A DNA stretch of 64,000 nt, from positions 64,001 to 128,000 of IMG/VR virus record IMGVR_UViG_3300031251_000002; one strand, 5' to 3'. Under the pieces are notes generated by a model. The model was not told where the DNA came from. It saw nothing but the letters and a program-made list of their open reading frames with translations, and did no database searches. A program made the translations under genes and the position numbers. Positions 1 to 64,000 of the stretch are shown here, one piece after another (positions within the stretch are counted from its first letter, which is position 1; every line of letters begins with the position of its first letter). This stretch comes from a virus.

Positions 1-876
1 ATGGGGATGAAGAACGGTGGACTACCGAGTACCTACGAGTTCGACCATGTACAGAACTTGCTTCATACGACTATCAAGCTAGCGTGGGATCAGACAGCCC
101 CCGGCGGTGAGTCTCCGCGCATGTGGGAAGGCTGGAACCGGGATCGGTCCGGCAAGCTCACGCACTCGTCTGGTGCAGTCATCCGTCAGTCGGCTAACCC
201 TGAGGAGACTGGCAAATGGCTGGTGTACCTACCGGGTAAGGCCATGAAGCCCAAGGCATTCGATACGGTGTCTGACGCTAAGGCGTATGCCCGCAAGAAC
301 CTCAAGGAGTGGGTGCTTGGCGAGGCATCGTCCATCTACGAGTCACCGACAGGCGAGTGTTACAGAGACGCATATCAGTACGTGAAGGCCCACCCGAACG
401 CGATGTTGGTGCAGGGGGCTACTCATCCGATTGATGGGGCGAAGCCCGCCTACAACCACGCATGGGCAGAGGATGGCGGGACTGTGATCGAGCCGTGGTG
501 GGGGCAGACACCGAAGGACAAGTGGTACGCCCACTTCCGGCCTACAGACGTTCACAAGTACAACTCCCATGAGGCAAAGGTCAAGGTGCTTAGCCACAAG
601 AACTATGGTCCATGGGATGCCGCGGTTGTTGCCGACGATCCTGAGAACGTTCGTCGTGCGATGGTGGGTGAGGCAAAACCTCCTCGTCGTGGACAGGGCG
701 GGTCAGCCGATAGCCAAGCGGTGAAGGACTTCATTCGCAATCGCGGTCGCATGGGATCAGGCCCCCCACCGCCCGCTGATGGCGTGTGGGAACTTGAGAA
801 GCTGAAGAAGTGCGATTGTGGCGAGGTCTACTTGAAGGCCGACGCTACGACAGTCTGTCCGAAATGTGGCAAGTGA
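1..876 (+). CDS. Probably 5'-truncated multidomain protein with a transglutaminase/papain-like segment and a C-terminal zinc ribbon
   Basis: GECY..A...LVQG...HAWAED..VIEP motif; C-terminal CDC..CPKC; ORF starts at the window edge. Confidence 0.5.
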   Translation: MGMKNGGLPSTYEFDHVQNLLHTTIKLAWDQTAPGGESPRMWEGWNRDRSGKLTHSSGAVIRQSANPEETGKWLVYLPGKAMKPKAFDTVSDAKAYARKNLKEWVLGEASSIYESPTGECYRDAYQYVKAHPNAMLVQGATHPIDGAKPAYNHAWAEDGGTVIEPWWGQTPKDKWYAHFRPTDVHKYNSHEAKVKVLSHKNYGPWDAAVVADDPENVRRAMVGEAKPPRRGQGGSADSQAVKDFIRNRGRMGSGPPPPADGVWELEKLKKCDCGEVYLKADATTVCPKCGK

Positions 877-901
877 AGATTTTTGAAGGAAACGAGCTAA
901 C

Positions 902-1282
902 ATGGCAACAGTAGACAAGACGATTTCAATCGTAGGTACGCTTCAGTCAGCGGATCTGGTTACTCGGATCAAGCTCGATGACATCATGATGGCGACAGGT
1001 CGCCTGACGAAGCTGTTTGAGTTTGAGGCCACGCTGGCGGCAGCGACGGTCAACCAAGCGGTTAGCCTTCAGGACGCCACGGTGGCGAATTTCGTGTTCG
1101 CTCGCGTAGACGTTGTTGACGGCGGCGATTGTACGATCACTGTTACCCCACAGGGCGGTTCGGCCACAGCCATCGTTTGCAACGGTGGGGAAATCTGGCT
1201 GAACAAGACTGCGATCACAGCGATTACTGTCAGCAGCACATCTGGCGCGAACGTGAAGATCATTGGCGGAGGAATCGCTTAG
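902..1282 (+). CDS. Hypothetical beta-rich protein, possibly a virion component
   Basis: 126 aa ORF with AAGGA SD; T/V/A-rich. Confidence 0.6.
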   Translation: MATVDKTISIVGTLQSADLVTRIKLDDIMMATGRLTKLFEFEATLAAATVNQAVSLQDATVANFVFARVDVVDGGDCTITVTPQGGSATAIVCNGGEIWLNKTAITAITVSSTSGANVKIIGGGIA

Positions 1283-1284
1283 CC

Positions 1285-1749
1285 ATGCCGGGTTATAACA
1301 GGTATAAGCGCAGTGGAGACTGCGTGTTGTGTGGAACATGGCGACAGTCGTTGCATCGGGACCATATCGTTCCTAAGTTCAAAGGCGGTTCCGATGAGCC
1401 AAGCAACTGGCAGTTTATCTGTGCGAATTGTCATGAGGACAAGACGCGCCTTGACTTGAAGGGGAGAAAGCGACCGCCCCGTTCCAAGGAAACCAAGGAA
1501 AAAATTCGTGCTGCTGTCTCTAAACCGCGCAACCTGTCACCGGAACAGCGCAAGAGTATTTCTGAGCGAATGTCAAAACTTCACACCGGTAATCAGTACA
1601 ACGTCGGGAAGAAAAATGGGCCAATGATGCTTTCGCCGGAAGAGCGAGCTAGGCGGGCTGAACATTTACGTAACGTGGCTAAGACGATCAATATAGGCCG
1701 TAAGCGCCCCGATGTGGCAGAACGGAATCGACAGCGTGTTACCCGTTAG
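1285..1749 (+). mobile_element. Free-standing HNH homing endonuclease with a basic NUMOD-like C-terminus
   Basis: CxxC..DHIVPKFKGGSDEPSNWQFICANCH; ATG at 1285 is in frame with track ORF 1129..1749. Confidence 0.85.
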
Positions 1750-2497
1750 TACGTTTGTTGACACCCTGTTGTTGGAAGGGGTGTTCGATCAAGGGATTTT
1801 GAAAGCCATCTTCATGGCTGGTGGTGCTGGGTCTGGCAAGTCGGCTGTCGCGGCTGACTTGTTTGACATCCCAGACTCTAACGATGTCCGGTATGTCAGC
1901 TTTAGCTCTGGCGGGCTGAAGCTGGTCAACCCGGACAGAGCGTTCGTTCACGGTCTGATCAAGGCGGGGTACGATCCCAAGAAGTTAGCTGACATCCCGG
2001 ACGAGGAGTTTGATCGAGTCATCGGTGGCGACCACCCCGGTCCCGGCACGATTCGGGCGATTGCCAAGCAGCTTGCGGTCAAGGTCTATGACATGAACAA
2101 GGATGGGCGTCTTGGCATGCTGATCGACGGGACCGGCGGCAACCTTCCGAAGATTCAGGGCCAGAAAGAAGACCTTGAGAGCATCGGTTACGACACGTAC
2201 ATGGTGTTTGTTAACACCCGCCTTGAGGTCGCCTTGGCCCGGAACAAGAAACGCTCGCGGGTAGTCAAGGACGAGGTTGTTATCAGTACGTGGCATGAGG
2301 TGCAAGCGAACCTAGAAACTTATCGTTCAATGTTTGGCAGTCACTTCACGATCATTGAAAATTCGGCTGATCAGCGTAACATCACAGCAGCGGCAAACAG
2401 CGCTGTTCGTGGGTTCATGTCGCAGCCGGTTCAGAATCCAATAGGGCAAGAATGGATACAGAACATGACGAAGATTCGCCAGCGGGCGGAGAAATAG
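1736..2497 (+). CDS. P-loop kinase (zeta-toxin/AAA_33-like) of the type seen in T4-like phages
   Basis: EGVFDQGILKAIFMAGGAGSGKS Walker A, VNPD, LIDGTG, ALARNKKRSR lid; start at GTG 1736 or ATG 1712. Confidence 0.8.
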   Translation: MLPVSTFVDTLLLEGVFDQGILKAIFMAGGAGSGKSAVAADLFDIPDSNDVRYVSFSSGGLKLVNPDRAFVHGLIKAGYDPKKLADIPDEEFDRVIGGDHPGPGTIRAIAKQLAVKVYDMNKDGRLGMLIDGTGGNLPKIQGQKEDLESIGYDTYMVFVNTRLEVALARNKKRSRVVKDEVVISTWHEVQANLETYRSMFGSHFTIIENSADQRNITAAANSAVRGFMSQPVQNPIGQEWIQNMTKIRQRAEK

Positions 2498-2664
2498 ATT
2501 TCAAGGATTTGGTGGATCTGGTGTTCGGCCTTGCTGTCACAGCCACCTTTGAAGAGCTACGTTACTTCAAGTCACGGATGGAACAGGTCATACTGAAAAC
2601 AAGGGGAGAAACCCCGCTACGTTCACAGCATAAGTCCCGTCCAAAACGGAGCGGGCGAATTTAG
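2452..2664 (+). CDS. Hypothetical protein
   Basis: 70 aa ORF filling the gap between neighbours. Confidence 0.4.
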   Translation: MDTEHDEDSPAGGEIDFKDLVDLVFGLAVTATFEELRYFKSRMEQVILKTRGETPLRSQHKSRPKRSGRI

Positions 2665-2672
2665 GAGAAAAT

Positions 2673-3176
2673 ATGTCTCACGAAAAGATTTGGGTTTGCC
2701 CTCATTGCAACTTCTCACAGATCCAGCTTGGACCCGGCGATCCGCATGCGCTGAACAACGCTCCTGTGCGCCAGTTCATCGAGTACATCTGCCACCACTG
2801 CGGAAACCGCATGACACCTCCGGGCGGTCTATTCACCGAAGGTGGGGCGCGTAACAACGCTGCTCCGGGTGCCGAACTGTCGGCGGCTGGCAAGCTCCTG
2901 TCGATCACCTGCGCTAACTTCGCTCACACTGGGACTGGCACGGCGATTATCACACTCGACGCAGATGCTGAGGATGATGGCTCACACAACGACGGTCTAG
3001 TTGTTAACCTGACCTCTGGCAGCGGCGCGCACATGACAATTCCGGCAACGGCGGTTGTTCCTGCTGGTTCGCGTACGGTCAGCGTTACGGTTACTGGCGT
3101 CGGCGCTGGCACCTCGCTGTTGACTGCGGCGGCTACTGGTAGCGTGAGCAAGACTGTTACGGCTACGGCCACCTAG
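2673..3176 (+). CDS. Zinc-ribbon plus Ig-like domain protein
   Basis: CPHC..CHHC; C-terminal VVPAGSRTVSVTVTGVGAGTSLLTA Ig-like strands; AGGAG SD. Confidence 0.6.
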   Translation: MSHEKIWVCPHCNFSQIQLGPGDPHALNNAPVRQFIEYICHHCGNRMTPPGGLFTEGGARNNAAPGAELSAAGKLLSITCANFAHTGTGTAIITLDADAEDDGSHNDGLVVNLTSGSGAHMTIPATAVVPAGSRTVSVTVTGVGAGTSLLTAAATGSVSKTVTATAT

Positions 3177-3184
3177 GAGTCCCT

Positions 3185-3589
3185 ATGCCTCCTATTGATA
3201 GCTCTGATATCAAGAAGGATGCGCTGCACAAAGAGCTTGGCGTCCCAACGGATAAGAAGATCCCGGACGCCGAGCTTCAGGCAGCGAAGAACTCTTCTGA
3301 TCCGAAAGAGCGCAAGCGAGCCACCTTTGCCCTCAATGCAAAGAAGTGGAACCACGAATCGGTCACCCGGTTCGTTGATTCACTGGCAGAGGGCGGTTTA
3401 TCAGCGCGAGAGCTAGACATGCAGTCTGGTGACATCACCACTTCCATGTACGGCGGTTCGGCGTCTGAGTGGGCTGCGATGCCAATGACAACGCCTTGTG
3501 ATCGACCGACCTGTGATCATCCCAAGGGGAATCACAAGACTATGAATCTGCACCCCTGCTCCCGGTGTTCGTGCCCCGCTTACATATGA
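3185..3589 (+). CDS. Hypothetical head-associated protein with a C-terminal Cys/His zinc finger
   Basis: DALHKELGVPTDKKIP..KRATFALN motif; C..C.H...H..C..C.C; AGGAG SD. Confidence 0.6.
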   Translation: MPPIDSSDIKKDALHKELGVPTDKKIPDAELQAAKNSSDPKERKRATFALNAKKWNHESVTRFVDSLAEGGLSARELDMQSGDITTSMYGGSASEWAAMPMTTPCDRPTCDHPKGNHKTMNLHPCSRCSCPAYI

Positions 3590-4011
3590 AGTTTGAAACA
3601 CCACGAATCGCGGCTGAGTGGGCTGGAGCGCCCGTTCCCGGTGGGACGGTTACGCTCAACCCAGCTTTGCGGCAGATGGTTACTGACATCCAGACGTACG
3701 CCATGACGACGTACGGTTGGGAGTTTTTCATCACCTGTCTTCTGCGGACGCCAGCGGAGAACGAGGCCGAGTACAACAACGACGGCCATCACGATCTTGG
3801 CGTCCATGTTATCGGCAATGGCGGAGACATCAGGACGAAGGACCAGAATCCGACCACGGTACAGGCGGTTGCGAACTGGGTTAACCGTCAGTGGACGTAT
3901 GACCCGTCTCGACCGCACTTTCTGGTTGCTCTCTATGAGGGACAGGGCTTCGGTTCTTCGGCCACACACCTCCACATTCAGGTAAACATCCACACCGTAA
4001 TGAACTCATAA
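3586..4011 (+). CDS. Peptidase M15-like zinc peptidase, endolysin candidate
   Basis: LLRT..EN..GVHVIGNGGDIR and HLHIQ zinc-ligand pattern; ATG overlaps the upstream stop (ATGA). Confidence 0.65.
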   Translation: MKFETPRIAAEWAGAPVPGGTVTLNPALRQMVTDIQTYAMTTYGWEFFITCLLRTPAENEAEYNNDGHHDLGVHVIGNGGDIRTKDQNPTTVQAVANWVNRQWTYDPSRPHFLVALYEGQGFGSSATHLHIQVNIHTVMNS

Positions 4012-4056
4012 TTCAAGGGGTTTTGGGGAAACTCACGCCTCTCTTGGATTTTTAAG

Positions 4057-4836
4057 GTGGCTATGTCTAATTTCGACGGCTTCTACGAACACATCCTCGT
4101 TCTGCCGGAACAGGAGTGGAGAAACCAGCTTCGTGAGAACGATGCGCTGGTAGGCCGTCTGCGCGATCACGGTGCCGCTGTCACACCTGACGGTGTTCTT
4201 GTAGTCGAGGCTGAAAGACTTTACCGGGTCACTCTCCTACTACGCGAACACAACCTTACGTGGCGCTTCGATCCTGCCTTTGCCGTCGAGACTGCCTTGA
4301 CCGAGAGCGACCCGGTTACCTTGATGAACAGGATGCTTTACGATCCAGAAGAACCCTATAGCTGGGAAGATCGAAAGCCTCTTAAGTGGTATCCAGAAGG
4401 CGAAGAGATCGAAGACGCCATGGACGACTACGATAAGTCCCTCCCTAACCACGCGGATCAGACGCTTCAGATGCCGCAGGATGGCGTGAAGGCGTCTAAC
4501 GTCGCAGCCAAGGCATTGGATCATGGCTGGCAGGATCCCTCTCTCGCTGCGGTCGGTGAGGGCAAGGAAGGCGCGAAGAAAATCAAGAACGAGGCCGGGA
4601 CCGAATCCACTGATCCGGACTTCAACCCGTGCCCTGCGTACATGGAAGGCTTCTGCCGCGTAGACGGACGAGTATGCCTGTACAACAAAGAAACCTTTGA
4701 GGACTGTCCGAAGTTCAACACTGCTCTGATCATTACCAAAGGCAACATGGCCATCCCTCCGGGTTCGGAGGACGATGAAGATTACGGCGGCGGCGCTTTT
4801 GGCGACAAAGACGATCCGCTAGCGGGTGAGAACTAG
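4057..4836 (+). CDS. Acidic hypothetical protein with a four-Cys cluster
   Basis: 259 aa ORF; CPAYMEGFC..C..CPKF. Confidence 0.6.
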   Translation: MAMSNFDGFYEHILVLPEQEWRNQLRENDALVGRLRDHGAAVTPDGVLVVEAERLYRVTLLLREHNLTWRFDPAFAVETALTESDPVTLMNRMLYDPEEPYSWEDRKPLKWYPEGEEIEDAMDDYDKSLPNHADQTLQMPQDGVKASNVAAKALDHGWQDPSLAAVGEGKEGAKKIKNEAGTESTDPDFNPCPAYMEGFCRVDGRVCLYNKETFEDCPKFNTALIITKGNMAIPPGSEDDEDYGGGAFGDKDDPLAGEN

Positions 4837-5243
4837 TGGCCAGCATTCTTACCAACGATGGTGAGCAGCTTCTTCTGGAATGCTTGCTGGTCGGTCGAGC
4901 CATCCCTGCTACCTATCAGGTTGGCCTGACCAACGCGGTTCTAGTAGTGACTGATAACCTAGCGACAGCCGTGGCTGGTGAACCGTCTGGGTTTGGGTAT
5001 GCCCGAATCACAATGGAGCAGAGCAACGTTGGCTGGGTTACTTCCGCGCTCGATTCCGGGCATTGGAAGATCACCGGGAAGAACGTTACGTGGACTGCCT
5101 CGGGCGGTGCCATCGGCCCGTTCCAGAACGTCTTCCTGACAGACGGGACCATCGTTGTCGGCTTCTGGAATACCACAGCAACCAGTATCCCTGACACTAC
5201 GTCATTTACCTTTACCCCAAGCATCAAAGAGACTTCAGCATGA
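4836..5243 (+). CDS. Small virion fibre-subunit-like protein, likely paralog of 15887..16453
   Basis: LTNDGEQLLL..VGL..E.SG.GYAR..WTASGG pattern. Confidence 0.6.
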   Translation: MASILTNDGEQLLLECLLVGRAIPATYQVGLTNAVLVVTDNLATAVAGEPSGFGYARITMEQSNVGWVTSALDSGHWKITGKNVTWTASGGAIGPFQNVFLTDGTIVVGFWNTTATSIPDTTSFTFTPSIKETSA

Positions 5244-5488
5244 ACGGGGCTGCGGTGGTTGTCCGGACCAATCCGTGTGTCCATGGTGAGAGGAGCGCGG
5301 ATTTGTGTAGTTTTTGTCAGGACATCCATCCGCCTGATGCAACGATTCAGGACGAGATGAACGAATTGAGCAAACGTCAACTAATCATTACCGAGAAAGT
5401 GAGTCTGGCTATGCTGCTTCGACGCATTTTTTTAGGCAAGCGGACTGCGCGGGAGATTCCGCAAGGCTTTGGTAATGGAGGGCTTTGA
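5240..5488 (+). CDS. Hypothetical protein with a CxH..CxxC motif
   Basis: 82 aa; ATGA coupling to upstream gene. Confidence 0.45.
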   Translation: MNGAAVVVRTNPCVHGERSADLCSFCQDIHPPDATIQDEMNELSKRQLIITEKVSLAMLLRRIFLGKRTAREIPQGFGNGGL

Positions 5489-5708
5489 GCGTCAGGGAAC
5501 GGATAGCTGGAACGAGTGGCGCAAGTTCGTACTGAATGAACTGACTCGCTATAGCGGAGCTATCATCACCCTTGACGATAAGATCAACGAACTGAGAATC
5601 GAAGTGGCGATGTTGAAAGTAAAGGCATCCCTGTTCGGATCCTTGGCGGGTCTAGCAACTACGATTCTTCTCCACTTTCTGCTCTCGCTTGTTCCAGTAG
5701 CGAAATGA
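5475..5708 (+). CDS. Small coiled-coil protein with a C-terminal TM helix (holin/XhlA-like)
   Basis: LDDKINELRIEVAMLKVK followed by hydrophobic SLFGSLAGLATTILLHFLLSLV. Confidence 0.55.
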   Translation: MEGFERQGTDSWNEWRKFVLNELTRYSGAIITLDDKINELRIEVAMLKVKASLFGSLAGLATTILLHFLLSLVPVAK

Positions 5709-6091
5709 CCATTCTGGACGATATCGGTCCGTACAGAAGCTCCTCTCCTTCTGTTGTAGAGATCAAGATCGAGCGAGGGATTTTGTGCGTCATGCTGAGT
5801 GGTGAGGTCACGCTGGTCGAAGCTTCGACCGTTAAGAAGATGGTTGCACAAGCAACGGACTCTTCGCTCAAGCCGACTGGCGTCATTCTGGACTTGACCA
5901 AAGCGGGCCACATCTACAGCCCAGCGCTGGGCCGGTTACTGTACCTCCGCAGTCTTTCAGTTCCGGTAACCATTGTTGCTTCACCGGTTCATGTTGCGCT
6001 GCTAGAGAGCCTTGGTCTGACTGCGGTATTCAAGCTGTCTACCACTGTAACAGATGCGATTGCTTATCTGAGGAAACCAGATGCAGTTTGA
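5705..6091 (+). CDS. STAS-domain anti-sigma-factor antagonist (SpoIIAA/RsbV-like)
   Basis: LSGEV..VILDLTKAGHIYSPALGRLL..LLESLGLTAVFKLSTTVTDAI matches the STAS pattern; phospho-acceptor Ser position retained. Confidence 0.75.
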   Translation: MTILDDIGPYRSSSPSVVEIKIERGILCVMLSGEVTLVEASTVKKMVAQATDSSLKPTGVILDLTKAGHIYSPALGRLLYLRSLSVPVTIVASPVHVALLESLGLTAVFKLSTTVTDAIAYLRKPDAV

Positions 6092-6452
6092 TCGACACTC
6101 TGTTGAAGCGGATCTTTTCCACCTTGGCTGTGATCGAGTCCGGGCTTTCAGCATGTCAGCCGCGATAGCGGAGATTGTTCTGAACGCTGAGGAGCGCAAG
6201 CAGGGCTATGTAATCAGCTATCAGGCTGATGAGACCTACGTGCTGGTGGATGTCATGCACTACAACGCCCTCGCGCCGACGCTGGCGCAGACGCTGCGTA
6301 AGGTCAAGATATCGGCCCCTCGCGGGCGCGGTTACGCAATGGCGCGTTCTTTGGTCAAGGATCTACAGGTCATCGCTGACCGGCCAAAGGCGGGCTTTAC
6401 AGTGCGTTTGCTGGACGACAAGAAGCGCCCCGCTGACGGTGAAATTGTGTAG
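6081..6452 (+). CDS. Divergent RsbW/SpoIIAB-like anti-sigma factor (HATPase_c fold)
   Basis: AIAEIVLNA N-box and RGRGYAMARSLVKDLQV G2-like box; the DxG box is not evident. Confidence 0.65.
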   Translation: MQFDRHSVEADLFHLGCDRVRAFSMSAAIAEIVLNAEERKQGYVISYQADETYVLVDVMHYNALAPTLAQTLRKVKISAPRGRGYAMARSLVKDLQVIADRPKAGFTVRLLDDKKRPADGEIV

Positions 6453-6456
6453 TACA

Positions 6457-6486
6457 CCTGAAAAACGGTTTCCTTAGTTTTTCAGG
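6457..6486. repeat. Perfect 10-bp inverted repeat (hairpin or operator)
   Basis: CCTGAAAAAC-N10-GTTTTTCAGG directly after the anti-sigma-like gene. Confidence 0.6.
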
Positions 6487-6572
6487 GACTTCGCTTTAGT
6501 AACGCCACATCTTGTGCATTCTTATCGTAGGGACACTGTAACCATCGTTTTGATTGATTAGGAGACATCTCC

Positions 6573-6851
6573 ATGTCAGGTCTTGCTTTCGATATTCAGG
6601 AAATCCCAGTTAAGCTAGATACCCTAGATGCTACTGACCCAGTAGATCGTAATCTTCAGGGTTGCCGCAGCCTATCGGCTGGAATCGCTTCCGTTCTACG
6701 GGCGATTGAGGCTCCGGGCACCGGCAAGTTCTTCCGTCCTACCCACATTGCTGCGGCCAATCAGGCTACGTACGAGACGTACGTTGGCAACGCAATGAGC
6801 GCGGTGACGGATCTTCTCACGGCTCTAGCGGCGATTGCAGTTCAGTCCTAA
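6573..6851 (+). CDS. Hypothetical protein
   Basis: 92 aa; AGGAG SD. Confidence 0.6.
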   Translation: MSGLAFDIQEIPVKLDTLDATDPVDRNLQGCRSLSAGIASVLRAIEAPGTGKFFRPTHIAAANQATYETYVGNAMSAVTDLLTALAAIAVQS

Positions 6852-6857
6852 GCTATC

Positions 6858-7487
6858 TTGAACTTCAAGACAGCACTGGCGGTTCTGGTGGTGGGTCTGG
6901 CCTCTGCTTACGCGGAGGCCCAGACTGCCACGCCTACACCGTCTAAGACGCCAACGCCGACCAATACATTCACGGCGACGAACACTTTCACGCCGTCGAA
7001 TACACCGACCGTTACGGCTCGTAGGCCCATCTTCCCGTACACGCCTTCGATCACCCCGGTTCTCTCCGCTACGCCTACGCCAACTGTTACGAATACGGCA
7101 ACAGTGACGAATACACCAACCAAGACATTTACTCCGACTTTGACTTGGACGGCTCGTCCTCAGTTCCCGGCGCTGACCTTTACGAACACGCCGACAGCTT
7201 CCAAGACGCCAACGGTTACATTGACTGTCACACCGACAGCAACGTTTACGAAGACGTATACCCCGCTCCCGGTGTATACGCCAACCGTTCGTCAGCCACT
7301 CCCATCGTGGACCCCAAGCAGCACGGCTACCAACACCCGGACGTTCACGAACACACGGACGAGTACACCGACATTTACGCCGACCACGACCGCGACCCGG
7401 ACCGGGACGCCAACGAAGCGTCCGTCCCCGACGATCACTAAGACGGCAACCCCGACGAATACACCAACGAAGACCCCAACACCATAG
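6858..7487 (+). CDS. Secreted Thr/Pro-rich mucin-like protein
   Basis: Signal peptide [21 protein letters not shown] followed only by TxTP-type low-complexity sequence; TTG start. Confidence 0.7.
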
Positions 7488-7921
7488 TGTCAACTCTAAG
7501 TGTTCTACTCAATGCTGTCCTCCGAGCCTCTGCGACCCCTGCTCAGGAGCCGCCCATTTCGCTCCTCACCGAAGTGCGGCGGCTCCCATCTTTCTGGAAT
7601 CTGGCAGAGACTGAGGATGATGTACCAGCCTTTCGAGTTGTCTATCGTCTCCCGAGCGATCTCATGGGGTTCGGGTGCATGGATCTCTATCGGGGCAACC
7701 GGTATGAAGGCACTGTAGAAGCCTTCTCAATTTTGAAACTACAACGTGAATATGGATTCAATCAGCTTGAGGCCGAACGGTTTTGTGACTATGCGTGGAA
7801 CTTTCGCTGGGTGCTGCTTAACAGCAGCAACCGCCGGTACACGCAGGAGCTTTCGCTTCACCGGATCCTCGATGCTGTTGACCTCGGAACTAATGATCTC
7901 GTCATCGGAGAAGAAGGATAA
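7487..7921 (+). CDS. Hypothetical protein
   Basis: 144 aa; coupled to the upstream stop. Confidence 0.55.
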   Translation: MSTLSVLLNAVLRASATPAQEPPISLLTEVRRLPSFWNLAETEDDVPAFRVVYRLPSDLMGFGCMDLYRGNRYEGTVEAFSILKLQREYGFNQLEAERFCDYAWNFRWVLLNSSNRRYTQELSLHRILDAVDLGTNDLVIGEEG

Positions 7922-7924
7922 TCT

Positions 7925-9889
7925 ATGAGCGTCCTCCGCGATACCGCGATCTTCTCTGGTTTCAAACTTACCGAAGGCGTTACTAACGCTACGACCGGGC
8001 GTAAGCCATTGGTTGTTGAAGGCGTTTTTCAACGTGCAGATGTTCTCAACGCTAATCACCGGGTTTACCCGAAGGCTCTTTGGGAGAAGGTTCTAACGAA
8101 CTCTTCGCTCAAGGAGGCTCTTAACAACCGCCGCATGTTCGGTGAAGTCGATCACCCAGCGGATTGGCGTATGGCGCTTGCTCGTACATCACATGTCATC
8201 ACTGACCTGAAGATGGACGAGAGTGGCAACATCATCGGTAAGGCAGAAATCCTCCCGACCCCGACTGGCCTTGTTCTAGAAGCGATTCTACGGGCTGGCT
8301 GTGAGGTTGGCATTTCTTCGCGTGGAACCGGCTCAACATCCTCGACCAACGAAGGTCATGAGGTTGTTGGTGAAGACTACCAGCTAGAGACCTTTGATTT
8401 CGTAGCAACACCCTCGACACCGGGGGCGTATCCGAAAATGGTTATGGAGACTATGGAACGCGCCCAAGCGATGGAAGCGCGGATCATGGATAGTTTATTT
8501 AAGTCTGTTACCCCTGCGAAGAAGGAGGAGGTTAATGAGATGAGTCTTGATGGCTACCGTGCCTTGGAGCGCGAAGCCTCAGAACTGATCCGGATCAAGG
8601 TCAAAGGCATTGATGCTGCGACCCGTACTCTCGTTCTCAATAAGATCGAAGAGACCATGGGCAAGGTGATCAAGGCTGGTGAGGCGGATAAGACCGTCGC
8701 CGTCCTGTCCGAGTCAATGCTGAAGTCGCTTGAGAAGAAGCGTTCCAAGCTATCGCCGGTTACGGAAGAGGATGTTCTACCACAGGAAACCAACGTTCCT
8801 GATTACTCTAGTGCGGCTGCGGACAAGCTAGAGGATGACGGTGACGATGATGCTGATGACAAGGAAGCCGACGACGAGAAGTCGTCCAAAGAGGAAAATC
8901 GCGCAATGAAAAAGTTCAATCGTCTCTTTACTGAAGACGATGACATGCCCGAGTTCCTTAAGAAGAAGGCTGACAAGGCTGACGGCAAAGACAGCGATGA
9001 CAAGGACGAGGCTGAAGAGGTGAGCAGCGCGGACTCCAATTCTCCGATGGAGGATGAGGAGACGGCGGGTGAAGTTACTTCTGACATCAACGCCGAGATC
9101 CCGAACGTTTCCGCTGAGTCGATTGACCGCCGCGTGTCCGCATTCCTTAGGGAAGAGATGCCAGACAACTTCAAGAAGGATGACGACAAGGACAGCGATG
9201 ACGACGACGACAAGGACGAAGACGCTGCTTCTGAGTATTCACCTGAGAAGCCTGTCAACTCATCGGATGACATCGTGACCGCTACCGAGTCGGATATCCG
9301 TGGCTTGATGAAGGTTCTTTCCAAGAACCCGGCCAAGCTGGAGTCCTTCATCCGTGGAACCATCAAGATGGTTAACGCGGAGCGCAAGGCTCGTCGCGTA
9401 TCGGAAGCCAAGGCCATCAAGTTTGGCAAGGTTGCCGAGGCCGTGATCAAACGCCACAAGAAGGCGTCCAAGGTCAACGAGGCCGCTGGTCCGCTAGCTG
9501 CCAAGTACAAGTTCGTTTGCGAGGCTGTGGCCGAGCTACAGCGTCGTTATTTCTCTCTCAAGAACAAGTTCCTCATCTCAGAGGCCCTGATCGAAGCGGG
9601 CGTTCCGAGCAAGGAGCGGGCGGAATGGGTTCAGACTCTCTCGACCCTGACCACACGCGAGCAGCTTGTCCGTGGTATTCAGAAGGTAAAAGCGCTCTAC
9701 ACCGAGGAGGACGAGAAGCCATCCGACGACAAGAAGGATGACGAGCAGTCTGACGAGAAGAGCGAGTCTACAAAACAGCCGAAACCGGGCGCAGAGAATC
9801 TCTCTGAGTCCAAAGACAAGCACGACATCTTCATTACCGAAGGTGCCGCAATTTTTGCAAACGCCCGCTCAAAGCGTGGCTTGCGCTAA
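7925..9889 (+). CDS. Prohead protease (T4 gp21-like) fused to an acidic scaffold/core region
   Basis: EGVFQRADVLNANHRVYP, GEVDHP, SHVIT, GISSRGTGS, FDFVATPSTPGA; long D/E/K-rich C-terminus; directly upstream of the capsid gene. Confidence 0.92.
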   Translation: MSVLRDTAIFSGFKLTEGVTNATTGRKPLVVEGVFQRADVLNANHRVYPKALWEKVLTNSSLKEALNNRRMFGEVDHPADWRMALARTSHVITDLKMDESGNIIGKAEILPTPTGLVLEAILRAGCEVGISSRGTGSTSSTNEGHEVVGEDYQLETFDFVATPSTPGAYPKMVMETMERAQAMEARIMDSLFKSVTPAKKEEVNEMSLDGYRALEREASELIRIKVKGIDAATRTLVLNKIEETMGKVIKAGEADKTVAVLSESMLKSLEKKRSKLSPVTEEDVLPQETNVPDYSSAAADKLEDDGDDDADDKEADDEKSSKEENRAMKKFNRLFTEDDDMPEFLKKKADKADGKDSDDKDEAEEVSSADSNSPMEDEETAGEVTSDINAEIPNVSAESIDRRVSAFLREEMPDNFKKDDDKDSDDDDDKDEDAASEYSPEKPVNSSDDIVTATESDIRGLMKVLSKNPAKLESFIRGTIKMVNAERKARRVSEAKAIKFGKVAEAVIKRHKKASKVNEAAGPLAAKYKFVCEAVAELQRRYFSLKNKFLISEALIEAGVPSKERAEWVQTLSTLTTREQLVRGIQKVKALYTEEDEKPSDDKKDDEQSDEKSESTKQPKPGAENLSESKDKHDIFITEGAAIFANARSKRGLR

Positions 9890-9904
9890 CCGGAGGAAGA
9901 TTCA

Positions 9905-11314
9905 ATGGCCGACCTTTTTGAATCAGTCCTAAGCAAAGGTAAGCACCTTGCCGAGAACGACTGGCGGGCTTACTTTGCTGCACAGGACGGCACCCTAGCT
10001 CTAGATGAGTCTAGCCGTGCGTTGACTGCCTATCTCCTAGAGGTAGAAAAGCAGTACATCAAGAATCTTGATGAGGACACGCGAATTGCCTCAATCGGAT
10101 CTTTCGAGAAGTACGTCTTCCCGATCATCCGTGCGGTATTCCCGAACCTCGTCGCAACCGAGCTAGTCTCGGTTCAGCCCATGCAGGGACCAACCTCGTT
10201 GGTGTTCTACATGGACTTCAAGGCTGGATCCAAGAAGGGTTCAGTCAACCTCGGTGACACGCTTATCTCGTCCCGTACGGGTCAGCAGGCGTCCACCAGC
10301 TACTCAGGCGAGCTAGTTGACGCTGAGCAGGCTTACACGGGCGACGGCGCGACGGTTACCTTCACGGGTGCCAACCTGTCGTACTTCCCGCTTCGTCCTC
10401 TGTCGATCACGGTCAGCACCCTCGTTGGCGCTGTCCTGAAGACGGCTGTTGACGATGGCAATGGCAACCTCGTTGGTGCTGGTTACACGACCGGCGCTGG
10501 CGAAAACACCATCAACTACTCCACTGGCGCAATCAACCTCAAGTTCTCGGTTGCTCCGGATTCCAACGCGATCACCGTTGCGTACAACTACGCTTCGGAA
10601 GCTTCACTACAGGTTCCGCAGATTGATGTCAGCATCACCTCGGTCCCGGTGACGGCTCGTCCGCGTAAGCTCCGTGCCCGTTGGTCAGTTGAAGCCGCTG
10701 CCCAGCTTCGCGCCGTTCACGGTGCGGACGTTGAGACAGAAGTAACAACGGCCATGGCCGAAGAGATCCGTTTCGACATCGACCGCGAGATCATCAACGA
10801 TCTCACCACGGTTGCTGCCGCTCCGGACAACTCGACCCACGATTTCTGGTTCTACACCGCCGCGCCGACCGGCATCTCGTTCTTTGAACACAAGATGACG
10901 ATCCTCGATACGTTCATCGCTCACTCCAACTACATCTTCAGCCAGACGCGCCGTGCAACTGGTAACTGGATCGTAGCTGGCGTCAACGTTTGCTCGATCA
11001 TCGAGTCGCTCCCAGTGTTCAAGGCGATCTCGGTAACCGGTTCGGGCGTTGTGTACATGGGCGACCTCATGGGCCGTTGGAGGGTCTACAAGGATCCTTA
11101 CATGGCTACCGACTCGTTCCTCGTTGGTCACCGTGGTGCGTCGTACATGGACACGGGCTACATCTACGCTCCGTGGATCCCGCTGTACACGACTCCTACC
11201 GTGTACCTCGATGACTTTGTTGGCCGTAAGGGTCTCCTGACTGAGTACGCGAAGAAGATCGTCAACGGTCTCTTCTACACTCAGGGCCACATCGTTCACG
11301 GTTCACACCCGTAA
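9905..11314 (+). CDS. Major capsid protein (T4 gp23-like)
   Basis: FPIIRAVFPNLVATELVSVQPMQGPTSLVFYMDF, RKLRARWSVEAAAQLRAVHG, IDREII, GYIYAPWIPL; GGAGG SD. Confidence 0.95.
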   Translation: MADLFESVLSKGKHLAENDWRAYFAAQDGTLALDESSRALTAYLLEVEKQYIKNLDEDTRIASIGSFEKYVFPIIRAVFPNLVATELVSVQPMQGPTSLVFYMDFKAGSKKGSVNLGDTLISSRTGQQASTSYSGELVDAEQAYTGDGATVTFTGANLSYFPLRPLSITVSTLVGAVLKTAVDDGNGNLVGAGYTTGAGENTINYSTGAINLKFSVAPDSNAITVAYNYASEASLQVPQIDVSITSVPVTARPRKLRARWSVEAAAQLRAVHGADVETEVTTAMAEEIRFDIDREIINDLTTVAAAPDNSTHDFWFYTAAPTGISFFEHKMTILDTFIAHSNYIFSQTRRATGNWIVAGVNVCSIIESLPVFKAISVTGSGVVYMGDLMGRWRVYKDPYMATDSFLVGHRGASYMDTGYIYAPWIPLYTTPTVYLDDFVGRKGLLTEYAKKIVNGLFYTQGHIVHGSHP

Positions 11315-11339
11315 TAGTCTCTAGTTACTCGGTTCATCT

Positions 11340-11376
11340 GGGGCGGCGGTAGATAGTCCGCCGCCCCTTTTCTTTT
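11340..11376 (+). terminator. Intrinsic terminator after the capsid gene
   Basis: GGGGCGGCGG/CCGCCGCCCC stem followed by TTTTCTTTT. Confidence 0.85.
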
Positions 11377-11386
11377 AGGGGGCGCT

Positions 11387-12130
11387 GTGCAGCTATCACG
11401 CGGACAGTTAAACGCCTATCTGTTGAGAAAGCTAGGTCAGCCCTTTTTCAAGGTTGAGCTAGACGAGGATCAACTCAACGACGCGGTAGTGGATGCCCTG
11501 CTGTGCTACAGCCGGTGGAAGCCGGTTCGTCTGTACCGTGCCTTTGCCGGTCAGAACGGCATTCTGAAGCTTGACTCAACTACGACACCAGCAGTTCCGG
11601 TCGGTGCCAACGGCATCCTTGACTGGAGCTTTGTTAACAATCTCGCGCAGGGGAACCCGAACATTGAGTCCCAGATGTTGTCTGGGACATTCGCGTACTA
11701 TGGCGTTCGGTCACCTCTGTACGACCTTCGCTTCCTAGAGTACCAGCGCGAGTGGATCCGCTTTGCGGGTAAGGCGCTGAACTCCTACCCGGACCTTGCC
11801 TTCCGTCTCAATGAAGAAACCGGTGTGCCAACGCTGTGGCTCTACTCGCCCGGTGCGGCCACGGACTTTGATGTGACGTTCTCGATGCAGCACACGCCCG
11901 ATCTCAAGAGCATCCCGGACTTCGATGAGCCACGGATCAAGGGTCTGGCTCTTGCGGCAGCGAAGAAGACTTTGGGTCAGATTCGTTCTAAGTACGACAA
12001 GATTCTTGTCGCCAATACGACCATGCAGCTTAATGGTCCTGCCCTTGTTACTGAAGGTGAGGAAGAGTGGAATGCTGAAGAGAGCCGCCTGATCAAGTCG
12101 GTTGCGGATCAGATTCCAATCTGGGTCTAA
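11387..12130 (+). CDS. Neck/head-completion protein (T4 gp13-like)
   Basis: YLLRKLGQP..KVELDEDQL.DAV; LALAAAKKTLGQIRSKY..LNG.AL..EG.EE. Confidence 0.85.
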   Translation: MQLSRGQLNAYLLRKLGQPFFKVELDEDQLNDAVVDALLCYSRWKPVRLYRAFAGQNGILKLDSTTTPAVPVGANGILDWSFVNNLAQGNPNIESQMLSGTFAYYGVRSPLYDLRFLEYQREWIRFAGKALNSYPDLAFRLNEETGVPTLWLYSPGAATDFDVTFSMQHTPDLKSIPDFDEPRIKGLALAAAKKTLGQIRSKYDKILVANTTMQLNGPALVTEGEEEWNAEESRLIKSVADQIPIWV

Positions 12131-12131
12131 T

Positions 12132-14267
12132 ATGGCACGACTAGCAGTAGACATCCCTATCGGTTCGCTGGCAACCTACGTCTATCCGGGCGGATATGAC
12201 TCCACCAAGCTCGGCCTTGGCCCGCTCATGCGGCAGGACTCATCCGGGTTCGTTGGGCCGTATACGACAGTTGTTGGCCATCCGGTTGAGCAGACGACAA
12301 ACGTTCCGTCCTTCATGCCGTGGGCCATGCAGTGGTCCAGCACGATTGACTGGATCTTTCTTGCGGATCAGGCTGCGGCTGGAACGACCCGTCGAATCAA
12401 CTACTACACCTACAACCGGTCTACTGGTGTCCTGAACTGGGCTGGCTGCATCATCACTACTCCGCCTTCAGGAACCAACCACACGATCCGTGCGCTTCGT
12501 ATGACCTACGACCTCCATACGGTCGGAACGGTTGCTGTCACTGGAACTACAGTGACTGGGACTTCAACCAAGTTCTCAACGGATCGTGCGTGTGTCGGTA
12601 ACCGCATTGGCTTTGGCAGCACGGATCCTACGCAGATTGTTACTTGGTACGAAATCTCTGCCATCGGTAGCGACAGTTCGATCACCCTGACGACCTCGGC
12701 TGGGACCATCGGATCCGGCTCCACATACGTGATCGAGGATCTTCGCGCAGTTACCCTGAACACGGCTGCGACTACGACAAACGGCGGCATGTTCGTGACC
12801 AAGGGCCTACGGCCCGAGATTTTCATTCAGACGACTGGAACCACCGTTGCCGCCGCTACGACGGTTGATAATGCCCGCTTTACGTACTGGCTTGCGGATG
12901 CTTCTACTGTTACCAATATCACCGGATTCGGTCTGGCGTTGCCGCCTGTTGTGGACAAGCAGACACAGTATGCGTACGCGCTCGATACGGTCGCCAACCC
13001 CGTCTGCTTCAAGTACAACCTTCGCGCTGCCCTGTCCTTGACCGCCGGTAAGGACACAACGTCTCTTGTGTTCAAGACTGGCTCGGGTGGTGCGCTTTCT
13101 GGTACAGCGTCACAGGTTAACAATGCTCGCTATGCCTCGACCAACCATGGTCCGGGGAACGGTTTGAACTGTATCTACTTCACGACGACAACCAAGATTT
13201 ATCGAACCAACGATGTTTCGACGTTCTCAGCCGCCTCTACGACATGGGTGGCCGACTCGGCTTCGGAGATTCCGCCGGGTGGCGTGAATACGTTTGCCGC
13301 TTCGTCGCTGATGAACTGCATCGAGTATTCATCGTTGATTGACCGTTTCGTTATTGCGGTCAACGCGACAACAACTCCGTTTCGCTCCTACCTAACCCAG
13401 TACCGCACCGATGCTGGCCAGTTTGATCAGGCGTTCGGGCTTGATAACCGCCAGATCGACCAAACGACCGTTGACTCCACCACGACCCCGGTTCCTACAT
13501 TGACGGGTGGCCCGTATACGATTTGGGAGACGGCTGGACTGTGTTACTTGGCGGGCATCGGTACGACTGCAATCACCAACCGCCTGTACGTTGTTCCGTT
13601 GCTGGCGGACTGGGAGTACGCTTCGGTCTCTAACTGTCGCGTGGTCTTTCCGGCCATCTCGACGCCGAATGCCAACAAGTACGTTCGTGCGTACGCTTGC
13701 ACAGACGAGATCATTGGAACTGGAACCTCTGGACACAATTTGGGGTTGCCGACTGAAGCGTATCGGATGTACTACCGAACCTCAGGCATCTCTGACAACT
13801 CTGGCTCTTGGACGCTGCTTGGAGATTCACATGATCTGACAGGCGTTGCTGGGGCGTCACAGATTCAGTTGATGGCTGAGTTCCGCATGCTCGGACCCAT
13901 CATGATTCCGGCCCGTCTTCTTGTGGTCGGGGTTGTCTATGACGACCTGACGACAGATTCCCACTACCAGCCTTCTGCCACGCTTTCCTCTGCTTCGACC
14001 AAGAAGTTCGCATGGCGCTTCTCGACTGCGTTTGGAACCACGGTTCCAGCCTTGCGAGTTCGGTTGATAGATGCGGTCTCGGGTGGCGTGTACGTAGACG
14101 ATAACACGGGCGCTCCGACTGGAACCTTTGAGGCGTCTACGAACGGCGGCTCTACGTGGTCGGCGTGGACGAATGCCGACAAGGGCAACGATACGACGTA
14201 CCTCCGGTACACCCCGGCTTCGCTTGGGGACAACCTGACCATTCGTGCGTTGTTGACGCTGAACTAA
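12132..14267 (+). CDS. Large Thr/Ser-rich beta protein, putative fibre tip or receptor-binding component
   Basis: 711 aa from ATG 12132; contains a GTVAVTGTTVTGTSTKF fibre-type motif. Confidence 0.55.
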   Translation: MARLAVDIPIGSLATYVYPGGYDSTKLGLGPLMRQDSSGFVGPYTTVVGHPVEQTTNVPSFMPWAMQWSSTIDWIFLADQAAAGTTRRINYYTYNRSTGVLNWAGCIITTPPSGTNHTIRALRMTYDLHTVGTVAVTGTTVTGTSTKFSTDRACVGNRIGFGSTDPTQIVTWYEISAIGSDSSITLTTSAGTIGSGSTYVIEDLRAVTLNTAATTTNGGMFVTKGLRPEIFIQTTGTTVAAATTVDNARFTYWLADASTVTNITGFGLALPPVVDKQTQYAYALDTVANPVCFKYNLRAALSLTAGKDTTSLVFKTGSGGALSGTASQVNNARYASTNHGPGNGLNCIYFTTTTKIYRTNDVSTFSAASTTWVADSASEIPPGGVNTFAASSLMNCIEYSSLIDRFVIAVNATTTPFRSYLTQYRTDAGQFDQAFGLDNRQIDQTTVDSTTTPVPTLTGGPYTIWETAGLCYLAGIGTTAITNRLYVVPLLADWEYASVSNCRVVFPAISTPNANKYVRAYACTDEIIGTGTSGHNLGLPTEAYRMYYRTSGISDNSGSWTLLGDSHDLTGVAGASQIQLMAEFRMLGPIMIPARLLVVGVVYDDLTTDSHYQPSATLSSASTKKFAWRFSTAFGTTVPALRVRLIDAVSGGVYVDDNTGAPTGTFEASTNGGSTWSAWTNADKGNDTTYLRYTPASLGDNLTIRALLTLN

Positions 14268-14440
14268 TGGCCTTGACTGACATCGTTTTTGGCGAGGGCG
14301 ACGAGGCGGGGTTTCTGGTGCAGACCGGAACGGGAAGCTATTCAGGCACCCTGACTGACGCCGTAACGAACGAGACGATGACTACTAAGGTTCCTCTTAG
14401 CGGAGGAGCGCCCTCAGGCTCCGTCATTCAGGTGTCGTAA
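14267..14440 (+). CDS. Small hypothetical protein (57 aa)
   Basis: TAATG coupling at both ends; MALTDIVFGEG... Confidence 0.55.
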   Translation: MALTDIVFGEGDEAGFLVQTGTGSYSGTLTDAVTNETMTTKVPLSGGAPSGSVIQVS

Positions 14441-14961
14441 TGGCCGTTCGGCGCTCCACCCCACTGATCGTGAGCTTCGCAGCGATTGACAGTTCCCTGC
14501 GCCCTGCGCGTAAGACGGGGATTACCTTCTCATCCGGGGACAGCAAGATTTCCAAGGATGGGGGTTCGTTCGCCAACACCGGGAATCTGCCTGCTGAGAT
14601 TGGTTCGACGGGGAGGTATTCGCTTTCTCTGTCGGCGGCGGAAGCAAACGCGGCATGGGTCCATGTCTCGGTTGAGCATACGGGCATGGATCCCGTGGAC
14701 ATCACCATCGGTACGAACGCTGATCCGTCTGGCTCAGTAGTTTCCAACGGGGGTAACACTGCCTCGACCTTCAAAACAGATCGCTCTGAAGCGACGACTG
14801 ACTTTTGGAAGGATGCCCTCCTACTCTTCACTTCTGGCTCCTTGGCAGGGCAGGTCAAGAAAGTCTCGGCCTTTGACGGGACTACCAAGTTCGTCACTCT
14901 GTCTTCAGCCTTCACAGCGGCTCCATCAGCCGCTGACCTGTTTGTGTTGATCAACGCATGA
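14440..14961 (+). CDS. Putative fibre cap/adaptor protein, paralog of 24554..25342
   Basis: SKDGGSFANTGN..EIGSTGRYSLSLSAAEAN motif shared with 24554. Confidence 0.6.
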   Translation: MAVRRSTPLIVSFAAIDSSLRPARKTGITFSSGDSKISKDGGSFANTGNLPAEIGSTGRYSLSLSAAEANAAWVHVSVEHTGMDPVDITIGTNADPSGSVVSNGGNTASTFKTDRSEATTDFWKDALLLFTSGSLAGQVKKVSAFDGTTKFVTLSSAFTAAPSAADLFVLINA

Positions 14962-15878
14962 GCTTCATCCTTTTCGATAGCTTCCAGACTGGGACGACCT
15001 ACGACATGTCGCTGGACATGGGGGCTGTTACTTCCGGCTTCTCTAACGCCGAGAACCTCAGTGCGGTTGGTAGCCTTGGGCTAGCTGCCGCTTCCGGTCT
15101 CACGGAGATCAGCGATCTCACGGCTGTCAGTGCCCTTTCGCTTTCTGCCATCCCGGCTATCTCGGAGACGGGCCTGCTGCTCCTGTTCCCGATCCTAGGG
15201 TTGCCTGCGACCTCGGACTTCGGGGAGTCTTCCTCCCTCCTGACTGCCGGTTCGACTAACTTATCGGCCACGACGGGCATGGGCCAGAGTGGTGGCCTTA
15301 TCGCTCTGGGGGCCTTGAGCCTTGGCGTGTCGGCAGCGTTGGCCGATAGCGGTGGACTGCTGCTAGAGGGCACCCTATCGCTCCCTGCCTCGTCTGCGCT
15401 TTCTCAGACTCAGACAGCGGCTTTGGGCGCTGCCGTAGCGTTCTCGGGCGCTTCTGGGCTGGCTGAAGCCTCTACATTGGCCGCTATTTCGTCCCTGAGC
15501 CTCCCTGCGGCCTCCGGGCTGCTTGGAGGGGGCCTTCTGGCCGCTGTTGCCTCTTTGCCCCTCTCAGCGGCTTCTGGCCTGTCCGAGACGGGCGGGTTGG
15601 CGTTCTCGGCTACGCTGGAACTAGACGCCACCTCGGCCTTTAACAGCTTGCCGGGATTGGCCTTCGATGTCGCTACGCAGCTTTCCGTAGCTGCCGATAC
15701 GGTAGTAATCAATGTGGTTAATTTTTCAAGCATTTTGACCCTAACGGGTATCTCGGGTTGGATTATTGATAGTGAGGTTTCAGGCGCAGCGCCGCCCTCT
15801 GCAACTTACAAGCTTCCGCTGTCCATGGTGTTGGATGCCCCGGCCCCATTTCAAGCGGTGATTCGTAGAACGAAATAA
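14958..15878 (+). CDS. 20-aa-period repeat protein (13 repeats), putative fibre ruler
   Basis: LxLxAxxxL units recurring every 20 residues. Confidence 0.65.
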   Translation: MSFILFDSFQTGTTYDMSLDMGAVTSGFSNAENLSAVGSLGLAAASGLTEISDLTAVSALSLSAIPAISETGLLLLFPILGLPATSDFGESSSLLTAGSTNLSATTGMGQSGGLIALGALSLGVSAALADSGGLLLEGTLSLPASSALSQTQTAALGAAVAFSGASGLAEASTLAAISSLSLPAASGLLGGGLLAAVASLPLSAASGLSETGGLAFSATLELDATSAFNSLPGLAFDVATQLSVAADTVVINVVNFSSILTLTGISGWIIDSEVSGAAPPSATYKLPLSMVLDAPAPFQAVIRRTK

Positions 15879-15886
15879 GGAGATTT

Positions 15887-16453
15887 ATGGATTTCACGCA
15901 TAAGAGCAAGAGCGACATGGGACAGGCAGCGGGGCTGGAAGCGGGTGCGTCTTCCTCTCTCGGGGCTTCTCCTCACACACACTACAAGGTTGAGTGCTTC
16001 GCTCCAGACGGTTCACTTCGTTGGGTTGAGGACTTCGACAACATCGTAGTCACGGCTGGCAAGAACATCCTCCTAGACTCGACTATCAAGACGGGTGTTA
16101 CCTCACCAACATGGTATGTCGGTCTGAAGGATACGGGCACCGTGTCTGCCGCTGACACCATGGCCTCGCACTCGGGCTGGGCTGAGCTTGGCGCTTCGAC
16201 ACCAACGTACTCAAACGCCACGCGCCCTGCCTTCACACCGGGTTCGATTTCAGCCGGTTCGGTTGACAACTCGGGAGCCAAGGCTGTGTTCAACATCAAT
16301 GCGACCCGGACTGTCTACGGGTGCTTCCTAGCGAACAACAGCACGGTTGATGGAACGACAGGCACGTTGTACGGAGCGGGCGATTTTGCCTCCTCCCGTT
16401 CGGTTATTTCGGGCGATACACTAAATGTCACAGTTACTTTGACAATCACTTAA
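15887..16453 (+). CDS. Putative major fibre subunit
   Basis: Strong AAGGAG SD; followed by a terminator; NIVVTAGKN.LL..WYVGL..GDTLNVTVTLT. Confidence 0.6.
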   Translation: MDFTHKSKSDMGQAAGLEAGASSSLGASPHTHYKVECFAPDGSLRWVEDFDNIVVTAGKNILLDSTIKTGVTSPTWYVGLKDTGTVSAADTMASHSGWAELGASTPTYSNATRPAFTPGSISAGSVDNSGAKAVFNINATRTVYGCFLANNSTVDGTTGTLYGAGDFASSRSVISGDTLNVTVTLTIT

Positions 16454-16478
16454 ATCGCCAGACAGATTGTGAGTTCAT

Positions 16479-16513
16479 GCTGCTGGCGTCCCGTTTGGAC
16501 GCCAGCGGTTTTT
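16479..16513 (+). terminator. Intrinsic terminator
   Basis: CTGCTGGCGTCC/GGACGCCAGCGG stem plus TTTTT. Confidence 0.8.
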
Positions 16514-16532
16514 AGACTGAAGGACTTCGCTG

Positions 16533-17495
16533 ATGGCGGTTAGTTATTTCATTGCCCCGCCGGGGGTTTCTTTTGGTGACTCCACCTTAGGAAACACCGC
16601 TGGTGACACGGGGACAGTCGGGGGCCGACTCGTCCTTGCCGGTGGCAATAACATAACCCTGAGCGGCTCGTCCTCGGGCGCGTCACTAACCCTGACGATT
16701 TCGGGGCCGAACGGCGGGGGTGCAGGTGTTTCGACACTTGGCAACACGCTAGGCGCGACCGGAACTGTCGGTGGCCAGCTAGTCTTTGCTGGTGGTAGCA
16801 ACATCACGCTGAGCCAGTCTACGAATGGCAACTCAGCAACCATCACAATCCTAGGGGTCAACCCTTCGGCTGGCACTCAGACAGCCGGTATCTCCAACCT
16901 AGGTAACACGCTTGGCACCTCCGGTGTCATCACCGGTTCGGCCATTGAACTAGTCTTTGCGGGTGGTAACAACATTACGTTGAGCCAGAGTCTCAACGGT
17001 AGCTCGGCCACGATCACAGTTATCGGTCCGACTATCGCCTCATCTTTGACAGCAATCAACCTTTCGGCAGGTACGACAAGTAACAACCTATCTGCCTTCG
17101 TTCTGAGTAACTCAAACAACATCAGTTTTGGTCTCAACGGGTCAACGATCACAGCGATAGTAACCGTTGCCTCCAGTCTGACGGCGATCAATGTTTCGGC
17201 AGGTACGACCAGTAACAATCTCTCGGCTCTCAGTTTCAACAACGCTAACGGGGTCACCTTTGGACTCAATGCCTCGACAATCACCGCTTCGGTCGCTGCT
17301 CAGTCAAACCAGACTCTCGGCATGTATGCCATTGGGACTACGGCAGGGGCGGCGTCATCAACAACTATGGATGCGCGTAGCATCTCGTTCTCTGCATTTG
17401 GACCAATGAGTTTAGGCTTTTCAGCATCGTCGGTTTTGTTGTCGCTTGATGGCGCACTGTATAGCCCGATGCATGCATTTTTAGGAGGCATCTAA
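16533..17495 (+). CDS. Ser/Thr/Asn/Gly-rich repeat fibre protein 1
   Basis: LVFAGGNNITLS and SAGTTSNNLSA repeats; ends HAFLGGI. Confidence 0.7.
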   Translation: MAVSYFIAPPGVSFGDSTLGNTAGDTGTVGGRLVLAGGNNITLSGSSSGASLTLTISGPNGGGAGVSTLGNTLGATGTVGGQLVFAGGSNITLSQSTNGNSATITILGVNPSAGTQTAGISNLGNTLGTSGVITGSAIELVFAGGNNITLSQSLNGSSATITVIGPTIASSLTAINLSAGTTSNNLSAFVLSNSNNISFGLNGSTITAIVTVASSLTAINVSAGTTSNNLSALSFNNANGVTFGLNASTITASVAAQSNQTLGMYAIGTTAGAASSTTMDARSISFSAFGPMSLGFSASSVLLSLDGALYSPMHAFLGGI

Positions 17496-17920
17496 TGCCG
17501 TTCACGCAGAACATCAACCCCACGTTTCCCAAGCAGCCACAGAACGGGAAGATCCAGATCCTCAACGGAACTGGAACAGCGAACGTCACGGTCTACACCG
17601 CTGGCGCGAGCGGCACCAAGGTGGTTGCGATCCTAGTCTCCAGTACGGACACCTCGCCCCGCGATGTCCAGATCAAGGTTACCAACGGCGGCACCGACTA
17701 CGTTTTGGGCACCAAGACCATTCCCGCCAACTCGGGAACTGCTGCCGGAACTGCCGCAGTGAACCTTCTTGACCCGAACGTAATCGTCGGTCTTCCGCTA
17801 GATAGTGACGGCAACCCGTTCATCTATCTGATCTCAGGGGACACCTTGACCGCTGCCGCGCTGACTACAGTGACTTCGGCTAAGGCAATCAACATCAACG
17901 CGGTTGTGGCTGACTTCTAA
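17495..17920 (+). CDS. Small fibre adaptor protein A, paralog of 19972..20394
   Basis: YTAGASGTKV..STDTS.R..GGTDY..GT..IP..G..YL.SG shared with 19972. Confidence 0.65.
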   Translation: MPFTQNINPTFPKQPQNGKIQILNGTGTANVTVYTAGASGTKVVAILVSSTDTSPRDVQIKVTNGGTDYVLGTKTIPANSGTAAGTAAVNLLDPNVIVGLPLDSDGNPFIYLISGDTLTAAALTTVTSAKAININAVVADF

Positions 17921-17941
17921 AGTCTAGATAGAGAGTTAAAA

Positions 17942-19963
17942 ATGGCTGATTTCCCTCTTCCGGGCCAACGCCCGACAACCCCTGCGATTCGGTCCATCGC
18001 AGTCAGCGGAAACACGCTCGGAACCACCATTTCTGTCCTTCACCGTTTCTTGCCGATTAACGCAACGGGACAGATTAGCGCGGGATTCAGCAACGGTTCG
18101 CTGTTGCTGTCCGTCCCGTCAATGGGAGTTTCAGCCGGTACAACCTCCGCATCGCTAGCGGCAGTCACGTTTGCTAACGGTAATGGTGTCAGCTTCGGGC
18201 TGAATGGATCCACCGTTACCGCAAGCATTGCGACCTCGCTGACCAACTTCAACATCTCCGCCGGTACAACTTCTAACAACCTATCGGCGTTGACGTTCGC
18301 CAACGGTAACAACGTCTCCTTCGGTCTGAACAACTCGACGCTCACCGCATCGGTTGCAACGTCGCTGACCAACATCAATTTCTCGGCAGGTACGACCTCG
18401 GCTAACCTGTCAGCGCTAACGTTCTCCAACTCTAACGGCATCAGCTTCGGACTGAACGCGGGTACGGTTACCGCTTCGGTTAACGCCATTGCAAACATCA
18501 ACGTCAGCGCCGGTACGACCTCCAACAACCTGACGCAGATTACTTTCAGCAACGCGAACAACGTCAGCTTCGGTCTCAACGCCTCGACCCTCACGGCTTC
18601 TATCGCTACCTCGCTGACCGCGATCAACCTGTCAGCCGGTACGACTTCCAACAACCTATCGGCGTTCACGCTCTCCAACAGCAACGGCCTGAGCTTCGGC
18701 TTGAACGGGTCTACCATTACCGGTAGCTACACCGTCCCGGTTGTGTCCAACGCTATTCAAAGCGTTTCTAGCGCGACCAACTCAGGAACTGGAGTTTCTC
18801 AGTTCGCTGCTCATGACCACGTTCACGCTGGAGTCGGCCCGGAAGGTGTTTCGACACTTGGCAACACGCTAGGAAATACCGGCGTGTTGATGGGTCGAGT
18901 TGTCTGGGCCGGTGGCAACAACATCACCCTGTCCGTCTCCTCGTCTAACAACAACGCTCAGACCATCACGATCATTGGTCCGACCATCGCTTCCTCGCTG
19001 ACCAACATCAACCTCTCAGCAGGAACAACCTCCAACAACCTCTCGGCGTTCACCCTGAGCAACTCCAACGGAGTCTCGTTCGGCTTGAACGGCAGCACGG
19101 TTACCGCTTCTATCGCTACCTCACTGACAGCCATCAACCTGTCGGCTGGTACGACGAGTAACAACCTGTCAGCGTTCACCATGAGCAACGCTAACAACGT
19201 TTCGTTCGGGCTGAACGGTTCGGTCATCACAGCTACTGCAACGGTTGCGACCAGCTTGACCAACATCAACTTCTCGGCTGGCACGACCTCCAACAACCTG
19301 TCAGCGATCACGTTCAGCAACTCCAACGGAGTGTCGTTCGGACTGAACGCCAGCACCGTGACGGCTTCTATTGCTACCTCGCTCACGGCGATCAACCTCT
19401 CGGCAGGTACAACCTCTAACAACCTGTCTGCGTTCACCATGAGCAACGCTAACAACGTGAGCTTCGGGTTGAACGGGTCAGTGATTACAGCTAGCGCGAC
19501 CGTAGCTTCGTCACTGACGGCGGTTAACATCTCGGCAGGTACGACTAGTAACAACCTGTCAGCGTTCACGTTCAGCAACGCCAACAACGTCAGCTTTGGA
19601 TTGAACGCTTCTACGATTACTGCATCAATCGCTACCAGCCTGACAGCCATCAACATCTCGGCAGGAACAACCTCAGGTAACCTGAGCGCCTTCACGTTCA
19701 GCAACGCAAACAGCATCACCTTTGGTTTGAATGCCTCTACGATCACGGCCAGCTTCTCGCAGTCAGTTCAGACGCAGGGGTTTGTCAACAGCATTTCCGT
19801 CCTTGGAAACACGGCTGGAACCGTCTCGGCTGGAACCGGTTTCTTGGCTCTGGCAGGTGGCAATAACATTACACTTTCAGGGTCTACGGCTGCTGGCAGC
19901 ATGACTCTTTCGATAGTTGGTAATGAGATTCAGTTCAATTACGCCTTCCTCGGCGGCGTGTAA
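17942..19963 (+). CDS. Repeat fibre protein 2 with 11 copies of a ~42-aa repeat
   Basis: Unit NxSAGTTSNNLSAxTxSNxNxVSFGLNxSTxTAS; HDHVH motif; ends YAFLGGV. Confidence 0.75.
   Translation: MADFPLPGQRPTTPAIRSIAVSGNTLGTTISVLHRFLPINATGQISAGFSNGSLLLSVPSMGVSAGTTSASLAAVTFANGNGVSFGLNGSTVTASIATSLTNFNISAGTTSNNLSALTFANGNNVSFGLNNSTLTASVATSLTNINFSAGTTSANLSALTFSNSNGISFGLNAGTVTASVNAIANINVSAGTTSNNLTQITFSNANNVSFGLNASTLTASIATSLTAINLSAGTTSNNLSAFTLSNSNGLSFGLNGSTITGSYTVPVVSNAIQSVSSATNSGTGVSQFAAHDHVHAGVGPEGVSTLGNTLGNTGVLMGRVVWAGGNNITLSVSSSNNNAQTITIIGPTIASSLTNINLSAGTTSNNLSAFTLSNSNGVSFGLNGSTVTASIATSLTAINLSAGTTSNNLSAFTMSNANNVSFGLNGSVITATATVATSLTNINFSAGTTSNNLSAITFSNSNGVSFGLNASTVTASIATSLTAINLSAGTTSNNLSAFTMSNANNVSFGLNGSVITASATVASSLTAVNISAGTTSNNLSAFTFSNANNVSFGLNASTITASIATSLTAINISAGTTSGNLSAFTFSNANSITFGLNASTITASFSQSVQTQGFVNSISVLGNTAGTVSAGTGFLALAGGNNITLSGSTAAGSMTLSIVGNEIQFNYAFLGGV
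18121..19752 (+). repeat. Coding tandem repeats of ~126 nt in two blocks (5 + 6)
   Basis: Degenerate DNA copies encoding the AGTTS repeat; boundaries approximate. Confidence 0.75.
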
Positions 19964-19971
19964 GGTAATGT

Positions 19972-20394
19972 ATGGCAGCTAACCTTCCAATCTATCCGGC
20001 CTCTCTCGCTAACGCCGGGGTTGTACTGAACAACGCTTCCGGCACCTCGCTGGTGACTTTCTACACCGCTACCGGTAACGGCGCGAAGATTGAAAGCATA
20101 TCGGCTACCAGTACGGATACCTCTGCCCGTGTCTTGGTCGTCACCATCAACGTCGGTGGCACTGATTACACGGTTGGCACAGTCAACATTCCAATCACTG
20201 CGGGTACAGACGCGGCAGCGACTGCGGCGGTCAGCATCCTTGAGAACAACTCCATGATGCCGTGGGTTCGCAGGGACAGCAATGGACGCGCTTACCTGTA
20301 CCTCCAGTCGGGTAACATCCTGAAGTTCAACTCTCAGGTAACAATCACCTCAACAAAGGTGATTCACATCGTAGGACAAATCGGCGTCTACTAA
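19972..20394 (+). CDS. Small fibre adaptor protein B
   Basis: Clear paralog of 17495..17920. Confidence 0.65.
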   Translation: MAANLPIYPASLANAGVVLNNASGTSLVTFYTATGNGAKIESISATSTDTSARVLVVTINVGGTDYTVGTVNIPITAGTDAAATAAVSILENNSMMPWVRRDSNGRAYLYLQSGNILKFNSQVTITSTKVIHIVGQIGVY

Positions 20395-22526
20395 TGTTTG
20401 GTGAGAATGATCCAAAGGCCCGAGGCCAAGTAGACAGCATCTCTCTGGCGGGGAATACCGCCGGTAATACGAGTGCTGGCACAGGACCGCTGGTTCTAGC
20501 CGGTGGTAACAACATTACTCTGTCCGCGCAGACCGCCATTCAGGGCGGTATGTCGGTTACTGTCTCCGGGCCTACCGTCATCCTTGACGCGCAGGGCATC
20601 AGCACGGGCGGCAATACGGCTGGTCAGACCGGCCTTGTCAGCCAGCAGCTTGTCTTTGTCGGCGGCAACAACATCACCCTGTCCGGTAGCGTTAACGCTC
20701 AGTCGGCAACGATTACCATCTCTGCCGGTGGCGGTGGTGCGGTTAATATCAGCGCTGGAACGACAAGTAACAACTTAAACGCACTCACGTTCGCGGATAG
20801 CAATGGTTTGAGTTGGGGCCTGAACGCTTCAACGATAACCGTTAGCTACACCGTCCCCCCGGTAAACACTGCCAACACCGCGATCCAATCAGTTCAGGGT
20901 TTCGTTTCCGCTGGAACTATGACGAGCTATGCTCGGGCGGATCATGCTCATGCTGGTGTTGCTAAACTATTTTTTGGATCAAACACGAAATCTGGTGGTG
21001 GACCGCTAACGATTACGGGCGATCCGTACGTTTCGTTGTCGTTTGATACGGCTGTTAATCAGGTTACGATTGACTGGCTTGGTCAACAGGCCACTACAGT
21101 ATCGGCTGTTACGTCCGCAAACGTGCTTGGAACTGCATCCAGTTCGTTTGCTATGCAGGACCATCAACACGCAGGTGTTGGCCTTGCTGGCGTGTCCAAC
21201 ATCGGAAACACTCTGGGTAACACGGCTGTCCTCCCCGGTCAGGTTGTCTTTGCTGGTGGTAACAACATCACACTTTCGATGTCCACCAGCGCCAACAACA
21301 ACATGACGATCACCATCTCTGCTGCGAACGGCGGCGGGGCAGGGTACACGGCTGGAATGTCCACGCAAGGAAACACAGCCGGTAACACTGGCATGGTGAC
21401 TGGACAACTTCAGCTTGTAGGATCGAACAACCTGACGCTCTCTGGATCAACGAACGCCGGATCCATGACGATCACCATTTCCGGTCCGTCGGCTGGGGGC
21501 ATGGGCGTTTCGACGCTCGGCAACTCGGCTGGAACGACGGGCACCGTTGGTGGCCAGATGGTCATGGTGGCTTCAGGCGGAGTCACCCTATCTCAGTCCA
21601 CGAACGGAAACTCGGGAACGATCACAATCACTGTTACCCCGAACGCCACGGCCTCATGGTTTGAGCCAGAAATCTATGGCGGTACGACGACAGGAACACA
21701 GGCTAACGGAACTGTCTATGTTCGACCGTTCTATGTTAACAACTACATATCGGCATATCGCGGTCAGATGCTGATGCAGATGACCAGCCAGAGCAACACG
21801 ACGATGAGCTTCTCCGGATCTGTTTCTGGAGGAAATGCCTCGTCGGCATCTGGATCGTGGGGTCTAAGCGGATCACTTTATGTCATGTCCCGAATCAGCA
21901 CCGGCACGGACGCCCATAGCTCTTTGATTGGTACTTTCTTTTCTCAGACCTACACCATGAGCATGGGTATGTCTAACTCGGTTAGCTGGTCTACCAACGC
22001 CTCCTCCGCTTCAGTTTCATGGACGACGGGCGGCAAGATTGGTTTCCTAAGCTCGATTGACTCAGCGGGTGGCGTTACTTACGGCAACTCAAGCACCACT
22101 TCATCGAACAGCTTTTCAAGCACCAGCACGAACGCTCACAGCTTCAGTTCGTCGGCTACTGTCAGCTTTGCATCCCAGCACCTCAGCCAGATCCGACCAA
22201 TTTTCTTCCCGATGGGCACAGCCCTTACTCCGGGCGAGTATTGGTTGGCCCACATTCAATCGACAAACACTGGTAGCACTAACCAAGGGTTGCAACAGCA
22301 GTGTCAGATGAACTCGGTTGGCTTGGTTTACTACACGACGCAGATTGGAACCCAGTATCAGGAAGTCGGCAACTCCGTGACCATCGCATCGAGCAACCTC
22401 ATGTGGGGGCTTGGCTCCTATAGTTCGTCAGGTAACTTGACGGCTGTTAGTGGAATTCCAATCTCACAGATTTCAAACATGAGCGGTTATTCGCTGTTCT
22501 TCCAGTTGCTCGCACAGGTGAAGTAA
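20394..22526 (+). CDS. Repeat fibre protein 3 with a distinct C-terminal head domain
   Basis: AGGNNITLS repeats; DHAH and DHQH motifs; C-terminal LTPGEYWLA domain. Confidence 0.7.
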   Translation: MFGENDPKARGQVDSISLAGNTAGNTSAGTGPLVLAGGNNITLSAQTAIQGGMSVTVSGPTVILDAQGISTGGNTAGQTGLVSQQLVFVGGNNITLSGSVNAQSATITISAGGGGAVNISAGTTSNNLNALTFADSNGLSWGLNASTITVSYTVPPVNTANTAIQSVQGFVSAGTMTSYARADHAHAGVAKLFFGSNTKSGGGPLTITGDPYVSLSFDTAVNQVTIDWLGQQATTVSAVTSANVLGTASSSFAMQDHQHAGVGLAGVSNIGNTLGNTAVLPGQVVFAGGNNITLSMSTSANNNMTITISAANGGGAGYTAGMSTQGNTAGNTGMVTGQLQLVGSNNLTLSGSTNAGSMTITISGPSAGGMGVSTLGNSAGTTGTVGGQMVMVASGGVTLSQSTNGNSGTITITVTPNATASWFEPEIYGGTTTGTQANGTVYVRPFYVNNYISAYRGQMLMQMTSQSNTTMSFSGSVSGGNASSASGSWGLSGSLYVMSRISTGTDAHSSLIGTFFSQTYTMSMGMSNSVSWSTNASSASVSWTTGGKIGFLSSIDSAGGVTYGNSSTTSSNSFSSTSTNAHSFSSSATVSFASQHLSQIRPIFFPMGTALTPGEYWLAHIQSTNTGSTNQGLQQQCQMNSVGLVYYTTQIGTQYQEVGNSVTIASSNLMWGLGSYSSSGNLTAVSGIPISQISNMSGYSLFFQLLAQVK

Positions 22527-23200
22527 TGAGCGTCCAGATTAAAACTAATCTTGGCGGGCTTGGCTATCCCGCTGCTCTTGCTAACTACACTCCAATGAGC
22601 TTTTCCCTTTGGGTCCGCTTCATCACGTTCAATGGGACTTCGCAGCCCATGTTCGACATGGAAGACGCCGTGGACTCGCAGTTCAGCGCCTATATGGGCA
22701 ATGGGACCGCCGGTCCTCACCTGATGGACATGTCTACACGGGAAGCCGGGACAGATTTTCTCTTTGGCCCAAACGTTGCTCTCGGAGATTGGCATTGCTA
22801 TCAAGGAGCAGTCAACGATGCCTCTGATGGCGGTGTTTACGGGTATATCGACAGCGCCCAGTTTTTCAACACGTACACACCTATTGCGGTTAGCGGAACA
22901 GTTAACATCAACGCTGTTGGTGCCTACGGTAGCGGAGCTTCGTGGTGCAATGCCTACGTCTCACAATGTCGAGTCTGGACGGCTAAGTTGACATGGGAAG
23001 AGTTGGCTATTGAGCGCACCTCAGCAACGCATGTTAAAACAGCTAACTTATATGCCTCATGGCCGTTGTTAACGAACTTGCTTGACACTTCTGGGAACGG
23101 ACGGTCCTTGGTTCCAACTGGCACCATCTCGACAGACTACGCATTTGACTCGTCAACAGAGCCGCCTTTGTTTCCGCGCAGTCTTTGGTTGACACGGTAA
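22526..23200 (+). CDS. LamG/ConA-like lectin-domain protein
   Basis: SFSLWV, GDWHCY, YID, SQCRVWTAKLT.EE, DTSGNGRSL. Confidence 0.7.
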   Translation: MSVQIKTNLGGLGYPAALANYTPMSFSLWVRFITFNGTSQPMFDMEDAVDSQFSAYMGNGTAGPHLMDMSTREAGTDFLFGPNVALGDWHCYQGAVNDASDGGVYGYIDSAQFFNTYTPIAVSGTVNINAVGAYGSGASWCNAYVSQCRVWTAKLTWEELAIERTSATHVKTANLYASWPLLTNLLDTSGNGRSLVPTGTISTDYAFDSSTEPPLFPRSLWLTR

Positions 23201-23236
23201 GTAACGGCTTTTAAAATCACAAGTTAGAGGGTAACA

Positions 23237-23968
23237 ATGAGTAAAGCGGGCAAGCTAACACAAGAAGCCATTGGGTTTCACAACGCCAATATCGCAGCCG
23301 CTCAGACGCGGTTGGTTCAGGGCAGCAGCTACAAAGACGTATCCACGATCTGTGTTGTGCCAACGCGGGGGATGATCTCCGCCAAGGTGGTCCAATACTG
23401 GATGGGGATGATGAGTCCGATGAACCAGAAGTTCATGCGGATTTTCATGAGCGGGCTAGAGGTGGGCGAGGCGTACGAACAGGCAGTGGATCAGATCCTC
23501 GCGCACCCAGACCTGTCGAAGTGGAAGTACATCCTAACGCTTGAGGAGGACAACTGTCCGCCTCCGGACGGGCTGCTTAAGCTAATCGAGTCCATTGAGA
23601 TGCACAAGCTCGATGCGGTTGGTGGCCTTTACTGGACAAAAGGCGAGGGCGGTCAGCCGATGATCTACGGCAACCCCGGTGAGATGCCAAGAAACTTCAT
23701 CCCGCAGGTTCCGATTCAGAACGCGGTTCAGCCGTGTAACGGTCTTGGAATGGGGTTCACGCTCTTCCGGATGGACATGTTCAAGTCCGGCAAGATCGCT
23801 CGTCCATTCTTCAAGACCGTGCAGGAGTACAAGCCCTACGTCGGCGGTTCGACGTTCACTCAGGACTTGTTCTTTTTCAACAAGGCGTGTGATCAAGGGT
23901 TCAAGTTCGCTTCAGACAATCGAGTTCTCGTTGGGCACTATGATGCCCCTAATGATTTCATGTGGTGA
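23237..23968 (+). CDS. GT-A fold glycosyltransferase (GT2-like)
   Basis: ICVVPTRG, YILTLEEDN (DxD position), VGGLY, GMGFTLF, TQDLFF, VGHYD. Confidence 0.8.
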   Translation: MSKAGKLTQEAIGFHNANIAAAQTRLVQGSSYKDVSTICVVPTRGMISAKVVQYWMGMMSPMNQKFMRIFMSGLEVGEAYEQAVDQILAHPDLSKWKYILTLEEDNCPPPDGLLKLIESIEMHKLDAVGGLYWTKGEGGQPMIYGNPGEMPRNFIPQVPIQNAVQPCNGLGMGFTLFRMDMFKSGKIARPFFKTVQEYKPYVGGSTFTQDLFFFNKACDQGFKFASDNRVLVGHYDAPNDFMW

Positions 23969-23984
23969 GTAACAAGGAGTGTAT

Positions 23985-24557
23985 GTGGCTAAAAGTAAAG
24001 CAAAGCTAAAAGCGGTCTCCTCGGTAGTCGAAGCTGAACCCCTGAAGATCGACCTCGGCTGCGGGCAAAACAAGAAGCCCGGATTCACGGGGATTGATAT
24101 CGCTGCGGCTCCGGGCGTGGACATCGTTCACGACCTGATGGTGATGCCGTGGCCGTTTAAGAACGACTCGGTTGGCGAGGTCTTCTCGTCCCACACGATT
24201 GAGCATTTCACCGGCCCCCAGCGCGTCAAGTTCATGGAAGAGCTTTGGCGGGTGATGCAGGTGGGCGCAAACGCGACGTTCGTCTTCCCGTACTACAGTT
24301 CTTCACGGGCAATTCAGGATCCGTTTCACGCATGGCCCCCGTTGTGCGAAGCCTCCTTCCTGTACTTCAACAAGGGCTGGATGATCGCCAACAAGCTAGA
24401 CCACTACAACATCAAGTGTGACTTCGACTTCACCTACGGTTACGCCTTCAGCGGCCAGTTAGTAAATCGCCCTCAGGAGATGCGGGACTTTGCTATTCGC
24501 AACTACATCAATGCGGTTGATGACCTCCATGTAACACTTACTAAGAGGGCCGGATGA
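23985..24557 (+). CDS. Class I SAM-dependent methyltransferase
   Basis: KIDLGCG, GID, HDL..PWPF, SHTIEH, RVM, QDPFH; AAGGAG SD before GTG 23985. Confidence 0.85.
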   Translation: MAKSKAKLKAVSSVVEAEPLKIDLGCGQNKKPGFTGIDIAAAPGVDIVHDLMVMPWPFKNDSVGEVFSSHTIEHFTGPQRVKFMEELWRVMQVGANATFVFPYYSSSRAIQDPFHAWPPLCEASFLYFNKGWMIANKLDHYNIKCDFDFTYGYAFSGQLVNRPQEMRDFAIRNYINAVDDLHVTLTKRAG

Positions 24558-25342
24558 GTGATTACCCACCACTAAAGAATGCTGCGTACACAGCCCGCTT
24601 CCCGCTCTTCAACGCCCTCGGTTTCCTGACCGGGGCAAGCGGGTTTGTGTCCAACGTACAGCAAGATGGTGGGTCATTCGCTGCGACGACCAACACGGTT
24701 ACTGAGGATGCGGACGGCTTCTATCACCTAGCCCTGACCAGCGGTGAGATGAACGGGGACCAGATTCAGGTGGTCATTACGGCCACTGGAGCGTCCCCTG
24801 TGGCGATTGAGATCCACACGGTTGTCCGTCAGACCAAGGATCTCCTGTTCCCCAACACCTCGGGCCGTGGTCTCAACGTGGACGCGGCTGGCGAGGCCGA
24901 TGCGAACGTGGCCAAGTGGCTGACGGTTACGCCAAACGGTCTCCAGTCAGGTCGCGTGGACAGCTACACAGGAGCCATGGCGGCTGGGGTAATCACGGCC
25001 AGTGTTGTGGACACGACGCTCGATGTCTACACGGCTATCGTCACATTGACCCTAGACAGCACCAACACCAAGGACCGCTACCTTGTCGAGTTCTACAAGA
25101 ACGCGGTTCCGTGCGCCCATGGCGATGTCACTTCGCCAACGATTACGGTCTTCACGGAAGCCAGCGGCTCGATGCTCATCAACGCCGCTACGTTGACTGA
25201 AGTCAGCACGACCGGGTATTACTCGTACGATGAGGGCACGAATCGAATCACCAGAGGTTTGGGTTACTACGCCAAGACAAGTGCGACGATTGGCTCAGGA
25301 ACCCGTACGTGGGTAACGTCCGTGGTAACACGCGACGTATAA
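24554..25342 (+). CDS. Putative fibre cap/adaptor protein, paralog of 14440..14961
   Basis: QQDGGSFAATTNTVTE..GFYHLALTSGEMN. Confidence 0.6.
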   Translation: MSDYPPLKNAAYTARFPLFNALGFLTGASGFVSNVQQDGGSFAATTNTVTEDADGFYHLALTSGEMNGDQIQVVITATGASPVAIEIHTVVRQTKDLLFPNTSGRGLNVDAAGEADANVAKWLTVTPNGLQSGRVDSYTGAMAAGVITASVVDTTLDVYTAIVTLTLDSTNTKDRYLVEFYKNAVPCAHGDVTSPTITVFTEASGSMLINAATLTEVSTTGYYSYDEGTNRITRGLGYYAKTSATIGSGTRTWVTSVVTRDV

Positions 25343-25354
25343 GGGTATGCTGCT

Positions 25355-26674
25355 ATGCCCCTCCTTTTCCCACGCCGGATCTGGCCCGGTTTCTTCGACC
25401 AGCCATCCGCTTCGTTCGGCAATTTCTACTTCAACAGCCTAACCCTGTCCGCAATAGCCGGGTTTGCCGATACCGGTCTGTTGTCTGCTATCGGCTCGCT
25501 GAACCTCTCAGCAACCCCAGACTTCGTTCCAACTGACACCGCCTTCATGGTGGGGTCAGTTACCCTGTCTGGAGCGAGCGGCTTCTCAGTTACCGGGGAT
25601 CGTGGCATCTTCACCAACCTATCGCTTTCAGCGACAGGGGACATCGCGCTGGCCTCCAAGCTCGATGCGGTTGGAAACCTGACGATCACTGGTTCTTCTG
25701 CCCTCACGACAACGGATACGCTGGATGCTCTCGCGTCCTTACTGATCACAACCGGTACGGCGTTTTTCGATCCGACCTTTGGTAACAACTCGACTGGAAC
25801 GCTAGACTTTACCTGCGGTGCAACCATGAGCGTGGTTGGGCAGGTAGTCGCTTTCAACTCGTTGACCCTAGCGGCCTCGCCTACGTTCAACACATCGGCC
25901 CTGCTGACTGCGCTAGCGAATCTTTCGTTGTCTGCCCTGTCTGGCTTCTCAGACTCGGCGCAGTTGGTAACCTCAGGTGCGCTCACCCTTTCTGGCTCTG
26001 CGGCGTTCAGCGGTACAGGCAATTTCGTAGCGACTCTGACGCTGAACCTTTCCGCGATACCGGGTTTCTCAGAGAGCGTCACCAACGCGGCTGCTGGCAA
26101 CCTGTCCTTAACCGTTACTGGGAACATCTCTGATCTGGCACTCCTGAACGCGGTGGGCAGCGCCAACCTAGCCGTCGTGGCCGGTATCCCAGTAGTCGGC
26201 AACGCCGACCTTCACGTTCTGTTCGACTTGAACAGTAGCGTTGGCCTCTTCCCGTTGGGTGGGCTGAACATTGATACCAGCCTCTCCCTCAGCGCGGCTC
26301 CGACCTTCTTTGGCAGCATCACAAACACGTTTGACGCCTCACTCTCGCTGGATGCAGTAGCGAGCGACTTCAACGCAGCGGTGTTCGTGGGCAACGCGGC
26401 CACCCTGTCCTTGCCTGCTGGAGCCACGGTCAGCCCGATCACGCAGGCTGATCTCGTTGGCCATATCAACCTGACAACGACTGCGCTGTGGTTCGCTGAG
26501 ATCGCTTTCTTCATCGCCCCGGTTTACACCGTTCCGTTCTATCTGGCGCTACTCACCTCGACACCGACAGAGCTTGAGGTTGTCCGAGTAACCCCTATCA
26601 GTGTTGCTTTGACGGTCGATACGCCAACCAACGTGGTTCTAGAATCCGATACACCCAAGACGTTAATTCATTGA
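25355..26674 (+). CDS. 20-aa-period repeat protein (18 repeats), putative second fibre ruler
   Basis: Same LxLSAxxxF 20-residue unit as 14958..15878 and a similar C-terminal motif. Confidence 0.65.
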   Translation: MPLLFPRRIWPGFFDQPSASFGNFYFNSLTLSAIAGFADTGLLSAIGSLNLSATPDFVPTDTAFMVGSVTLSGASGFSVTGDRGIFTNLSLSATGDIALASKLDAVGNLTITGSSALTTTDTLDALASLLITTGTAFFDPTFGNNSTGTLDFTCGATMSVVGQVVAFNSLTLAASPTFNTSALLTALANLSLSALSGFSDSAQLVTSGALTLSGSAAFSGTGNFVATLTLNLSAIPGFSESVTNAAAGNLSLTVTGNISDLALLNAVGSANLAVVAGIPVVGNADLHVLFDLNSSVGLFPLGGLNIDTSLSLSAAPTFFGSITNTFDASLSLDAVASDFNAAVFVGNAATLSLPAGATVSPITQADLVGHINLTTTALWFAEIAFFIAPVYTVPFYLALLTSTPTELEVVRVTPISVALTVDTPTNVVLESDTPKTLIH

Positions 26675-26681
26675 GGTTTAA

Positions 26682-27023
26682 ATGCTGAACCCTTTCACAC
26701 TTGTAGAAGATGATCTGCTGCCGTCGCTTGTTGCCTTTCTTCGCAACGCGGATGGGTCGCCCATGGACCTCACCAGCACGAACGTGAAGTTCTGTATGAG
26801 TACCCAAGACCTGTCCGATGTTCGGATTGACCATGCCCCCTGCACGGTAGTGGATGCCGTGAACGGGAAGGTGCAATACGACTGGGTAGAGCCAAACACC
26901 GCTACCCCCGGCACCTTCGCTGCCCAATTTAAGGTGATCGTAACAACCCTTGCAGGCGACAAGGTAATGACGGTTCCGACCGAGGAGCCGCTGCTGATCG
27001 TTATCGTCCCGAGGCAGGCATGA
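26682..27023 (+). CDS. BppU-N-like Ig-fold adaptor protein
   Basis: DDLLPSL...DGSPMDLT..V.F.M..VDAVNGKVQYDW...T.TPG.F.AQF..TVP. Confidence 0.7.
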   Translation: MLNPFTLVEDDLLPSLVAFLRNADGSPMDLTSTNVKFCMSTQDLSDVRIDHAPCTVVDAVNGKVQYDWVEPNTATPGTFAAQFKVIVTTLAGDKVMTVPTEEPLLIVIVPRQA

Positions 27024-27532
27024 CCGATCCGAAGTTCCCGGCACCCCCGGATGCTGAGGGGTGGGCATCGTTTCAGAGCGAAATTTACAGCACGATGATG
27101 CAGCGGGTCACGGTCTACCCGTACACAACGAAGGTTGTTACCTTAGCTGACAACACGTATGGAGAAGACATGGCGCAGGAGTGGCCAGAGTGGCTTTCCT
27201 ACGTCACGCCTGTCTACATCGCCGTCAGGCCGGGTTGGAAGACCAAAGTCACCGCAGAAGGCGTGGATGAGGAACGCCCGCTAACCCTTTGCTTTGACAG
27301 GGACTTAATCCTCAAATCGGGGAAACCACTTCCGGCGACCGGGTTTTTGATCTACATCCAAGGCGAATACTACCGGGTCATGCAGGACAACCCGGCTGAC
27401 TACTTTGCTAACCTCGACCGGGTATTCACACATGTCGTATTAGTTCAGCGTTATCGCACAGAAAGTGTCTCCCGAGGGGATATTACAGGTGAGGAACCAC
27501 CGGTAGATCGCTCTGATTACCCCCATGAGTAA
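27020..27532 (+). CDS. Head-closure/neck protein (gp14-like)
   Basis: NTYGED motif, GxDE, IQGEYYRV; position between gp13-like and gp15-like genes. Confidence 0.6.
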   Translation: MTDPKFPAPPDAEGWASFQSEIYSTMMQRVTVYPYTTKVVTLADNTYGEDMAQEWPEWLSYVTPVYIAVRPGWKTKVTAEGVDEERPLTLCFDRDLILKSGKPLPATGFLIYIQGEYYRVMQDNPADYFANLDRVFTHVVLVQRYRTESVSRGDITGEEPPVDRSDYPHE

Positions 27533-27974
27533 CATGCTTCCAAATTTTTCTCTTGATGATTTGTCGTATGGTTCCGGTAGTTACTTTGTATTCTCGGGCT
27601 AGAGTAGTTTGTGAGACTTTGGGGTAAAGCTTCAATATGTTAAGAACATCGCTTTCGGTGAGTTTTGCACGTACATGGCCTTCTCCGTGTGGTGTTCGTC
27701 CTTTTATGGTCTTGTCAGCCGCGTTGTCTGACCGGTTACCGAGAAACAGGTGGGCTGGGTTACAGCAGGGGGGATTATCACAATGATGCAAAACACACCC
27801 ACCCGGAGGGATTGGTCCGCGAGTCAATTCCCACGCCATCCGGTGTGCAAAGATCGAAGCGCGAGCCGTTCCGGGGCGATGAAACCACCCATAACCAGTT
27901 CGATGGGTAGCGGCTTGCCATTTCCAGCAATCGTGGGGTCCGAGGACTTGCACCTTGCTCCAGAATTTTGTCAT
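27483..27974 (-). mobile_element. Free-standing HNH homing endonuclease (antisense) with a C-terminal HTH
   Basis: FWSKV..CWKW..GYG..AHR.AW..VLHHCDNPPCCNPAHLFLGNRSDN; AKLTE..LAREYKV. Confidence 0.9.
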
Positions 27975-27988
27975 ATGGGGAGTATACA

Positions 27989-28348
27989 GTGAATGAATCT
28001 CTTCGGGCTGTAATCACCCAGCAGATGCTTCAGGAAGCCATTGATCAGGACAAGGCGGTAATCAACGCCAAGCTGGCGCTGGCTCAGTCATACATTGATA
28101 AGGCTCATGGCTTGATGCAGGAAGTCAACGATCAGACGGACCAGACGGCTTCCCGCGTTCGGGCTGCGGGCGTTACTCCTAAGGTGGATCCGTCTGCAAT
28201 CAAAGCTGATGCCTACGACACGACCTCCGCACTTGCCAAGGCGAGCTACTCGCTCGGACGCATGCTCGGCAAGGTGGCGGTGTTCTTTGCTGGAATGGCA
28301 GTTGGTGGTCTGGTTGGCGGGGGTAACAATTACAAGCCCTCTCTCTGA
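27989..28348 (+). CDS. Hypothetical protein with a C-terminal hydrophobic Gly-rich helix
   Basis: GGGGAG SD then GTG 27989, in frame with track ORF 27968..28348. Confidence 0.55.
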   Translation: MNESLRAVITQQMLQEAIDQDKAVINAKLALAQSYIDKAHGLMQEVNDQTDQTASRVRAAGVTPKVDPSAIKADAYDTTSALAKASYSLGRMLGKVAVFFAGMAVGGLVGGGNNYKPSL

Positions 28349-28881
28349 TGCAGATCACGCAAGAAGGGGCGCAGCCGGTTGGGCTGATGCTCCCCTACGA
28401 CAAGCGTGGCGAGACAGTCTCTTCGACTGTCAAAGGCAAGATGCTGTCATCGGCTCGCTGGCTGGCGCGAGAGATCAGGAAACGAATCCGCGATCAGGTC
28501 TACAACTGGCCTGACCTGACCGAACGATACTTGCAATGGAAGGAAGAACAGGGGCTTGATACACGGACACTGATTGCTTACGGCTACTACATAAACGCCA
28601 TCCAAGCATGGGAAACCAAAGGTGGGGTTGTTGTAGGAGTCGAGGATCGTGTTCACCGTGTCTCAGGCATCCCGTTACGGCTGATTGGTCTGTGGCTGGA
28701 GTACGGAACCTTCAACCCTGATGGCTCTGTTCGCATGCCAGCGCGGCCTCACTGGAGACCGACGATTCTAGACTGGAAGAACAACAAGTACCGAAGCGAC
28801 CGGAGAGAGATTCAGAAGATGATGGCGGATGACGCCAAGAAGTCTCTCCGGACGGCGTTACGAAAGACACTAAAGCGATGA
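28348..28881 (+). CDS. Virion morphogenesis/tail completion protein (HK97 gp10/Mu gpG-like)
   Basis: WPDLTERY..WK..TLI..G; LEYGT..MPARPHWRP. Confidence 0.75.
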   Translation: MQITQEGAQPVGLMLPYDKRGETVSSTVKGKMLSSARWLAREIRKRIRDQVYNWPDLTERYLQWKEEQGLDTRTLIAYGYYINAIQAWETKGGVVVGVEDRVHRVSGIPLRLIGLWLEYGTFNPDGSVRMPARPHWRPTILDWKNNKYRSDRREIQKMMADDAKKSLRTALRKTLKR

Positions 28882-29723
28882 CTGCTCCTACATACACGCT
28901 GCGTACCAATCCGTTCGTTGTCTACGACAACGCGGTGCAGGCTTTTCTTGAGCAGACGGTGGTGGGCGACAAGGGCAAGCTGGAGTCGGTTCCTATCAAT
29001 TTCGCTACCCCTCGAAAAGAGTTTGCGTCCCAGCTAACCCTCAATCCCAAGAACGTCGATCCGATTACACGGACAACGCCGGTTGACAACCCACGTACTC
29101 AGAAGACGGTTCCGTACCCGACGCTTGGCATTCTTCGGATGTCGCCAGTGTTTGACTCCTCTCGCTTTCGTCCACTCGTAGAGCGGAAGCTGAAGATCCT
29201 CGACCGTAATCGTGCATGGATGCAAGCGCGGTATGCCCTTCCGTGGGATCTTCAGTACCAGATTGACATGCGAGCCAAGTACCGGACGCACCTCAATCAG
29301 ATGATCAACAACATGTTTCTGAAGTTCTACGAGCCATGGATGCCCGTCACCGTTGACTGGGGTGACCCATACGGTGTTAAGAACGTGTACATGCACTTGG
29401 AGGGCTTGACCGACAACTCGGTGCTGGAGGTTGAGGACGAGAACAAGGACCGTGTTCTTCGTGCAACGGCTACGCTGACGCTCAAGGCATGGTTCCTTCA
29501 GAAGCTCACCCAGACGCCGACTGCTCTTCAGATTTACACGGACATCTACGCCGTTCCCATCTGGGAGAGCGTCGAGGACGCGGAAGCGGAGAACGAGACG
29601 ACGTTAATCGAGTCTCACGAAATCTCAGCCGATGCGTTGGCAAAGCAGGTAGACGATGCCGCAGCCGAGAAGGCTGCGCTGGAAGAGAAGGAAGAACGCC
29701 GTCATTGGGTTCACAAACTATAG
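28878..29723 (+). CDS. Tail terminator/sheath stabiliser (gp15-like)
   Basis: VPINFATP, VPYPTL, PWDLQYQID, LTDNS.LE..RVLR..TL.LKAW. Confidence 0.7.
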   Translation: MTAPTYTLRTNPFVVYDNAVQAFLEQTVVGDKGKLESVPINFATPRKEFASQLTLNPKNVDPITRTTPVDNPRTQKTVPYPTLGILRMSPVFDSSRFRPLVERKLKILDRNRAWMQARYALPWDLQYQIDMRAKYRTHLNQMINNMFLKFYEPWMPVTVDWGDPYGVKNVYMHLEGLTDNSVLEVEDENKDRVLRATATLTLKAWFLQKLTQTPTALQIYTDIYAVPIWESVEDAEAENETTLIESHEISADALAKQVDDAAAEKAALEEKEERRHWVHKL

Positions 29724-29730
29724 GTGATTT

Positions 29731-30525
29731 ATGGCAGACCAGATTCCAGACGATAAGAAGGCGGGACGTTTCGTGATTCCGGTTGACTACATCAACGCAG
29801 CAACGGGTGTTACAGACGAGGACGCCTTGAAGGTAATGAATGCCCTCCAGATTCAGCTAGATCGTGACTTCGCCCCAGTATGGGGTGTTGACTGCGCCTT
29901 GACCTTCGTTGGCAAGGGCAAGGCAGGAGCCAAGGATCATTGGTGGCTCGTCCTGCTCGACACCGCAGATCAGGCTGGTGCCCTTGGCTACCACGACCTG
30001 ACCGACACCGGCCTCCCAATTGGCAAGGTCTTCGTCAAGACAACCATGGACGATGGCGGGCAGTGGAGCGTCACATCTTCACATGAATTGATGGAGATGC
30101 TGATCGACCCGTGGATCAACCTCTGCGTCCTGACTCAGAGCTTCCCCGGCGCGGGTGGGGAACTAGTCCTAGTCGCCTACGAAGTTGCCGACGCACCCGA
30201 AGACGACCAGTTCGGCTACCCGATCAACGGGGTTCAGGTTTCAGATTTTGTCTACCCAGCCTACTTTGAGGAGTCGCCGGTATCGAGCGCCAAGCTTGAC
30301 CATCTCGGCCACATTACCTCCCAGTTCCAGATCCTCTCGGGCGGCTACCTGTCCATGATGGCGCTTAAGGGCGCGTCTGGCTGGCGACAGGTTACTAACC
30401 GTGCCAACGTTTCGGCTCGCGCTGCGTATCGTGATCTTCCGCAGGTTGGCTCTCGTCGTGAGCGCCGTCAGCGCGGGGTTTCCAACTATATGAATTCCAA
30501 CGTGTTAGCAGGACCGGGAGCCTAG
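29731..30525 (+). CDS. Zincin-like metallopeptidase
   Basis: GALGYH, SHELMEML.DP, YEVAD, VSDFVYPAYF. Confidence 0.7.
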   Translation: MADQIPDDKKAGRFVIPVDYINAATGVTDEDALKVMNALQIQLDRDFAPVWGVDCALTFVGKGKAGAKDHWWLVLLDTADQAGALGYHDLTDTGLPIGKVFVKTTMDDGGQWSVTSSHELMEMLIDPWINLCVLTQSFPGAGGELVLVAYEVADAPEDDQFGYPINGVQVSDFVYPAYFEESPVSSAKLDHLGHITSQFQILSGGYLSMMALKGASGWRQVTNRANVSARAAYRDLPQVGSRRERRQRGVSNYMNSNVLAGPGA

Positions 30526-30527
30526 GT

Positions 30528-30692
30528 ATGTCGAAGTCTATTGCGGAGTTCGTGGATGCCTTGGTAGGCAAGGAACTTGATGAGATCACTACTACAGGTG
30601 ACATCGCCATTGTTCCGATGGGTATGAAGAAAAAGCCAGATCCGGAAGACGACGTAGACGCTTTGGACAAAGAGGCCAAGGTAAAGGATTGA
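30528..30692 (+). CDS. Small acidic head-associated peptide (54 aa, absent from the ORF track)
   Basis: Translated by hand: MSKSIAEFVDALVGKELDEITTTGDIAIVPMG...; GGGAG upstream. Confidence 0.6.
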   Translation: MSKSIAEFVDALVGKELDEITTTGDIAIVPMGMKKKPDPEDDVDALDKEAKVKD

Positions 30693-30729
30693 CTTTTTAA
30701 CAGTTTCGGTCGGTTAACCCCCTAAATCT

Positions 30730-30738
30730 GGATACTTA
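30730..30738 (+). promoter_or_regulatory. Candidate late-promoter motif GGATACTTA
   Basis: Identical intergenic copies at 54491 and 60575; variants at 34879, 31206 and 49679. Confidence 0.5.
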
Positions 30739-30756
30739 GGAAAGAAGGGAGATTCT

Positions 30757-30993
30757 ATGCCAGCTATGGTTCGGATTCAGAACAAGCAAGCACAGACGCT
30801 CAACATCCTCCTCATGGAGAATGGCAAGGCGTCAACGAAGTCTCTCCTACCTCGCGCAATCGTGGACGTTGAGGCCAGCGCTCTAACTAGGACAGTATTT
30901 GACCTAGTGCAGCGCGGTCACATCGCCCTCAACGCGGTCGGTATGGAAGAGGCCAAGCCTGAGAAGGCGTCCAAGAAGAAGGACGAACTGTAA
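30757..30993 (+). CDS. Small hypothetical protein upstream of the sheath gene
   Basis: 78 aa; AAGGGAG SD. Confidence 0.6.
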   Translation: MPAMVRIQNKQAQTLNILLMENGKASTKSLLPRAIVDVEASALTRTVFDLVQRGHIALNAVGMEEAKPEKASKKKDEL

Positions 30994-31003
30994 GTATTGG
31001 ATT

Positions 31004-31177
31004 GCAGGAAACATGGTGCAAAGGTTATCTGGAGATAGCGCTAGCTAAGAGAAAATCCAAAAGGGCTTCGTCGTCAAAAGTGATGGCCAAGCGGTTATGC
31101 CTTCCGTAACTCTTAGATGCTCTGCCTCAAGACCATGTTCCCCCGGTGGGTCACACGAAGAAAAACGTGGTTCCTGC
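31004..31177 (+). ncRNA. Candidate structured RNA of unknown family
   Basis: Nested helices GCAGGAA/TTCCTGC, ACATGGT/ACCATGT and CTAAGA/TCTTAG plus five hairpins, in a 237-nt ORF-free gap; strand assumed. Confidence 0.55.
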
Positions 31178-31230
31178 TTTCGTATTCAACACCAAACAAG
31201 ACTTTGAAATACTTAACAGGAGACTAACGC

Positions 31231-33471
31231 ATGGCCACCTTTGTGTCCCCCGGCGTATACGTGATTGAACAAGACTTCAGTCTGTATATCCCGAACCTAT
31301 CAACTACAATCCTCGGTCTCGTTGGAGCGGCCCAGAAAGGCCCTCTGAACGAAGCGACCCAGATTACCTCGGCAGTTGAATTCATTCAGACGTTTGGTGA
31401 ACCTGCGCCAACGATGTTTGGTCCATACGCCGCCCTCCAGTACCTACAGGAAGGCAGCACGATGTACTACTGCCGTGTGGCTGGTCCGGATGCCTACACG
31501 GCACTCTTCCAGATCCCCTCGGCAGAGACGGGTGGAACCGACGTAGCGGCTGTTGCAGCAACTGCGCTTCCGGGTCCGTTCGCCATCACCCTCTCGACCA
31601 ACGACACGCTGACGATCACTGAGATTGATTACTCCAGCGGTTCGTACGTCACGACGGTTCGTACGATCACCCTGACAGCGGGTGGCGCTCGCACAGCGAC
31701 TCAGATCCTTGCTGACATCACCGGCACGGCGGGTTACGCGAGCTTCAATTTCACAGCCGCCATTCCCGGTGGCTTGCTGACGATTACCGACAAGAACAAG
31801 ACCAACCAGAAGGGTTTCGTTGTCGGTGGCAATGCGCGGATCACCCTCGGTTTCGATAGCGTTGAACACTACGGTGTAGACGTTACGGCCCTCCCAGCAA
31901 CAATCGCTGGCTCTCAGTCCCAGCCGTTCAACATCTCCGGATCCAACGACACCCTGAAGATCGTTGAGAACGATCTTCGCTCTGGCTCCCCGGCGGTGCT
32001 TACGACTCGTACAGTTACACTGACTCATGGGGCAACTCAGACTGCACTTCAGGTCGCGGCAGACATCAACACAGCAGCCCGTTCGGGTAGCTGGAATGTC
32101 CTAGCGGCAGCTTCTGGTACGAGCGTGGTTCTGTCCTCGGCCACCATCGAGAACGAGCTATTCGGTCTCTCGATTGACGGTTCAACGACCGTTCCGGGTG
32201 CGACAGCAACAACCCTCGGTTTCAACGACTCAGAGGTGTTCTACGGCGCGAAGGCGAAGTGGCTCATTCAGGCGTTGAACGAAGGCGCTTGGGGCAACGA
32301 CATCAGCATCGTTCTCGGGGCTGGTTCGATTGCGAACACCTACAAGATCGACGTTTACTACCTTCAGGCCCTTGTTGAGTCATTCGACAAGATGTCCTCA
32401 AACTCTTCGGATGACACGTTCGTAGAGAAGGTGATCAACGGGGTTTCCAACTACATCACTGTTACCGACAACGCGAGCCTCGGTCTCCCGCCGACCCTGA
32501 CCGTGACCTCGGCTCCGGGTGATTTCTTGATCCTTGGTTCGGATGACCTTGCAGACCTTGGCGATGCTCAGTACATCGGTGAGATTGATCCTTCTGGCGC
32601 AGCGACGGGCCTTCAGGTCTATGCTAACCCGGAAGTTATCAACATCAACCTAGTGGCCATTCCGGGTGTCTCATCCGGTGCGGTTCTCAACGCCGAGATT
32701 GACCTATGCGTTACTCGCGGCGATGCTATGGCGATTGTGGATCCTCCGTTCGGTCTGTCCAGCGCCAACGTCATCAAGTGGCACAACGGTGTTACCCCGT
32801 ATGACGACCATCAGGCGTTTGACTCCTCGTACGCGGCCCTCTACTGGCCGTGGGTTCAGATTTTCGATCCGGTCAACAATCAGAAGGTCTGGACACCGCC
32901 TTCGGGTCACCTCTCTCGCGTCTACGCCTACACGGACCGTACGACCGAGACTTGGTACGCCCCGGCGGGTACGCAGCGCGGTCACATCATTCCGGCTCTC
33001 ACGGTCGAGCATTCGGCTACCCGTGGCGAGCGCGACTTGATGTACGGCAATGGCAACGCCATCAACCCAATCATCAATATCCCTCAGACGGGTATTACGG
33101 TTTGGGGCCAGCGTACGTTACAGCGGGCACCGACTGCCCGTGATCGCGTCAACGTGCGTCGTCTCCTCCTGTACTTGGAGAAGGTCATTGCGACGGCTTC
33201 CCAGTTCCTCGTTTTCGAGCCGAACGACACCATCCTGTGGGCACAGTTCACCGACTTGGTTACTCCGTTCTGCGATAGCGTAAAGGCCCGTCGTGGTCTC
33301 TATGACTTCGCGGTTCGTTGCGACAAGACGACCAACCCACCGGACGCAATCGACCGCAACGAGATGCATGCGTACATCCTGCTCAAGCCAACAAAGACGG
33401 CGGAACAGATCATTGTTACGTTCACACTCACAACGACGGGTGCGAACTTCAACGAGATCGCTTCTTTCTAA
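31231..33471 (+). CDS. Contractile tail sheath protein (gp18-like)
   Basis: FVSPGVYVIEQDFS, YAALYWPWV, WYAPAG.QRG, VWGQRTL, RVNVRRLL, FEPND, KPTKTAE. Confidence 0.95.
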   Translation: MATFVSPGVYVIEQDFSLYIPNLSTTILGLVGAAQKGPLNEATQITSAVEFIQTFGEPAPTMFGPYAALQYLQEGSTMYYCRVAGPDAYTALFQIPSAETGGTDVAAVAATALPGPFAITLSTNDTLTITEIDYSSGSYVTTVRTITLTAGGARTATQILADITGTAGYASFNFTAAIPGGLLTITDKNKTNQKGFVVGGNARITLGFDSVEHYGVDVTALPATIAGSQSQPFNISGSNDTLKIVENDLRSGSPAVLTTRTVTLTHGATQTALQVAADINTAARSGSWNVLAAASGTSVVLSSATIENELFGLSIDGSTTVPGATATTLGFNDSEVFYGAKAKWLIQALNEGAWGNDISIVLGAGSIANTYKIDVYYLQALVESFDKMSSNSSDDTFVEKVINGVSNYITVTDNASLGLPPTLTVTSAPGDFLILGSDDLADLGDAQYIGEIDPSGAATGLQVYANPEVININLVAIPGVSSGAVLNAEIDLCVTRGDAMAIVDPPFGLSSANVIKWHNGVTPYDDHQAFDSSYAALYWPWVQIFDPVNNQKVWTPPSGHLSRVYAYTDRTTETWYAPAGTQRGHIIPALTVEHSATRGERDLMYGNGNAINPIINIPQTGITVWGQRTLQRAPTARDRVNVRRLLLYLEKVIATASQFLVFEPNDTILWAQFTDLVTPFCDSVKARRGLYDFAVRCDKTTNPPDAIDRNEMHAYILLKPTKTAEQIIVTFTLTTTGANFNEIASF

Positions 33472-33513
33472 GGTTGCAACAACAGCCTAGAAGTGGTACA
33501 AAACTCGTCCAAT

Positions 33514-33552
33514 GCCCTCCAGAGGCCAAATCCTCTGGGGGGCTTTTTCTTT
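33514..33552 (+). terminator. Intrinsic terminator after the sheath gene
   Basis: GCCCTCCAGAGG/CCTCTGGGGGGC stem plus TTTTTCTTT. Confidence 0.8.
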
Positions 33553-33576
33553 GTGGCGTAATGTTAAGGAGTTAAC

Positions 33577-34758
33577 GTGGGTAAACGTAAGAACCCTGTA
33601 ACGATGGCCTGTAGCGCGGGATGCGGAAAACCATATCTACAGTATCGCCCTGAACACACTGCCCATTATGAGTGTACTGTTAACAACAAGAAGCGTGATG
33701 CCGCTCTTCGGAAAGCAGAGCAGAAGGCCGCTGCTGCGGCGGTTGAAGTCGATCAACTGAAGGACGAATCAAACATCGCGCTCAAGGCCGCACTCAAGGC
33801 AACCCTCCTCAAGCTAGAGAAAGAGAAGAACAAGACGGCAGTTTTGATCGAGGCGGTCTATGAGACCGTTTCGACGGAATTGAAGACCCAGAGCATTCCT
33901 GCCGTTCCTCCGCCCGTCTCGGACAAGCGCAAGCACGGAGAAGAGGTGGCAGTCGCTGTTCTTGCGGACTGGCAGCTTTTCAAGGTTACCAAGACGTACA
34001 ACGCCAAAGTGTGCGAGCAGCGCATCGAGAAGTTTTCCGAGAAAGTCATCGAGCTAACCCGAATTCAGCGGGCCGACCATCCTGTTCGGAAGTGCCATAT
34101 TTGGTGCCTAGGGGATTTGGTCGAAGGCGAGTTGATTTTTCCCGGTCAGGCACATCTCATTGAAGGCTCTGTATACCGAGCCAGCGTTGTAGACGGACCT
34201 CGTATCAAGGTGAACTTCATTCGCCGTCTGCTGACGGAGTTTGATTCAGTCCATGTGACCGTCGTTCCGGGAAACCACGGTCGAGCCGGTGGACGCCAGC
34301 ACCGGGATTACCACCCGCAGACAAACTTTGATCGCATCCTCTCGATGGTTGCGAAAGCCCATCTCAGCGACGAGCCGCGTGTTACATGGAACATCGCGGA
34401 CGACATGCTGGAGGGCGGCTGGTACGCGATTGATGACATTGGTGGTTACAAGACCCTGCTGTTCCATGGTGATCAGATCATCGGCGGACTGACCACGGAG
34501 AACCATCTGAAGAAAATGATCCTCGGTTGGAAGTCGGGCGCTTTGGACGGAAGCTTCAATGACGCCTTCCTTGGCCACTTCCATGTAATCAAGCGGTTTA
34601 CGTTCAACAGCACTGCTGTGCGCGTCTCGGGAAGCCCGGAGAGCGATAACGGCTATGCAATCAGGTCTCTAGGCTCTGTCTCACGGCCCTCGCAGCACCT
34701 CCAGTTCGTGAAGCCCGGTTTTGGCGTCACGGCTGAATACGACATTTGGTTGGACTGA
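33577..34758 (+). CDS. Calcineurin-like metallophosphoesterase with an N-terminal coiled coil
   Basis: ADWQ, LGDLVEG, PGNHGR, FHGD and GHFH motifs. Confidence 0.85.
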   Translation: MGKRKNPVTMACSAGCGKPYLQYRPEHTAHYECTVNNKKRDAALRKAEQKAAAAAVEVDQLKDESNIALKAALKATLLKLEKEKNKTAVLIEAVYETVSTELKTQSIPAVPPPVSDKRKHGEEVAVAVLADWQLFKVTKTYNAKVCEQRIEKFSEKVIELTRIQRADHPVRKCHIWCLGDLVEGELIFPGQAHLIEGSVYRASVVDGPRIKVNFIRRLLTEFDSVHVTVVPGNHGRAGGRQHRDYHPQTNFDRILSMVAKAHLSDEPRVTWNIADDMLEGGWYAIDDIGGYKTLLFHGDQIIGGLTTENHLKKMILGWKSGALDGSFNDAFLGHFHVIKRFTFNSTAVRVSGSPESDNGYAIRSLGSVSRPSQHLQFVKPGFGVTAEYDIWLD

Positions 34759-34864
34759 GGGGGTGATGAAGCGTGATTGTACTCTTGATCTTAGTCCCGA
34801 TTCTCGCCGGTCGCATTATCATCAAGCAACCATAAGCTTGATTCTGTAGGGTTTTGACCCTCCG

Positions 34865-34898
34865 ATGCCCTCACCTGTGGATAATTAGGTGAGGGCAT
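34865..34898 (+). promoter_or_regulatory. 12-bp perfect hairpin covering the RBS, with a promoter-like motif in the loop
   Basis: ATGCCCTCACCT-GTGGATAATT-AGGTGAGGGCAT, 2 nt before ATG 34901. Confidence 0.6.
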
Positions 34899-34900
34899 TT

Positions 34901-35095
34901 ATGGCAGAAAAATACAATCAGTCCCAGCAGGAAGCGATCTACGCGCTGTACGCTAATAAGTACAACGTTCCGACCGCCGCTGTTCCCAAGCCAGACGCTT
35001 TAGGGGCGCAGGTTAACACCGCGCTACCGAACGATTCTGGGAAGCCGACTGGGATTCAGATCGAAACACCCAAAGCTAACGGTACTCGTAAGTAA
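34901..35095 (+). CDS. Small hypothetical protein
   Basis: 64 aa from ATG 34901. Confidence 0.55.
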   Translation: MAEKYNQSQQEAIYALYANKYNVPTAAVPKPDALGAQVNTALPNDSGKPTGIQIETPKANGTRK

Positions 35096-35205
35096 CGTCC
35101 CCGGCACAGCGTATACAACTCTCTTAACACGTTATTGTTCTAGGCAACATTAGGCTGTGGAAGTTTTCAAGCAAGTGTTAATCATTAACCTTACAGGAGA
35201 ATTAC

Positions 35206-35712
35206 ATGCCTAGTCTTGCAGCAACCCATCTCGCAGGTGCGGGTGGCGGCTATGAGCCGCAGCGGAAATACAACTGGTTCCTCTACCTAAACGGTGTCGC
35301 AGGTGCGGAACAGATTCGACTCTCGATTCAGAAAGCCTTCCTACCTGAAGAGTCGAACGATCTAATCACTCTAGCCTTCGGAAACGAGAAGGTGTATGTG
35401 GCCGGTCAGACCACGTACTCGGAAGGCACCATCACCGTCCACGACATGGTTGATAAGGACATCTACGGAATCCTTCGCACATGGCGTCAGATGGTCTACG
35501 ATCCGGTCTCGGGCAACATTGGTTTCGCCGCAGCCTACAAAAAGACTGCCCGCATCCTGCTCGTCGCCCCGGATGACAGCATCGAGCGTCAGTTTCAGTT
35601 GACTGGCGTGTGGCCGCAGAAGATCAGCCCCGGCGATCTTGACTACAAGGCGGGCGCGGAAGTCGTTGAGATTGGTATGACCATTCGCTTCGACAAATCG
35701 CTCCCTGTCTAA
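35206..35712 (+). CDS. Tail tube protein (T4 gp19-like)
   Basis: YEPQRKYNW, GNEKVYVAG, W...VYDPVSG..G.AA.YKK, L.GVWP..I..GDLDY, IRFD; AGGAG SD. Confidence 0.9.
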   Translation: MPSLAATHLAGAGGGYEPQRKYNWFLYLNGVAGAEQIRLSIQKAFLPEESNDLITLAFGNEKVYVAGQTTYSEGTITVHDMVDKDIYGILRTWRQMVYDPVSGNIGFAAAYKKTARILLVAPDDSIERQFQLTGVWPQKISPGDLDYKAGAEVVEIGMTIRFDKSLPV

Positions 35713-35742
35713 CGATGCGCGACGACATGGAAATTTGATCTC

Positions 35743-35770
35743 AGGGGGCTGGATTAGCCAGCCCCCTTTT
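35743..35770 (+). terminator. Intrinsic terminator after the tube gene
   Basis: AGGGGGCTGG/CCAGCCCCCT stem plus T-run. Confidence 0.75.
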
Positions 35771-35858
35771 CCCCTGTAACGGGTTTGCCGTATTCAACTC
35801 ACGTACTTTGTTTTTAGCAACACGGTAGTGCCCGTAACTGACATTAGGAGGCTCTATC

Positions 35859-36818
35859 GTGTCTGATGCTAAGCCACTCCCCCGCCGTCCCGGTATGACG
35901 GCCCCGCCCGCCGGTAGGACCATGAAGGATCCAACCTCATGGCCTGTCGCGTCTGACGGGAAGCCCCTCCCACGGGTTACCTCGTCCTCAGCCCCCCAGC
36001 CCATCAACGAACCGGAACCGGCCCCAGCAGCCGCTTCTGTCGATTTGGAGCCGGGTCAGAGGCCCGAAACCCTCTACCATAGCCCCAAGCGCACAGGAGC
36101 CGTAGAACTGCCCTCTAAAGGCCGCTATTACGGTTCTGCCCTCCCGGATGGGGTTGTCGAGGTCTACACCTTGACCGCAGTCGAGGACAAGATCCTGTCC
36201 GAACTGACTTCTGACAACGCGACTGAGGTTTTCGATGCCATTCTGGCGCGATGCATCAAGTCACCTGTCTCGCCCCCGGAGCTTCTGGACACGGATCGTT
36301 ACTATCTCTTGCTCGTCCTTAGGGCCAACTCTCTGGGTGGTGATTACCAGTTCCCATACGAGTGCCCGTTCAAGGAGTGCGGCAATGCTTTCCTGCACAC
36401 GGTTCAGATTCCGTCTGACTTCACCGTTGTGGCGGGTAAGGCAACCGAGGAGCCGTATTTCGTCAAGCTGCCTATGACTGGAGCCATGGTTGGCCTTCGC
36501 TTCCTGCGTGGCAAGGACATGGCTGACATCGCTCGTTACCGCAAGACAGCGATCAACGTGGATACGACACTCGGGGATCCGGCGTACGCTTACTCTCGCA
36601 TCAAGTCCATCGTGTCGGTCAATGGCGAGCCGTTCCCGGACATTAGCGTGGCAATGGACTGGTATATGGGACTTCCTCTCAAGGATGTTCGCGTCCTTCA
36701 GAAGACGGAACGCGAGGCTGCGTCTGGCGTTTCAAACGTGGTGACGATTACATGCCCTAAGTGCAAGAAGGAGTCGGTGTCGCCAGTAGCGTTGTCACCG
36801 ATGTACTTTTTCGACTGA
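35859..36818 (+). CDS. Baseplate hub assembly protein/tail assembly chaperone (T4 gp26-like)
   Basis: VELPSKGRYY, LTAVEDKIL, DRYYLLL.LRA.S.G, CP...C, CPKC, C-terminal YFF; lies between tube and tape measure. Confidence 0.8.
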   Translation: MSDAKPLPRRPGMTAPPAGRTMKDPTSWPVASDGKPLPRVTSSSAPQPINEPEPAPAAASVDLEPGQRPETLYHSPKRTGAVELPSKGRYYGSALPDGVVEVYTLTAVEDKILSELTSDNATEVFDAILARCIKSPVSPPELLDTDRYYLLLVLRANSLGGDYQFPYECPFKECGNAFLHTVQIPSDFTVVAGKATEEPYFVKLPMTGAMVGLRFLRGKDMADIARYRKTAINVDTTLGDPAYAYSRIKSIVSVNGEPFPDISVAMDWYMGLPLKDVRVLQKTEREAASGVSNVVTITCPKCKKESVSPVALSPMYFFD

Positions 36819-36972
36819 TATCAAACTGCTCCGTGCCGAAGAGGTGTTCTTGATCAAGCAGGGGTTCGCATGGCAGGACATTCAACTGATGCCCTCTAGC
36901 GAACGACGCGCTTACATTGAGTACCTTCAGGAAGTAATGGACAAGGCGAACACGGACGCCTCAACACCCTAG
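36814..36972 (+). CDS. Overlapping short reading frame, probable frameshift extension of the chaperone (G-T type)
   Basis: +1 frame reads TDIKLLRAEEVFLIKQGFAWQDIQLMPSSERRAYIEYLQE..; no well-placed start codon. Confidence 0.6.
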   Translation, partial: TDIKLLRAEEVFLIKQGFAWQDIQLMPSSERRAYIEYLQEVMDKANTDASTP

Positions 36973-36980
36973 GTTTTTAG

Positions 36981-39713
36981 ATGGCTGAACATGTTACCGA
37001 CCCCGGTGGCGATGCTCTTCGGTTTACCTTTGACGTAGCCGATAAGGCGACAGCCCGCCTAAAGACGATTGAGAAGTCTTTTGGCCATGCTGTCAGCGCG
37101 GTTTCTGGCCTTGAGACCCGGCTCAAGGGGTACGTCAAGGGGGTAGAGGAGTCTGTTGCCAAGTCAACATCCTCTATTCTCAACTTCGCTCGTCAGCACC
37201 TCGCCGCGGTCTCCAAGCTAAAGGCTGCACCACTGCTCGCCAATGTCATGAGCGATGCTCATGTGAAGCAGTTTGAGGCCCATGCTCGCGCTGCTGAGCG
37301 GGTGACTGAGGATTGGGTTGACCACCAGATCGAGTTAGTTCATGACGCGGCAGACAAGATTGTAGCCCGCCATGATGCTCTTCAGAAGCGACTAGAGGCG
37401 CGTCGGACCGCAACGCCGACTCCAACTGAGGAGGAGCCAAAGTCTGCTCCCGCTAAGGTAGCGAAAGCGGGCCTTCTGGCTACGGTTGGCAAGAACTTAG
37501 CGTCCGGTTTCGGGAGTGTATTCAAGGAAGGCATTCCCAACCCGGAGATGGTACAGACTGCCGTTCTCGGAGTAATCTCTGAGAAGGTCGGTGAACAGAC
37601 TCTGAAGTTCGATGACGCGCTTTCGAGGGTTCGACGGACGATTGGCCAGACGAATGCGGAGTACCGCCAATACCGGGACACGATTATCGAGGTCGGTCGT
37701 CGCAGCAGCGTTTCAACCGAAGACATGGTTGCTTTGGCTGATACGCTGGCCCATGTTGGCCGCTCGGCGGTTAACCTCTCTGGCACTGATGGTATCGGTG
37801 CGGCTACGGAAGCCTACGAGAAGTACAACAAGGCTGCTGGTTTCGATGAGGATCAGGCTCGCGGTCTCGTAGCGATGAACCTCCAGTATTTCGGCCAGAC
37901 CAAAGAGGGGCTGGAGCGGAATGAGGAGGCGTGGTCCGAGATCAGCAAGTACACGACTCTTACGCATGAAGAGATGTACGGGCTTATCGACGCCCAGAAA
38001 ATTTCGGTCGGCTTAGCCTCCCAGTACGGAACCTCTGTTGAGGATTCGACCAAGAATCTCATCAAGGGTGCTGATGTTTACAAGGATATGGGGAAGGCCC
38101 CCGCGCAGGCGGAGCGGGATCGGGCGCGTCTGGCTGCTCCGACCAACACTGCCGACATCCAGTATTCGCAACAGATTGCTGCGTTGATGCACACAACGCC
38201 TCAGGACATCCAGCACCGGGCGATGACTCGGACGCTGGACATGGGCGAGGTGGCTCAGGAACAGGCGCTCTTCCTCGCTAAGACAGTTCGTGAGCAGGGT
38301 CCATACGCCATGGCGGGGTTGGCCCAGTCCCACATGGGCGGTATCGAAGGCAACAGTGAAGCGCTGGAGGGCCAGCTATTTGCTGGCAACCGTCTTCAGG
38401 AGGCGCTTGAGAAAGGTCTAGCACAGGGCAAGACGCGGGCACAGGTTCTCGCGGAAGACCGCCAGATTCGTGGTCAAGCAGTTAGCACTCAACAGGCGCT
38501 CGTTGAAGGTGACAAGGGAAAGACGACGGCTGTCTACTCGGCCATTGACGAGATCAAGAAACCCTTCACGAAGGCAAACTGGTCATTCATCGAGGTCATG
38601 TCTGGACCGATGGATCTCGCCGGTCAGATGGCCGAGAAACTCGCTACCGGCCTACAGACGGGGATCGACTTTGTTGAGAAGTTCGGCACCGCGCTGAACG
38701 ATCTCATCACCCGCATGGAGGGTTGGGTTACCGAAAAGATTGGTGGCAAGACCGGTGAGGCAATCAACACCGGACTAGAGGTTCTCAAGGACAACAAGGT
38801 TGCGGCTGCTGGTCTTGGAGCTACGGCTCTCTGGAAGGTCGGCAAGGCTCTTCTGAAAAAGGGAATGACGACTGCGGTAACCGCTGGAGCGGAAGGCGCT
38901 GCCGGATCCACCGGGGCCGGGGTTGGTGGGCTTGGCGTCCTTCCATTCACGGCGGCTGTCGTTGGCGGGCTGGCAGTCAATCACTCGATAAAGCAGCTTG
39001 GTAAGTCACTAGAGGAAGACTACGAGATTGAGGGTCGCGGGACTTTGCGCGATGCAGAGACACGCGCAGGTGGGACGGTGGCCGAACTTCGCGCAAAACG
39101 TGCCGCAAAGTGGGGACTCACTGAACCCGCCACCGCAGTAGGAACCAATGAAGAGGGCGGAGCGCTCAGCAGTCCTGCCGCTGCGCCGTACCGGGCAGCG
39201 ATTGAGGCAGCGGCTCGGAAGTACGGGCTGAGTCCCGAGATTCAGGCTCGGCAGCTTGAGGCTGAGTCTCATTTCGATCCGAACGCGGTTGGCTTTGATG
39301 GCAAGAGTCTTGGTCTCGCGCAGTTCCGCAACGACCGGACAGGGCGCGACAACTCCAAGAAGTACGGTCTTGTAACAGAGGCTGACTTCCGCGATCCCAT
39401 CAAAAACATCGAAGCTAACGCTCACTACATGGCGGATCTGAAGAAGCGCTTTGGCGGCGATTACGCTAAGGCTCTCGTTGCCTACAACACCGGTCGAGGA
39501 GACATCAACAGCGAGTCTGGAACGAAGTATCTGGCAGCGGTTCTTGGAAAGCGCGGGTCGGCGCATGATCCGATGTTTACAGAAAGTCCGTCTCTCGTAT
39601 CGGCCATTCGTCAACAGACGACCGTTATCAAGCAGCTTAACGACACACTGACGACCAACCGGCACGATCCGAAAGCGCCCTTTAGGTCGCAGATTGCTAC
39701 GGGAGCCTCCTAA
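36981..39713 (+). CDS. Tape measure protein with a C-terminal lytic transglycosylase (SLT) domain
   Basis: Long Ala-rich helical region; AARKYGL..QLEAESHFDPNA..GLAQF..DPIKNI..AL.AYNTG. Confidence 0.9.
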   Translation: MAEHVTDPGGDALRFTFDVADKATARLKTIEKSFGHAVSAVSGLETRLKGYVKGVEESVAKSTSSILNFARQHLAAVSKLKAAPLLANVMSDAHVKQFEAHARAAERVTEDWVDHQIELVHDAADKIVARHDALQKRLEARRTATPTPTEEEPKSAPAKVAKAGLLATVGKNLASGFGSVFKEGIPNPEMVQTAVLGVISEKVGEQTLKFDDALSRVRRTIGQTNAEYRQYRDTIIEVGRRSSVSTEDMVALADTLAHVGRSAVNLSGTDGIGAATEAYEKYNKAAGFDEDQARGLVAMNLQYFGQTKEGLERNEEAWSEISKYTTLTHEEMYGLIDAQKISVGLASQYGTSVEDSTKNLIKGADVYKDMGKAPAQAERDRARLAAPTNTADIQYSQQIAALMHTTPQDIQHRAMTRTLDMGEVAQEQALFLAKTVREQGPYAMAGLAQSHMGGIEGNSEALEGQLFAGNRLQEALEKGLAQGKTRAQVLAEDRQIRGQAVSTQQALVEGDKGKTTAVYSAIDEIKKPFTKANWSFIEVMSGPMDLAGQMAEKLATGLQTGIDFVEKFGTALNDLITRMEGWVTEKIGGKTGEAINTGLEVLKDNKVAAAGLGATALWKVGKALLKKGMTTAVTAGAEGAAGSTGAGVGGLGVLPFTAAVVGGLAVNHSIKQLGKSLEEDYEIEGRGTLRDAETRAGGTVAELRAKRAAKWGLTEPATAVGTNEEGGALSSPAAAPYRAAIEAAARKYGLSPEIQARQLEAESHFDPNAVGFDGKSLGLAQFRNDRTGRDNSKKYGLVTEADFRDPIKNIEANAHYMADLKKRFGGDYAKALVAYNTGRGDINSESGTKYLAAVLGKRGSAHDPMFTESPSLVSAIRQQTTVIKQLNDTLTTNRHDPKAPFRSQIATGAS

Positions 39714-40195
39714 TGGCTAGAACTGAAGCGATGCTTCGCGCCGAGCGAAAGTATCATGCGAAAAATAGATCGAAGCGTAATGCTGAAAGTCAAAAGTATA
39801 TGAAAGCCCGTCCTGAGTACGCCAAGAAGAAAATGGCGGAATGGAAGGATGCCAATCCAGACTACTTCCATGCGGTTCAACGTCAACCCAAACATCGCTA
39901 TAGGCGGCTTATTCATGCCGCTAAAAATCGTAACCTGTCGTTTAGCCTAACATTTGAGCAGTATCTTTGTTTTACTGCGCGGCCATGCACCTACTGCGGC
40001 TTCAAGTTTGAAACCGCTGGTAGTGGCTTGGACCGGATAGATAACAGCAAGGGGTACGAAAACGACAATGTAACTTCCTGCTGTAAAGAGTGTAACTGGG
40101 CGCGTGGAGCTAGTTTCACCGCCGAAGAGATGCGATCTGTTCTTGGCCCTGCCATCAAACAGGTTAAAGAAGCAAGACAGGCTGGTGCGTCATAG
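39713..40195 (+). mobile_element. Free-standing HNH-type endonuclease
   Basis: CTYCG..GLDRIDNSKGYENDNVTSCCKECN; basic N-terminus. Confidence 0.85.
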
Positions 40196-40233
40196 CTTAC
40201 TTCGACCGGCCTTTTAACAGCTTCATCTACGAC

Positions 40234-40701
40234 ATGGTAGATGGCAGCAGGATCTTCTTCCAGTTCATGCCGGAAGACATCAGTGACACGAAGCAGGCGA
40301 CCTACACCGATTACCCGATCATCGGGCGGTCGATTCCATTGAAGGCATACGAGGCTTCTCAGTCACGCATCATTACGTTGACGCTGAGTTTCTTCACCAT
40401 GCCGGTCGAGGCTGAGTTTGCGCCGGATCCTTTCATCATCAAGACATGGATGGACAAGCTCCGTTCGTTCACGTACCCCGATTACTCGCAGGGCGGGGTT
40501 AAGCCTCCGCATACGTTCATCATCAATATCGGCGGCTTCATCGCCATGGAAGCGGTGATGACGCAATACACGCTGAGTTACCCCTTCAAGGTCTGGACGC
40601 CGGGGATGATGCTTCCGTATGGCAGCACCATCAACCTGACCATGGCTGAGGTTCGGGACATTCCGCTCTCGACCGAAGAAGTAACGGCGGGGGCACAGTG
40701 A
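40234..40701 (+). CDS. Tube-initiator/baseplate tube-like protein
   Basis: FQFMPEDISD.K.A.Y....IIGRS.P, LRSFTYPDY, PP; frame is open upstream to ATA 40192, so the true start may be earlier. Confidence 0.75.
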   Translation: MVDGSRIFFQFMPEDISDTKQATYTDYPIIGRSIPLKAYEASQSRIITLTLSFFTMPVEAEFAPDPFIIKTWMDKLRSFTYPDYSQGGVKPPHTFIINIGGFIAMEAVMTQYTLSYPFKVWTPGMMLPYGSTINLTMAEVRDIPLSTEEVTAGAQ

Positions 40702-41051
40702 TCAAGACAAGCGAACTAACGCCGGTCTCCACGAAGGATGCGAAGATCCTTCAGCGGGACTTCTCTCGCTTCCGGGCGCAGACACTTTACCGCAACACGG
40801 ATGGTCGCCTGTACTACGGCACCTTCAGCGCTCCGGACTTCCCTCAGGGGGCAAAGGATGTCTACCACACGGTAGTCGAAGGGCAAGATCAGCGGCTTGA
40901 TCTGATCTCGTACTACTACTACCACACGGCTGAGTTGTGGTGGGTCATTGCGCTGGCTAACAACATCCTGTCGCCGTTCGATGACATTCACATCGGTGAT
41001 CTGTTGCGAGTCCCGGACTTCAGCACTGTCATTGATGTCGTGGTGGTGTAG
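40698..41051 (+). CDS. LysM-like baseplate protein (gp53/gpX-like)
   Basis: YHTV....RLDLISYYYY....LWWVIALANNI..P....IGDLLRVP. Confidence 0.85.
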   Translation: MIKTSELTPVSTKDAKILQRDFSRFRAQTLYRNTDGRLYYGTFSAPDFPQGAKDVYHTVVEGQDQRLDLISYYYYHTAELWWVIALANNILSPFDDIHIGDLLRVPDFSTVIDVVVV

Positions 41052-42343
41052 TGGCTCTCACACCGACTGATTACGCTCCTAACCCAAACGTTCCGTTCTT
41101 CAGCTTCAATGTTGGAGGTACGGACTTTGCGGATGAGGATCGCCCGCAGCACCTGATGAGGTTCCAGATCACCATGAACACCAACACCATGGGGATGTGG
41201 ACAGCCGTGTTTCTGGACCCAGAGTACACGACTATCGAGAAGACGCTGCTCGATAACTTCGACAAACCCATCACTATTCAGTGGGGTTGGCAGCATCCTA
41301 GCTCCCTCCGCTCGCCACAATTCAAGGTTTGGATCTCTGATTTCCAGCCACGCTTTGTGATGGGTGGATCTGAGGTAACGATCAGCGGGTTTACGTTTGA
41401 GTACGCGAAGGGGGCAACACAGGACTCTCGCGTGTACCCGGACACCGTGACCTACGGAAGCCACAAGGACTCGATGACGATCTCCGATATCGTCAACGAC
41501 ATCTGCACCCGGAATGACTGGAAGGCCGACATCCTAGGAACGAAGCCGATTCCGGCTTTCACCGCGCTAGACTCGACGGACCTTCTTGGGGCCAAGTTTG
41601 TCCAGAACGGTTCGGATTTTGACTTCATCCAGTCGGTTCTCGCTCCCGCTGCTGTCTCGGAGCAAGATCACGGGGACTACTACACCTTCTTTGATCCGTA
41701 CACCAGCACGTTGTCCTTCAAACCACGCACCAAGACCGACCCGGTTCAGACTCTGATCTTCATTCAGGACAAGATGAATGAGATTACTAACCTTCAGCCA
41801 GACATTCTGATTGGTCTGTGGGTTGGACTAGTGGCCGCAAAGACGACCGCTCACGGACAGGCCCCAGAGAAGTCTGGTGATCTGCCGTGCGGGGTGTTCG
41901 ACCTTCCCCCAAACACGCAAGCCGACACAGCAACCCAGTATGACGGAAGCAAGACCGGTAGTTGTCCGGAGGACATGCAGAACAAGCTCAAGGATCCATA
42001 CTCTTGCGCGGCTGAGGTGGGCTACGCCCCGGCGGCGTCCAAAGAGATGCTGGAGAACCGGCAGAAGGCGGTTTGGAATGCCGGGGTGCAGTGCGCTGGT
42101 ACGCAGGTTCAGGTAACCATCGTTGGCCATCCCGGAACGGACACGATTAAGTATCTGCCGATGCAGACCGTGGATCTCAGCGTGACCTCACCGCCACCCG
42201 ATAAGCTGCCGTCTTACCTGAACGGCAACTACATGATCGTTGGAGTAACGCATCTGATTGATCAGCATGGCTACAAAACACAGTTGACTCTTACTAAGAA
42301 CGCTTTCGATACAGTCGGCAACCTAGAGGTTACGAACGGCTAA
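41051..42343 (+). CDS. Baseplate hub protein (gp27/gpD-like)
   Basis: IQWGW, ISDIV..I, QNGSDFDFI, VTIVGHP, LNGNYMIVGVTHLID..GYKTQLTL. Confidence 0.8.
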   Translation: MALTPTDYAPNPNVPFFSFNVGGTDFADEDRPQHLMRFQITMNTNTMGMWTAVFLDPEYTTIEKTLLDNFDKPITIQWGWQHPSSLRSPQFKVWISDFQPRFVMGGSEVTISGFTFEYAKGATQDSRVYPDTVTYGSHKDSMTISDIVNDICTRNDWKADILGTKPIPAFTALDSTDLLGAKFVQNGSDFDFIQSVLAPAAVSEQDHGDYYTFFDPYTSTLSFKPRTKTDPVQTLIFIQDKMNEITNLQPDILIGLWVGLVAAKTTAHGQAPEKSGDLPCGVFDLPPNTQADTATQYDGSKTGSCPEDMQNKLKDPYSCAAEVGYAPAASKEMLENRQKAVWNAGVQCAGTQVQVTIVGHPGTDTIKYLPMQTVDLSVTSPPPDKLPSYLNGNYMIVGVTHLIDQHGYKTQLTLTKNAFDTVGNLEVTNG

Positions 42344-44733
42344 TGCTGCGCGACAACGAACATCCTGATAAGTACACCCAGCAGTCGGGTGTCTGGTCAG
42401 GTATCTATCGTGGGGTTGTTGAGTACATCAACGATCCCTTGATGCAGAACCGGATCAAGGTCCGTGTTCCAGCGATCAACAAGACGGTTGACGTAGTTTC
42501 TACGGAAGCTCTGCCGTGGGCCGTCCTCATGACTTCCTTCGGAGGCGCGGGTGGCTTTGGAATCGTCGCCGTCCCGCCGGTTGGTTCAACCGTGTTCGTT
42601 GAGTACGAGGGTGGCAACCCGGCCTACCCGGTAGTTGTGGGAACGTGGTTCGGCGTTCCGAGCATTCCGCAGCCGATGGGCCGTATCAACGAGCAGCCCA
42701 AGGGCAAGATTTCGATGTCCCCGGACGAGTCCTCACCGTGGCATACCGAGCCGGGACCAGAGATTCCCGATGATTCCCAGCGTCGAGCTAACCTAGCGCC
42801 TGAAAACTACGTGTTCAAAACGCCTAAAGGCCATACGTTGATCATGGAAGACCGGGACGAGGCCGAATACTTTGCGATCATAGATCGGGCAGGCCAGACG
42901 CTGCTGTTTGAGAGCGAGGTTCTGGAGAGCGAGAACATTGACAACGCCGCTCGCCGTGGGCTGAAACGGGCTAGCGAGAACGACGGTTTGGACGTTCCCA
43001 GCCAGATGCTGGGATCCTCGTCCAAGATCGAGATTACGGATGCGGCAGGGAACACGGTCCGTCTGTACGCCAAGAAGGACTCCGAACGGGTAATCCTGAC
43101 CTCCGTAACCGATGAAAATACCCTAATTTTCGATCTGAGGGCCGCTGACGGCACTATCGACCTTCGGGGGGACTCCACAGAGGGGGAAACCCGTATCGGG
43201 CTTGATGCGGTCACTGGCAGCGCCTTCATGCGCTCCCGGACAGGGAACGAGCTTCGGGTGGACTCCCATGGTGGCGTTTCGATCAAATCTGACACTCTGA
43301 CAGTCGAGGGCGACCTGTCCGTGAGCGGGGCCGTTTCCGCTGCCGGGGGTGTTACCTCTTCGGGAGCGCAGGGTGGCTCGCCGGGTAGCTTCAACCCCAT
43401 CGCTATGCCTATTCCGCCTCCGGGACCGCCTCCTCCGGGTGAAGCGGACATCGAAGCCATCATCACGGAGCGCTATCGGTTTGAGGATACGGTCAACGAG
43501 GAGGGCTATGTCCTACCGCTCGACTACACCGTGTTCTTTCACACGCCGCACTTCACGTTAGAAAACCCGCCGGTTGTCCTGTCACGGAATGGCGTGACAC
43601 AGGCTTTCAACCACAGCGCGACGATGTTCACTGATTTCAACGGTAACCTGTTCGATACGCAGGGTGCGTCAGTCGTGGATCCCCAGACCGGACCGGGAAC
43701 CGGGTTGCGGATCGAGTGGTACAACGACGATACGTTTACGCTGCTGGCGGAAATTGATCTCATCGGACCGGTTAACTACAGCTTTGCCTCTCCTCCATAT
43801 CCGGTTACTGGAATCACCTCGGATGTGTGGTCCGCCCGCCTGACAGGTTTCGTGAAGCCGCAGTATCAGGAGACGTATACGATCACCGCGACGGCAGGAG
43901 CCAACGATCTGGTTCGGATCTGGATCGACGGTGTTGAGCTTGCCCTGTCCTCGGGGCCGGTGTTTGTCGGCACCTTTATTGCGCCGGATTCTGGCGTCAA
44001 GCTGCCCATCAAAGTCGAGCATCGCAACGTGAGCGGAACCGGTGCCCTTCTACTTCAGTGGCAAAGCACCAGCTTGGCGCTGGAGACAATCCCTCTCCTC
44101 CGGATGTACACAGAGGGCAGTTCGGAGACAGTCGTTCGTGACCCGGCCTTCGGCTACTCGTTTGACGGGACCGACTGCTGGGTTGGCGCATTCCCCGGTT
44201 ACCACGACGTTCAGATTGGCCATCTTGTGGTTGGCGTCAGCACGGGCTATACCCGAGATCCGACGTACTTCCCAAACGATACGCAGATCAGCTACAACCC
44301 GATTTCAAACACCTACCTTGGTGTCGAGCGCCTGAACCATAACGACGGGACGCAGGATCCAAACTGGACGCTGGTCCTTCGTGGTGGTGCGCTGTTCACG
44401 ATCATCGCTACGAACGCGGCCTCCTTCTTCGGAGCCAACTCGGCGGCATTGGAGGTCTACGTCTCCAACGATCCAGACGGGTCATTCTGGGTGAGCTTGC
44501 CTTCGGCTGGCGCGTTGTGGAATATCTCACCGACCGACGCCTCTGTGATTAGCGAGGTGATCATTGGCTCTACGCTTGCAGCCAAGCGGTTGCAGATGAC
44601 GCCGCTCGACACGCAGTATTACCTGCTTACCGACAACCAGCACATCCGGACGACGAAGCGGATGTCAGTAGACGAGTTCTTTGATGTGACATACGCCATC
44701 AAAGTAGGAACGGCGACAGGGGTTATCTCATGA
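42343..44733 (+). CDS. Central spike (gp5/gpV/VgrG-like OB fold) with a C-terminal extension containing a PA14 domain
   Basis: YRGVV....DP....RIKVRVP..PWA..VPPVGSTV.VEYEGGNP.YPVVVG; Pro-rich linker; GLRIEWYN..WSARLTG...P..ETYT..VRIWIDG..LQW. Confidence 0.85.
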   Translation: MLRDNEHPDKYTQQSGVWSGIYRGVVEYINDPLMQNRIKVRVPAINKTVDVVSTEALPWAVLMTSFGGAGGFGIVAVPPVGSTVFVEYEGGNPAYPVVVGTWFGVPSIPQPMGRINEQPKGKISMSPDESSPWHTEPGPEIPDDSQRRANLAPENYVFKTPKGHTLIMEDRDEAEYFAIIDRAGQTLLFESEVLESENIDNAARRGLKRASENDGLDVPSQMLGSSSKIEITDAAGNTVRLYAKKDSERVILTSVTDENTLIFDLRAADGTIDLRGDSTEGETRIGLDAVTGSAFMRSRTGNELRVDSHGGVSIKSDTLTVEGDLSVSGAVSAAGGVTSSGAQGGSPGSFNPIAMPIPPPGPPPPGEADIEAIITERYRFEDTVNEEGYVLPLDYTVFFHTPHFTLENPPVVLSRNGVTQAFNHSATMFTDFNGNLFDTQGASVVDPQTGPGTGLRIEWYNDDTFTLLAEIDLIGPVNYSFASPPYPVTGITSDVWSARLTGFVKPQYQETYTITATAGANDLVRIWIDGVELALSSGPVFVGTFIAPDSGVKLPIKVEHRNVSGTGALLLQWQSTSLALETIPLLRMYTEGSSETVVRDPAFGYSFDGTDCWVGAFPGYHDVQIGHLVVGVSTGYTRDPTYFPNDTQISYNPISNTYLGVERLNHNDGTQDPNWTLVLRGGALFTIIATNAASFFGANSAALEVYVSNDPDGSFWVSLPSAGALWNISPTDASVISEVIIGSTLAAKRLQMTPLDTQYYLLTDNQHIRTTKRMSVDEFFDVTYAIKVGTATGVIS

Positions 44734-46028
44734 GTAACGCGATTTTTGGCGAGCGGGCAGACCAGCACCGGCTCTACCCCCACGGCGGGGTGGTCAGCGT
44801 TGGCGCAGCCAGCTTTTTCGGTGTCGCCCCGTACTTTGGAGATACCGCGCCTCCGAACCCGTTTGAGGGAATGCTGTGGATCGACTCAGCCGCTCGGGCG
44901 TCCTCCCCGGTTGATGGGGATCCACCGTACGAGTTGTTCCGTTGGAATTCTGTGCGAGCAGCGTGGGAGCTTGTTGGCTACATTCCCTTCGCCGGTCTTG
45001 GTGCAGGCCACTCAACCGGTCTTGTGCCCGATCCCGGAGACGGCACTGGTGGTGCCCTCGCAACCGACTACCTCGCTAGAGATGCGACATGGAAGCCCAT
45101 TCCCGGTGGAGGCGGCGGGGGCAGCAACGAGCCACTGGTGTTCGGCACGTTCACCAACACGGCGACGGTCTCCGTGGCGAGTACCTCCTACCCGGCTGTT
45201 CCGGGAGACGATCACACATCTAACTACTTCGGCACTTTGGTGAAGATGGCGTCAAGCGGATCAAATGTCACCTTCATGTCCAATTTGGACGGTGCGTCCA
45301 TCGGCCATTTGGCTGACGGTGATTTCGTCGTGATTGCAACTGGACCTTATGCCGGTTGCATCCTTCCGAAAGAGACTGGCTGGTACTACATCACCGGACA
45401 CTTACGGTGGGCCAACCAATCGGATTCCAGCTATCGAATGACTGGCATCGGTTGGACCAGTGAAGCAACCTATCAGCCCATCGGTCTTGCTGGTGGCGTG
45501 GGTGTTTTCAGTGTTGTTGTCACAGCCGCTGGCACGGGTTATACAGACGGTGACGCGCTTTCATTCTCTGGCGGTGGTGGTTCTAGTCTTTCAGCCACCA
45601 TCATCACAGACGGAGCGGGGCACATTGTCGGCATCAAGGTTACCGACATTGGTACTGGGTATACGTCTATCCCCACGATTGCCCCGGTCGGTGGTGGAAC
45701 TGGCGGAGCGCTGCACGGTGTCATTCCAGTTGCGCTGTCCTCTCTGTCAATCCTGATCAACGAAGACTTACGCCCTGCGGTTAACGGAACACCGACACAG
45801 GGGACTACCAACCGCCTCTGGTATCTGCCGGGTTACAACGATAACTCCGGTGCTGGCGGGACTCCGATTTGGCTTGTGGCCGCGCAGGGTTCCGGAGGAT
45901 CCATTACCGTTCCAGCGCCACGCGGAGCCGGTGCATTGCCGTTGAATGATTACTATGGGGCCTTGTCGTTGTTCAAGATCAACGTTGATCCTATTGGACC
46001 GCCGTGGGTTCCGGGACTTCCTGAATGA
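44730..46028 (+). CDS. Gly-rich spike/fibre-associated protein
   Basis: GLVPDP..YLARDATW fibre motif; paired V.V...GTGYT repeats. Confidence 0.55.
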   Translation: MSNAIFGERADQHRLYPHGGVVSVGAASFFGVAPYFGDTAPPNPFEGMLWIDSAARASSPVDGDPPYELFRWNSVRAAWELVGYIPFAGLGAGHSTGLVPDPGDGTGGALATDYLARDATWKPIPGGGGGGSNEPLVFGTFTNTATVSVASTSYPAVPGDDHTSNYFGTLVKMASSGSNVTFMSNLDGASIGHLADGDFVVIATGPYAGCILPKETGWYYITGHLRWANQSDSSYRMTGIGWTSEATYQPIGLAGGVGVFSVVVTAAGTGYTDGDALSFSGGGGSSLSATIITDGAGHIVGIKVTDIGTGYTSIPTIAPVGGGTGGALHGVIPVALSSLSILINEDLRPAVNGTPTQGTTNRLWYLPGYNDNSGAGGTPIWLVAAQGSGGSITVPAPRGAGALPLNDYYGALSLFKINVDPIGPPWVPGLPE

Positions 46029-48247
46029 GTTTACAGAGCAAGATCGACCGACAGCTTTCCGAGGCTGGAAAGAATGTTCCCCAGATCGTTATCAACAACG
46101 AGTCGGGTTCCGTCAACCTGCCTGTCAACGTCTCAGCCACGTTCAGGAATTGCTCCATCACCAGCTTGACGACAGCGGGCAACAGCCGAGTAAACGTCGA
46201 GGGCGGGACGGTCCAGAGCATGGATCTGACCGGTACAGCCATCATCGTTCGGAACTGCCCAATCAGTGGGACGGTCACGGCGACGGACAGCAAGCTGGAG
46301 TTCGATGCGGTTACCTGCTCTGGGGCTGTTACTTTGACTAGCACCGCGTTCGTTAGCAAGAAGTCTACGTACAGCCAACCGTTCACGGCTTCGGCTAAGT
46401 CCGTCATTCGTTCCGTTGTGGATACCTTCTCTGGAAGCTCGTTGTTGACCGCGCAGGACAGCGGCACAGCCGCAGTTTTCATCAATGCGACCATCACTAC
46501 CTCGACCTTGCTCACCCTCACCGCCGGGGCCAAGGCTGAGATTGATGGCGGCACGGTCCAGTCAACGGACATGGGAACAGCCGATGCGTCAACTGTCGAG
46601 ATTCGCAACTGTACATCCTTTCAGGTTACCAGCCTCCTTACGGCCTCTACTGGCAGCAAGGTAATCCTTAGGAAGATGACACTCGTTCAGGCTACGTCCG
46701 GGTTCACGCTGTCCAGCAACACGTACCTTGAAATCTTGGATGTTCAGACTGTCCAGACTTCAACAACGATGTTCACAATGGACAACAGCCGTCTGGAGCT
46801 AGTTCGCTTCATTACACTGACCAGCGGGACTGACTACCTTCAGGCGACAAACAACAGTGCGATCCGCATAGCCAACGGAACGACGATGCGCCCCGGAACG
46901 GCATTGGGTAAGTTGACGGATACGAAGGTGCTGATCGACAAGATCGCTACTGTGATCACGGATAAGCTTTTCGACGCTACACGGTCTGCCGTGAACTTTA
47001 CGGATGTCACGACACTGGTTGGCCGTCAGGACAACGCTTTTATACTGGTCAACTCGGCGCTGACCCTGACCGGCTGCACGACAGTCGGCGGTAAGGCTGA
47101 TGCCTTTGTCAACCTATCAGACATCTCCAGCCTCATCGTGAAGGACTGTAACCGCTTTCAGTCCGATTCGGGCCGCTTGATTATCGGCAGTGGGCAGGGC
47201 GAGGTTCACATCAGCGGCTGCGCGAACATCTTTAGTGATAGTTCGATCATTGATACAAGCGGCGTCTTCACAGTCACCATCTCGGGCTGTGGAATCCTCG
47301 TTGCGTCAAACAATGAAGCCATCAAGATGAGTTCCAACGGCGGCTCGACACTGAACGTGGCCGCAACGCAGCAGATTCACGCCAATCAGGACACGGCAAT
47401 CAAGGTTACTGGCGTGGACACCTTCCTGACGGCCCTCCCGGACGTAGGCAACGGCTCAGGAAGCCGGTACACCATCTACGGGCTTGACGGCGGCACTGGG
47501 AAGCAGCAGATCGTGATGTCCAAAGTCATCGTGACCAACGGTGGCATTTCGTTGGGCCAGTACCACGCGGACATCAAGTTCACGACGTTCCCGAAATTCC
47601 ACCTCTTCAACTGTGACGCGATCTTCATCCGATGCACCCAACAGGGGTCTCAGGCGCTCGATGACGCGGACATCGTTCAGAGTACGGCACAGATCAAGTT
47701 CGGATCATGGGACACCGCGATCTATGTCAACGAGTCGATCCTTGAGTGCCAGCGTTCGACTCACGGGGCCGAGATCAAGCCGATTGACTCGATTCTAAGA
47801 TTGGAGTGCATTGACTCCACTTCTGGAGTCATCAGCCAGTCCGGGGGCGCTCGCGGTAGCTTCATCGAAGCGCGTGGGTTTGACATCACGACGGTTACCT
47901 CGTCTGACTCCAAGAAGGATACCTTCTTCTTGGCCAATGTCGGCACTCCGACATACAGCGGTCGTGGTTCCCTCTTGGTCATGGAGTCCGGTGAACCGGA
48001 CGAAGGCGAGATGGATTACATCATGATCAAGGACAACAACCTTCGCATTTTCGACTACCGAAACTGCTACATGGATGTTACGAACGACCATCACCGCTAC
48101 TCTCCTGACAACATTCAGGATGACGCTGACAACAACATCTATATAACCGCGCAGATCAACCTCGATCTCGACGGTGTTCAACAGGCGCTCCTTGAATCGA
48201 CCGCTGAGGTGGTCATTCAGGCTCCAGTTATCAACGAGCAGTCATGA
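46025..48247 (+). CDS. Long beta-helix protein with a gp5-C-like tip
   Basis: Regular beta-solenoid periodicity; C-terminal 8-residue repeats ending VVIQAPVINE; directly before PAAR. Confidence 0.6.
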   Translation: MSLQSKIDRQLSEAGKNVPQIVINNESGSVNLPVNVSATFRNCSITSLTTAGNSRVNVEGGTVQSMDLTGTAIIVRNCPISGTVTATDSKLEFDAVTCSGAVTLTSTAFVSKKSTYSQPFTASAKSVIRSVVDTFSGSSLLTAQDSGTAAVFINATITTSTLLTLTAGAKAEIDGGTVQSTDMGTADASTVEIRNCTSFQVTSLLTASTGSKVILRKMTLVQATSGFTLSSNTYLEILDVQTVQTSTTMFTMDNSRLELVRFITLTSGTDYLQATNNSAIRIANGTTMRPGTALGKLTDTKVLIDKIATVITDKLFDATRSAVNFTDVTTLVGRQDNAFILVNSALTLTGCTTVGGKADAFVNLSDISSLIVKDCNRFQSDSGRLIIGSGQGEVHISGCANIFSDSSIIDTSGVFTVTISGCGILVASNNEAIKMSSNGGSTLNVAATQQIHANQDTAIKVTGVDTFLTALPDVGNGSGSRYTIYGLDGGTGKQQIVMSKVIVTNGGISLGQYHADIKFTTFPKFHLFNCDAIFIRCTQQGSQALDDADIVQSTAQIKFGSWDTAIYVNESILECQRSTHGAEIKPIDSILRLECIDSTSGVISQSGGARGSFIEARGFDITTVTSSDSKKDTFFLANVGTPTYSGRGSLLVMESGEPDEGEMDYIMIKDNNLRIFDYRNCYMDVTNDHHRYSPDNIQDDADNNIYITAQINLDLDGVQQALLESTAEVVIQAPVINEQS

Positions 48248-48615
48248 GCGACTTTCACGTAAAGCCCGAACCGACACCGACCATCGACTCGGGGAGCTTG
48301 CTGCCTGTCGTACGGCTTGGGGATACCTCCGACCACGGGGGCGCGGTCACCAGCAGTTCTACCATTACAAAGGTCGAGGGGATCTTTCAGGCGCGGCTGA
48401 ACGACGAGTTCACCTGTGGGATCTCGGCACACAACATTCCCACGCTCCCGACGCTGATTGGCTTCATGAGCGTGGCCGTTGACGAGGGGATGGACGTAGC
48501 CAAGGAGGGAGACATGACTTCCTGTGGCGCAACGTTGATCTCGTCTCAGACAGTGGTTTTCACTGAAGCCGGATTCGTCCGCTTCATCAGCCCGAGCAAT
48601 GGGGCCGCGTTCTAA
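48244..48615 (+). CDS. PAAR-domain spike tip protein
   Basis: VVRLGDTSDHGG, QARLND...C...H, VAKEGDMTSCGATLI. Confidence 0.88.
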   Translation: MSDFHVKPEPTPTIDSGSLLPVVRLGDTSDHGGAVTSSSTITKVEGIFQARLNDEFTCGISAHNIPTLPTLIGFMSVAVDEGMDVAKEGDMTSCGATLISSQTVVFTEAGFVRFISPSNGAAF

Positions 48616-49640
48616 TGCCCACGCTGGCAACGATTCCCTTCACGACGGCTCCTAAGGTCCACAACATGGCGTGGCCCGCTACGAGTCCGACCGCGATCAC
48701 GTACTCTGGCCGTTGGATCGTTCACGTTCAGCAGTGGGGCTGCTACATGATCAATGCCGATACGGGTGTCTTTGAGTGGATCTCGCCGGTTGGCAAGATT
48801 GACGCCACCTTTCAAACTCCGGAGTTGGCGATAAGCGGTGACTGCTGGCAGTCTGGTGTAGCGATTGGTGTCAACCCAACGACAGCGAAGTGGATCGTAA
48901 TCACTGGAACGCCGTCCTGCCCGGTTACCTTCCCGCTCTCGTACCCATTTCTTGGTCAAGCAGCAGGGCGCATTCAGGTCTGCCGAATGGACGGGGCTTT
49001 CGCCCCTCATCTGAGCTATGTCGGTGAGATTCGTGCCACTACGGTTGGGCGGGTAAACACGCAGCCAGTGGTGGTTGGCGACACGGCGTACTTCAAAGAG
49101 ATCACTGGAACGACTTGGGCCTCGGTTGATCTCAATACGTTGACCGTAACCGCGACAGGTCTTGGATCTGCCCCCGGCCCGTCCTATCAGACAGACATTG
49201 ATGGGTACGTCTACACCATCAGTCCGGTAGTTCCCAATCCCGCCCCAAATCCCTTCCCCGGTCCAAGCTCGTTCGTGGCGATTCGGAGCGATCAGATCAA
49301 TCCCGGCGGTGGAGGTCTACCGGACATCACGTTCCAAGTTCAGGTTGCAGCCGGTGGGCCGAGTGGTCAGACGGTCGAGTACGTTATGACGAACGAGGAT
49401 ACAGGCACTACGTCCTCCATCGGGCTGACCGTGGCTCCCTACTCCTTGGTGTGGAAGGCGGACCAGATTGGGCGTCTTAAGGTGGAGGCACGATTGACGC
49501 GGGGCATCAACCAGTATTCGGCTTTCATCTTCATTCGGGTTACCTCTAACACCATTAATGGCACGGCAGTTCTGACCGGAATGGAAAGCTATGGCGGCTT
49601 GATAACCGGCTCAGCGAGCTTGACGGGAGTAGAGTCTTGA
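48615..49640 (+). CDS. Hypothetical baseplate-associated beta protein with an Ig-like C-terminus
   Basis: 341 aa; TAATG coupling; APYSLVW..G...VEAR. Confidence 0.5.
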   Translation: MPTLATIPFTTAPKVHNMAWPATSPTAITYSGRWIVHVQQWGCYMINADTGVFEWISPVGKIDATFQTPELAISGDCWQSGVAIGVNPTTAKWIVITGTPSCPVTFPLSYPFLGQAAGRIQVCRMDGAFAPHLSYVGEIRATTVGRVNTQPVVVGDTAYFKEITGTTWASVDLNTLTVTATGLGSAPGPSYQTDIDGYVYTISPVVPNPAPNPFPGPSSFVAIRSDQINPGGGGLPDITFQVQVAAGGPSGQTVEYVMTNEDTGTTSSIGLTVAPYSLVWKADQIGRLKVEARLTRGINQYSAFIFIRVTSNTINGTAVLTGMESYGGLITGSASLTGVES

Positions 49641-49691
49641 TAACTCAGACAGTTTGCTCAATCTATAGGGCCTGTGGGGGATATTTCTAGC

Positions 49692-50225
49692 ATGGCAAAC
49701 GCCGCAGCGACTGGTTTTCTGACCCCCGGAGCCATCAAGGCTATCGGGATTGGTCCATCTTTCCCGTTTTCTTTCACGGGTCAGGGGGCAACCAACACGG
49801 TTGCTTCCTCCAATGGGCTAGACAAAATCAATCAGTCCATGCACATCATCCTGACAACTCGTCCCGGTGACCGGATCATGAACCCGGAGTTCGGATCTCG
49901 CCTGCCCGATCTCGTCTTTGAGCCGAACGATCAGGTTCTCAAGACCCTCTTGAACATTTACACGGCTGACGCTCTGCGGCGCTGGGAAAAGCGGATCATC
50001 ATTACGGCTGTGACCTTCCCTTCAACGGACTCGGATGTGGAGAATGGCATCGTTCGTATCCGCATCAACTACACGGTTCGTCAGACCAACACTCCCGGTA
50101 GCTTTGTGTTTCCGTTCCAGCGCTACCCGATGGGACAGGATCAGTTGGTTACTGGAGCGCCGGTTCCTGCGCCGAACGCTGGCAGCGGAACGCTGGCCTC
50201 GCCCTACATTTCGTCTCCGATTTAA
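49692..50225 (+). CDS. Baseplate wedge subunit (gp25/gpW-like)
   Basis: INQSMHIILTTRPGDRIMNPEFGSRL.DLVFEPND..ALRRWEKRI; ATG 49692 preferred over GTG 49674. Confidence 0.9.
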   Translation: MANAAATGFLTPGAIKAIGIGPSFPFSFTGQGATNTVASSNGLDKINQSMHIILTTRPGDRIMNPEFGSRLPDLVFEPNDQVLKTLLNIYTADALRRWEKRIIITAVTFPSTDSDVENGIVRIRINYTVRQTNTPGSFVFPFQRYPMGQDQLVTGAPVPAPNAGSGTLASPYISSPI

Positions 50226-50228
50226 GAG

Positions 50229-51887
50229 GTGCCTGTGAGTACGCCCGCCATTACCAGAATTCAGTACACCAGCAAGGATTTCGCAACCCTGCGAAATGAG
50301 CTAGAGGCACTCATTCCCATTCTCACGAATGGGCGATGGACGGACCTCAACGAGTCCGACCCCGGCATCGCCATCGTTGAGCTTCTGACCGCGATGATGG
50401 ACCTCCTCCTGTTCTATCAAGATCAGTCAGCAAACGAAGCTTTCCTCCCCACGGCAGTTCAGCGCGGCGACGTTATCAACCTCGTCAAGCTGATTGACTA
50501 CGCGCCCGCTTCCATCAAAAGCGCGGTGGGTAAGGTGGTTTTCAGCACCTTCAATGCTTCTACGGTACTGTCAGTCACCATCCCACCGTACACTCGCGTG
50601 TCAACAAATCGCGTCAGTGGAAATGAGTTCGTTACTACGACTGCTGATGGGGCTACGGACCCTACGCCCGTTCCAGTCACCATTCTTAATGGCCACACTC
50701 CAGTAACGATGAACGTCATTCAGGGGACCAAGGGCACCGACACCTTCAACTCCGATGGGACACCCACGCAGCGCTTCAAGCTTTCGATGGCGGATATCGA
50801 CACGACAACGGTGCTTCTGACAGTCAACGGTTTCCCGTGGGAAAAGGTTACCTCCTTCGTCAGCGCAGATTTGAACGCGGAAGTTTTTGAGGTCAGCAGC
50901 GATTCCAAGGACAACGCCTATGTCACTTTTGGTGACGGACAGTTCGGTATGATCCCTCCGACCGGGGCCACCATCTTGGTTACCTATGTGGTCTCAGAGG
51001 GTGTTACGGGTACGACCGGCGCTGGGAAGATCACGGTTCTTCTAGACACACTTCAGGATTCAGCGCTTGTGAACGTTACCGGAATCACCGTTAACAACCC
51101 TGTGGCTACCGATTCGGGTCTGTCCTCAGAAACCATCGAGCGTACCAAGCAGTTGGCCCCTGCTCTTCTTGCGGCGTTGTTCACGGCCAAGTCCAAGGAC
51201 GACTACAACGCGCTGGTCCAAGCTGCCTCCTCGGCGGTTACGAAGGTGAACACATGGGGGGAGGCCGAAGAGAACCCGCCGAACTACAAACTGTTCAACA
51301 AGGTACAGATTGCCTTCGCCGGTCTCGGGACGGACGGGAAGATCCTGCTGCCAACCTCTTCTGAGTTCCCAGATGTCAAGGCAGCGATCATCGCGTACCT
51401 CAACTCGGGAAGCCGGAAGATCATCACGACGCGGAACGTTTTCATCGAGCCGCAGTTCGTGGATATCGTGATCACCGGAACTGTCTATGCGGACCTGATT
51501 CGGGTTGACCCGGCGACAGTGACAGCGGCTTGCACTCAGGCGTTGACGGACGCATTCGGATACGCCGCTTCCGCTTTCGGGCAGGATATCTACGTCTCAC
51601 AGATTCAGAACGTGCTGGCGCAGGTGCCGGGGGTTGTCTGGTCACAGGTAGCCTTGACCGCTGTCCCTGACACTTTCGTAGACACGACAACCCGGTATCA
51701 GTACAACACCTCTGTCTTCCCCAACGAGGTGGTGGGCGTGACGATCCAGAAGTTTGAGATTCCCATCGTTGAGGATGACCTTGTGACTGGCCGTCTTAGT
51801 GTGATCACGCACGTTAACCTGACCGTTGTAGACGCGGTTGATCAGCCGTCTGGTGGCGACGTTCTCAACAACCCCTGTGCTGTCTGA
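50229..51887 (+). CDS. Baseplate wedge subunit (gp6/gpJ-like)
   Basis: YTSKDF..LR, WTDLNESDPG, ANEAFLPTA.QR, V.FGDG.FG.IPP.GA, FGQDIYVSQI. Confidence 0.9.
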   Translation: MPVSTPAITRIQYTSKDFATLRNELEALIPILTNGRWTDLNESDPGIAIVELLTAMMDLLLFYQDQSANEAFLPTAVQRGDVINLVKLIDYAPASIKSAVGKVVFSTFNASTVLSVTIPPYTRVSTNRVSGNEFVTTTADGATDPTPVPVTILNGHTPVTMNVIQGTKGTDTFNSDGTPTQRFKLSMADIDTTTVLLTVNGFPWEKVTSFVSADLNAEVFEVSSDSKDNAYVTFGDGQFGMIPPTGATILVTYVVSEGVTGTTGAGKITVLLDTLQDSALVNVTGITVNNPVATDSGLSSETIERTKQLAPALLAALFTAKSKDDYNALVQAASSAVTKVNTWGEAEENPPNYKLFNKVQIAFAGLGTDGKILLPTSSEFPDVKAAIIAYLNSGSRKIITTRNVFIEPQFVDIVITGTVYADLIRVDPATVTAACTQALTDAFGYAASAFGQDIYVSQIQNVLAQVPGVVWSQVALTAVPDTFVDTTTRYQYNTSVFPNEVVGVTIQKFEIPIVEDDLVTGRLSVITHVNLTVVDAVDQPSGGDVLNNPCAV

Positions 51888-53509
51888 TGGCCGTGACGTA
51901 TACGCCTGTAATCACAGGCCCGCTTCTTGAGGGAGATACCGTTGTCGCCGGTTACTACCGGTCCGACAACTGGCTCACCTCGGTTTCCGCAACCTTCACT
52001 GGCGATGGAACCACAACTACGTTTTCGGGTGGAACGAGTTTACCTATCGTTCCGGGTAGTTTGGCCATCTCGGTGTTCAATCCCGTAGATAGTTATACTG
52101 ATGATGGACTTGGAAACGTACTTTTCGGTGTTTCGATTGTTGGCACGATCAACTACAGTAATGGGAGTTTTAGTTTTACTACTCCACTGGGCCACACGCC
52201 CGTATCTGGTTCGGCCATCATTGTCACCGTTGCGTACTCTCCAGTCATCGCGGTCCTTCTAGACGGAATTAAGGTTGGTGAGCTAACTGTCGATACGACA
52301 GCTACGCCAGTCCCGAACATCAACTTCGGTACTGAAGATGTTCCCAACCTCCAGTCTGCGTGGGCTTGGTACTATCCGCCCAACCCCTTCAACGTTGATC
52401 CAGCCCCAGCGCTCGATCCAGCACTAACTCGTCGCCAGCGCGTAGACGCTCGCGCTCAGGTGCAGGGTTACGACTGGAGCGGACTGGCAGAGCAGATTGT
52501 AATCACCCAGTATTTCCGGAAGAACCTGATCAACTTCGTTCCCCCGGAATTCACCTACCTCGACGGCCTGACCGGGTACAACGATCTGGCTAACTTCGTT
52601 CAGATCCTTGCGGTGACGCTGGATGAGGTGAAGGACTACATTGACAGCTTTGTTGAAATTTTTGACATTGACCGTTGCGACTCCAAGTACCTGCCGTACA
52701 TCGCCGTCATACTCGGTTACAGCCTCAACAAGACTGACTCTCTCGACTCTCAGAGGCGTCAGCTTAAAAACGCAGTTGCTTGGTACAAGGTCAAGGGAAC
52801 CTTTGAGTCTTTCCGAATTCTCTTCTACTCCCTAGGGTACACGATCCAACTGTGGGAGTTGTGGACAGAGGACTACTCGTTCTTCTTCAAGACGCTGCCC
52901 GGAGACCCCCCGGACACGGTGGCGGACTCAGTGCCTCCGACCGATCCACGACTCATCGAGAACGGTGGAACTTGGTATCGGTCACCACACTTTGCGATTG
53001 AATTTGTGGCGCTTGGTACGCCAAACCTGACTGCCGCTGGCCTTCGTTACATCATCTCGCGCATCTCCCAGATCCGGCCCGCGCACACGGTTTTGGAATA
53101 CCTTGAGTACCTGCTGGCGATGGAAGACGACTACGAGCTTCAGGATGAGAACTACTACAACATCATGAACTACCCGTGGCTCGATGACGGGTGGTACACG
53201 GGGTACTGCTCCATCCCGGACACGGTGTACGTCCGCTCGGGTGACCTGTTCCCCAACTTCCCCATCTTCCCGACCCGGAACGGGACCGATACACATGACA
53301 TCAAGATGTACTCGGAGATCCCCGGCTTCCCGGTAATCACTGATCCATTGACTTCACTTCCAATGGATCCATCTATGCGTGGATCGCGTTCACCGCTGCC
53401 GCGCATCTGCAATCCGGTAGAGACTTTGACGGTTACTCTCGCAGCAGCGGCTCCCGTTGTAGACGGCGGAGTGCAGGTTGTTGACAGCGGCGTGGATGTT
53501 ATTTCTTAA
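51887..53509 (+). CDS. Baseplate wedge subunit (gp7/P2 gpI-like) with an N-terminal insertion
   Basis: FDIDRCDSKYLPYIA.ILG..RRQLKNAV.WYKVKGT; IRPAHT. Confidence 0.8.
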   Translation: MAVTYTPVITGPLLEGDTVVAGYYRSDNWLTSVSATFTGDGTTTTFSGGTSLPIVPGSLAISVFNPVDSYTDDGLGNVLFGVSIVGTINYSNGSFSFTTPLGHTPVSGSAIIVTVAYSPVIAVLLDGIKVGELTVDTTATPVPNINFGTEDVPNLQSAWAWYYPPNPFNVDPAPALDPALTRRQRVDARAQVQGYDWSGLAEQIVITQYFRKNLINFVPPEFTYLDGLTGYNDLANFVQILAVTLDEVKDYIDSFVEIFDIDRCDSKYLPYIAVILGYSLNKTDSLDSQRRQLKNAVAWYKVKGTFESFRILFYSLGYTIQLWELWTEDYSFFFKTLPGDPPDTVADSVPPTDPRLIENGGTWYRSPHFAIEFVALGTPNLTAAGLRYIISRISQIRPAHTVLEYLEYLLAMEDDYELQDENYYNIMNYPWLDDGWYTGYCSIPDTVYVRSGDLFPNFPIFPTRNGTDTHDIKMYSEIPGFPVITDPLTSLPMDPSMRGSRSPLPRICNPVETLTVTLAAAAPVVDGGVQVVDSGVDVIS

Positions 53510-53518
53510 GGGACTAAA

Positions 53519-54442
53519 ATGACTGTTGAACACAATACTCTGGCTGGGACATCTCTTCATGAGTCGTTTCACTACGTTCAGACCTCCGACCCCGGCTCGG
53601 TGGGCGCAGGGAAATACTGGCTCAATACGACCTCTGCGCCCTACGTTTTGAGCCGCCGCGATGCTGGAAACACATCATGGATCACCGTTGGCTCGACCGG
53701 AGGTGGTGGTGCGAGTGTAGGCGCTTACGGCTCGCGTCCTGCGGGATCCGATGGCGACTTCTATCAGGCCAACGACTCGGCAATCTACAGCATCCATTCG
53801 GGTGGAAACTGGATTGACTACTATCAGGGTCACCCTATTACGGTGCCCAACAGCGGCAGCTACGCTTGGGTTAACCAAGGTGGTGCGGCTGTGGCGACGG
53901 TTGGCGGCATGACCAAGTTAACTGCTCCTGCTACCGGCGCGGCGAACAACATGCGAATCCGGAAGAAGGCGGTTCCGTCTACGCCATACACGGTGGTTGG
54001 GAAGTTCCTAATCGGTCAGTTTTTGGCCCAGAACTACCATCAGTTTGGGATGCTCTTTAGAGACTCGGGCAGCAGCAAGTTGGTAGTCAATCAGGTGTCA
54101 AACGACTCAACTGGCGCACTGGCCATCGTGTCGAACAAGATGACCAACGAGACGACCTTCAGTGCGGCCTACTCCGGTTCGGTGGCAAACTTCAAGTCGT
54201 ACGGTGCGATTGTGACCCCCGGCTCCATTCTTACGTTGGGTCTGATGGATGATGGAAGCACCAATAGAAAAGTCGGTTACTCCTTCGATTGCGGCTTGAC
54301 ATGGTACGCCTTCGACTCGGAGACGAGGACCGACTTCTTGACCGCGAATGAAGTTGGCTTCTGGGCGCAGTCCGGTGGCGCAGCGAACGATTGCGTCATC
54401 TACCTTCTGAGTTGGGAAGAGTACAACTCCGCGCTCTTCTAG
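53519..54442 (+). CDS. Putative receptor-binding fibre with a lectin-like domain
   Basis: HNTL....LHE anchor-type N-terminus, GKYWL.T, Gly linker, beta-sandwich C-terminus. Confidence 0.5.
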   Translation: MTVEHNTLAGTSLHESFHYVQTSDPGSVGAGKYWLNTTSAPYVLSRRDAGNTSWITVGSTGGGGASVGAYGSRPAGSDGDFYQANDSAIYSIHSGGNWIDYYQGHPITVPNSGSYAWVNQGGAAVATVGGMTKLTAPATGAANNMRIRKKAVPSTPYTVVGKFLIGQFLAQNYHQFGMLFRDSGSSKLVVNQVSNDSTGALAIVSNKMTNETTFSAAYSGSVANFKSYGAIVTPGSILTLGLMDDGSTNRKVGYSFDCGLTWYAFDSETRTDFLTANEVGFWAQSGGAANDCVIYLLSWEEYNSALF

Positions 54443-54512
54443 AAACCGCTTAAATTTTCAAGCCCTATCCGTCCAAATAGCCAGCCCGTAGGATACTTAT
54501 TTTGAGGAAAAC

Positions 54513-55007
54513 ATGAAGAAGTGGCTGAGTCCGAATTTTTTCAAACCCCGTGGCATGGTAGAGCGGGTGGATGTGGCTGGCTATCTCACCGTCAAGGTCA
54601 TAAAAGCCGCCACTGGCGATGTTGTACAGGTCGAAGAGGGCAAGAACATCGTCTGCAACGGCGGTCGAACCGCCCTGAGCCACCTCTTTGCGGGCGATGA
54701 CGTTGTTAACCAGCAGATAGTCAACATTGAGTTTGGTGACGCAACCGGCGTCGTGGACATCGCTGACACTGCTCTTTTCGGTTCGCTGATCATCACCAAG
54801 CCGGTTACCCCGTCCTTCCCGGCGTCTACGACGGTTGTCTTTACCGGCACGGTCGGTCAGTTTGAAGGAAACGGTTCGGGTAGTCAGGTCTATCAAGAAG
54901 CAGCACTCTTAACAGGTAATGGGACGTTTGCAACTCATCGTGCGTTCGGCAGTATTACGAAAGACAACACCGTGGTCCTGTTAGCAACATGGACATTCGT
55001 GTTCTAA
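54513..55007 (+). CDS. Baseplate/tail-fibre attachment protein
   Basis: KNIVCNGGR..L..FGD......DTAL..EGNG...EAAL..F..ITKD. Confidence 0.65.
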   Translation: MKKWLSPNFFKPRGMVERVDVAGYLTVKVIKAATGDVVQVEEGKNIVCNGGRTALSHLFAGDDVVNQQIVNIEFGDATGVVDIADTALFGSLIITKPVTPSFPASTTVVFTGTVGQFEGNGSGSQVYQEAALLTGNGTFATHRAFGSITKDNTVVLLATWTFVF

Positions 55008-55018
55008 CGGAGATTTGA

Positions 55019-58000
55019 ATGGCAATTCCTGCAAGTCCTGATCTAATCACCGTTCTGACCTCAGACGGTGATGTTGATCTATTTCTGCCGTCCGACATCT
55101 ATCGGTATGACTTCGATAACCGTCCGCTTCGTAACCTCATTCTGAATGACGAGAGTCTTCAGACCGGGGCGAACGAGGCGATTACAGAGACATTCAACTC
55201 CCGCTATCCGGGTGTTGACTGGCTGACAACGACAGGTGCGCGAGGCCCATACCTAAACCTTAAGGCTCGTCTTGACGACATGGATTCGTCCGTCAAGAAG
55301 AACATCTACAGCCTTAATCAAGAACTGGCTGCTCGCTACCGGAGTCAGTACGCCTCGGGCTTCTTCCTGAAGACAGGAGAGGTCTACGATGCCAACGTAT
55401 TTGACGTAGTGAGCGCGTCCAGCACCCACATCCCGTTCGGTGCGATCTGCGTCCCGGATGCGAACCCGAATGACGTTAGCTCCAACCTCACATCTTCGAT
55501 TCCTGCCAACTCGGTTTGGATCTCGACTCATGAGGGAACACGCTCGCCCTTTGTGGCTAAGCCGATTGAGGCGATGCTGGGCGGTTTCCATGTCCGTCTG
55601 TTCAACGAGTCCGCGCATGGCGCAGCCACATCTGGCTTCACCAACGGCGTGTCGATCCTGTTCGATGCAGCCCCAAGCAGCGGTCAGCGCTTCGATCTCG
55701 CCTTCCTAGAGTTCTGGTTCGCCCCGGTTGACGGCGGGCTGGCCAACACAGGTGGCACCGACTCCTTCTACGAGTACGGCGCTGTAGACTCCAACGCTTC
55801 ACGGTCTGTTGACCAGTCAGCCGCAGCGGTTCAGGGAACCGTGTGGTTCGATCCGACTACGATTGGCAACTACATTCAGTTGCGCCATCGGATCCGCGTC
55901 GTATCGAACATTGATTACGTCAACAAGCCATTCGGCATCAACGATGCGTCTGTCGTTGCACAGGGCGGTGCCGGTTCCCCGGTCGGTGGAAAGACATTCG
56001 TCAACGGCCTGTCGGTAATCAGCGATCCGGCGATCTGGGTTGCTGGAAGTGGCTCAGGCGGCGACAAGACAGCCCTCGGCACCTCGGATGGGTACGTGTA
56101 CGCGATCCCGATGATGATCGTTTCGCGTAAGAACACGGCTGCGTGGAGCCTCTCTAATCAGAACGGCGGTCAGGCATCCAACTTCGGTGCTGGCGGACGA
56201 CCGGATGGTTACACGCACCAGAAGTTCTCGCGTGGCGACATTCTTGACATCCGTCCTCGCGCTTTCATGGATCGTACGAGCCTGATTGACGCGACTGAGG
56301 AATCATTCGACAAGCTGCTTCGTGGACGCCTTTTGACGGCCATGAGCCAGATGTCCTACGAAGCCGGTTCGGATCTGTTCACCCAGTCACACCTAGGAAC
56401 GTTTACGGATCCAGTCGGGATGTACGGAACCGAGCTTCTGGAGATGAACCAGCTTGGTACGACGAACACCGCGCACACGCATCCGATTCGTGACTTTTTG
56501 GACAACGGTTCGCTCGCCGTCGCTAGGCCAACGGGTTTGCGTCGTGTCTTCAGCCCAAGTCGGGATACGCAGGTTCAACCGTTCCACATCAACTTGAATG
56601 GTGGAGCAACGACCAATGCAGATTTCGTGACATGGGCACCTCCGGTCATTACCTTGTTTGCAGCCGGTGTTTCGGCTCTCGGTCCTGCGAACGCAGTGAT
56701 CGAAAGCGTTCCCATCATGTCGTGGCGCACCACGCACCTGCCGGTTGTTACCATCGGTAATTGGTCAGGAATCGGCACCAATCAAGCAACCGCGACGGTT
56801 GATACGGGCGGGGTTGGTTATGACGCGACCGACACGATTGACGGGGCAGTGAACATCCGCTGGCCACAGTCAACCGGTCTGCGCCACTCGCCTACGCGGA
56901 TTGACTATCAAGACTGGACCGCTGGCGCGAACGGATCTGGCAGCATCACCCCGTCCATCCGGGCTACCGGGTTGAACGGCGGTACGGGTGGCGCTCAGGG
57001 TCCGACCGGCCTCTTTGTTTCAACAGACGGCCACATCTACGTCTGCGATACTAGCAATCACCGGATTCAAATCTATGCTCCGCCCGCACCGACTGATACG
57101 ACGTTCACCATCGTAGGTCAGTTCCCCGGCTCAATCGGCACGTTGCCGGGTCCGGGATCTGACAACGCGCATCTAAATTCCCCACAGGCTGTGGCGGTTG
57201 ATGGTTCTGGCAACATCTATGTTGCTGACACCAACAATCATCGGGTTGTGAAGCTGTCCAATGCGCTTCCGCTACCGGCCTACGTGAGCCAGTTCGGCAC
57301 TGGCAGCATTGGAACAGGAACGACACATCTCAACACCCCACAGGGCGTTGTGGCTGGCGTCTCCAACGTCTACATCTCTGACACGAACAACTATCGTGTA
57401 GTGAAGCTTGACGGTTCATTGACCTTCGTAGACCAGTTCGGCGTAACCGGTGTACCGGGTTCGGATGCGACCCACTGCTTGAGTCCGCAGCGCCTCACGA
57501 CTGGCATTGGTGGTTCGGGTGGTCGCCTCATCGTGGCTGACCAGACCCGCGTTCTAGTTTTGAACTCTGCCCCCTCACCGATGACGCTTGATCGGGTTCT
57601 TGTGGGTGGTCAGGGCTATGCAGACGGCACAGCCATCACCGCTTTGAACGCCATCAAGTCCATGGCTATCGTAGAAGACAGCAGCGGTAACAAGTACGTC
57701 AGCGGCGGTGGAACCTCAGCCATCTTCAAATTCAACTCGTCGTGGGTTCTTCAGGCCAAGTTTGGTGCGGGTACGAATGACCTGACAAGCTTGTGGTACG
57801 GCCCTGCGGATCCTAATTTCAACACGCATTGCGGGCTTACCGGGAACATCGTTGTTGATTCGGCAAACGGCTTTGTCTACGTAGCTGACAACACCTACGG
57901 CGTCTCCCCCGGCTATGCGCGAGTCCTAGTTCTTAATATTGCTGACTTGACGTATCACAATGAGCTTTTGCTTTCGACGCCGCGTCCGTGGATGGACGGC

Positions 58001-59917
58001 TCGTCAGTTCTCCCGAAGTCCCCGACCCCGAACTACGTGCAGCCGTCCTGCAACATCGCTATGGATCTGGTCAACACGGAGATTTACATCACTCTGGACA
58101 CGCTGGCATGCGTAGAAAAGTGGGACACCTCCCCGAGCGCGGGCAACCCGAATCTCTGGGCATACGAGACCAAGTTTGGCAATGGAACGCACATCACGGA
58201 ATGGCCGTACTATCAAGGCTGGCGCAGTCCTGCTGACGATGCTCACAGCTTCTCGTTCCCCAAGACGGTCGCTGTCTCTCCCGATGGTTCGACCCTGTAC
58301 GTGGGCGATCAGAATTTCCGAGCGCTTAACGACGGCCACCACGCAAGCCGTATCGTTAGCCTGACATGCAACACGGTCCCGATGACCATGAACGCATGGT
58401 TTGGCGACCTGAACGTAGCTGACACCTCTTGCGACCTCGGCTCAACCACTGACACGCCGTACTTCCAGTCCGTCAGCGGGCTGGTGGCGCAGGGAACCCG
58501 CGTTTACGCAACCGATGCGTACGCGAACCCGCCGCTTCTCGTTGTTCTTGATGTCGCTGGCTGGACGGGAGTGACCCGAGTTACCGCGCCGTTCAAGGAA
58601 GCGATTACAGACACGACATGGACCTCAGCCAGCATCCCGGCTAGCGGTGTAAGCAGCAACTACCTGACGGTCAACGGGGGCAACTACAACGCTGTTCTAG
58701 GCGACTCGACGGTGCTGTACATCAACCCCGGTTTCTCGACCCAGCGCTGGGCTATCGACAACAGTGTTGTAACCGGCGCAAGTGTCGATAACCCGTTACG
58801 CGCTTTCCTGACCCTCGGAACCGGGATCGCGGTGCAGAAGCCGATTCAAAGCACCCAGCCGTTTGTCGGTGTCAGCGGTGTCTGGTACGACGCTTCAGTT
58901 ACCCCAAACCGACTGGTGATCTCGGATCAAGTGACCAACGAAGTCTATGTCGTTTCGGTAGACATTGACACAAACTCGCTCCCAGCAGACTTCACGCTTC
59001 TGGGCGAGGCGGGCACCGCAGGTGTCTCAGGCTTCGGCTTCGGTGGCTGGGCACATCCAACGTCGGTCGCCATGAAGCAGTTGAGTGGAATCGACTACTT
59101 CTACTACACGGACTTCTACAACGGCTCGCTCCAGCGGTCATCGCCGTACTTTGCCTTCATCGAACGCGGAACCGGGCGGATCGAATGTCTTCTGCCGCCA
59201 CCGGCAGGAACGACACTCCGGGTCTACTCGCGGTTCACCCCCTATCAGGGTGTCTACGTGCGGCCTGACTTCCTTGGCAACTCCGCGCACAACTCGACGG
59301 CCTACGCCCAGTCCTTGTTTGCTTCGCGCCTAGTCGTGAAGCCGTACAAGATGCTGGCAACGACCCTTGGCCGGGTAGGTATCGACTCCGGAAACCTGAT
59401 CACTGAGACCGCCTACTCTTCGCCGCTATCCCATCTTCCGCTTCCTCTGGGAACGACGACGGAGTACGCATGGCAGGGGGATCGCCTTCAGTTCATCGGG
59501 GACATGATCTCTCCGTCCAGCCTAGTGGTCCTGCCGCTGGTTCAGCTTGGCTCACAGCCTCAGGAGTGGGACACCGACTCGGAGTCCTTCTACGAGCGCT
59601 CAACCCGCATCGGTCGGCTGGAGGATCCAATCCTTAACAACGGCCACGGTGGAGCGCCCAGCTACACGCTGGCATCCAACGAGTTCCCGGTTGTTCAGTC
59701 CTTCTCGCTGTCCAACGTGGTTCCACACATCAACTACACATGGGGCACGGTTGATTACTATGGTGAGCTTCTCTTGTTCGTTCGCGGTGACTTCAATCTA
59801 AGTAACAAGAACGTCGTTGGTCCTAGGATCAATCCGTTCGTTCAGACAAACACTGTTGTTGAGCTATACCGGATGAATGGAAACCCCTTCACTCGGATGG
59901 TTGAGACTAGAGGCTAA
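55019..59917 (+). CDS. Very large tail protein with NHL-repeat beta-propellers
   Basis: DNRPLRNLILND N-terminus; LNSPQAVAVDGSGNIYVADTNNHRVVK-type repeats; 1632 aa. Confidence 0.8.
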   Translation: MAIPASPDLITVLTSDGDVDLFLPSDIYRYDFDNRPLRNLILNDESLQTGANEAITETFNSRYPGVDWLTTTGARGPYLNLKARLDDMDSSVKKNIYSLNQELAARYRSQYASGFFLKTGEVYDANVFDVVSASSTHIPFGAICVPDANPNDVSSNLTSSIPANSVWISTHEGTRSPFVAKPIEAMLGGFHVRLFNESAHGAATSGFTNGVSILFDAAPSSGQRFDLAFLEFWFAPVDGGLANTGGTDSFYEYGAVDSNASRSVDQSAAAVQGTVWFDPTTIGNYIQLRHRIRVVSNIDYVNKPFGINDASVVAQGGAGSPVGGKTFVNGLSVISDPAIWVAGSGSGGDKTALGTSDGYVYAIPMMIVSRKNTAAWSLSNQNGGQASNFGAGGRPDGYTHQKFSRGDILDIRPRAFMDRTSLIDATEESFDKLLRGRLLTAMSQMSYEAGSDLFTQSHLGTFTDPVGMYGTELLEMNQLGTTNTAHTHPIRDFLDNGSLAVARPTGLRRVFSPSRDTQVQPFHINLNGGATTNADFVTWAPPVITLFAAGVSALGPANAVIESVPIMSWRTTHLPVVTIGNWSGIGTNQATATVDTGGVGYDATDTIDGAVNIRWPQSTGLRHSPTRIDYQDWTAGANGSGSITPSIRATGLNGGTGGAQGPTGLFVSTDGHIYVCDTSNHRIQIYAPPAPTDTTFTIVGQFPGSIGTLPGPGSDNAHLNSPQAVAVDGSGNIYVADTNNHRVVKLSNALPLPAYVSQFGTGSIGTGTTHLNTPQGVVAGVSNVYISDTNNYRVVKLDGSLTFVDQFGVTGVPGSDATHCLSPQRLTTGIGGSGGRLIVADQTRVLVLNSAPSPMTLDRVLVGGQGYADGTAITALNAIKSMAIVEDSSGNKYVSGGGTSAIFKFNSSWVLQAKFGAGTNDLTSLWYGPADPNFNTHCGLTGNIVVDSANGFVYVADNTYGVSPGYARVLVLNIADLTYHNELLLSTPRPWMDGSSVLPKSPTPNYVQPSCNIAMDLVNTEIYITLDTLACVEKWDTSPSAGNPNLWAYETKFGNGTHITEWPYYQGWRSPADDAHSFSFPKTVAVSPDGSTLYVGDQNFRALNDGHHASRIVSLTCNTVPMTMNAWFGDLNVADTSCDLGSTTDTPYFQSVSGLVAQGTRVYATDAYANPPLLVVLDVAGWTGVTRVTAPFKEAITDTTWTSASIPASGVSSNYLTVNGGNYNAVLGDSTVLYINPGFSTQRWAIDNSVVTGASVDNPLRAFLTLGTGIAVQKPIQSTQPFVGVSGVWYDASVTPNRLVISDQVTNEVYVVSVDIDTNSLPADFTLLGEAGTAGVSGFGFGGWAHPTSVAMKQLSGIDYFYYTDFYNGSLQRSSPYFAFIERGTGRIECLLPPPAGTTLRVYSRFTPYQGVYVRPDFLGNSAHNSTAYAQSLFASRLVVKPYKMLATTLGRVGIDSGNLITETAYSSPLSHLPLPLGTTTEYAWQGDRLQFIGDMISPSSLVVLPLVQLGSQPQEWDTDSESFYERSTRIGRLEDPILNNGHGGAPSYTLASNEFPVVQSFSLSNVVPHINYTWGTVDYYGELLLFVRGDFNLSNKNVVGPRINPFVQTNTVVELYRMNGNPFTRMVETRG

Positions 59918-59918
59918 T

Positions 59919-60512
59919 ATGCGTAAGTTCCTGCTTCTCCTGCTCCTACCGCTGTTCGGTTGCGCGTCTGCGGTGACGCACATCAAGGGTGACGATGCAA
60001 CGATTACCCGTTCAGTTCAAGCAGAGAAGGTGCTGTTCAACACAGCTAACACTCTATTTCTGATTGAGGCCCAGCAGCGGGTGTTGCTCTCGGCTCCGTT
60101 TCCGACTCTGCACACTTACGTGCAGGAAGAGCGGACAGAGGTGCCACGCCTCATCCTGACCATCAGAACCTACACCCAGATATACCGCGAGACGGTGATT
60201 CCGCCCAAGCCGGATATCCTGAAGGTAGTTGCGCGAGCCGAGGCGGTGAGCGCGGAACTTCAGGGCTGGTTGACGCAGGTGGCCATCGCGGACATCCCTC
60301 CGCCAACAACGCCGACGCATTCTGCTCTGACGACCGGCAACCCGTATGTTGATGCGGCAGTTCAGCTTCTCAACCTAATCAATACCGGGTTAACCATCTA
60401 TCAGGGCGCACAAGCTAAGGCTACGACGCAGGGTGTCCTTATTGATGCAGATGAAACGCTGCTTCACATTCATGAGGATCAGACGATGATCTCCGCGTGG
60501 TGGCAACCGTAG
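59919..60512 (+). CDS. Lipoprotein
   Basis: MRKFLLLLLLPLFGC signal peptide with lipobox from ATG 59919. Confidence 0.7.
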   Translation: MRKFLLLLLLPLFGCASAVTHIKGDDATITRSVQAEKVLFNTANTLFLIEAQQRVLLSAPFPTLHTYVQEERTEVPRLILTIRTYTQIYRETVIPPKPDILKVVARAEAVSAELQGWLTQVAIADIPPPTTPTHSALTTGNPYVDAAVQLLNLINTGLTIYQGAQAKATTQGVLIDADETLLHIHEDQTMISAWWQP

Positions 60513-60588
60513 GAGGTGTAGTGTAACCCAAAACACAATATTCAGCGTTTTCGTTTTCAAATCGCCCCTCAAACGGATACTTACCTGT

Positions 60589-60840
60589 ATGCGATTCCCC
60601 GTAGCTCTCACCGATGCCTTTACTGCCGTCTCTGCCGCTCAGTGGTTAATTGGTGGTGTTGCCATCGTTCTTCTGAGCGCGGAAAAGATCCTCCTCCCGG
60701 TCGGAGCGGTTCAGAACGCACTCGTTTCATCGACTATCTCGATCAGCAACTTGTTGCTGGTCATCTATCGTAAACCTTCGGACAAGGGCGGGACGGTAAC
60801 TACCGCTCGCCTGATGCGGAAGTCCGCGTCCACTAAGTAA
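60589..60840 (+). CDS. Small two-TM membrane protein, holin candidate
   Basis: Two hydrophobic segments and a basic C-terminal tail. Confidence 0.5.
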   Translation: MRFPVALTDAFTAVSAAQWLIGGVAIVLLSAEKILLPVGAVQNALVSSTISISNLLLVIYRKPSDKGGTVTTARLMRKSASTK

Positions 60841-60858
60841 TCTTCAAGGAGATTAACA

Positions 60859-61119
60859 ATGGCTCTAACACTCGGTCAGGTTCTCGCAGATGTTCTTCAG
60901 GATGCGCCTGAGGTTGTCGCTCTCGTTCAGGAGATCGAAGCCGCCATCCAGAAGTTCCCCACCGCTGGCAGCTTCAAGGCTGACGGCGAACTCATCGCTG
61001 CTGTCCTTCCGGATCTTGGTGCGCTAATTGACGCCCTCAAGGCGCAGTTCACACCCGCCGCTGCCCCGGCTCCCGCAACCGTGGCTGCTGGCAAGATCGC
61101 CGCTCGTCTAGCCAAGTAA
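60859..61119 (+). CDS. Small amphipathic hypothetical protein
   Basis: 86 aa; AAGGAG SD; followed by terminators. Confidence 0.6.
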   Translation: MALTLGQVLADVLQDAPEVVALVQEIEAAIQKFPTAGSFKADGELIAAVLPDLGALIDALKAQFTPAAAPAPATVAAGKIAARLAK

Positions 61120-61131
61120 GCTGACGAGGAC

Positions 61132-61203
61132 GGTGGTGTAGACCTTAACCCCTACATCACCTTTTGATTTTTGGGGGCCGTGCAAAGCGGCCCCTATTTT
61201 TTC
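61132..61203 (+). terminator. Two tandem intrinsic terminators ending the structural operon
   Basis: GGTGGTGTAG/CTACATCACC plus TTTT, then GGGGCCG/CGGCCCC plus TATTTTTT. Confidence 0.75.
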
Positions 61204-61265
61204 TTGACGCAGAAGAGTCGGAAGAGGAAGATCCTCTTCTAACTTCGTAACTGGGAGGGCACTGT

Positions 61266-61556
61266 ATGGAGACACCTGTGGAATCGGTTACCGCCCTTCC
61301 TCCCCACCACTGGAAACAGACCAGCAAAGCACTACAGTTTGTAACCGACCGGGCGAAGCCCTTGATGGTTCCCGTCCTGTGTGAGCTTTGGGATCGTATT
61401 CCAGCCGATACGATGCGTCAGGTCGTCGCGGCCATGGACAAGCCGGATCCTGAGAAGGCTATAGAGCATGCCTTCAGTCTTTCTGTTTTCCCAATTCCAG
61501 ATCACGTACAGCGCATTGTTTTCTCCCTCCTCTACTTCCGCTTGGTCATCAAGTAA
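61266..61556 (+). CDS. Hypothetical protein
   Basis: 96 aa; GGAGG SD. Confidence 0.55.
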   Translation: METPVESVTALPPHHWKQTSKALQFVTDRAKPLMVPVLCELWDRIPADTMRQVVAAMDKPDPEKAIEHAFSLSVFPIPDHVQRIVFSLLYFRLVIK

Positions 61557-61584
61557 CCAATGCTTCATTTAAAGGTAGGTCCAC

Positions 61585-61839
61585 ATGACCTCAGCAGATT
61601 TTCTTGGTTCGCTAGTGAATCGGGTTCGTGAGCAGGTTCCTTTCGATATCAGTGGGGCGATTGACGGTGGGGCAATCACAATCAGTAACTTTCCAGCCGT
61701 AGATGAGAGCGAGCAGTGGTTACTGCAATCAATTTTTGAGGACATCTACCGCTACTGCGAACGGTACAACATCCCGGTCACCGCGATTCGGTTGCGGGAC
61801 GGGAGTGGGCAACTGGTTTCTGAGGTAAAGATTGCTTGA
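61585..61839 (+). CDS. Hypothetical protein
   Basis: 84 aa; AGGT SD. Confidence 0.55.
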   Translation: MTSADFLGSLVNRVREQVPFDISGAIDGGAITISNFPAVDESEQWLLQSIFEDIYRYCERYNIPVTAIRLRDGSGQLVSEVKIA

Positions 61840-62140
61840 TGAGACTCCATACCTGCGTCCGTTCTTTCGAGCCGATTTCGCCAAGCGTGGGAAAAAGGCG
61901 AAGCGGAAACGGAATTCGCTGGCAGCAGCGCGGGCCGGGATCCAGCGCCTAGAGTATGAAAAGGCAATCCTTGAGTATCGAAGTACCCTTCTGGCCGACA
62001 TCGTTCTTCTCGGTGAAGCGCGTCTGCCCGGTATCGGTTGGCTCACACTCAAAGGAACCGTGCTAAAGTTTCGGATCAGTCGATCCTGTCGGGCGAAGCT
62101 GGCGAAAGCGGACTTCCCCATTTCTTTCCCTAAGAGGTAA
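61832..62140 (+). CDS. Basic protein, possibly a divergent HU/IHF-like DNA-binding protein
   Basis: GEARLPGIGWL..LKFRISRSCRAKL resembles the HU core without the beta arm. Confidence 0.4.
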   Translation: MLDETPYLRPFFRADFAKRGKKAKRKRNSLAAARAGIQRLEYEKAILEYRSTLLADIVLLGEARLPGIGWLTLKGTVLKFRISRSCRAKLAKADFPISFPKR

Positions 62141-62141
62141 C

Positions 62142-62660
62142 ATGAGTAACATCATCATGCCGGGAGACGCCGCGTCGGCCTTCAATCCGCGCAGCAACGT
62201 AATGCAACTGGAGTTTCGGACCATGGTCTCCGAGATGGAGAAGGCCATGAACGAGTTTGGCGAGACTCTCCACATGCTCAGCATGCGCCATGAGGCATTG
62301 ATCAAGATGGCGACCTTCTGCCCGGAGAAGCTGGTGTCGGACGGCAAATTCAACCTTGCCGAATACTACCGATACGTGAACAAGATGCTGACGCAGTTCG
62401 TACCGATTAGCGAGGACATCATCACCAGCCCGTCCTTCATGGAACGGTGTCAGTTGGCCAAGCGTTGGAACGGGGGCAGTCCGGAGATGCCGATAGTGGT
62501 GGACGAATTGCGTCTCCATGAGTTGGTTCTCAGCCCGTCCGGACACTGGCCGACAGAAGAGGAGACAGCAGCGATGAATGAACTGCCCCGCACCGGGTTG
62601 TTCAAAGAACATTGGGATTCAGTTTTAGCAGCGAAAGCGAAAATGAACACGGCAGAGTAG
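62142..62660 (+). CDS. Hypothetical protein
   Basis: 172 aa; GAGGT SD. Confidence 0.6.
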   Translation: MSNIIMPGDAASAFNPRSNVMQLEFRTMVSEMEKAMNEFGETLHMLSMRHEALIKMATFCPEKLVSDGKFNLAEYYRYVNKMLTQFVPISEDIITSPSFMERCQLAKRWNGGSPEMPIVVDELRLHELVLSPSGHWPTEEETAAMNELPRTGLFKEHWDSVLAAKAKMNTAE

Positions 62661-62669
62661 TAACTGCCA

Positions 62670-64000
62670 ATGAAAGTAACAATCGAATGGGGACCAGTAC
62701 GGTCTGGATTTAATCCGCTGCTGCCCCCGGCTCTTGCCGCTCTAGTAGACAGTAACATTTCAGTCTTCGTTCCCGGTTACAAATTCTCCAAACAATACAA
62801 GGCGCGAGTTTGGAACGCGACGAAGACAGAGAAGGTTCGGTTGTGGGATGGCAAGAAGCATTTTCTTTGGCCCAAGAGACAGAGGTTTCCTACGGGTCTT
62901 CTTCACATGGTTAAAGAAGCTCTGGAAGCGGCTGGTAACGAAGTCAACATCAGTGGCGAGGCTCCGATGCCTGACCACATCCTCCCTGTTACATCATTGC
63001 CGGACGGATCGAAGCTTCGTGACTACCAGATTGCGGCTTGTTCCGCCTTCCTTGACAGTCCGCGAGGGATCCTCCGCCTCCCTACGGCGTCTGGGAAAAC
63101 TCTTGTAGCGGCAGCGATCACGCGCAGCATGAACTGTCAGACGTTGGGCCTGATTCACGGTAACTCGCTCCTCGACCAGACCCACGCGGACTTTGAACGT
63201 CACCTGCGCCAGAAGATCGGGCTGATTGGCAACAAGGTCTTCGATCCGCAGATGATTACGCTGGCTTCAGTGGACACTGTGTACTCTGCATTAAAACGCA
63301 ACACCCCCGCTGTCTTGGAGGTTTTGGGGACGACGGATTTCGTCTGGTGTGACGAGACCCACCGTGCCTCGGCTATGTCATGGGTCGAGGTTCTCAAGGC
63401 CATCGAGACTCCGTATCGCCTTGGCCTGTCTGGGACGCCGTTCAAGAAGCAGGAACTGCGCGACATGGAGCTTCAGGCGTGGACAGGCCCGCTGCTCTAC
63501 AACATTGATCCAAAGCAGTTGCAGGACACGGGCTTTCTGGCCCCCGCTCGTCTGACGGCGGTTGAGATCAACTCGCCCAAGAGTAGCGAGAAGGACTACC
63601 AGACGGTTGTTAAGGAACTGATCATCGAACACGAAGAGAGGAACACTGTTCTGGCAGACCTTGCCATCGCTCGGGCCAAGGCTGGAAAGTCCGTGTTCCT
63701 TCTGGCTGGGAACAGCATCGCTCTGTCGCTCTGGCTCTTTCGATACATCGAGGAGCTTTTCCCCGGTGTTGAACTGGTCACCGGACAGACGGGCGTGTAC
63801 GCCAACCGGGATGCCTTGAAGCGCTTCAGCGAGGGGGCATCGCGGATCATCGTGAGTTCCGTGGTCATGGATGAGGGCATCAACGCGCCCAATACGAACG
63901 TGGTCATCTTGGCCTATACCGGCAAGTCATACGTCAAGACGATCCAGCGTATCGGGCGCGGCCTTCGGTTGAAGTCAGACGGTTCAGGGCTTGAGGTAAT
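62670..64000 (+). CDS. SF2 DNA helicase (T4 UvsW-like), 3'-truncated by the window edge
   Basis: Hand translation from ATG 62670: WDGK, LRDYQ, LPTASGKT, CDETHR, LSGTP, DEGINAP, QRIGRGLR; not in the ORF track because it has no stop in the window. Confidence 0.9.
   Translation, partial: MKVTIEWGPVRSGFNPLLPPALAALVDSNISVFVPGYKFSKQYKARVWNATKTEKVRLWDGKKHFLWPKRQRFPTGLLHMVKEALEAAGNEVNISGEAPMPDHILPVTSLPDGSKLRDYQIAACSAFLDSPRGILRLPTASGKTLVAAAITRSMNCQTLGLIHGNSLLDQTHADFERHLRQKIGLIGNKVFDPQMITLASVDTVYSALKRNTPAVLEVLGTTDFVWCDETHRASAMSWVEVLKAIETPYRLGLSGTPFKKQELRDMELQAWTGPLLYNIDPKQLQDTGFLAPARLTAVEINSPKSSEKDYQTVVKELIIEHEERNTVLADLAIARAKAGKSVFLLAGNSIALSLWLFRYIEELFPGVELVTGQTGVYANRDALKRFSEGASRIIVSSVVMDEGINAPNTNVVILAYTGKSYVKTIQRIGRGLRLKSDGSGLEV

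Follow-up and report, generated by a model that had tools for sequence, protein, structure and literature searches.

Gene content and limits of the cassette

The DNA analysed, a window of 64,000 nucleotides, belongs to an uncultivated myophage of 166 kb whose capsid protein is of the T4 type. Between the adaptor gene at 11387-12130 and position 27020 it carries 16 genes (named here by their first position), all on the + strand, with inter-gene gaps of no more than about 80 nt and with several overlapping stop and start codons. An earlier note on this DNA had described fifteen co-oriented, tightly packed genes between gp13- and gp14-like flanks; the orientation and packing held, whereas the number did not, and only the first of the two flanks could be upheld. 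The upstream limit, the 247-aa product of 11387, was identified as a gp13-like head-tail adaptor (neck) protein by PHROG 211 'head-tail adaptor Ad2' (E 3e-11) and by tblastn matches (E 4e-4) to proteins of T4-like phages that are annotated as 'neck protein', with no match to Pfam Phage_T4_gp13; a strong terminator-like hairpin (11340-11367) separates its gene from that of the capsid protein. The downstream limit, a 170-aa protein (27020-27532) previously called gp14-like, gave no match in Pfam, PHROG or phage tblastn searches and belongs to no assigned family. Further neck genes follow at 28348-29723, a Neck1/tail-completion-like gene at 28348-28881 (PHROG 222, E 8e-8) and a gp15-like gene at 28878-29723 (Pfam T4-gp15_tss, E 4e-8, over its cut-off). 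Immediately before the downstream limit, the 113-aa product of 26682-27023, whose stop overlaps the 27020 start, contains an Ig-type BppU_N-like domain (Pfam BppU_N, E 1e-8, over its cut-off), in agreement with the BppU-N-like assignment proposed before.

Comparison of the cassette genes by blastp revealed four sets of paralogues: 14440 and 24554 (E 2e-7, 41% identity, 58 aa), 14958 and 25355 (E 9e-9, 32% identity, 192 aa), 17495 and 19972 (E 3e-20, 40% identity, 128 aa), and the mutually paralogous 16533, 17942 and 20394 (E 1e-23 to 1e-45). The duplicated layout noticed earlier was confirmed by these sets, the pairs formed by a 'cap' gene and a periodic 'rope' gene being duplicated as units.

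Rope-type genes accompany bead genes across phages

Both rope proteins show a 20-residue period far beyond chance: rope 1 (14958-15878, 306 aa) contains 12 units in exact register over residues 21-260, and rope 2 (25355-26674, 439 aa) about 15-17 units from residue 28 to approximately 367, of which 15 were scored, with space for 16-17. The lag-20 autocorrelation, compared with shuffled sequence, gave z values of 11.4 for 14958 and 8.6 for 25355.

The gene at 15887-16453, single-copy in the genome and provided with an AAGGAG ribosome-binding site, encodes a 188-aa fibre subunit of the Gp80 family, hereafter the bead (PHROG 8123, E 3e-27). This protein matched the 171-residue chain of PDB 26la_U/44nx over about 140 residues (phmmer E 6.6e-12, profile E 3.4e-18). 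In the published account of 44NX, the chain of 171 aa is gp41 of A1002 (PMC13730344). Judged by its sequence, the bead is a homologue of this solved fibre-II bead of Pseudomonas phage A1002. Relatives of the bead match Pfam PF23140 Gp80 ('Podophage GP4 fiber I protein gp80'), and the window's own protein gave no match to Pfam Gp80 at E 1 or better.

The synteny survey suggested in the earlier note was carried out on IMG/VR loci (L numbers below) and showed that rope-type genes accompany beads in most of them. A co-oriented ORF with a period of about 20 residues was found within 6 kb of the bead homologue in 56 of 80 loci, mostly immediately beside the bead gene, compared to 2 of 29 control loci fetched with a jelly-roll query (59 of 604 against 2 of 337 when counted by ORF). 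Fisher's test gave p values of about 2e-9 for loci and 9e-10 for ORFs, which are somewhat overstated because the 80 bead loci include some near-identical pairs. Direct blastp relatives of the two ropes were present in 9 bead loci, those of 14958 adjoining bead genes in L057, L058, L075 and L079 and those of 25355 in 8 loci, and bead and rope were also paired in Vibrio phage VS-ABTNL-3 and in L004, L005, L017, L043, L074 and L122.

A rope with repeated docking sites that carries dimers of the Gp80 family is a solved architecture (PMC13730344, PMC12609058), and both 20-residue-repeat proteins fit the 'rope' of GP4, A1002, Bas63 and Sf14, although a search for sequence similarity to any solved chain detected none. 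The fibre-dock domain of A1002 (residues 243-468, 3-32 and 96-107; about 268 aa) accommodates 11 dimers (PMC13730344), which by arithmetic corresponds to about 20-24 residues per dimer. Complex modelling, also suggested earlier, was run on two beads plus residues 141-200 of rope 1 and lent weak support to the pairing, with a score of 0.41 compared to 0.00 for the best of three controls; at least 85% of the contacts were shared between the runs, and the pLDDT of the partner was about 45 (at least 45). Neither a rope nor its complex with the bead yielded a confident structure. Of the solved complexes used for calibration, 58 of 80 passed the mark, as did 2 of 110 mismatched pairs, and passing scores of 0.60 or less came from 7 of the 80 solved complexes and from both passing mismatches. 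As similar complexes have already been solved, the pass may reflect likeness only.

According to the mechanism proposed, the bead would form dimers that thread onto the two ropes, and their incomplete beta-sandwiches would be completed by strands of the extended rope polypeptide, as in the solved examples. We infer that each 20-residue unit docks one bead dimer, so the number of repeats, 12 in 14958 and about 15-17 in 25355, would set the length of the fibre; at the A1002 spacing, lengths of roughly 30 nm and 45 nm would be expected. A single bead gene would serve both ropes, which fits with its strong ribosome-binding site. The ruler and small subunit postulated in the earlier note agree with the solved architecture, the bead homology and the gene linkage, and its two programmed lengths, which follow from the unequal repeat numbers, are plausible.

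It seems improbable that the 20-residue-repeat proteins fold by themselves, as beta-solenoids or other fibrous structures, or act as tape-measure-like rulers that carry no beads, with the proximity of a Gp80-like gene due to another cause. A four-sided pentapeptide-type solenoid would also give a 20-residue period, and the missing sequence match to solved ropes and the weak complex prediction point the same way; against this, the bead and the rope are linked in 56 of 80 loci versus 2 of 29 controls, the number of residues per dimer in A1002 agrees with the length of one repeat, and the solved ropes are extended strands without a fold of their own.

Anchor-domain proteins, a second fibre set and putative modifying enzymes

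The gene immediately ahead of each rope gene encodes a protein whose N-terminal domain is an Ig-like anchor. Cap 1 (14440-14961, 173 aa), whose stop overlaps the start of 14958, is paralogous to 24554 over residues 35-92, and cap 2 (24554-25342, 262 aa) consists of the anchor domain, a flexible linker and a C-terminal beta-sandwich (CBM/FnIII-like). The AlphaFold2 model of cap 2 (pLDDT 87) reached about 98 for residues 11-90, about 53-69 for 91-150 and about 93-98 for 160-250; it matched Ig/FnIII/CBM56-like folds (Z 10.1, rmsd 2.6, 85 aligned), and no phage collar was found among the matches listed, including that of GP4. In 2457 relatives of cap 2, the N- or the C-module is reused separately. 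L068 has a rope gene immediately behind a cap-like one. Most proteins with the cap N-domain have no rope in the vicinity, and a periodic gene came directly after the gene with that domain in only 5 of 67 loci. Apparent fusions of the cap N-domain to a rope were rejected, as their repeat was of an unrelated 10-residue type. Because this N-domain is widespread on fibre-like proteins of many lengths, the proteins described in the earlier note as caps are more likely anchors or short fibres, and the tip module proposed there for each appendage is conjectural. In the cassette, the probable role of the anchor-domain protein is to fix the rope to the virion or to terminate it.

The first gene of the cassette proper (12132-14267) encodes a conserved beta-rich protein of 711 aa with no assigned role. 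It has 981 homologues, the best 120 of which are 51-63% identical and nearly all 709-733 aa long; no sequence match was found in Pfam or the PDB, and Atlas gave weak beta-propeller-like leads. Its copy in phage contig L121 is 58% identical whereas the capsid proteins are only 23% identical, which indicates a mobile module. Behind the 711-aa homologue lies a rope gene in L074, L122, L144 and L151 and a cap-like gene in L121, L125, L131, L143, L155 and L163, but neither in most of 79 loci; the family is large, very conserved and usually found without bead or rope genes. The 711-aa protein may serve as a platform on which proteins with the cap N-domain dock. The next gene (14267-14440) encodes a 57-aa protein with a conserved N-terminus, MALTDIV. 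This motif also begins the gene that comes next after the 711-aa homologue in both L121 and L122; a relaxed version of the pattern was found after 10 of the 79 homologues.

Downstream of the bead gene lie three repeat fibres, all rich in Gly, Ser, Thr and Asn, with two jelly-roll partners, seemingly a fibre system in its own right. Repeat fibre A (16533-17495, 320 aa) is rich in Gly, Ser, Thr and Asn, ends in ...AFLGGI and has relatives in L007, L008 and L012. Repeat fibre B (17942-19963, 673 aa) ends in ...AFLGGV and is built of 42-residue repeats (TRF period 126 nt; lag-42 z 17), and repeat fibre C (20394-22526, 710 aa) is paralogous to the others in its N-terminal half, with a distinct Ser/Thr-rich C-terminal half that has no ...GG[ILV] tail. 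Jelly-roll protein 1 (17495-17920, 141 aa; AlphaFold2 pLDDT 92) had as best fold matches the cement protein of phage KHP40 (Z 9.7, rmsd 3.5, 109 aligned) and fibre knob-type domains; a Gp80-like assignment was ruled out by profile comparison. Its paralogue, jelly-roll protein 2 (19972-20394, 140 aa), matched profile A1 with an E of 8e-46. In many of 29 related loci the gene upstream of the jelly-roll homologue ends in ...GG[ILV], and jelly-roll 1 appears to be a partner of such a tail on the preceding fibre, as a connector or tip; in the cassette, the jelly-roll proteins would pair with the fibres ending in ...GG[I/V]. The LamG gene described earlier (22526-23200) was verified: its 224-aa product has a LamG/concanavalin-A-like lectin fold (Pfam Laminin_G_3, E 9e-7, over the cut-off). 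Elsewhere, LamG domains are found beside a cap homologue (L039) and as part of a fusion with a rope (L004).

Two putative enzymes follow. The methyltransferase recognized in the earlier note was supported: the 192-aa product of 23979-24557, assigned as a SAM-dependent enzyme, matched PHROG 6636 methyltransferase (E 6e-14) and, at 20.9 bits versus a cut-off of 21.2, Pfam Methyltransf_11. The glycosyltransferase call is weak: the 243-aa product of 23237-23968 is probably of GT-A type, with a feature score of 0.99 to a viral cluster so named in Atlas and a match to Pfam Glycos_transf_2 under the cut-off (E 0.019). Homologues of both enzymes occur in L007 and L012, those of 23237 being 44-46% identical and beside the same fibre type. 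With the LamG protein, both enzymes were assigned to the second fibre system, whose fibres they might modify.

A broader reading, that of the earlier note, in which both enzymes modify the repeat fibres by virion glycosylation and the whole block is one system of fibre assembly and decoration, remains tentative. The enzyme genes lie inside a late structural operon, their homologues were found exactly in loci with the 16533-type fibre (L007, L008 and L012) and in no other examined locus, and Ser, Thr and Asn are abundant in the fibres, 17942 having 5.9 N-x-S/T sites per 100 aa compared to a genome mean of 0.68. This excess is, however, mostly compositional (40 sites against 28 expected from composition), and the linkage is seen in no more than two independent loci, L007 and L008 being from a single phage. 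Apart from the doubtful E of 0.019 for the glycosyltransferase, a near-consensus sigma-70-type promoter directly upstream (11 of 12 matches, 23189-23217) would allow separate expression of the enzymes, for example to modify a surface polymer of the host. Glycosylation of the fibres may therefore be proposed with reserve.

Comparison with solved fibres and place on the virion

In T4, an accessory neck-fibre gene (wac, fibritin) lies beside gene 13, as the cassette adjoins a gp13-like gene, but fibritin is a single-gene trimeric coiled coil and nothing in the cassette is similar to it. A close likeness is to the Pseudomonas podophage A1002 (nozzle-rope gp39, fibre dimers gp40/gp41; PDB 44NX; PMC13730344), which shares a homologous bead (gp41), a long extended segment with serial docking at a spacing close to the 20-residue unit, and an Ig-like domain associated with the rope. 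In A1002, however, the rope is a domain of the nozzle protein in a podophage tail and there are two kinds of bead, whereas the cassette, from a myophage whose capsid is T4-type, has a single bead gene and two stand-alone ropes that are dissimilar in sequence to any solved chain. Fiber I of the Ralstonia podophage GP4 (gp80 dimers, Ig-like collar; PDB 8JOU; Zheng et al. 2023, cited through PMC13730344 and PMC12609058) has a separately encoded rope (PMC12609058) and an Ig-like partner protein, as here, and its bead falls in PF23140 as do relatives of the cassette bead; it has five dimers per rope, compared to the 12 and about 15-17 docking units predicted here.

In the Felixounavirus myophages Bas63 and Sf14, neck whiskers lie between the adaptor and the head-completion protein, which matches the position of the cassette genes; the whisker dimers of Bas63 wrap the rope of the collar 'like beads on a string', the rope completing their incomplete sandwiches (PMC12609058). 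The rope of Bas63 is nevertheless a short N-terminal extension of the collar with two dimers only, whereas those of the cassette are long, separate proteins of two sizes. By description only, the cassette can also be likened to the neck chain of the Anabaena myophage A-1(L) (gp82-gp81-gp80), with its many small globular units and distinct end piece, although each of these beads is a trimer and the chain is formed by head-to-tail contacts, with no rope (PMC10966104). The earlier note knew of no described system with the full combination; the core had in fact been described already in GP4, VP1 and A1002 (PMC13730344) and in Bas63/Sf14 (PMC12609058).

The best explanation of the core, to which we give a probability of about 70%, is that ropes 14958 and 25355 and bead 15887 form two chain-like (beads-on-a-string) fibres, presumably attached at the neck. 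The neck site is proposed by analogy, from the gene order, with the gp13-like adaptor gene on one side and the rest of the neck genes on the other, and from the Bas63 collar at the adaptor/head-completion interface (PMC12609058). Gene position does not fix the virion site, as the chain-like fibres of GP4, VP1 and A1002 sit on the tail (PMC13730344) and the bead and rope genes of the myovirus contig L043 lie between tube and baseplate-hub genes. It is thus conceivable, if less likely, that the same rope-and-bead fibres sit on the tail, the baseplate or the capsid, and that their place among the neck genes is an accident of insertion; this alternative concerns location only, and the confidences overlap. 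In its favour are the anchoring of the rope on the tail adaptor or nozzle in the solved podophages, the arrangement in L043, the position of the module after capsid or terminase genes in other loci and a mobile 711-aa partner that is 58% identical where the capsids are 23%. The solved myophage case, Bas63/Sf14, has its collar and whiskers at the neck, though, and the genes studied here sit precisely in the interval from the adaptor gene to the remaining neck genes. The downstream baseplate module has large fibre candidates of its own, such as a 1632-aa protein (55019-59917).

The beads-on-a-string fibre is a virion appendage that has been solved only recently, and in few phages. The block analysed here most likely encodes two such fibres of different set lengths, and most likely carries in addition another group of repeat fibres, along with two enzymes of putative modifying function. 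Its rope-and-bead core is of an already known kind, and it differs from the solved cases in having two long stand-alone ropes with one bead gene.

Genome setting of the cassette

The virus record from which this DNA comes (IMG/VR, 166,450 bp, rated complete) carries within the window, all on the + strand, genes for a T4-type prohead protease and major capsid protein (Pfam Peptidase_S77 and Gp23) and for tail sheath, tube and T4-like baseplate wedge proteins. Its capsid protein is less than 40% identical to those of the closest cultivated phages, and megablast of the whole block 12132-27023 against 50,697 phage records gave no DNA match. The block is filled by sixteen + strand genes, from the adaptor gene (11387-12130) to the gene at 27020.

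The assignment of the adaptor as gp13-like was upheld by PHROG 211 Ad2 (E 3e-11) and by a tblastn match to an annotated 'neck protein'; the Pfam gp13 model did not match it, and nothing was found when the protein was used as query in a scan of viral contigs. The gp14-like label given in an earlier note to the gene at 27020 gained no support, with no match in Pfam, PHROG or phage tblastn. The gene at 28348 (+), Neck1/tail-completion-like by PHROG, is the first recognisable neck gene past the cassette and lies directly before the gp15-like gene at 28878 (+, Pfam T4-gp15_tss); it is at least as good a gp14 candidate as 27020. In a distant T4-like contig (L121), gp13, gp14 and gp15 stand side by side; hence, the genes between the adaptor and the remaining neck genes are a true insertion in this phage. 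The duplicated layout described for the block was also recovered, as paralogue sets consisting of the cap proteins 14440 and 24554, the 20-residue-repeat proteins 14958 and 25355, the 140-aa pair 17495 and 19972, and the repeat fibres 16533, 17942 and 20394.

Three other features of the surrounding region were recorded. A strong terminator-like hairpin (11340-11367, +; 10 G-C pairs followed by a T-run) separates the major capsid and gp13-like genes. An exonuclease-family gene (33577-34758, +; PHROG 284, E 2.5e-43) lies with the tail sheath gene on one side and the tail tube gene on the other, where a gene of DNA metabolism is unexpected. Finally, a 540-aa protein of the baseplate module (51887-53509, +) showed a weak local likeness to the phage's own major capsid protein (blastp E 4e-5 over 120 aa) and also matched 'tail protein' PHROG families.

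Bead protein and candidate ropes

The gene at 15887-16453 (+), with the ribosome-binding site AAGGAG, encodes a protein of 188 aa, here called the bead. It matched PDB 26la_U/44nx over residues 32-182, with an E value of 6.6e-12 by phmmer and of 3.4e-18 with the family profile. Entry 44NX contains fibre I gp40 and fibre II gp41 of the Pseudomonas podophage A1002 (PMC13730344), and the matched chain was read as gp41 because its 171 residues equal the length given for that protein (PMC13730344). The bead itself gave no match at E 1 or better to Pfam Gp80 (PF23140, 'Podophage GP4 fiber I protein gp80'); bead relatives do match this family, and two close ones, P0010 and P0052, scored 26.7 and 27.7 bits at a cut-off of 27. 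The Pfam model seems to lie at the edge of the subfamily of 15887.

In the solved structures of chain-like fibres, bead dimers bind serially to an extended 'rope' via beta-sheet augmentation (PMC13730344, PMC12609058). In A1002, 11 dimers sit on the fibre-dock domain of gp39, of about 268 residues (PMC13730344), and from the numbers of that paper 20-24 residues per dimer were worked out. The rope of GP4 is separately encoded, carries five dimers and is held by an Ig-like collar (PMC13730344, PMC12609058). In the myophage Bas63, the collar lies between the adaptor and the head-completion proteins, and its N-terminal rope bears two whisker dimers 'like beads on a string', completing their incomplete sandwiches (PMC12609058).

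The two candidate ropes of the cassette, rope 1 (14958) and rope 2 (25355), showed a 20-residue period with z scores of 11.4 and 8.6, respectively. The register was near-perfect, with 12 units in rope 1 and 15 scored units, and room for 16-17, in rope 2; each unit has two short stretches of alternating hydrophobic residues. With about 20 residues per predicted docking unit, both proteins are close to A1002 gp39 in the spacing of serial docking sites (about 20-24 residues per bead dimer). Rope 1 is adjacent to the bead gene and rope 2 is 9 kb away from it. In unit length, composition and position beside the bead gene, both repeat proteins fit the role of a rope. The likeness to A1002 and GP4 extends to the bead, a sequence homologue of the solved A1002 bead whose relatives share the Pfam family of GP4 gp80. 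The earlier note had proposed a ruler-plus-subunit system and knew of no described example of the full combination; the ruler-plus-subunit reading was correct, but systems of this type have recently been described in A1002, GP4 and Bas63.

No relevant match of the ropes to PDB sequences was obtained at E 10 or better, including the GP4 rope, A1002 gp39 and the N-terminus of the Bas63 collar; this weighs little, because rope segments are short, extended and fast-evolving. The prediction of a complex of two beads with three units of rope 1 scored 0.41, a weak support, compared to 0.00 for the best of three controls, and no interface was reported; contact agreement between runs was at least 85% and the pLDDT of the partner about 45. 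Of 80 solved complexes, 58 reached the mark used, as did 2 of 110 mismatched pairs, and those that did so with scores of 0.60 or lower were seven of the 80 solved complexes and both passing mismatches. As similar complexes have already been solved, a pass may show likeness only.

The pairing was then followed in 80 IMG/VR loci with a bead relative, in which all ORFs of at least 150 aa were scored for periodicity. A co-oriented ORF with a period of 19-21 (or 38-42) residues was present in 56 of the 80, compared to 2 of 29 control loci, which had been fetched with a jelly-roll query. Counted by ORF, the periodic ones were 59/604 in bead loci and 2/337 in controls (Fisher p ~1e-9, somewhat overstated because there are some near-identical pairs among the 80 loci). 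Most of those in bead loci lie directly before or after the bead gene, and for nine of these periodic neighbours blastp showed a direct relationship to 14958 or 25355. Bead and rope are also paired in Vibrio phage VS-ABTNL-3 and in L004, L005, L017, L043, L074 and L122.

A third 20-periodic ORF of the same genome (genome positions 49025-50215, +, ~15 kb before the window), encoding 396 aa with a signal-peptide-like N-terminus, was discarded as a rope on account of its collagen-like Gly-X-Y tract. Two architectures were observed in other phages. In L004, a 709-aa protein directly upstream of the bead gene (7879-10008) carries rope-type 20-residue repeats fused behind a LamG domain, unlike the window, where LamG is a separate gene (22526-23200). 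In L039, a 667-aa protein with 45-residue repeats (9395-11398), two genes past a cap homologue, ends in short T-x-P-(L/I)-x-V repeats similar to the C-terminal tail of rope 2 (26500-26674 in the window), and this tail may be an end piece common to both proteins.

Accompanying parts of the cassette

Both rope genes directly follow a cap gene (14440 and 24554), the cap and rope pair having been duplicated as a unit. The model of cap 2 (24554; pLDDT 87) consists of an N-terminal beta-sandwich (residues 11-90, pLDDT ~98), a poorly defined linker and a C-terminal beta-sandwich, both sandwiches having pLDDT values of 93-98. Searches with Foldseek and VIA-align returned generic Ig, FnIII and CBM56-type folds (Z up to 10.1, rmsd 2.6, 85 aligned); cap 2 is thus Ig-like, as are the collars of GP4 and Bas63, but no phage collar was present among the fold matches listed. 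Comparison of cap 2 with PDB sequences gave nothing useful, and Pfam found no informative domain in its long relatives.

Among the 2457 cap relatives from an exhaustive search, the N-module, the Ig-like N-terminal domain, stands at the start of proteins of 113 to >1000 residues, and the C-module at the end of others. In being used at the start of proteins of so many lengths, the N-module resembles a domain that attaches small fibres to the virion. L068 also has a cap-like gene ahead of its rope, but in the scan of viral contigs with the N-domain alone as query, a periodic gene next to it was infrequent (5/67 loci). Five '20-periodic' cap proteins, which could have been taken as cap domains fused to ropes, have an unrelated 10-residue Ala/Ile-rich repeat and were not counted as support. 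The caps may be rope anchors, rope ends or short fibres with a common dock. An antisense ORF of 176 aa (14424-14954, -) covers the cap 1 gene almost exactly; given the paralogue and homologues of the + strand gene, it probably represents a shadow ORF.

The 711-aa protein at the start of the block (12132-14267) belongs to a family for which 981 relatives were found; the best 120 of these are nearly all of 709-733 aa and 51-63% identical. Its conservation far exceeds that of the core virion genes, with 58% identity to its L121 copy compared to 23% for the capsid proteins of the same two phages. It had no Pfam match, neither alone nor as a profile did it match PDB sequences, and the structural leads, beta-propeller-like, were weak. 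The gene that follows, encoding here the 57-aa peptide (14267-14440), starts with MALTDIV in this phage, in L121 and in L122. The 711-aa homologue is followed by a rope gene in L074, L122, L144 and L151, and by a cap-like one in six loci. The protein was rejected as a regular component of the bead and rope module: none of 79 homologue loci had an A2-type bead and only six had a ~20-periodic ORF. Its link to bead and rope is occasional, not general, and the protein is thus mobile, strongly constrained and travelling with ropes only sometimes; that it is a docking platform for proteins with the cap N-domain is a guess. Its homologues are sometimes tandem paralogues (L134, L156, L157, L159 and L187, among loci L121, L122 and L123-L202).

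The second fibre system comprises the paralogous repeat proteins 16533, 17942 and 20394, rich in Gly, Ser, Thr and Asn. In 16533 and 17942 the C-terminus reads ...AFLGG[I/V], and in both cases a 140-aa protein (17495 and 19972) comes next. The model of 17495 is a jelly roll (pLDDT 92) with a phage cement trimer (Z 9.7, rmsd 3.5, 109 aligned) and fibre-knob-type domains as its nearest fold matches. The possibility that these jelly rolls were extra Gp80-type beads, with the repeat fibres as their ropes, was set aside as unlikely, as the profile-profile probability was 4% and the jelly rolls listed by the fold searches were of cement and knob type, with no GP4 or other bead entry among them. In many of the 29 jelly-roll-related loci (L010-L038), the upstream gene, of any length, ends in ...GG[I/L/V]; therefore, the jelly roll probably recognises that tail, either to connect it to the next fibre or to form a tip. 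From this pattern, docking through a C-terminal tail may be a rule in one class of phage fibres.

Homologues of the putative glycosyltransferase (23237-23968) and the methyltransferase (23979-24557) were found exactly in the loci with 16533-type fibres (L007, L008 and L012) and in no other locus examined, which hints at a functional tie between the two enzymes and the second fibre set, although the link comes from two independent loci only. The putative glycosyltransferase scored below the Pfam Glycos_transf_2 cut-off (E 0.019, 15.3 bits; cut-off 23.3) and had no match among PDB sequences; its look-alike cluster in the Atlas is named GT-A type, and a neighbouring cluster has PF00535 in 17% of its members. 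The methyltransferase matched PHROG 6636 (E 6e-14), fell just under the cut-off for Pfam Methyltransf_11 (20.9 bits; cut-off 21.2), and is read as a class I SAM-dependent methyltransferase. Fibre 17942 has 40 sequons compared to 28 expected, an excess that is largely compositional. Glycosylation of the second fibre set is a tentative proposal, rather doubtful on these data. A near-consensus sigma-70-type promoter (23189-23217, +; TTGACA, 17 nt, TAAAAT; 11/12 matches) sits in the 36 nt just ahead of the putative glycosyltransferase gene, within a late operon whose genes are otherwise tightly packed; the region overall shows no enrichment in promoter-like sites (3 found, 8.2 expected).

Proposed assembly and its significance

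The whole reading, in which the 20-residue repeat is a general length code, two neck fibres are built from one bead and the second fibre set is glycosylated and methylated, was given a probability of about 0.3. One repeat would correspond to one bead dimer and could be counted, so that two neck fibres of different set length, with 12 and ~17 sites, would be made from a single bead protein, on ropes that would exceed in length any stand-alone rope seen so far; the second fibre set would be modified by its own enzymes. Attachment at the neck has about even odds, and the anchoring partner of the ropes is one that we infer. On the gene content predicted here, the new elements are two long stand-alone ropes of unequal repeat number with a single bead gene, the placing of such a set within the neck gene region of a myophage whose capsid is of T4 type, and the accompanying parts.

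Chain-like fibres have so far been known from a handful of cryo-EM structures, all since 2023. This locus and the 80-locus survey suggest that the rope and bead pair is common in uncultivated phages, a rope candidate being recognisable from sequence by its 20-residue period in most of the bead-gene loci. The rope candidates of these loci are about 190 to 1050 residues long and, therefore, the length of a fibre may be adjustable. The 711-aa protein and the jelly-roll partners of ...GG[ILV] fibres are widespread virion parts worth a structure. If the second fibre set is glycosylated, phage fibre glycosylation would reach beyond mycobacteriophages. A phage with two ropes and one bead is a natural case in which to ask if length is set by repeat number, and if the length code is true, fibre length would be readable from sequence in hundreds of uncultivated phages.
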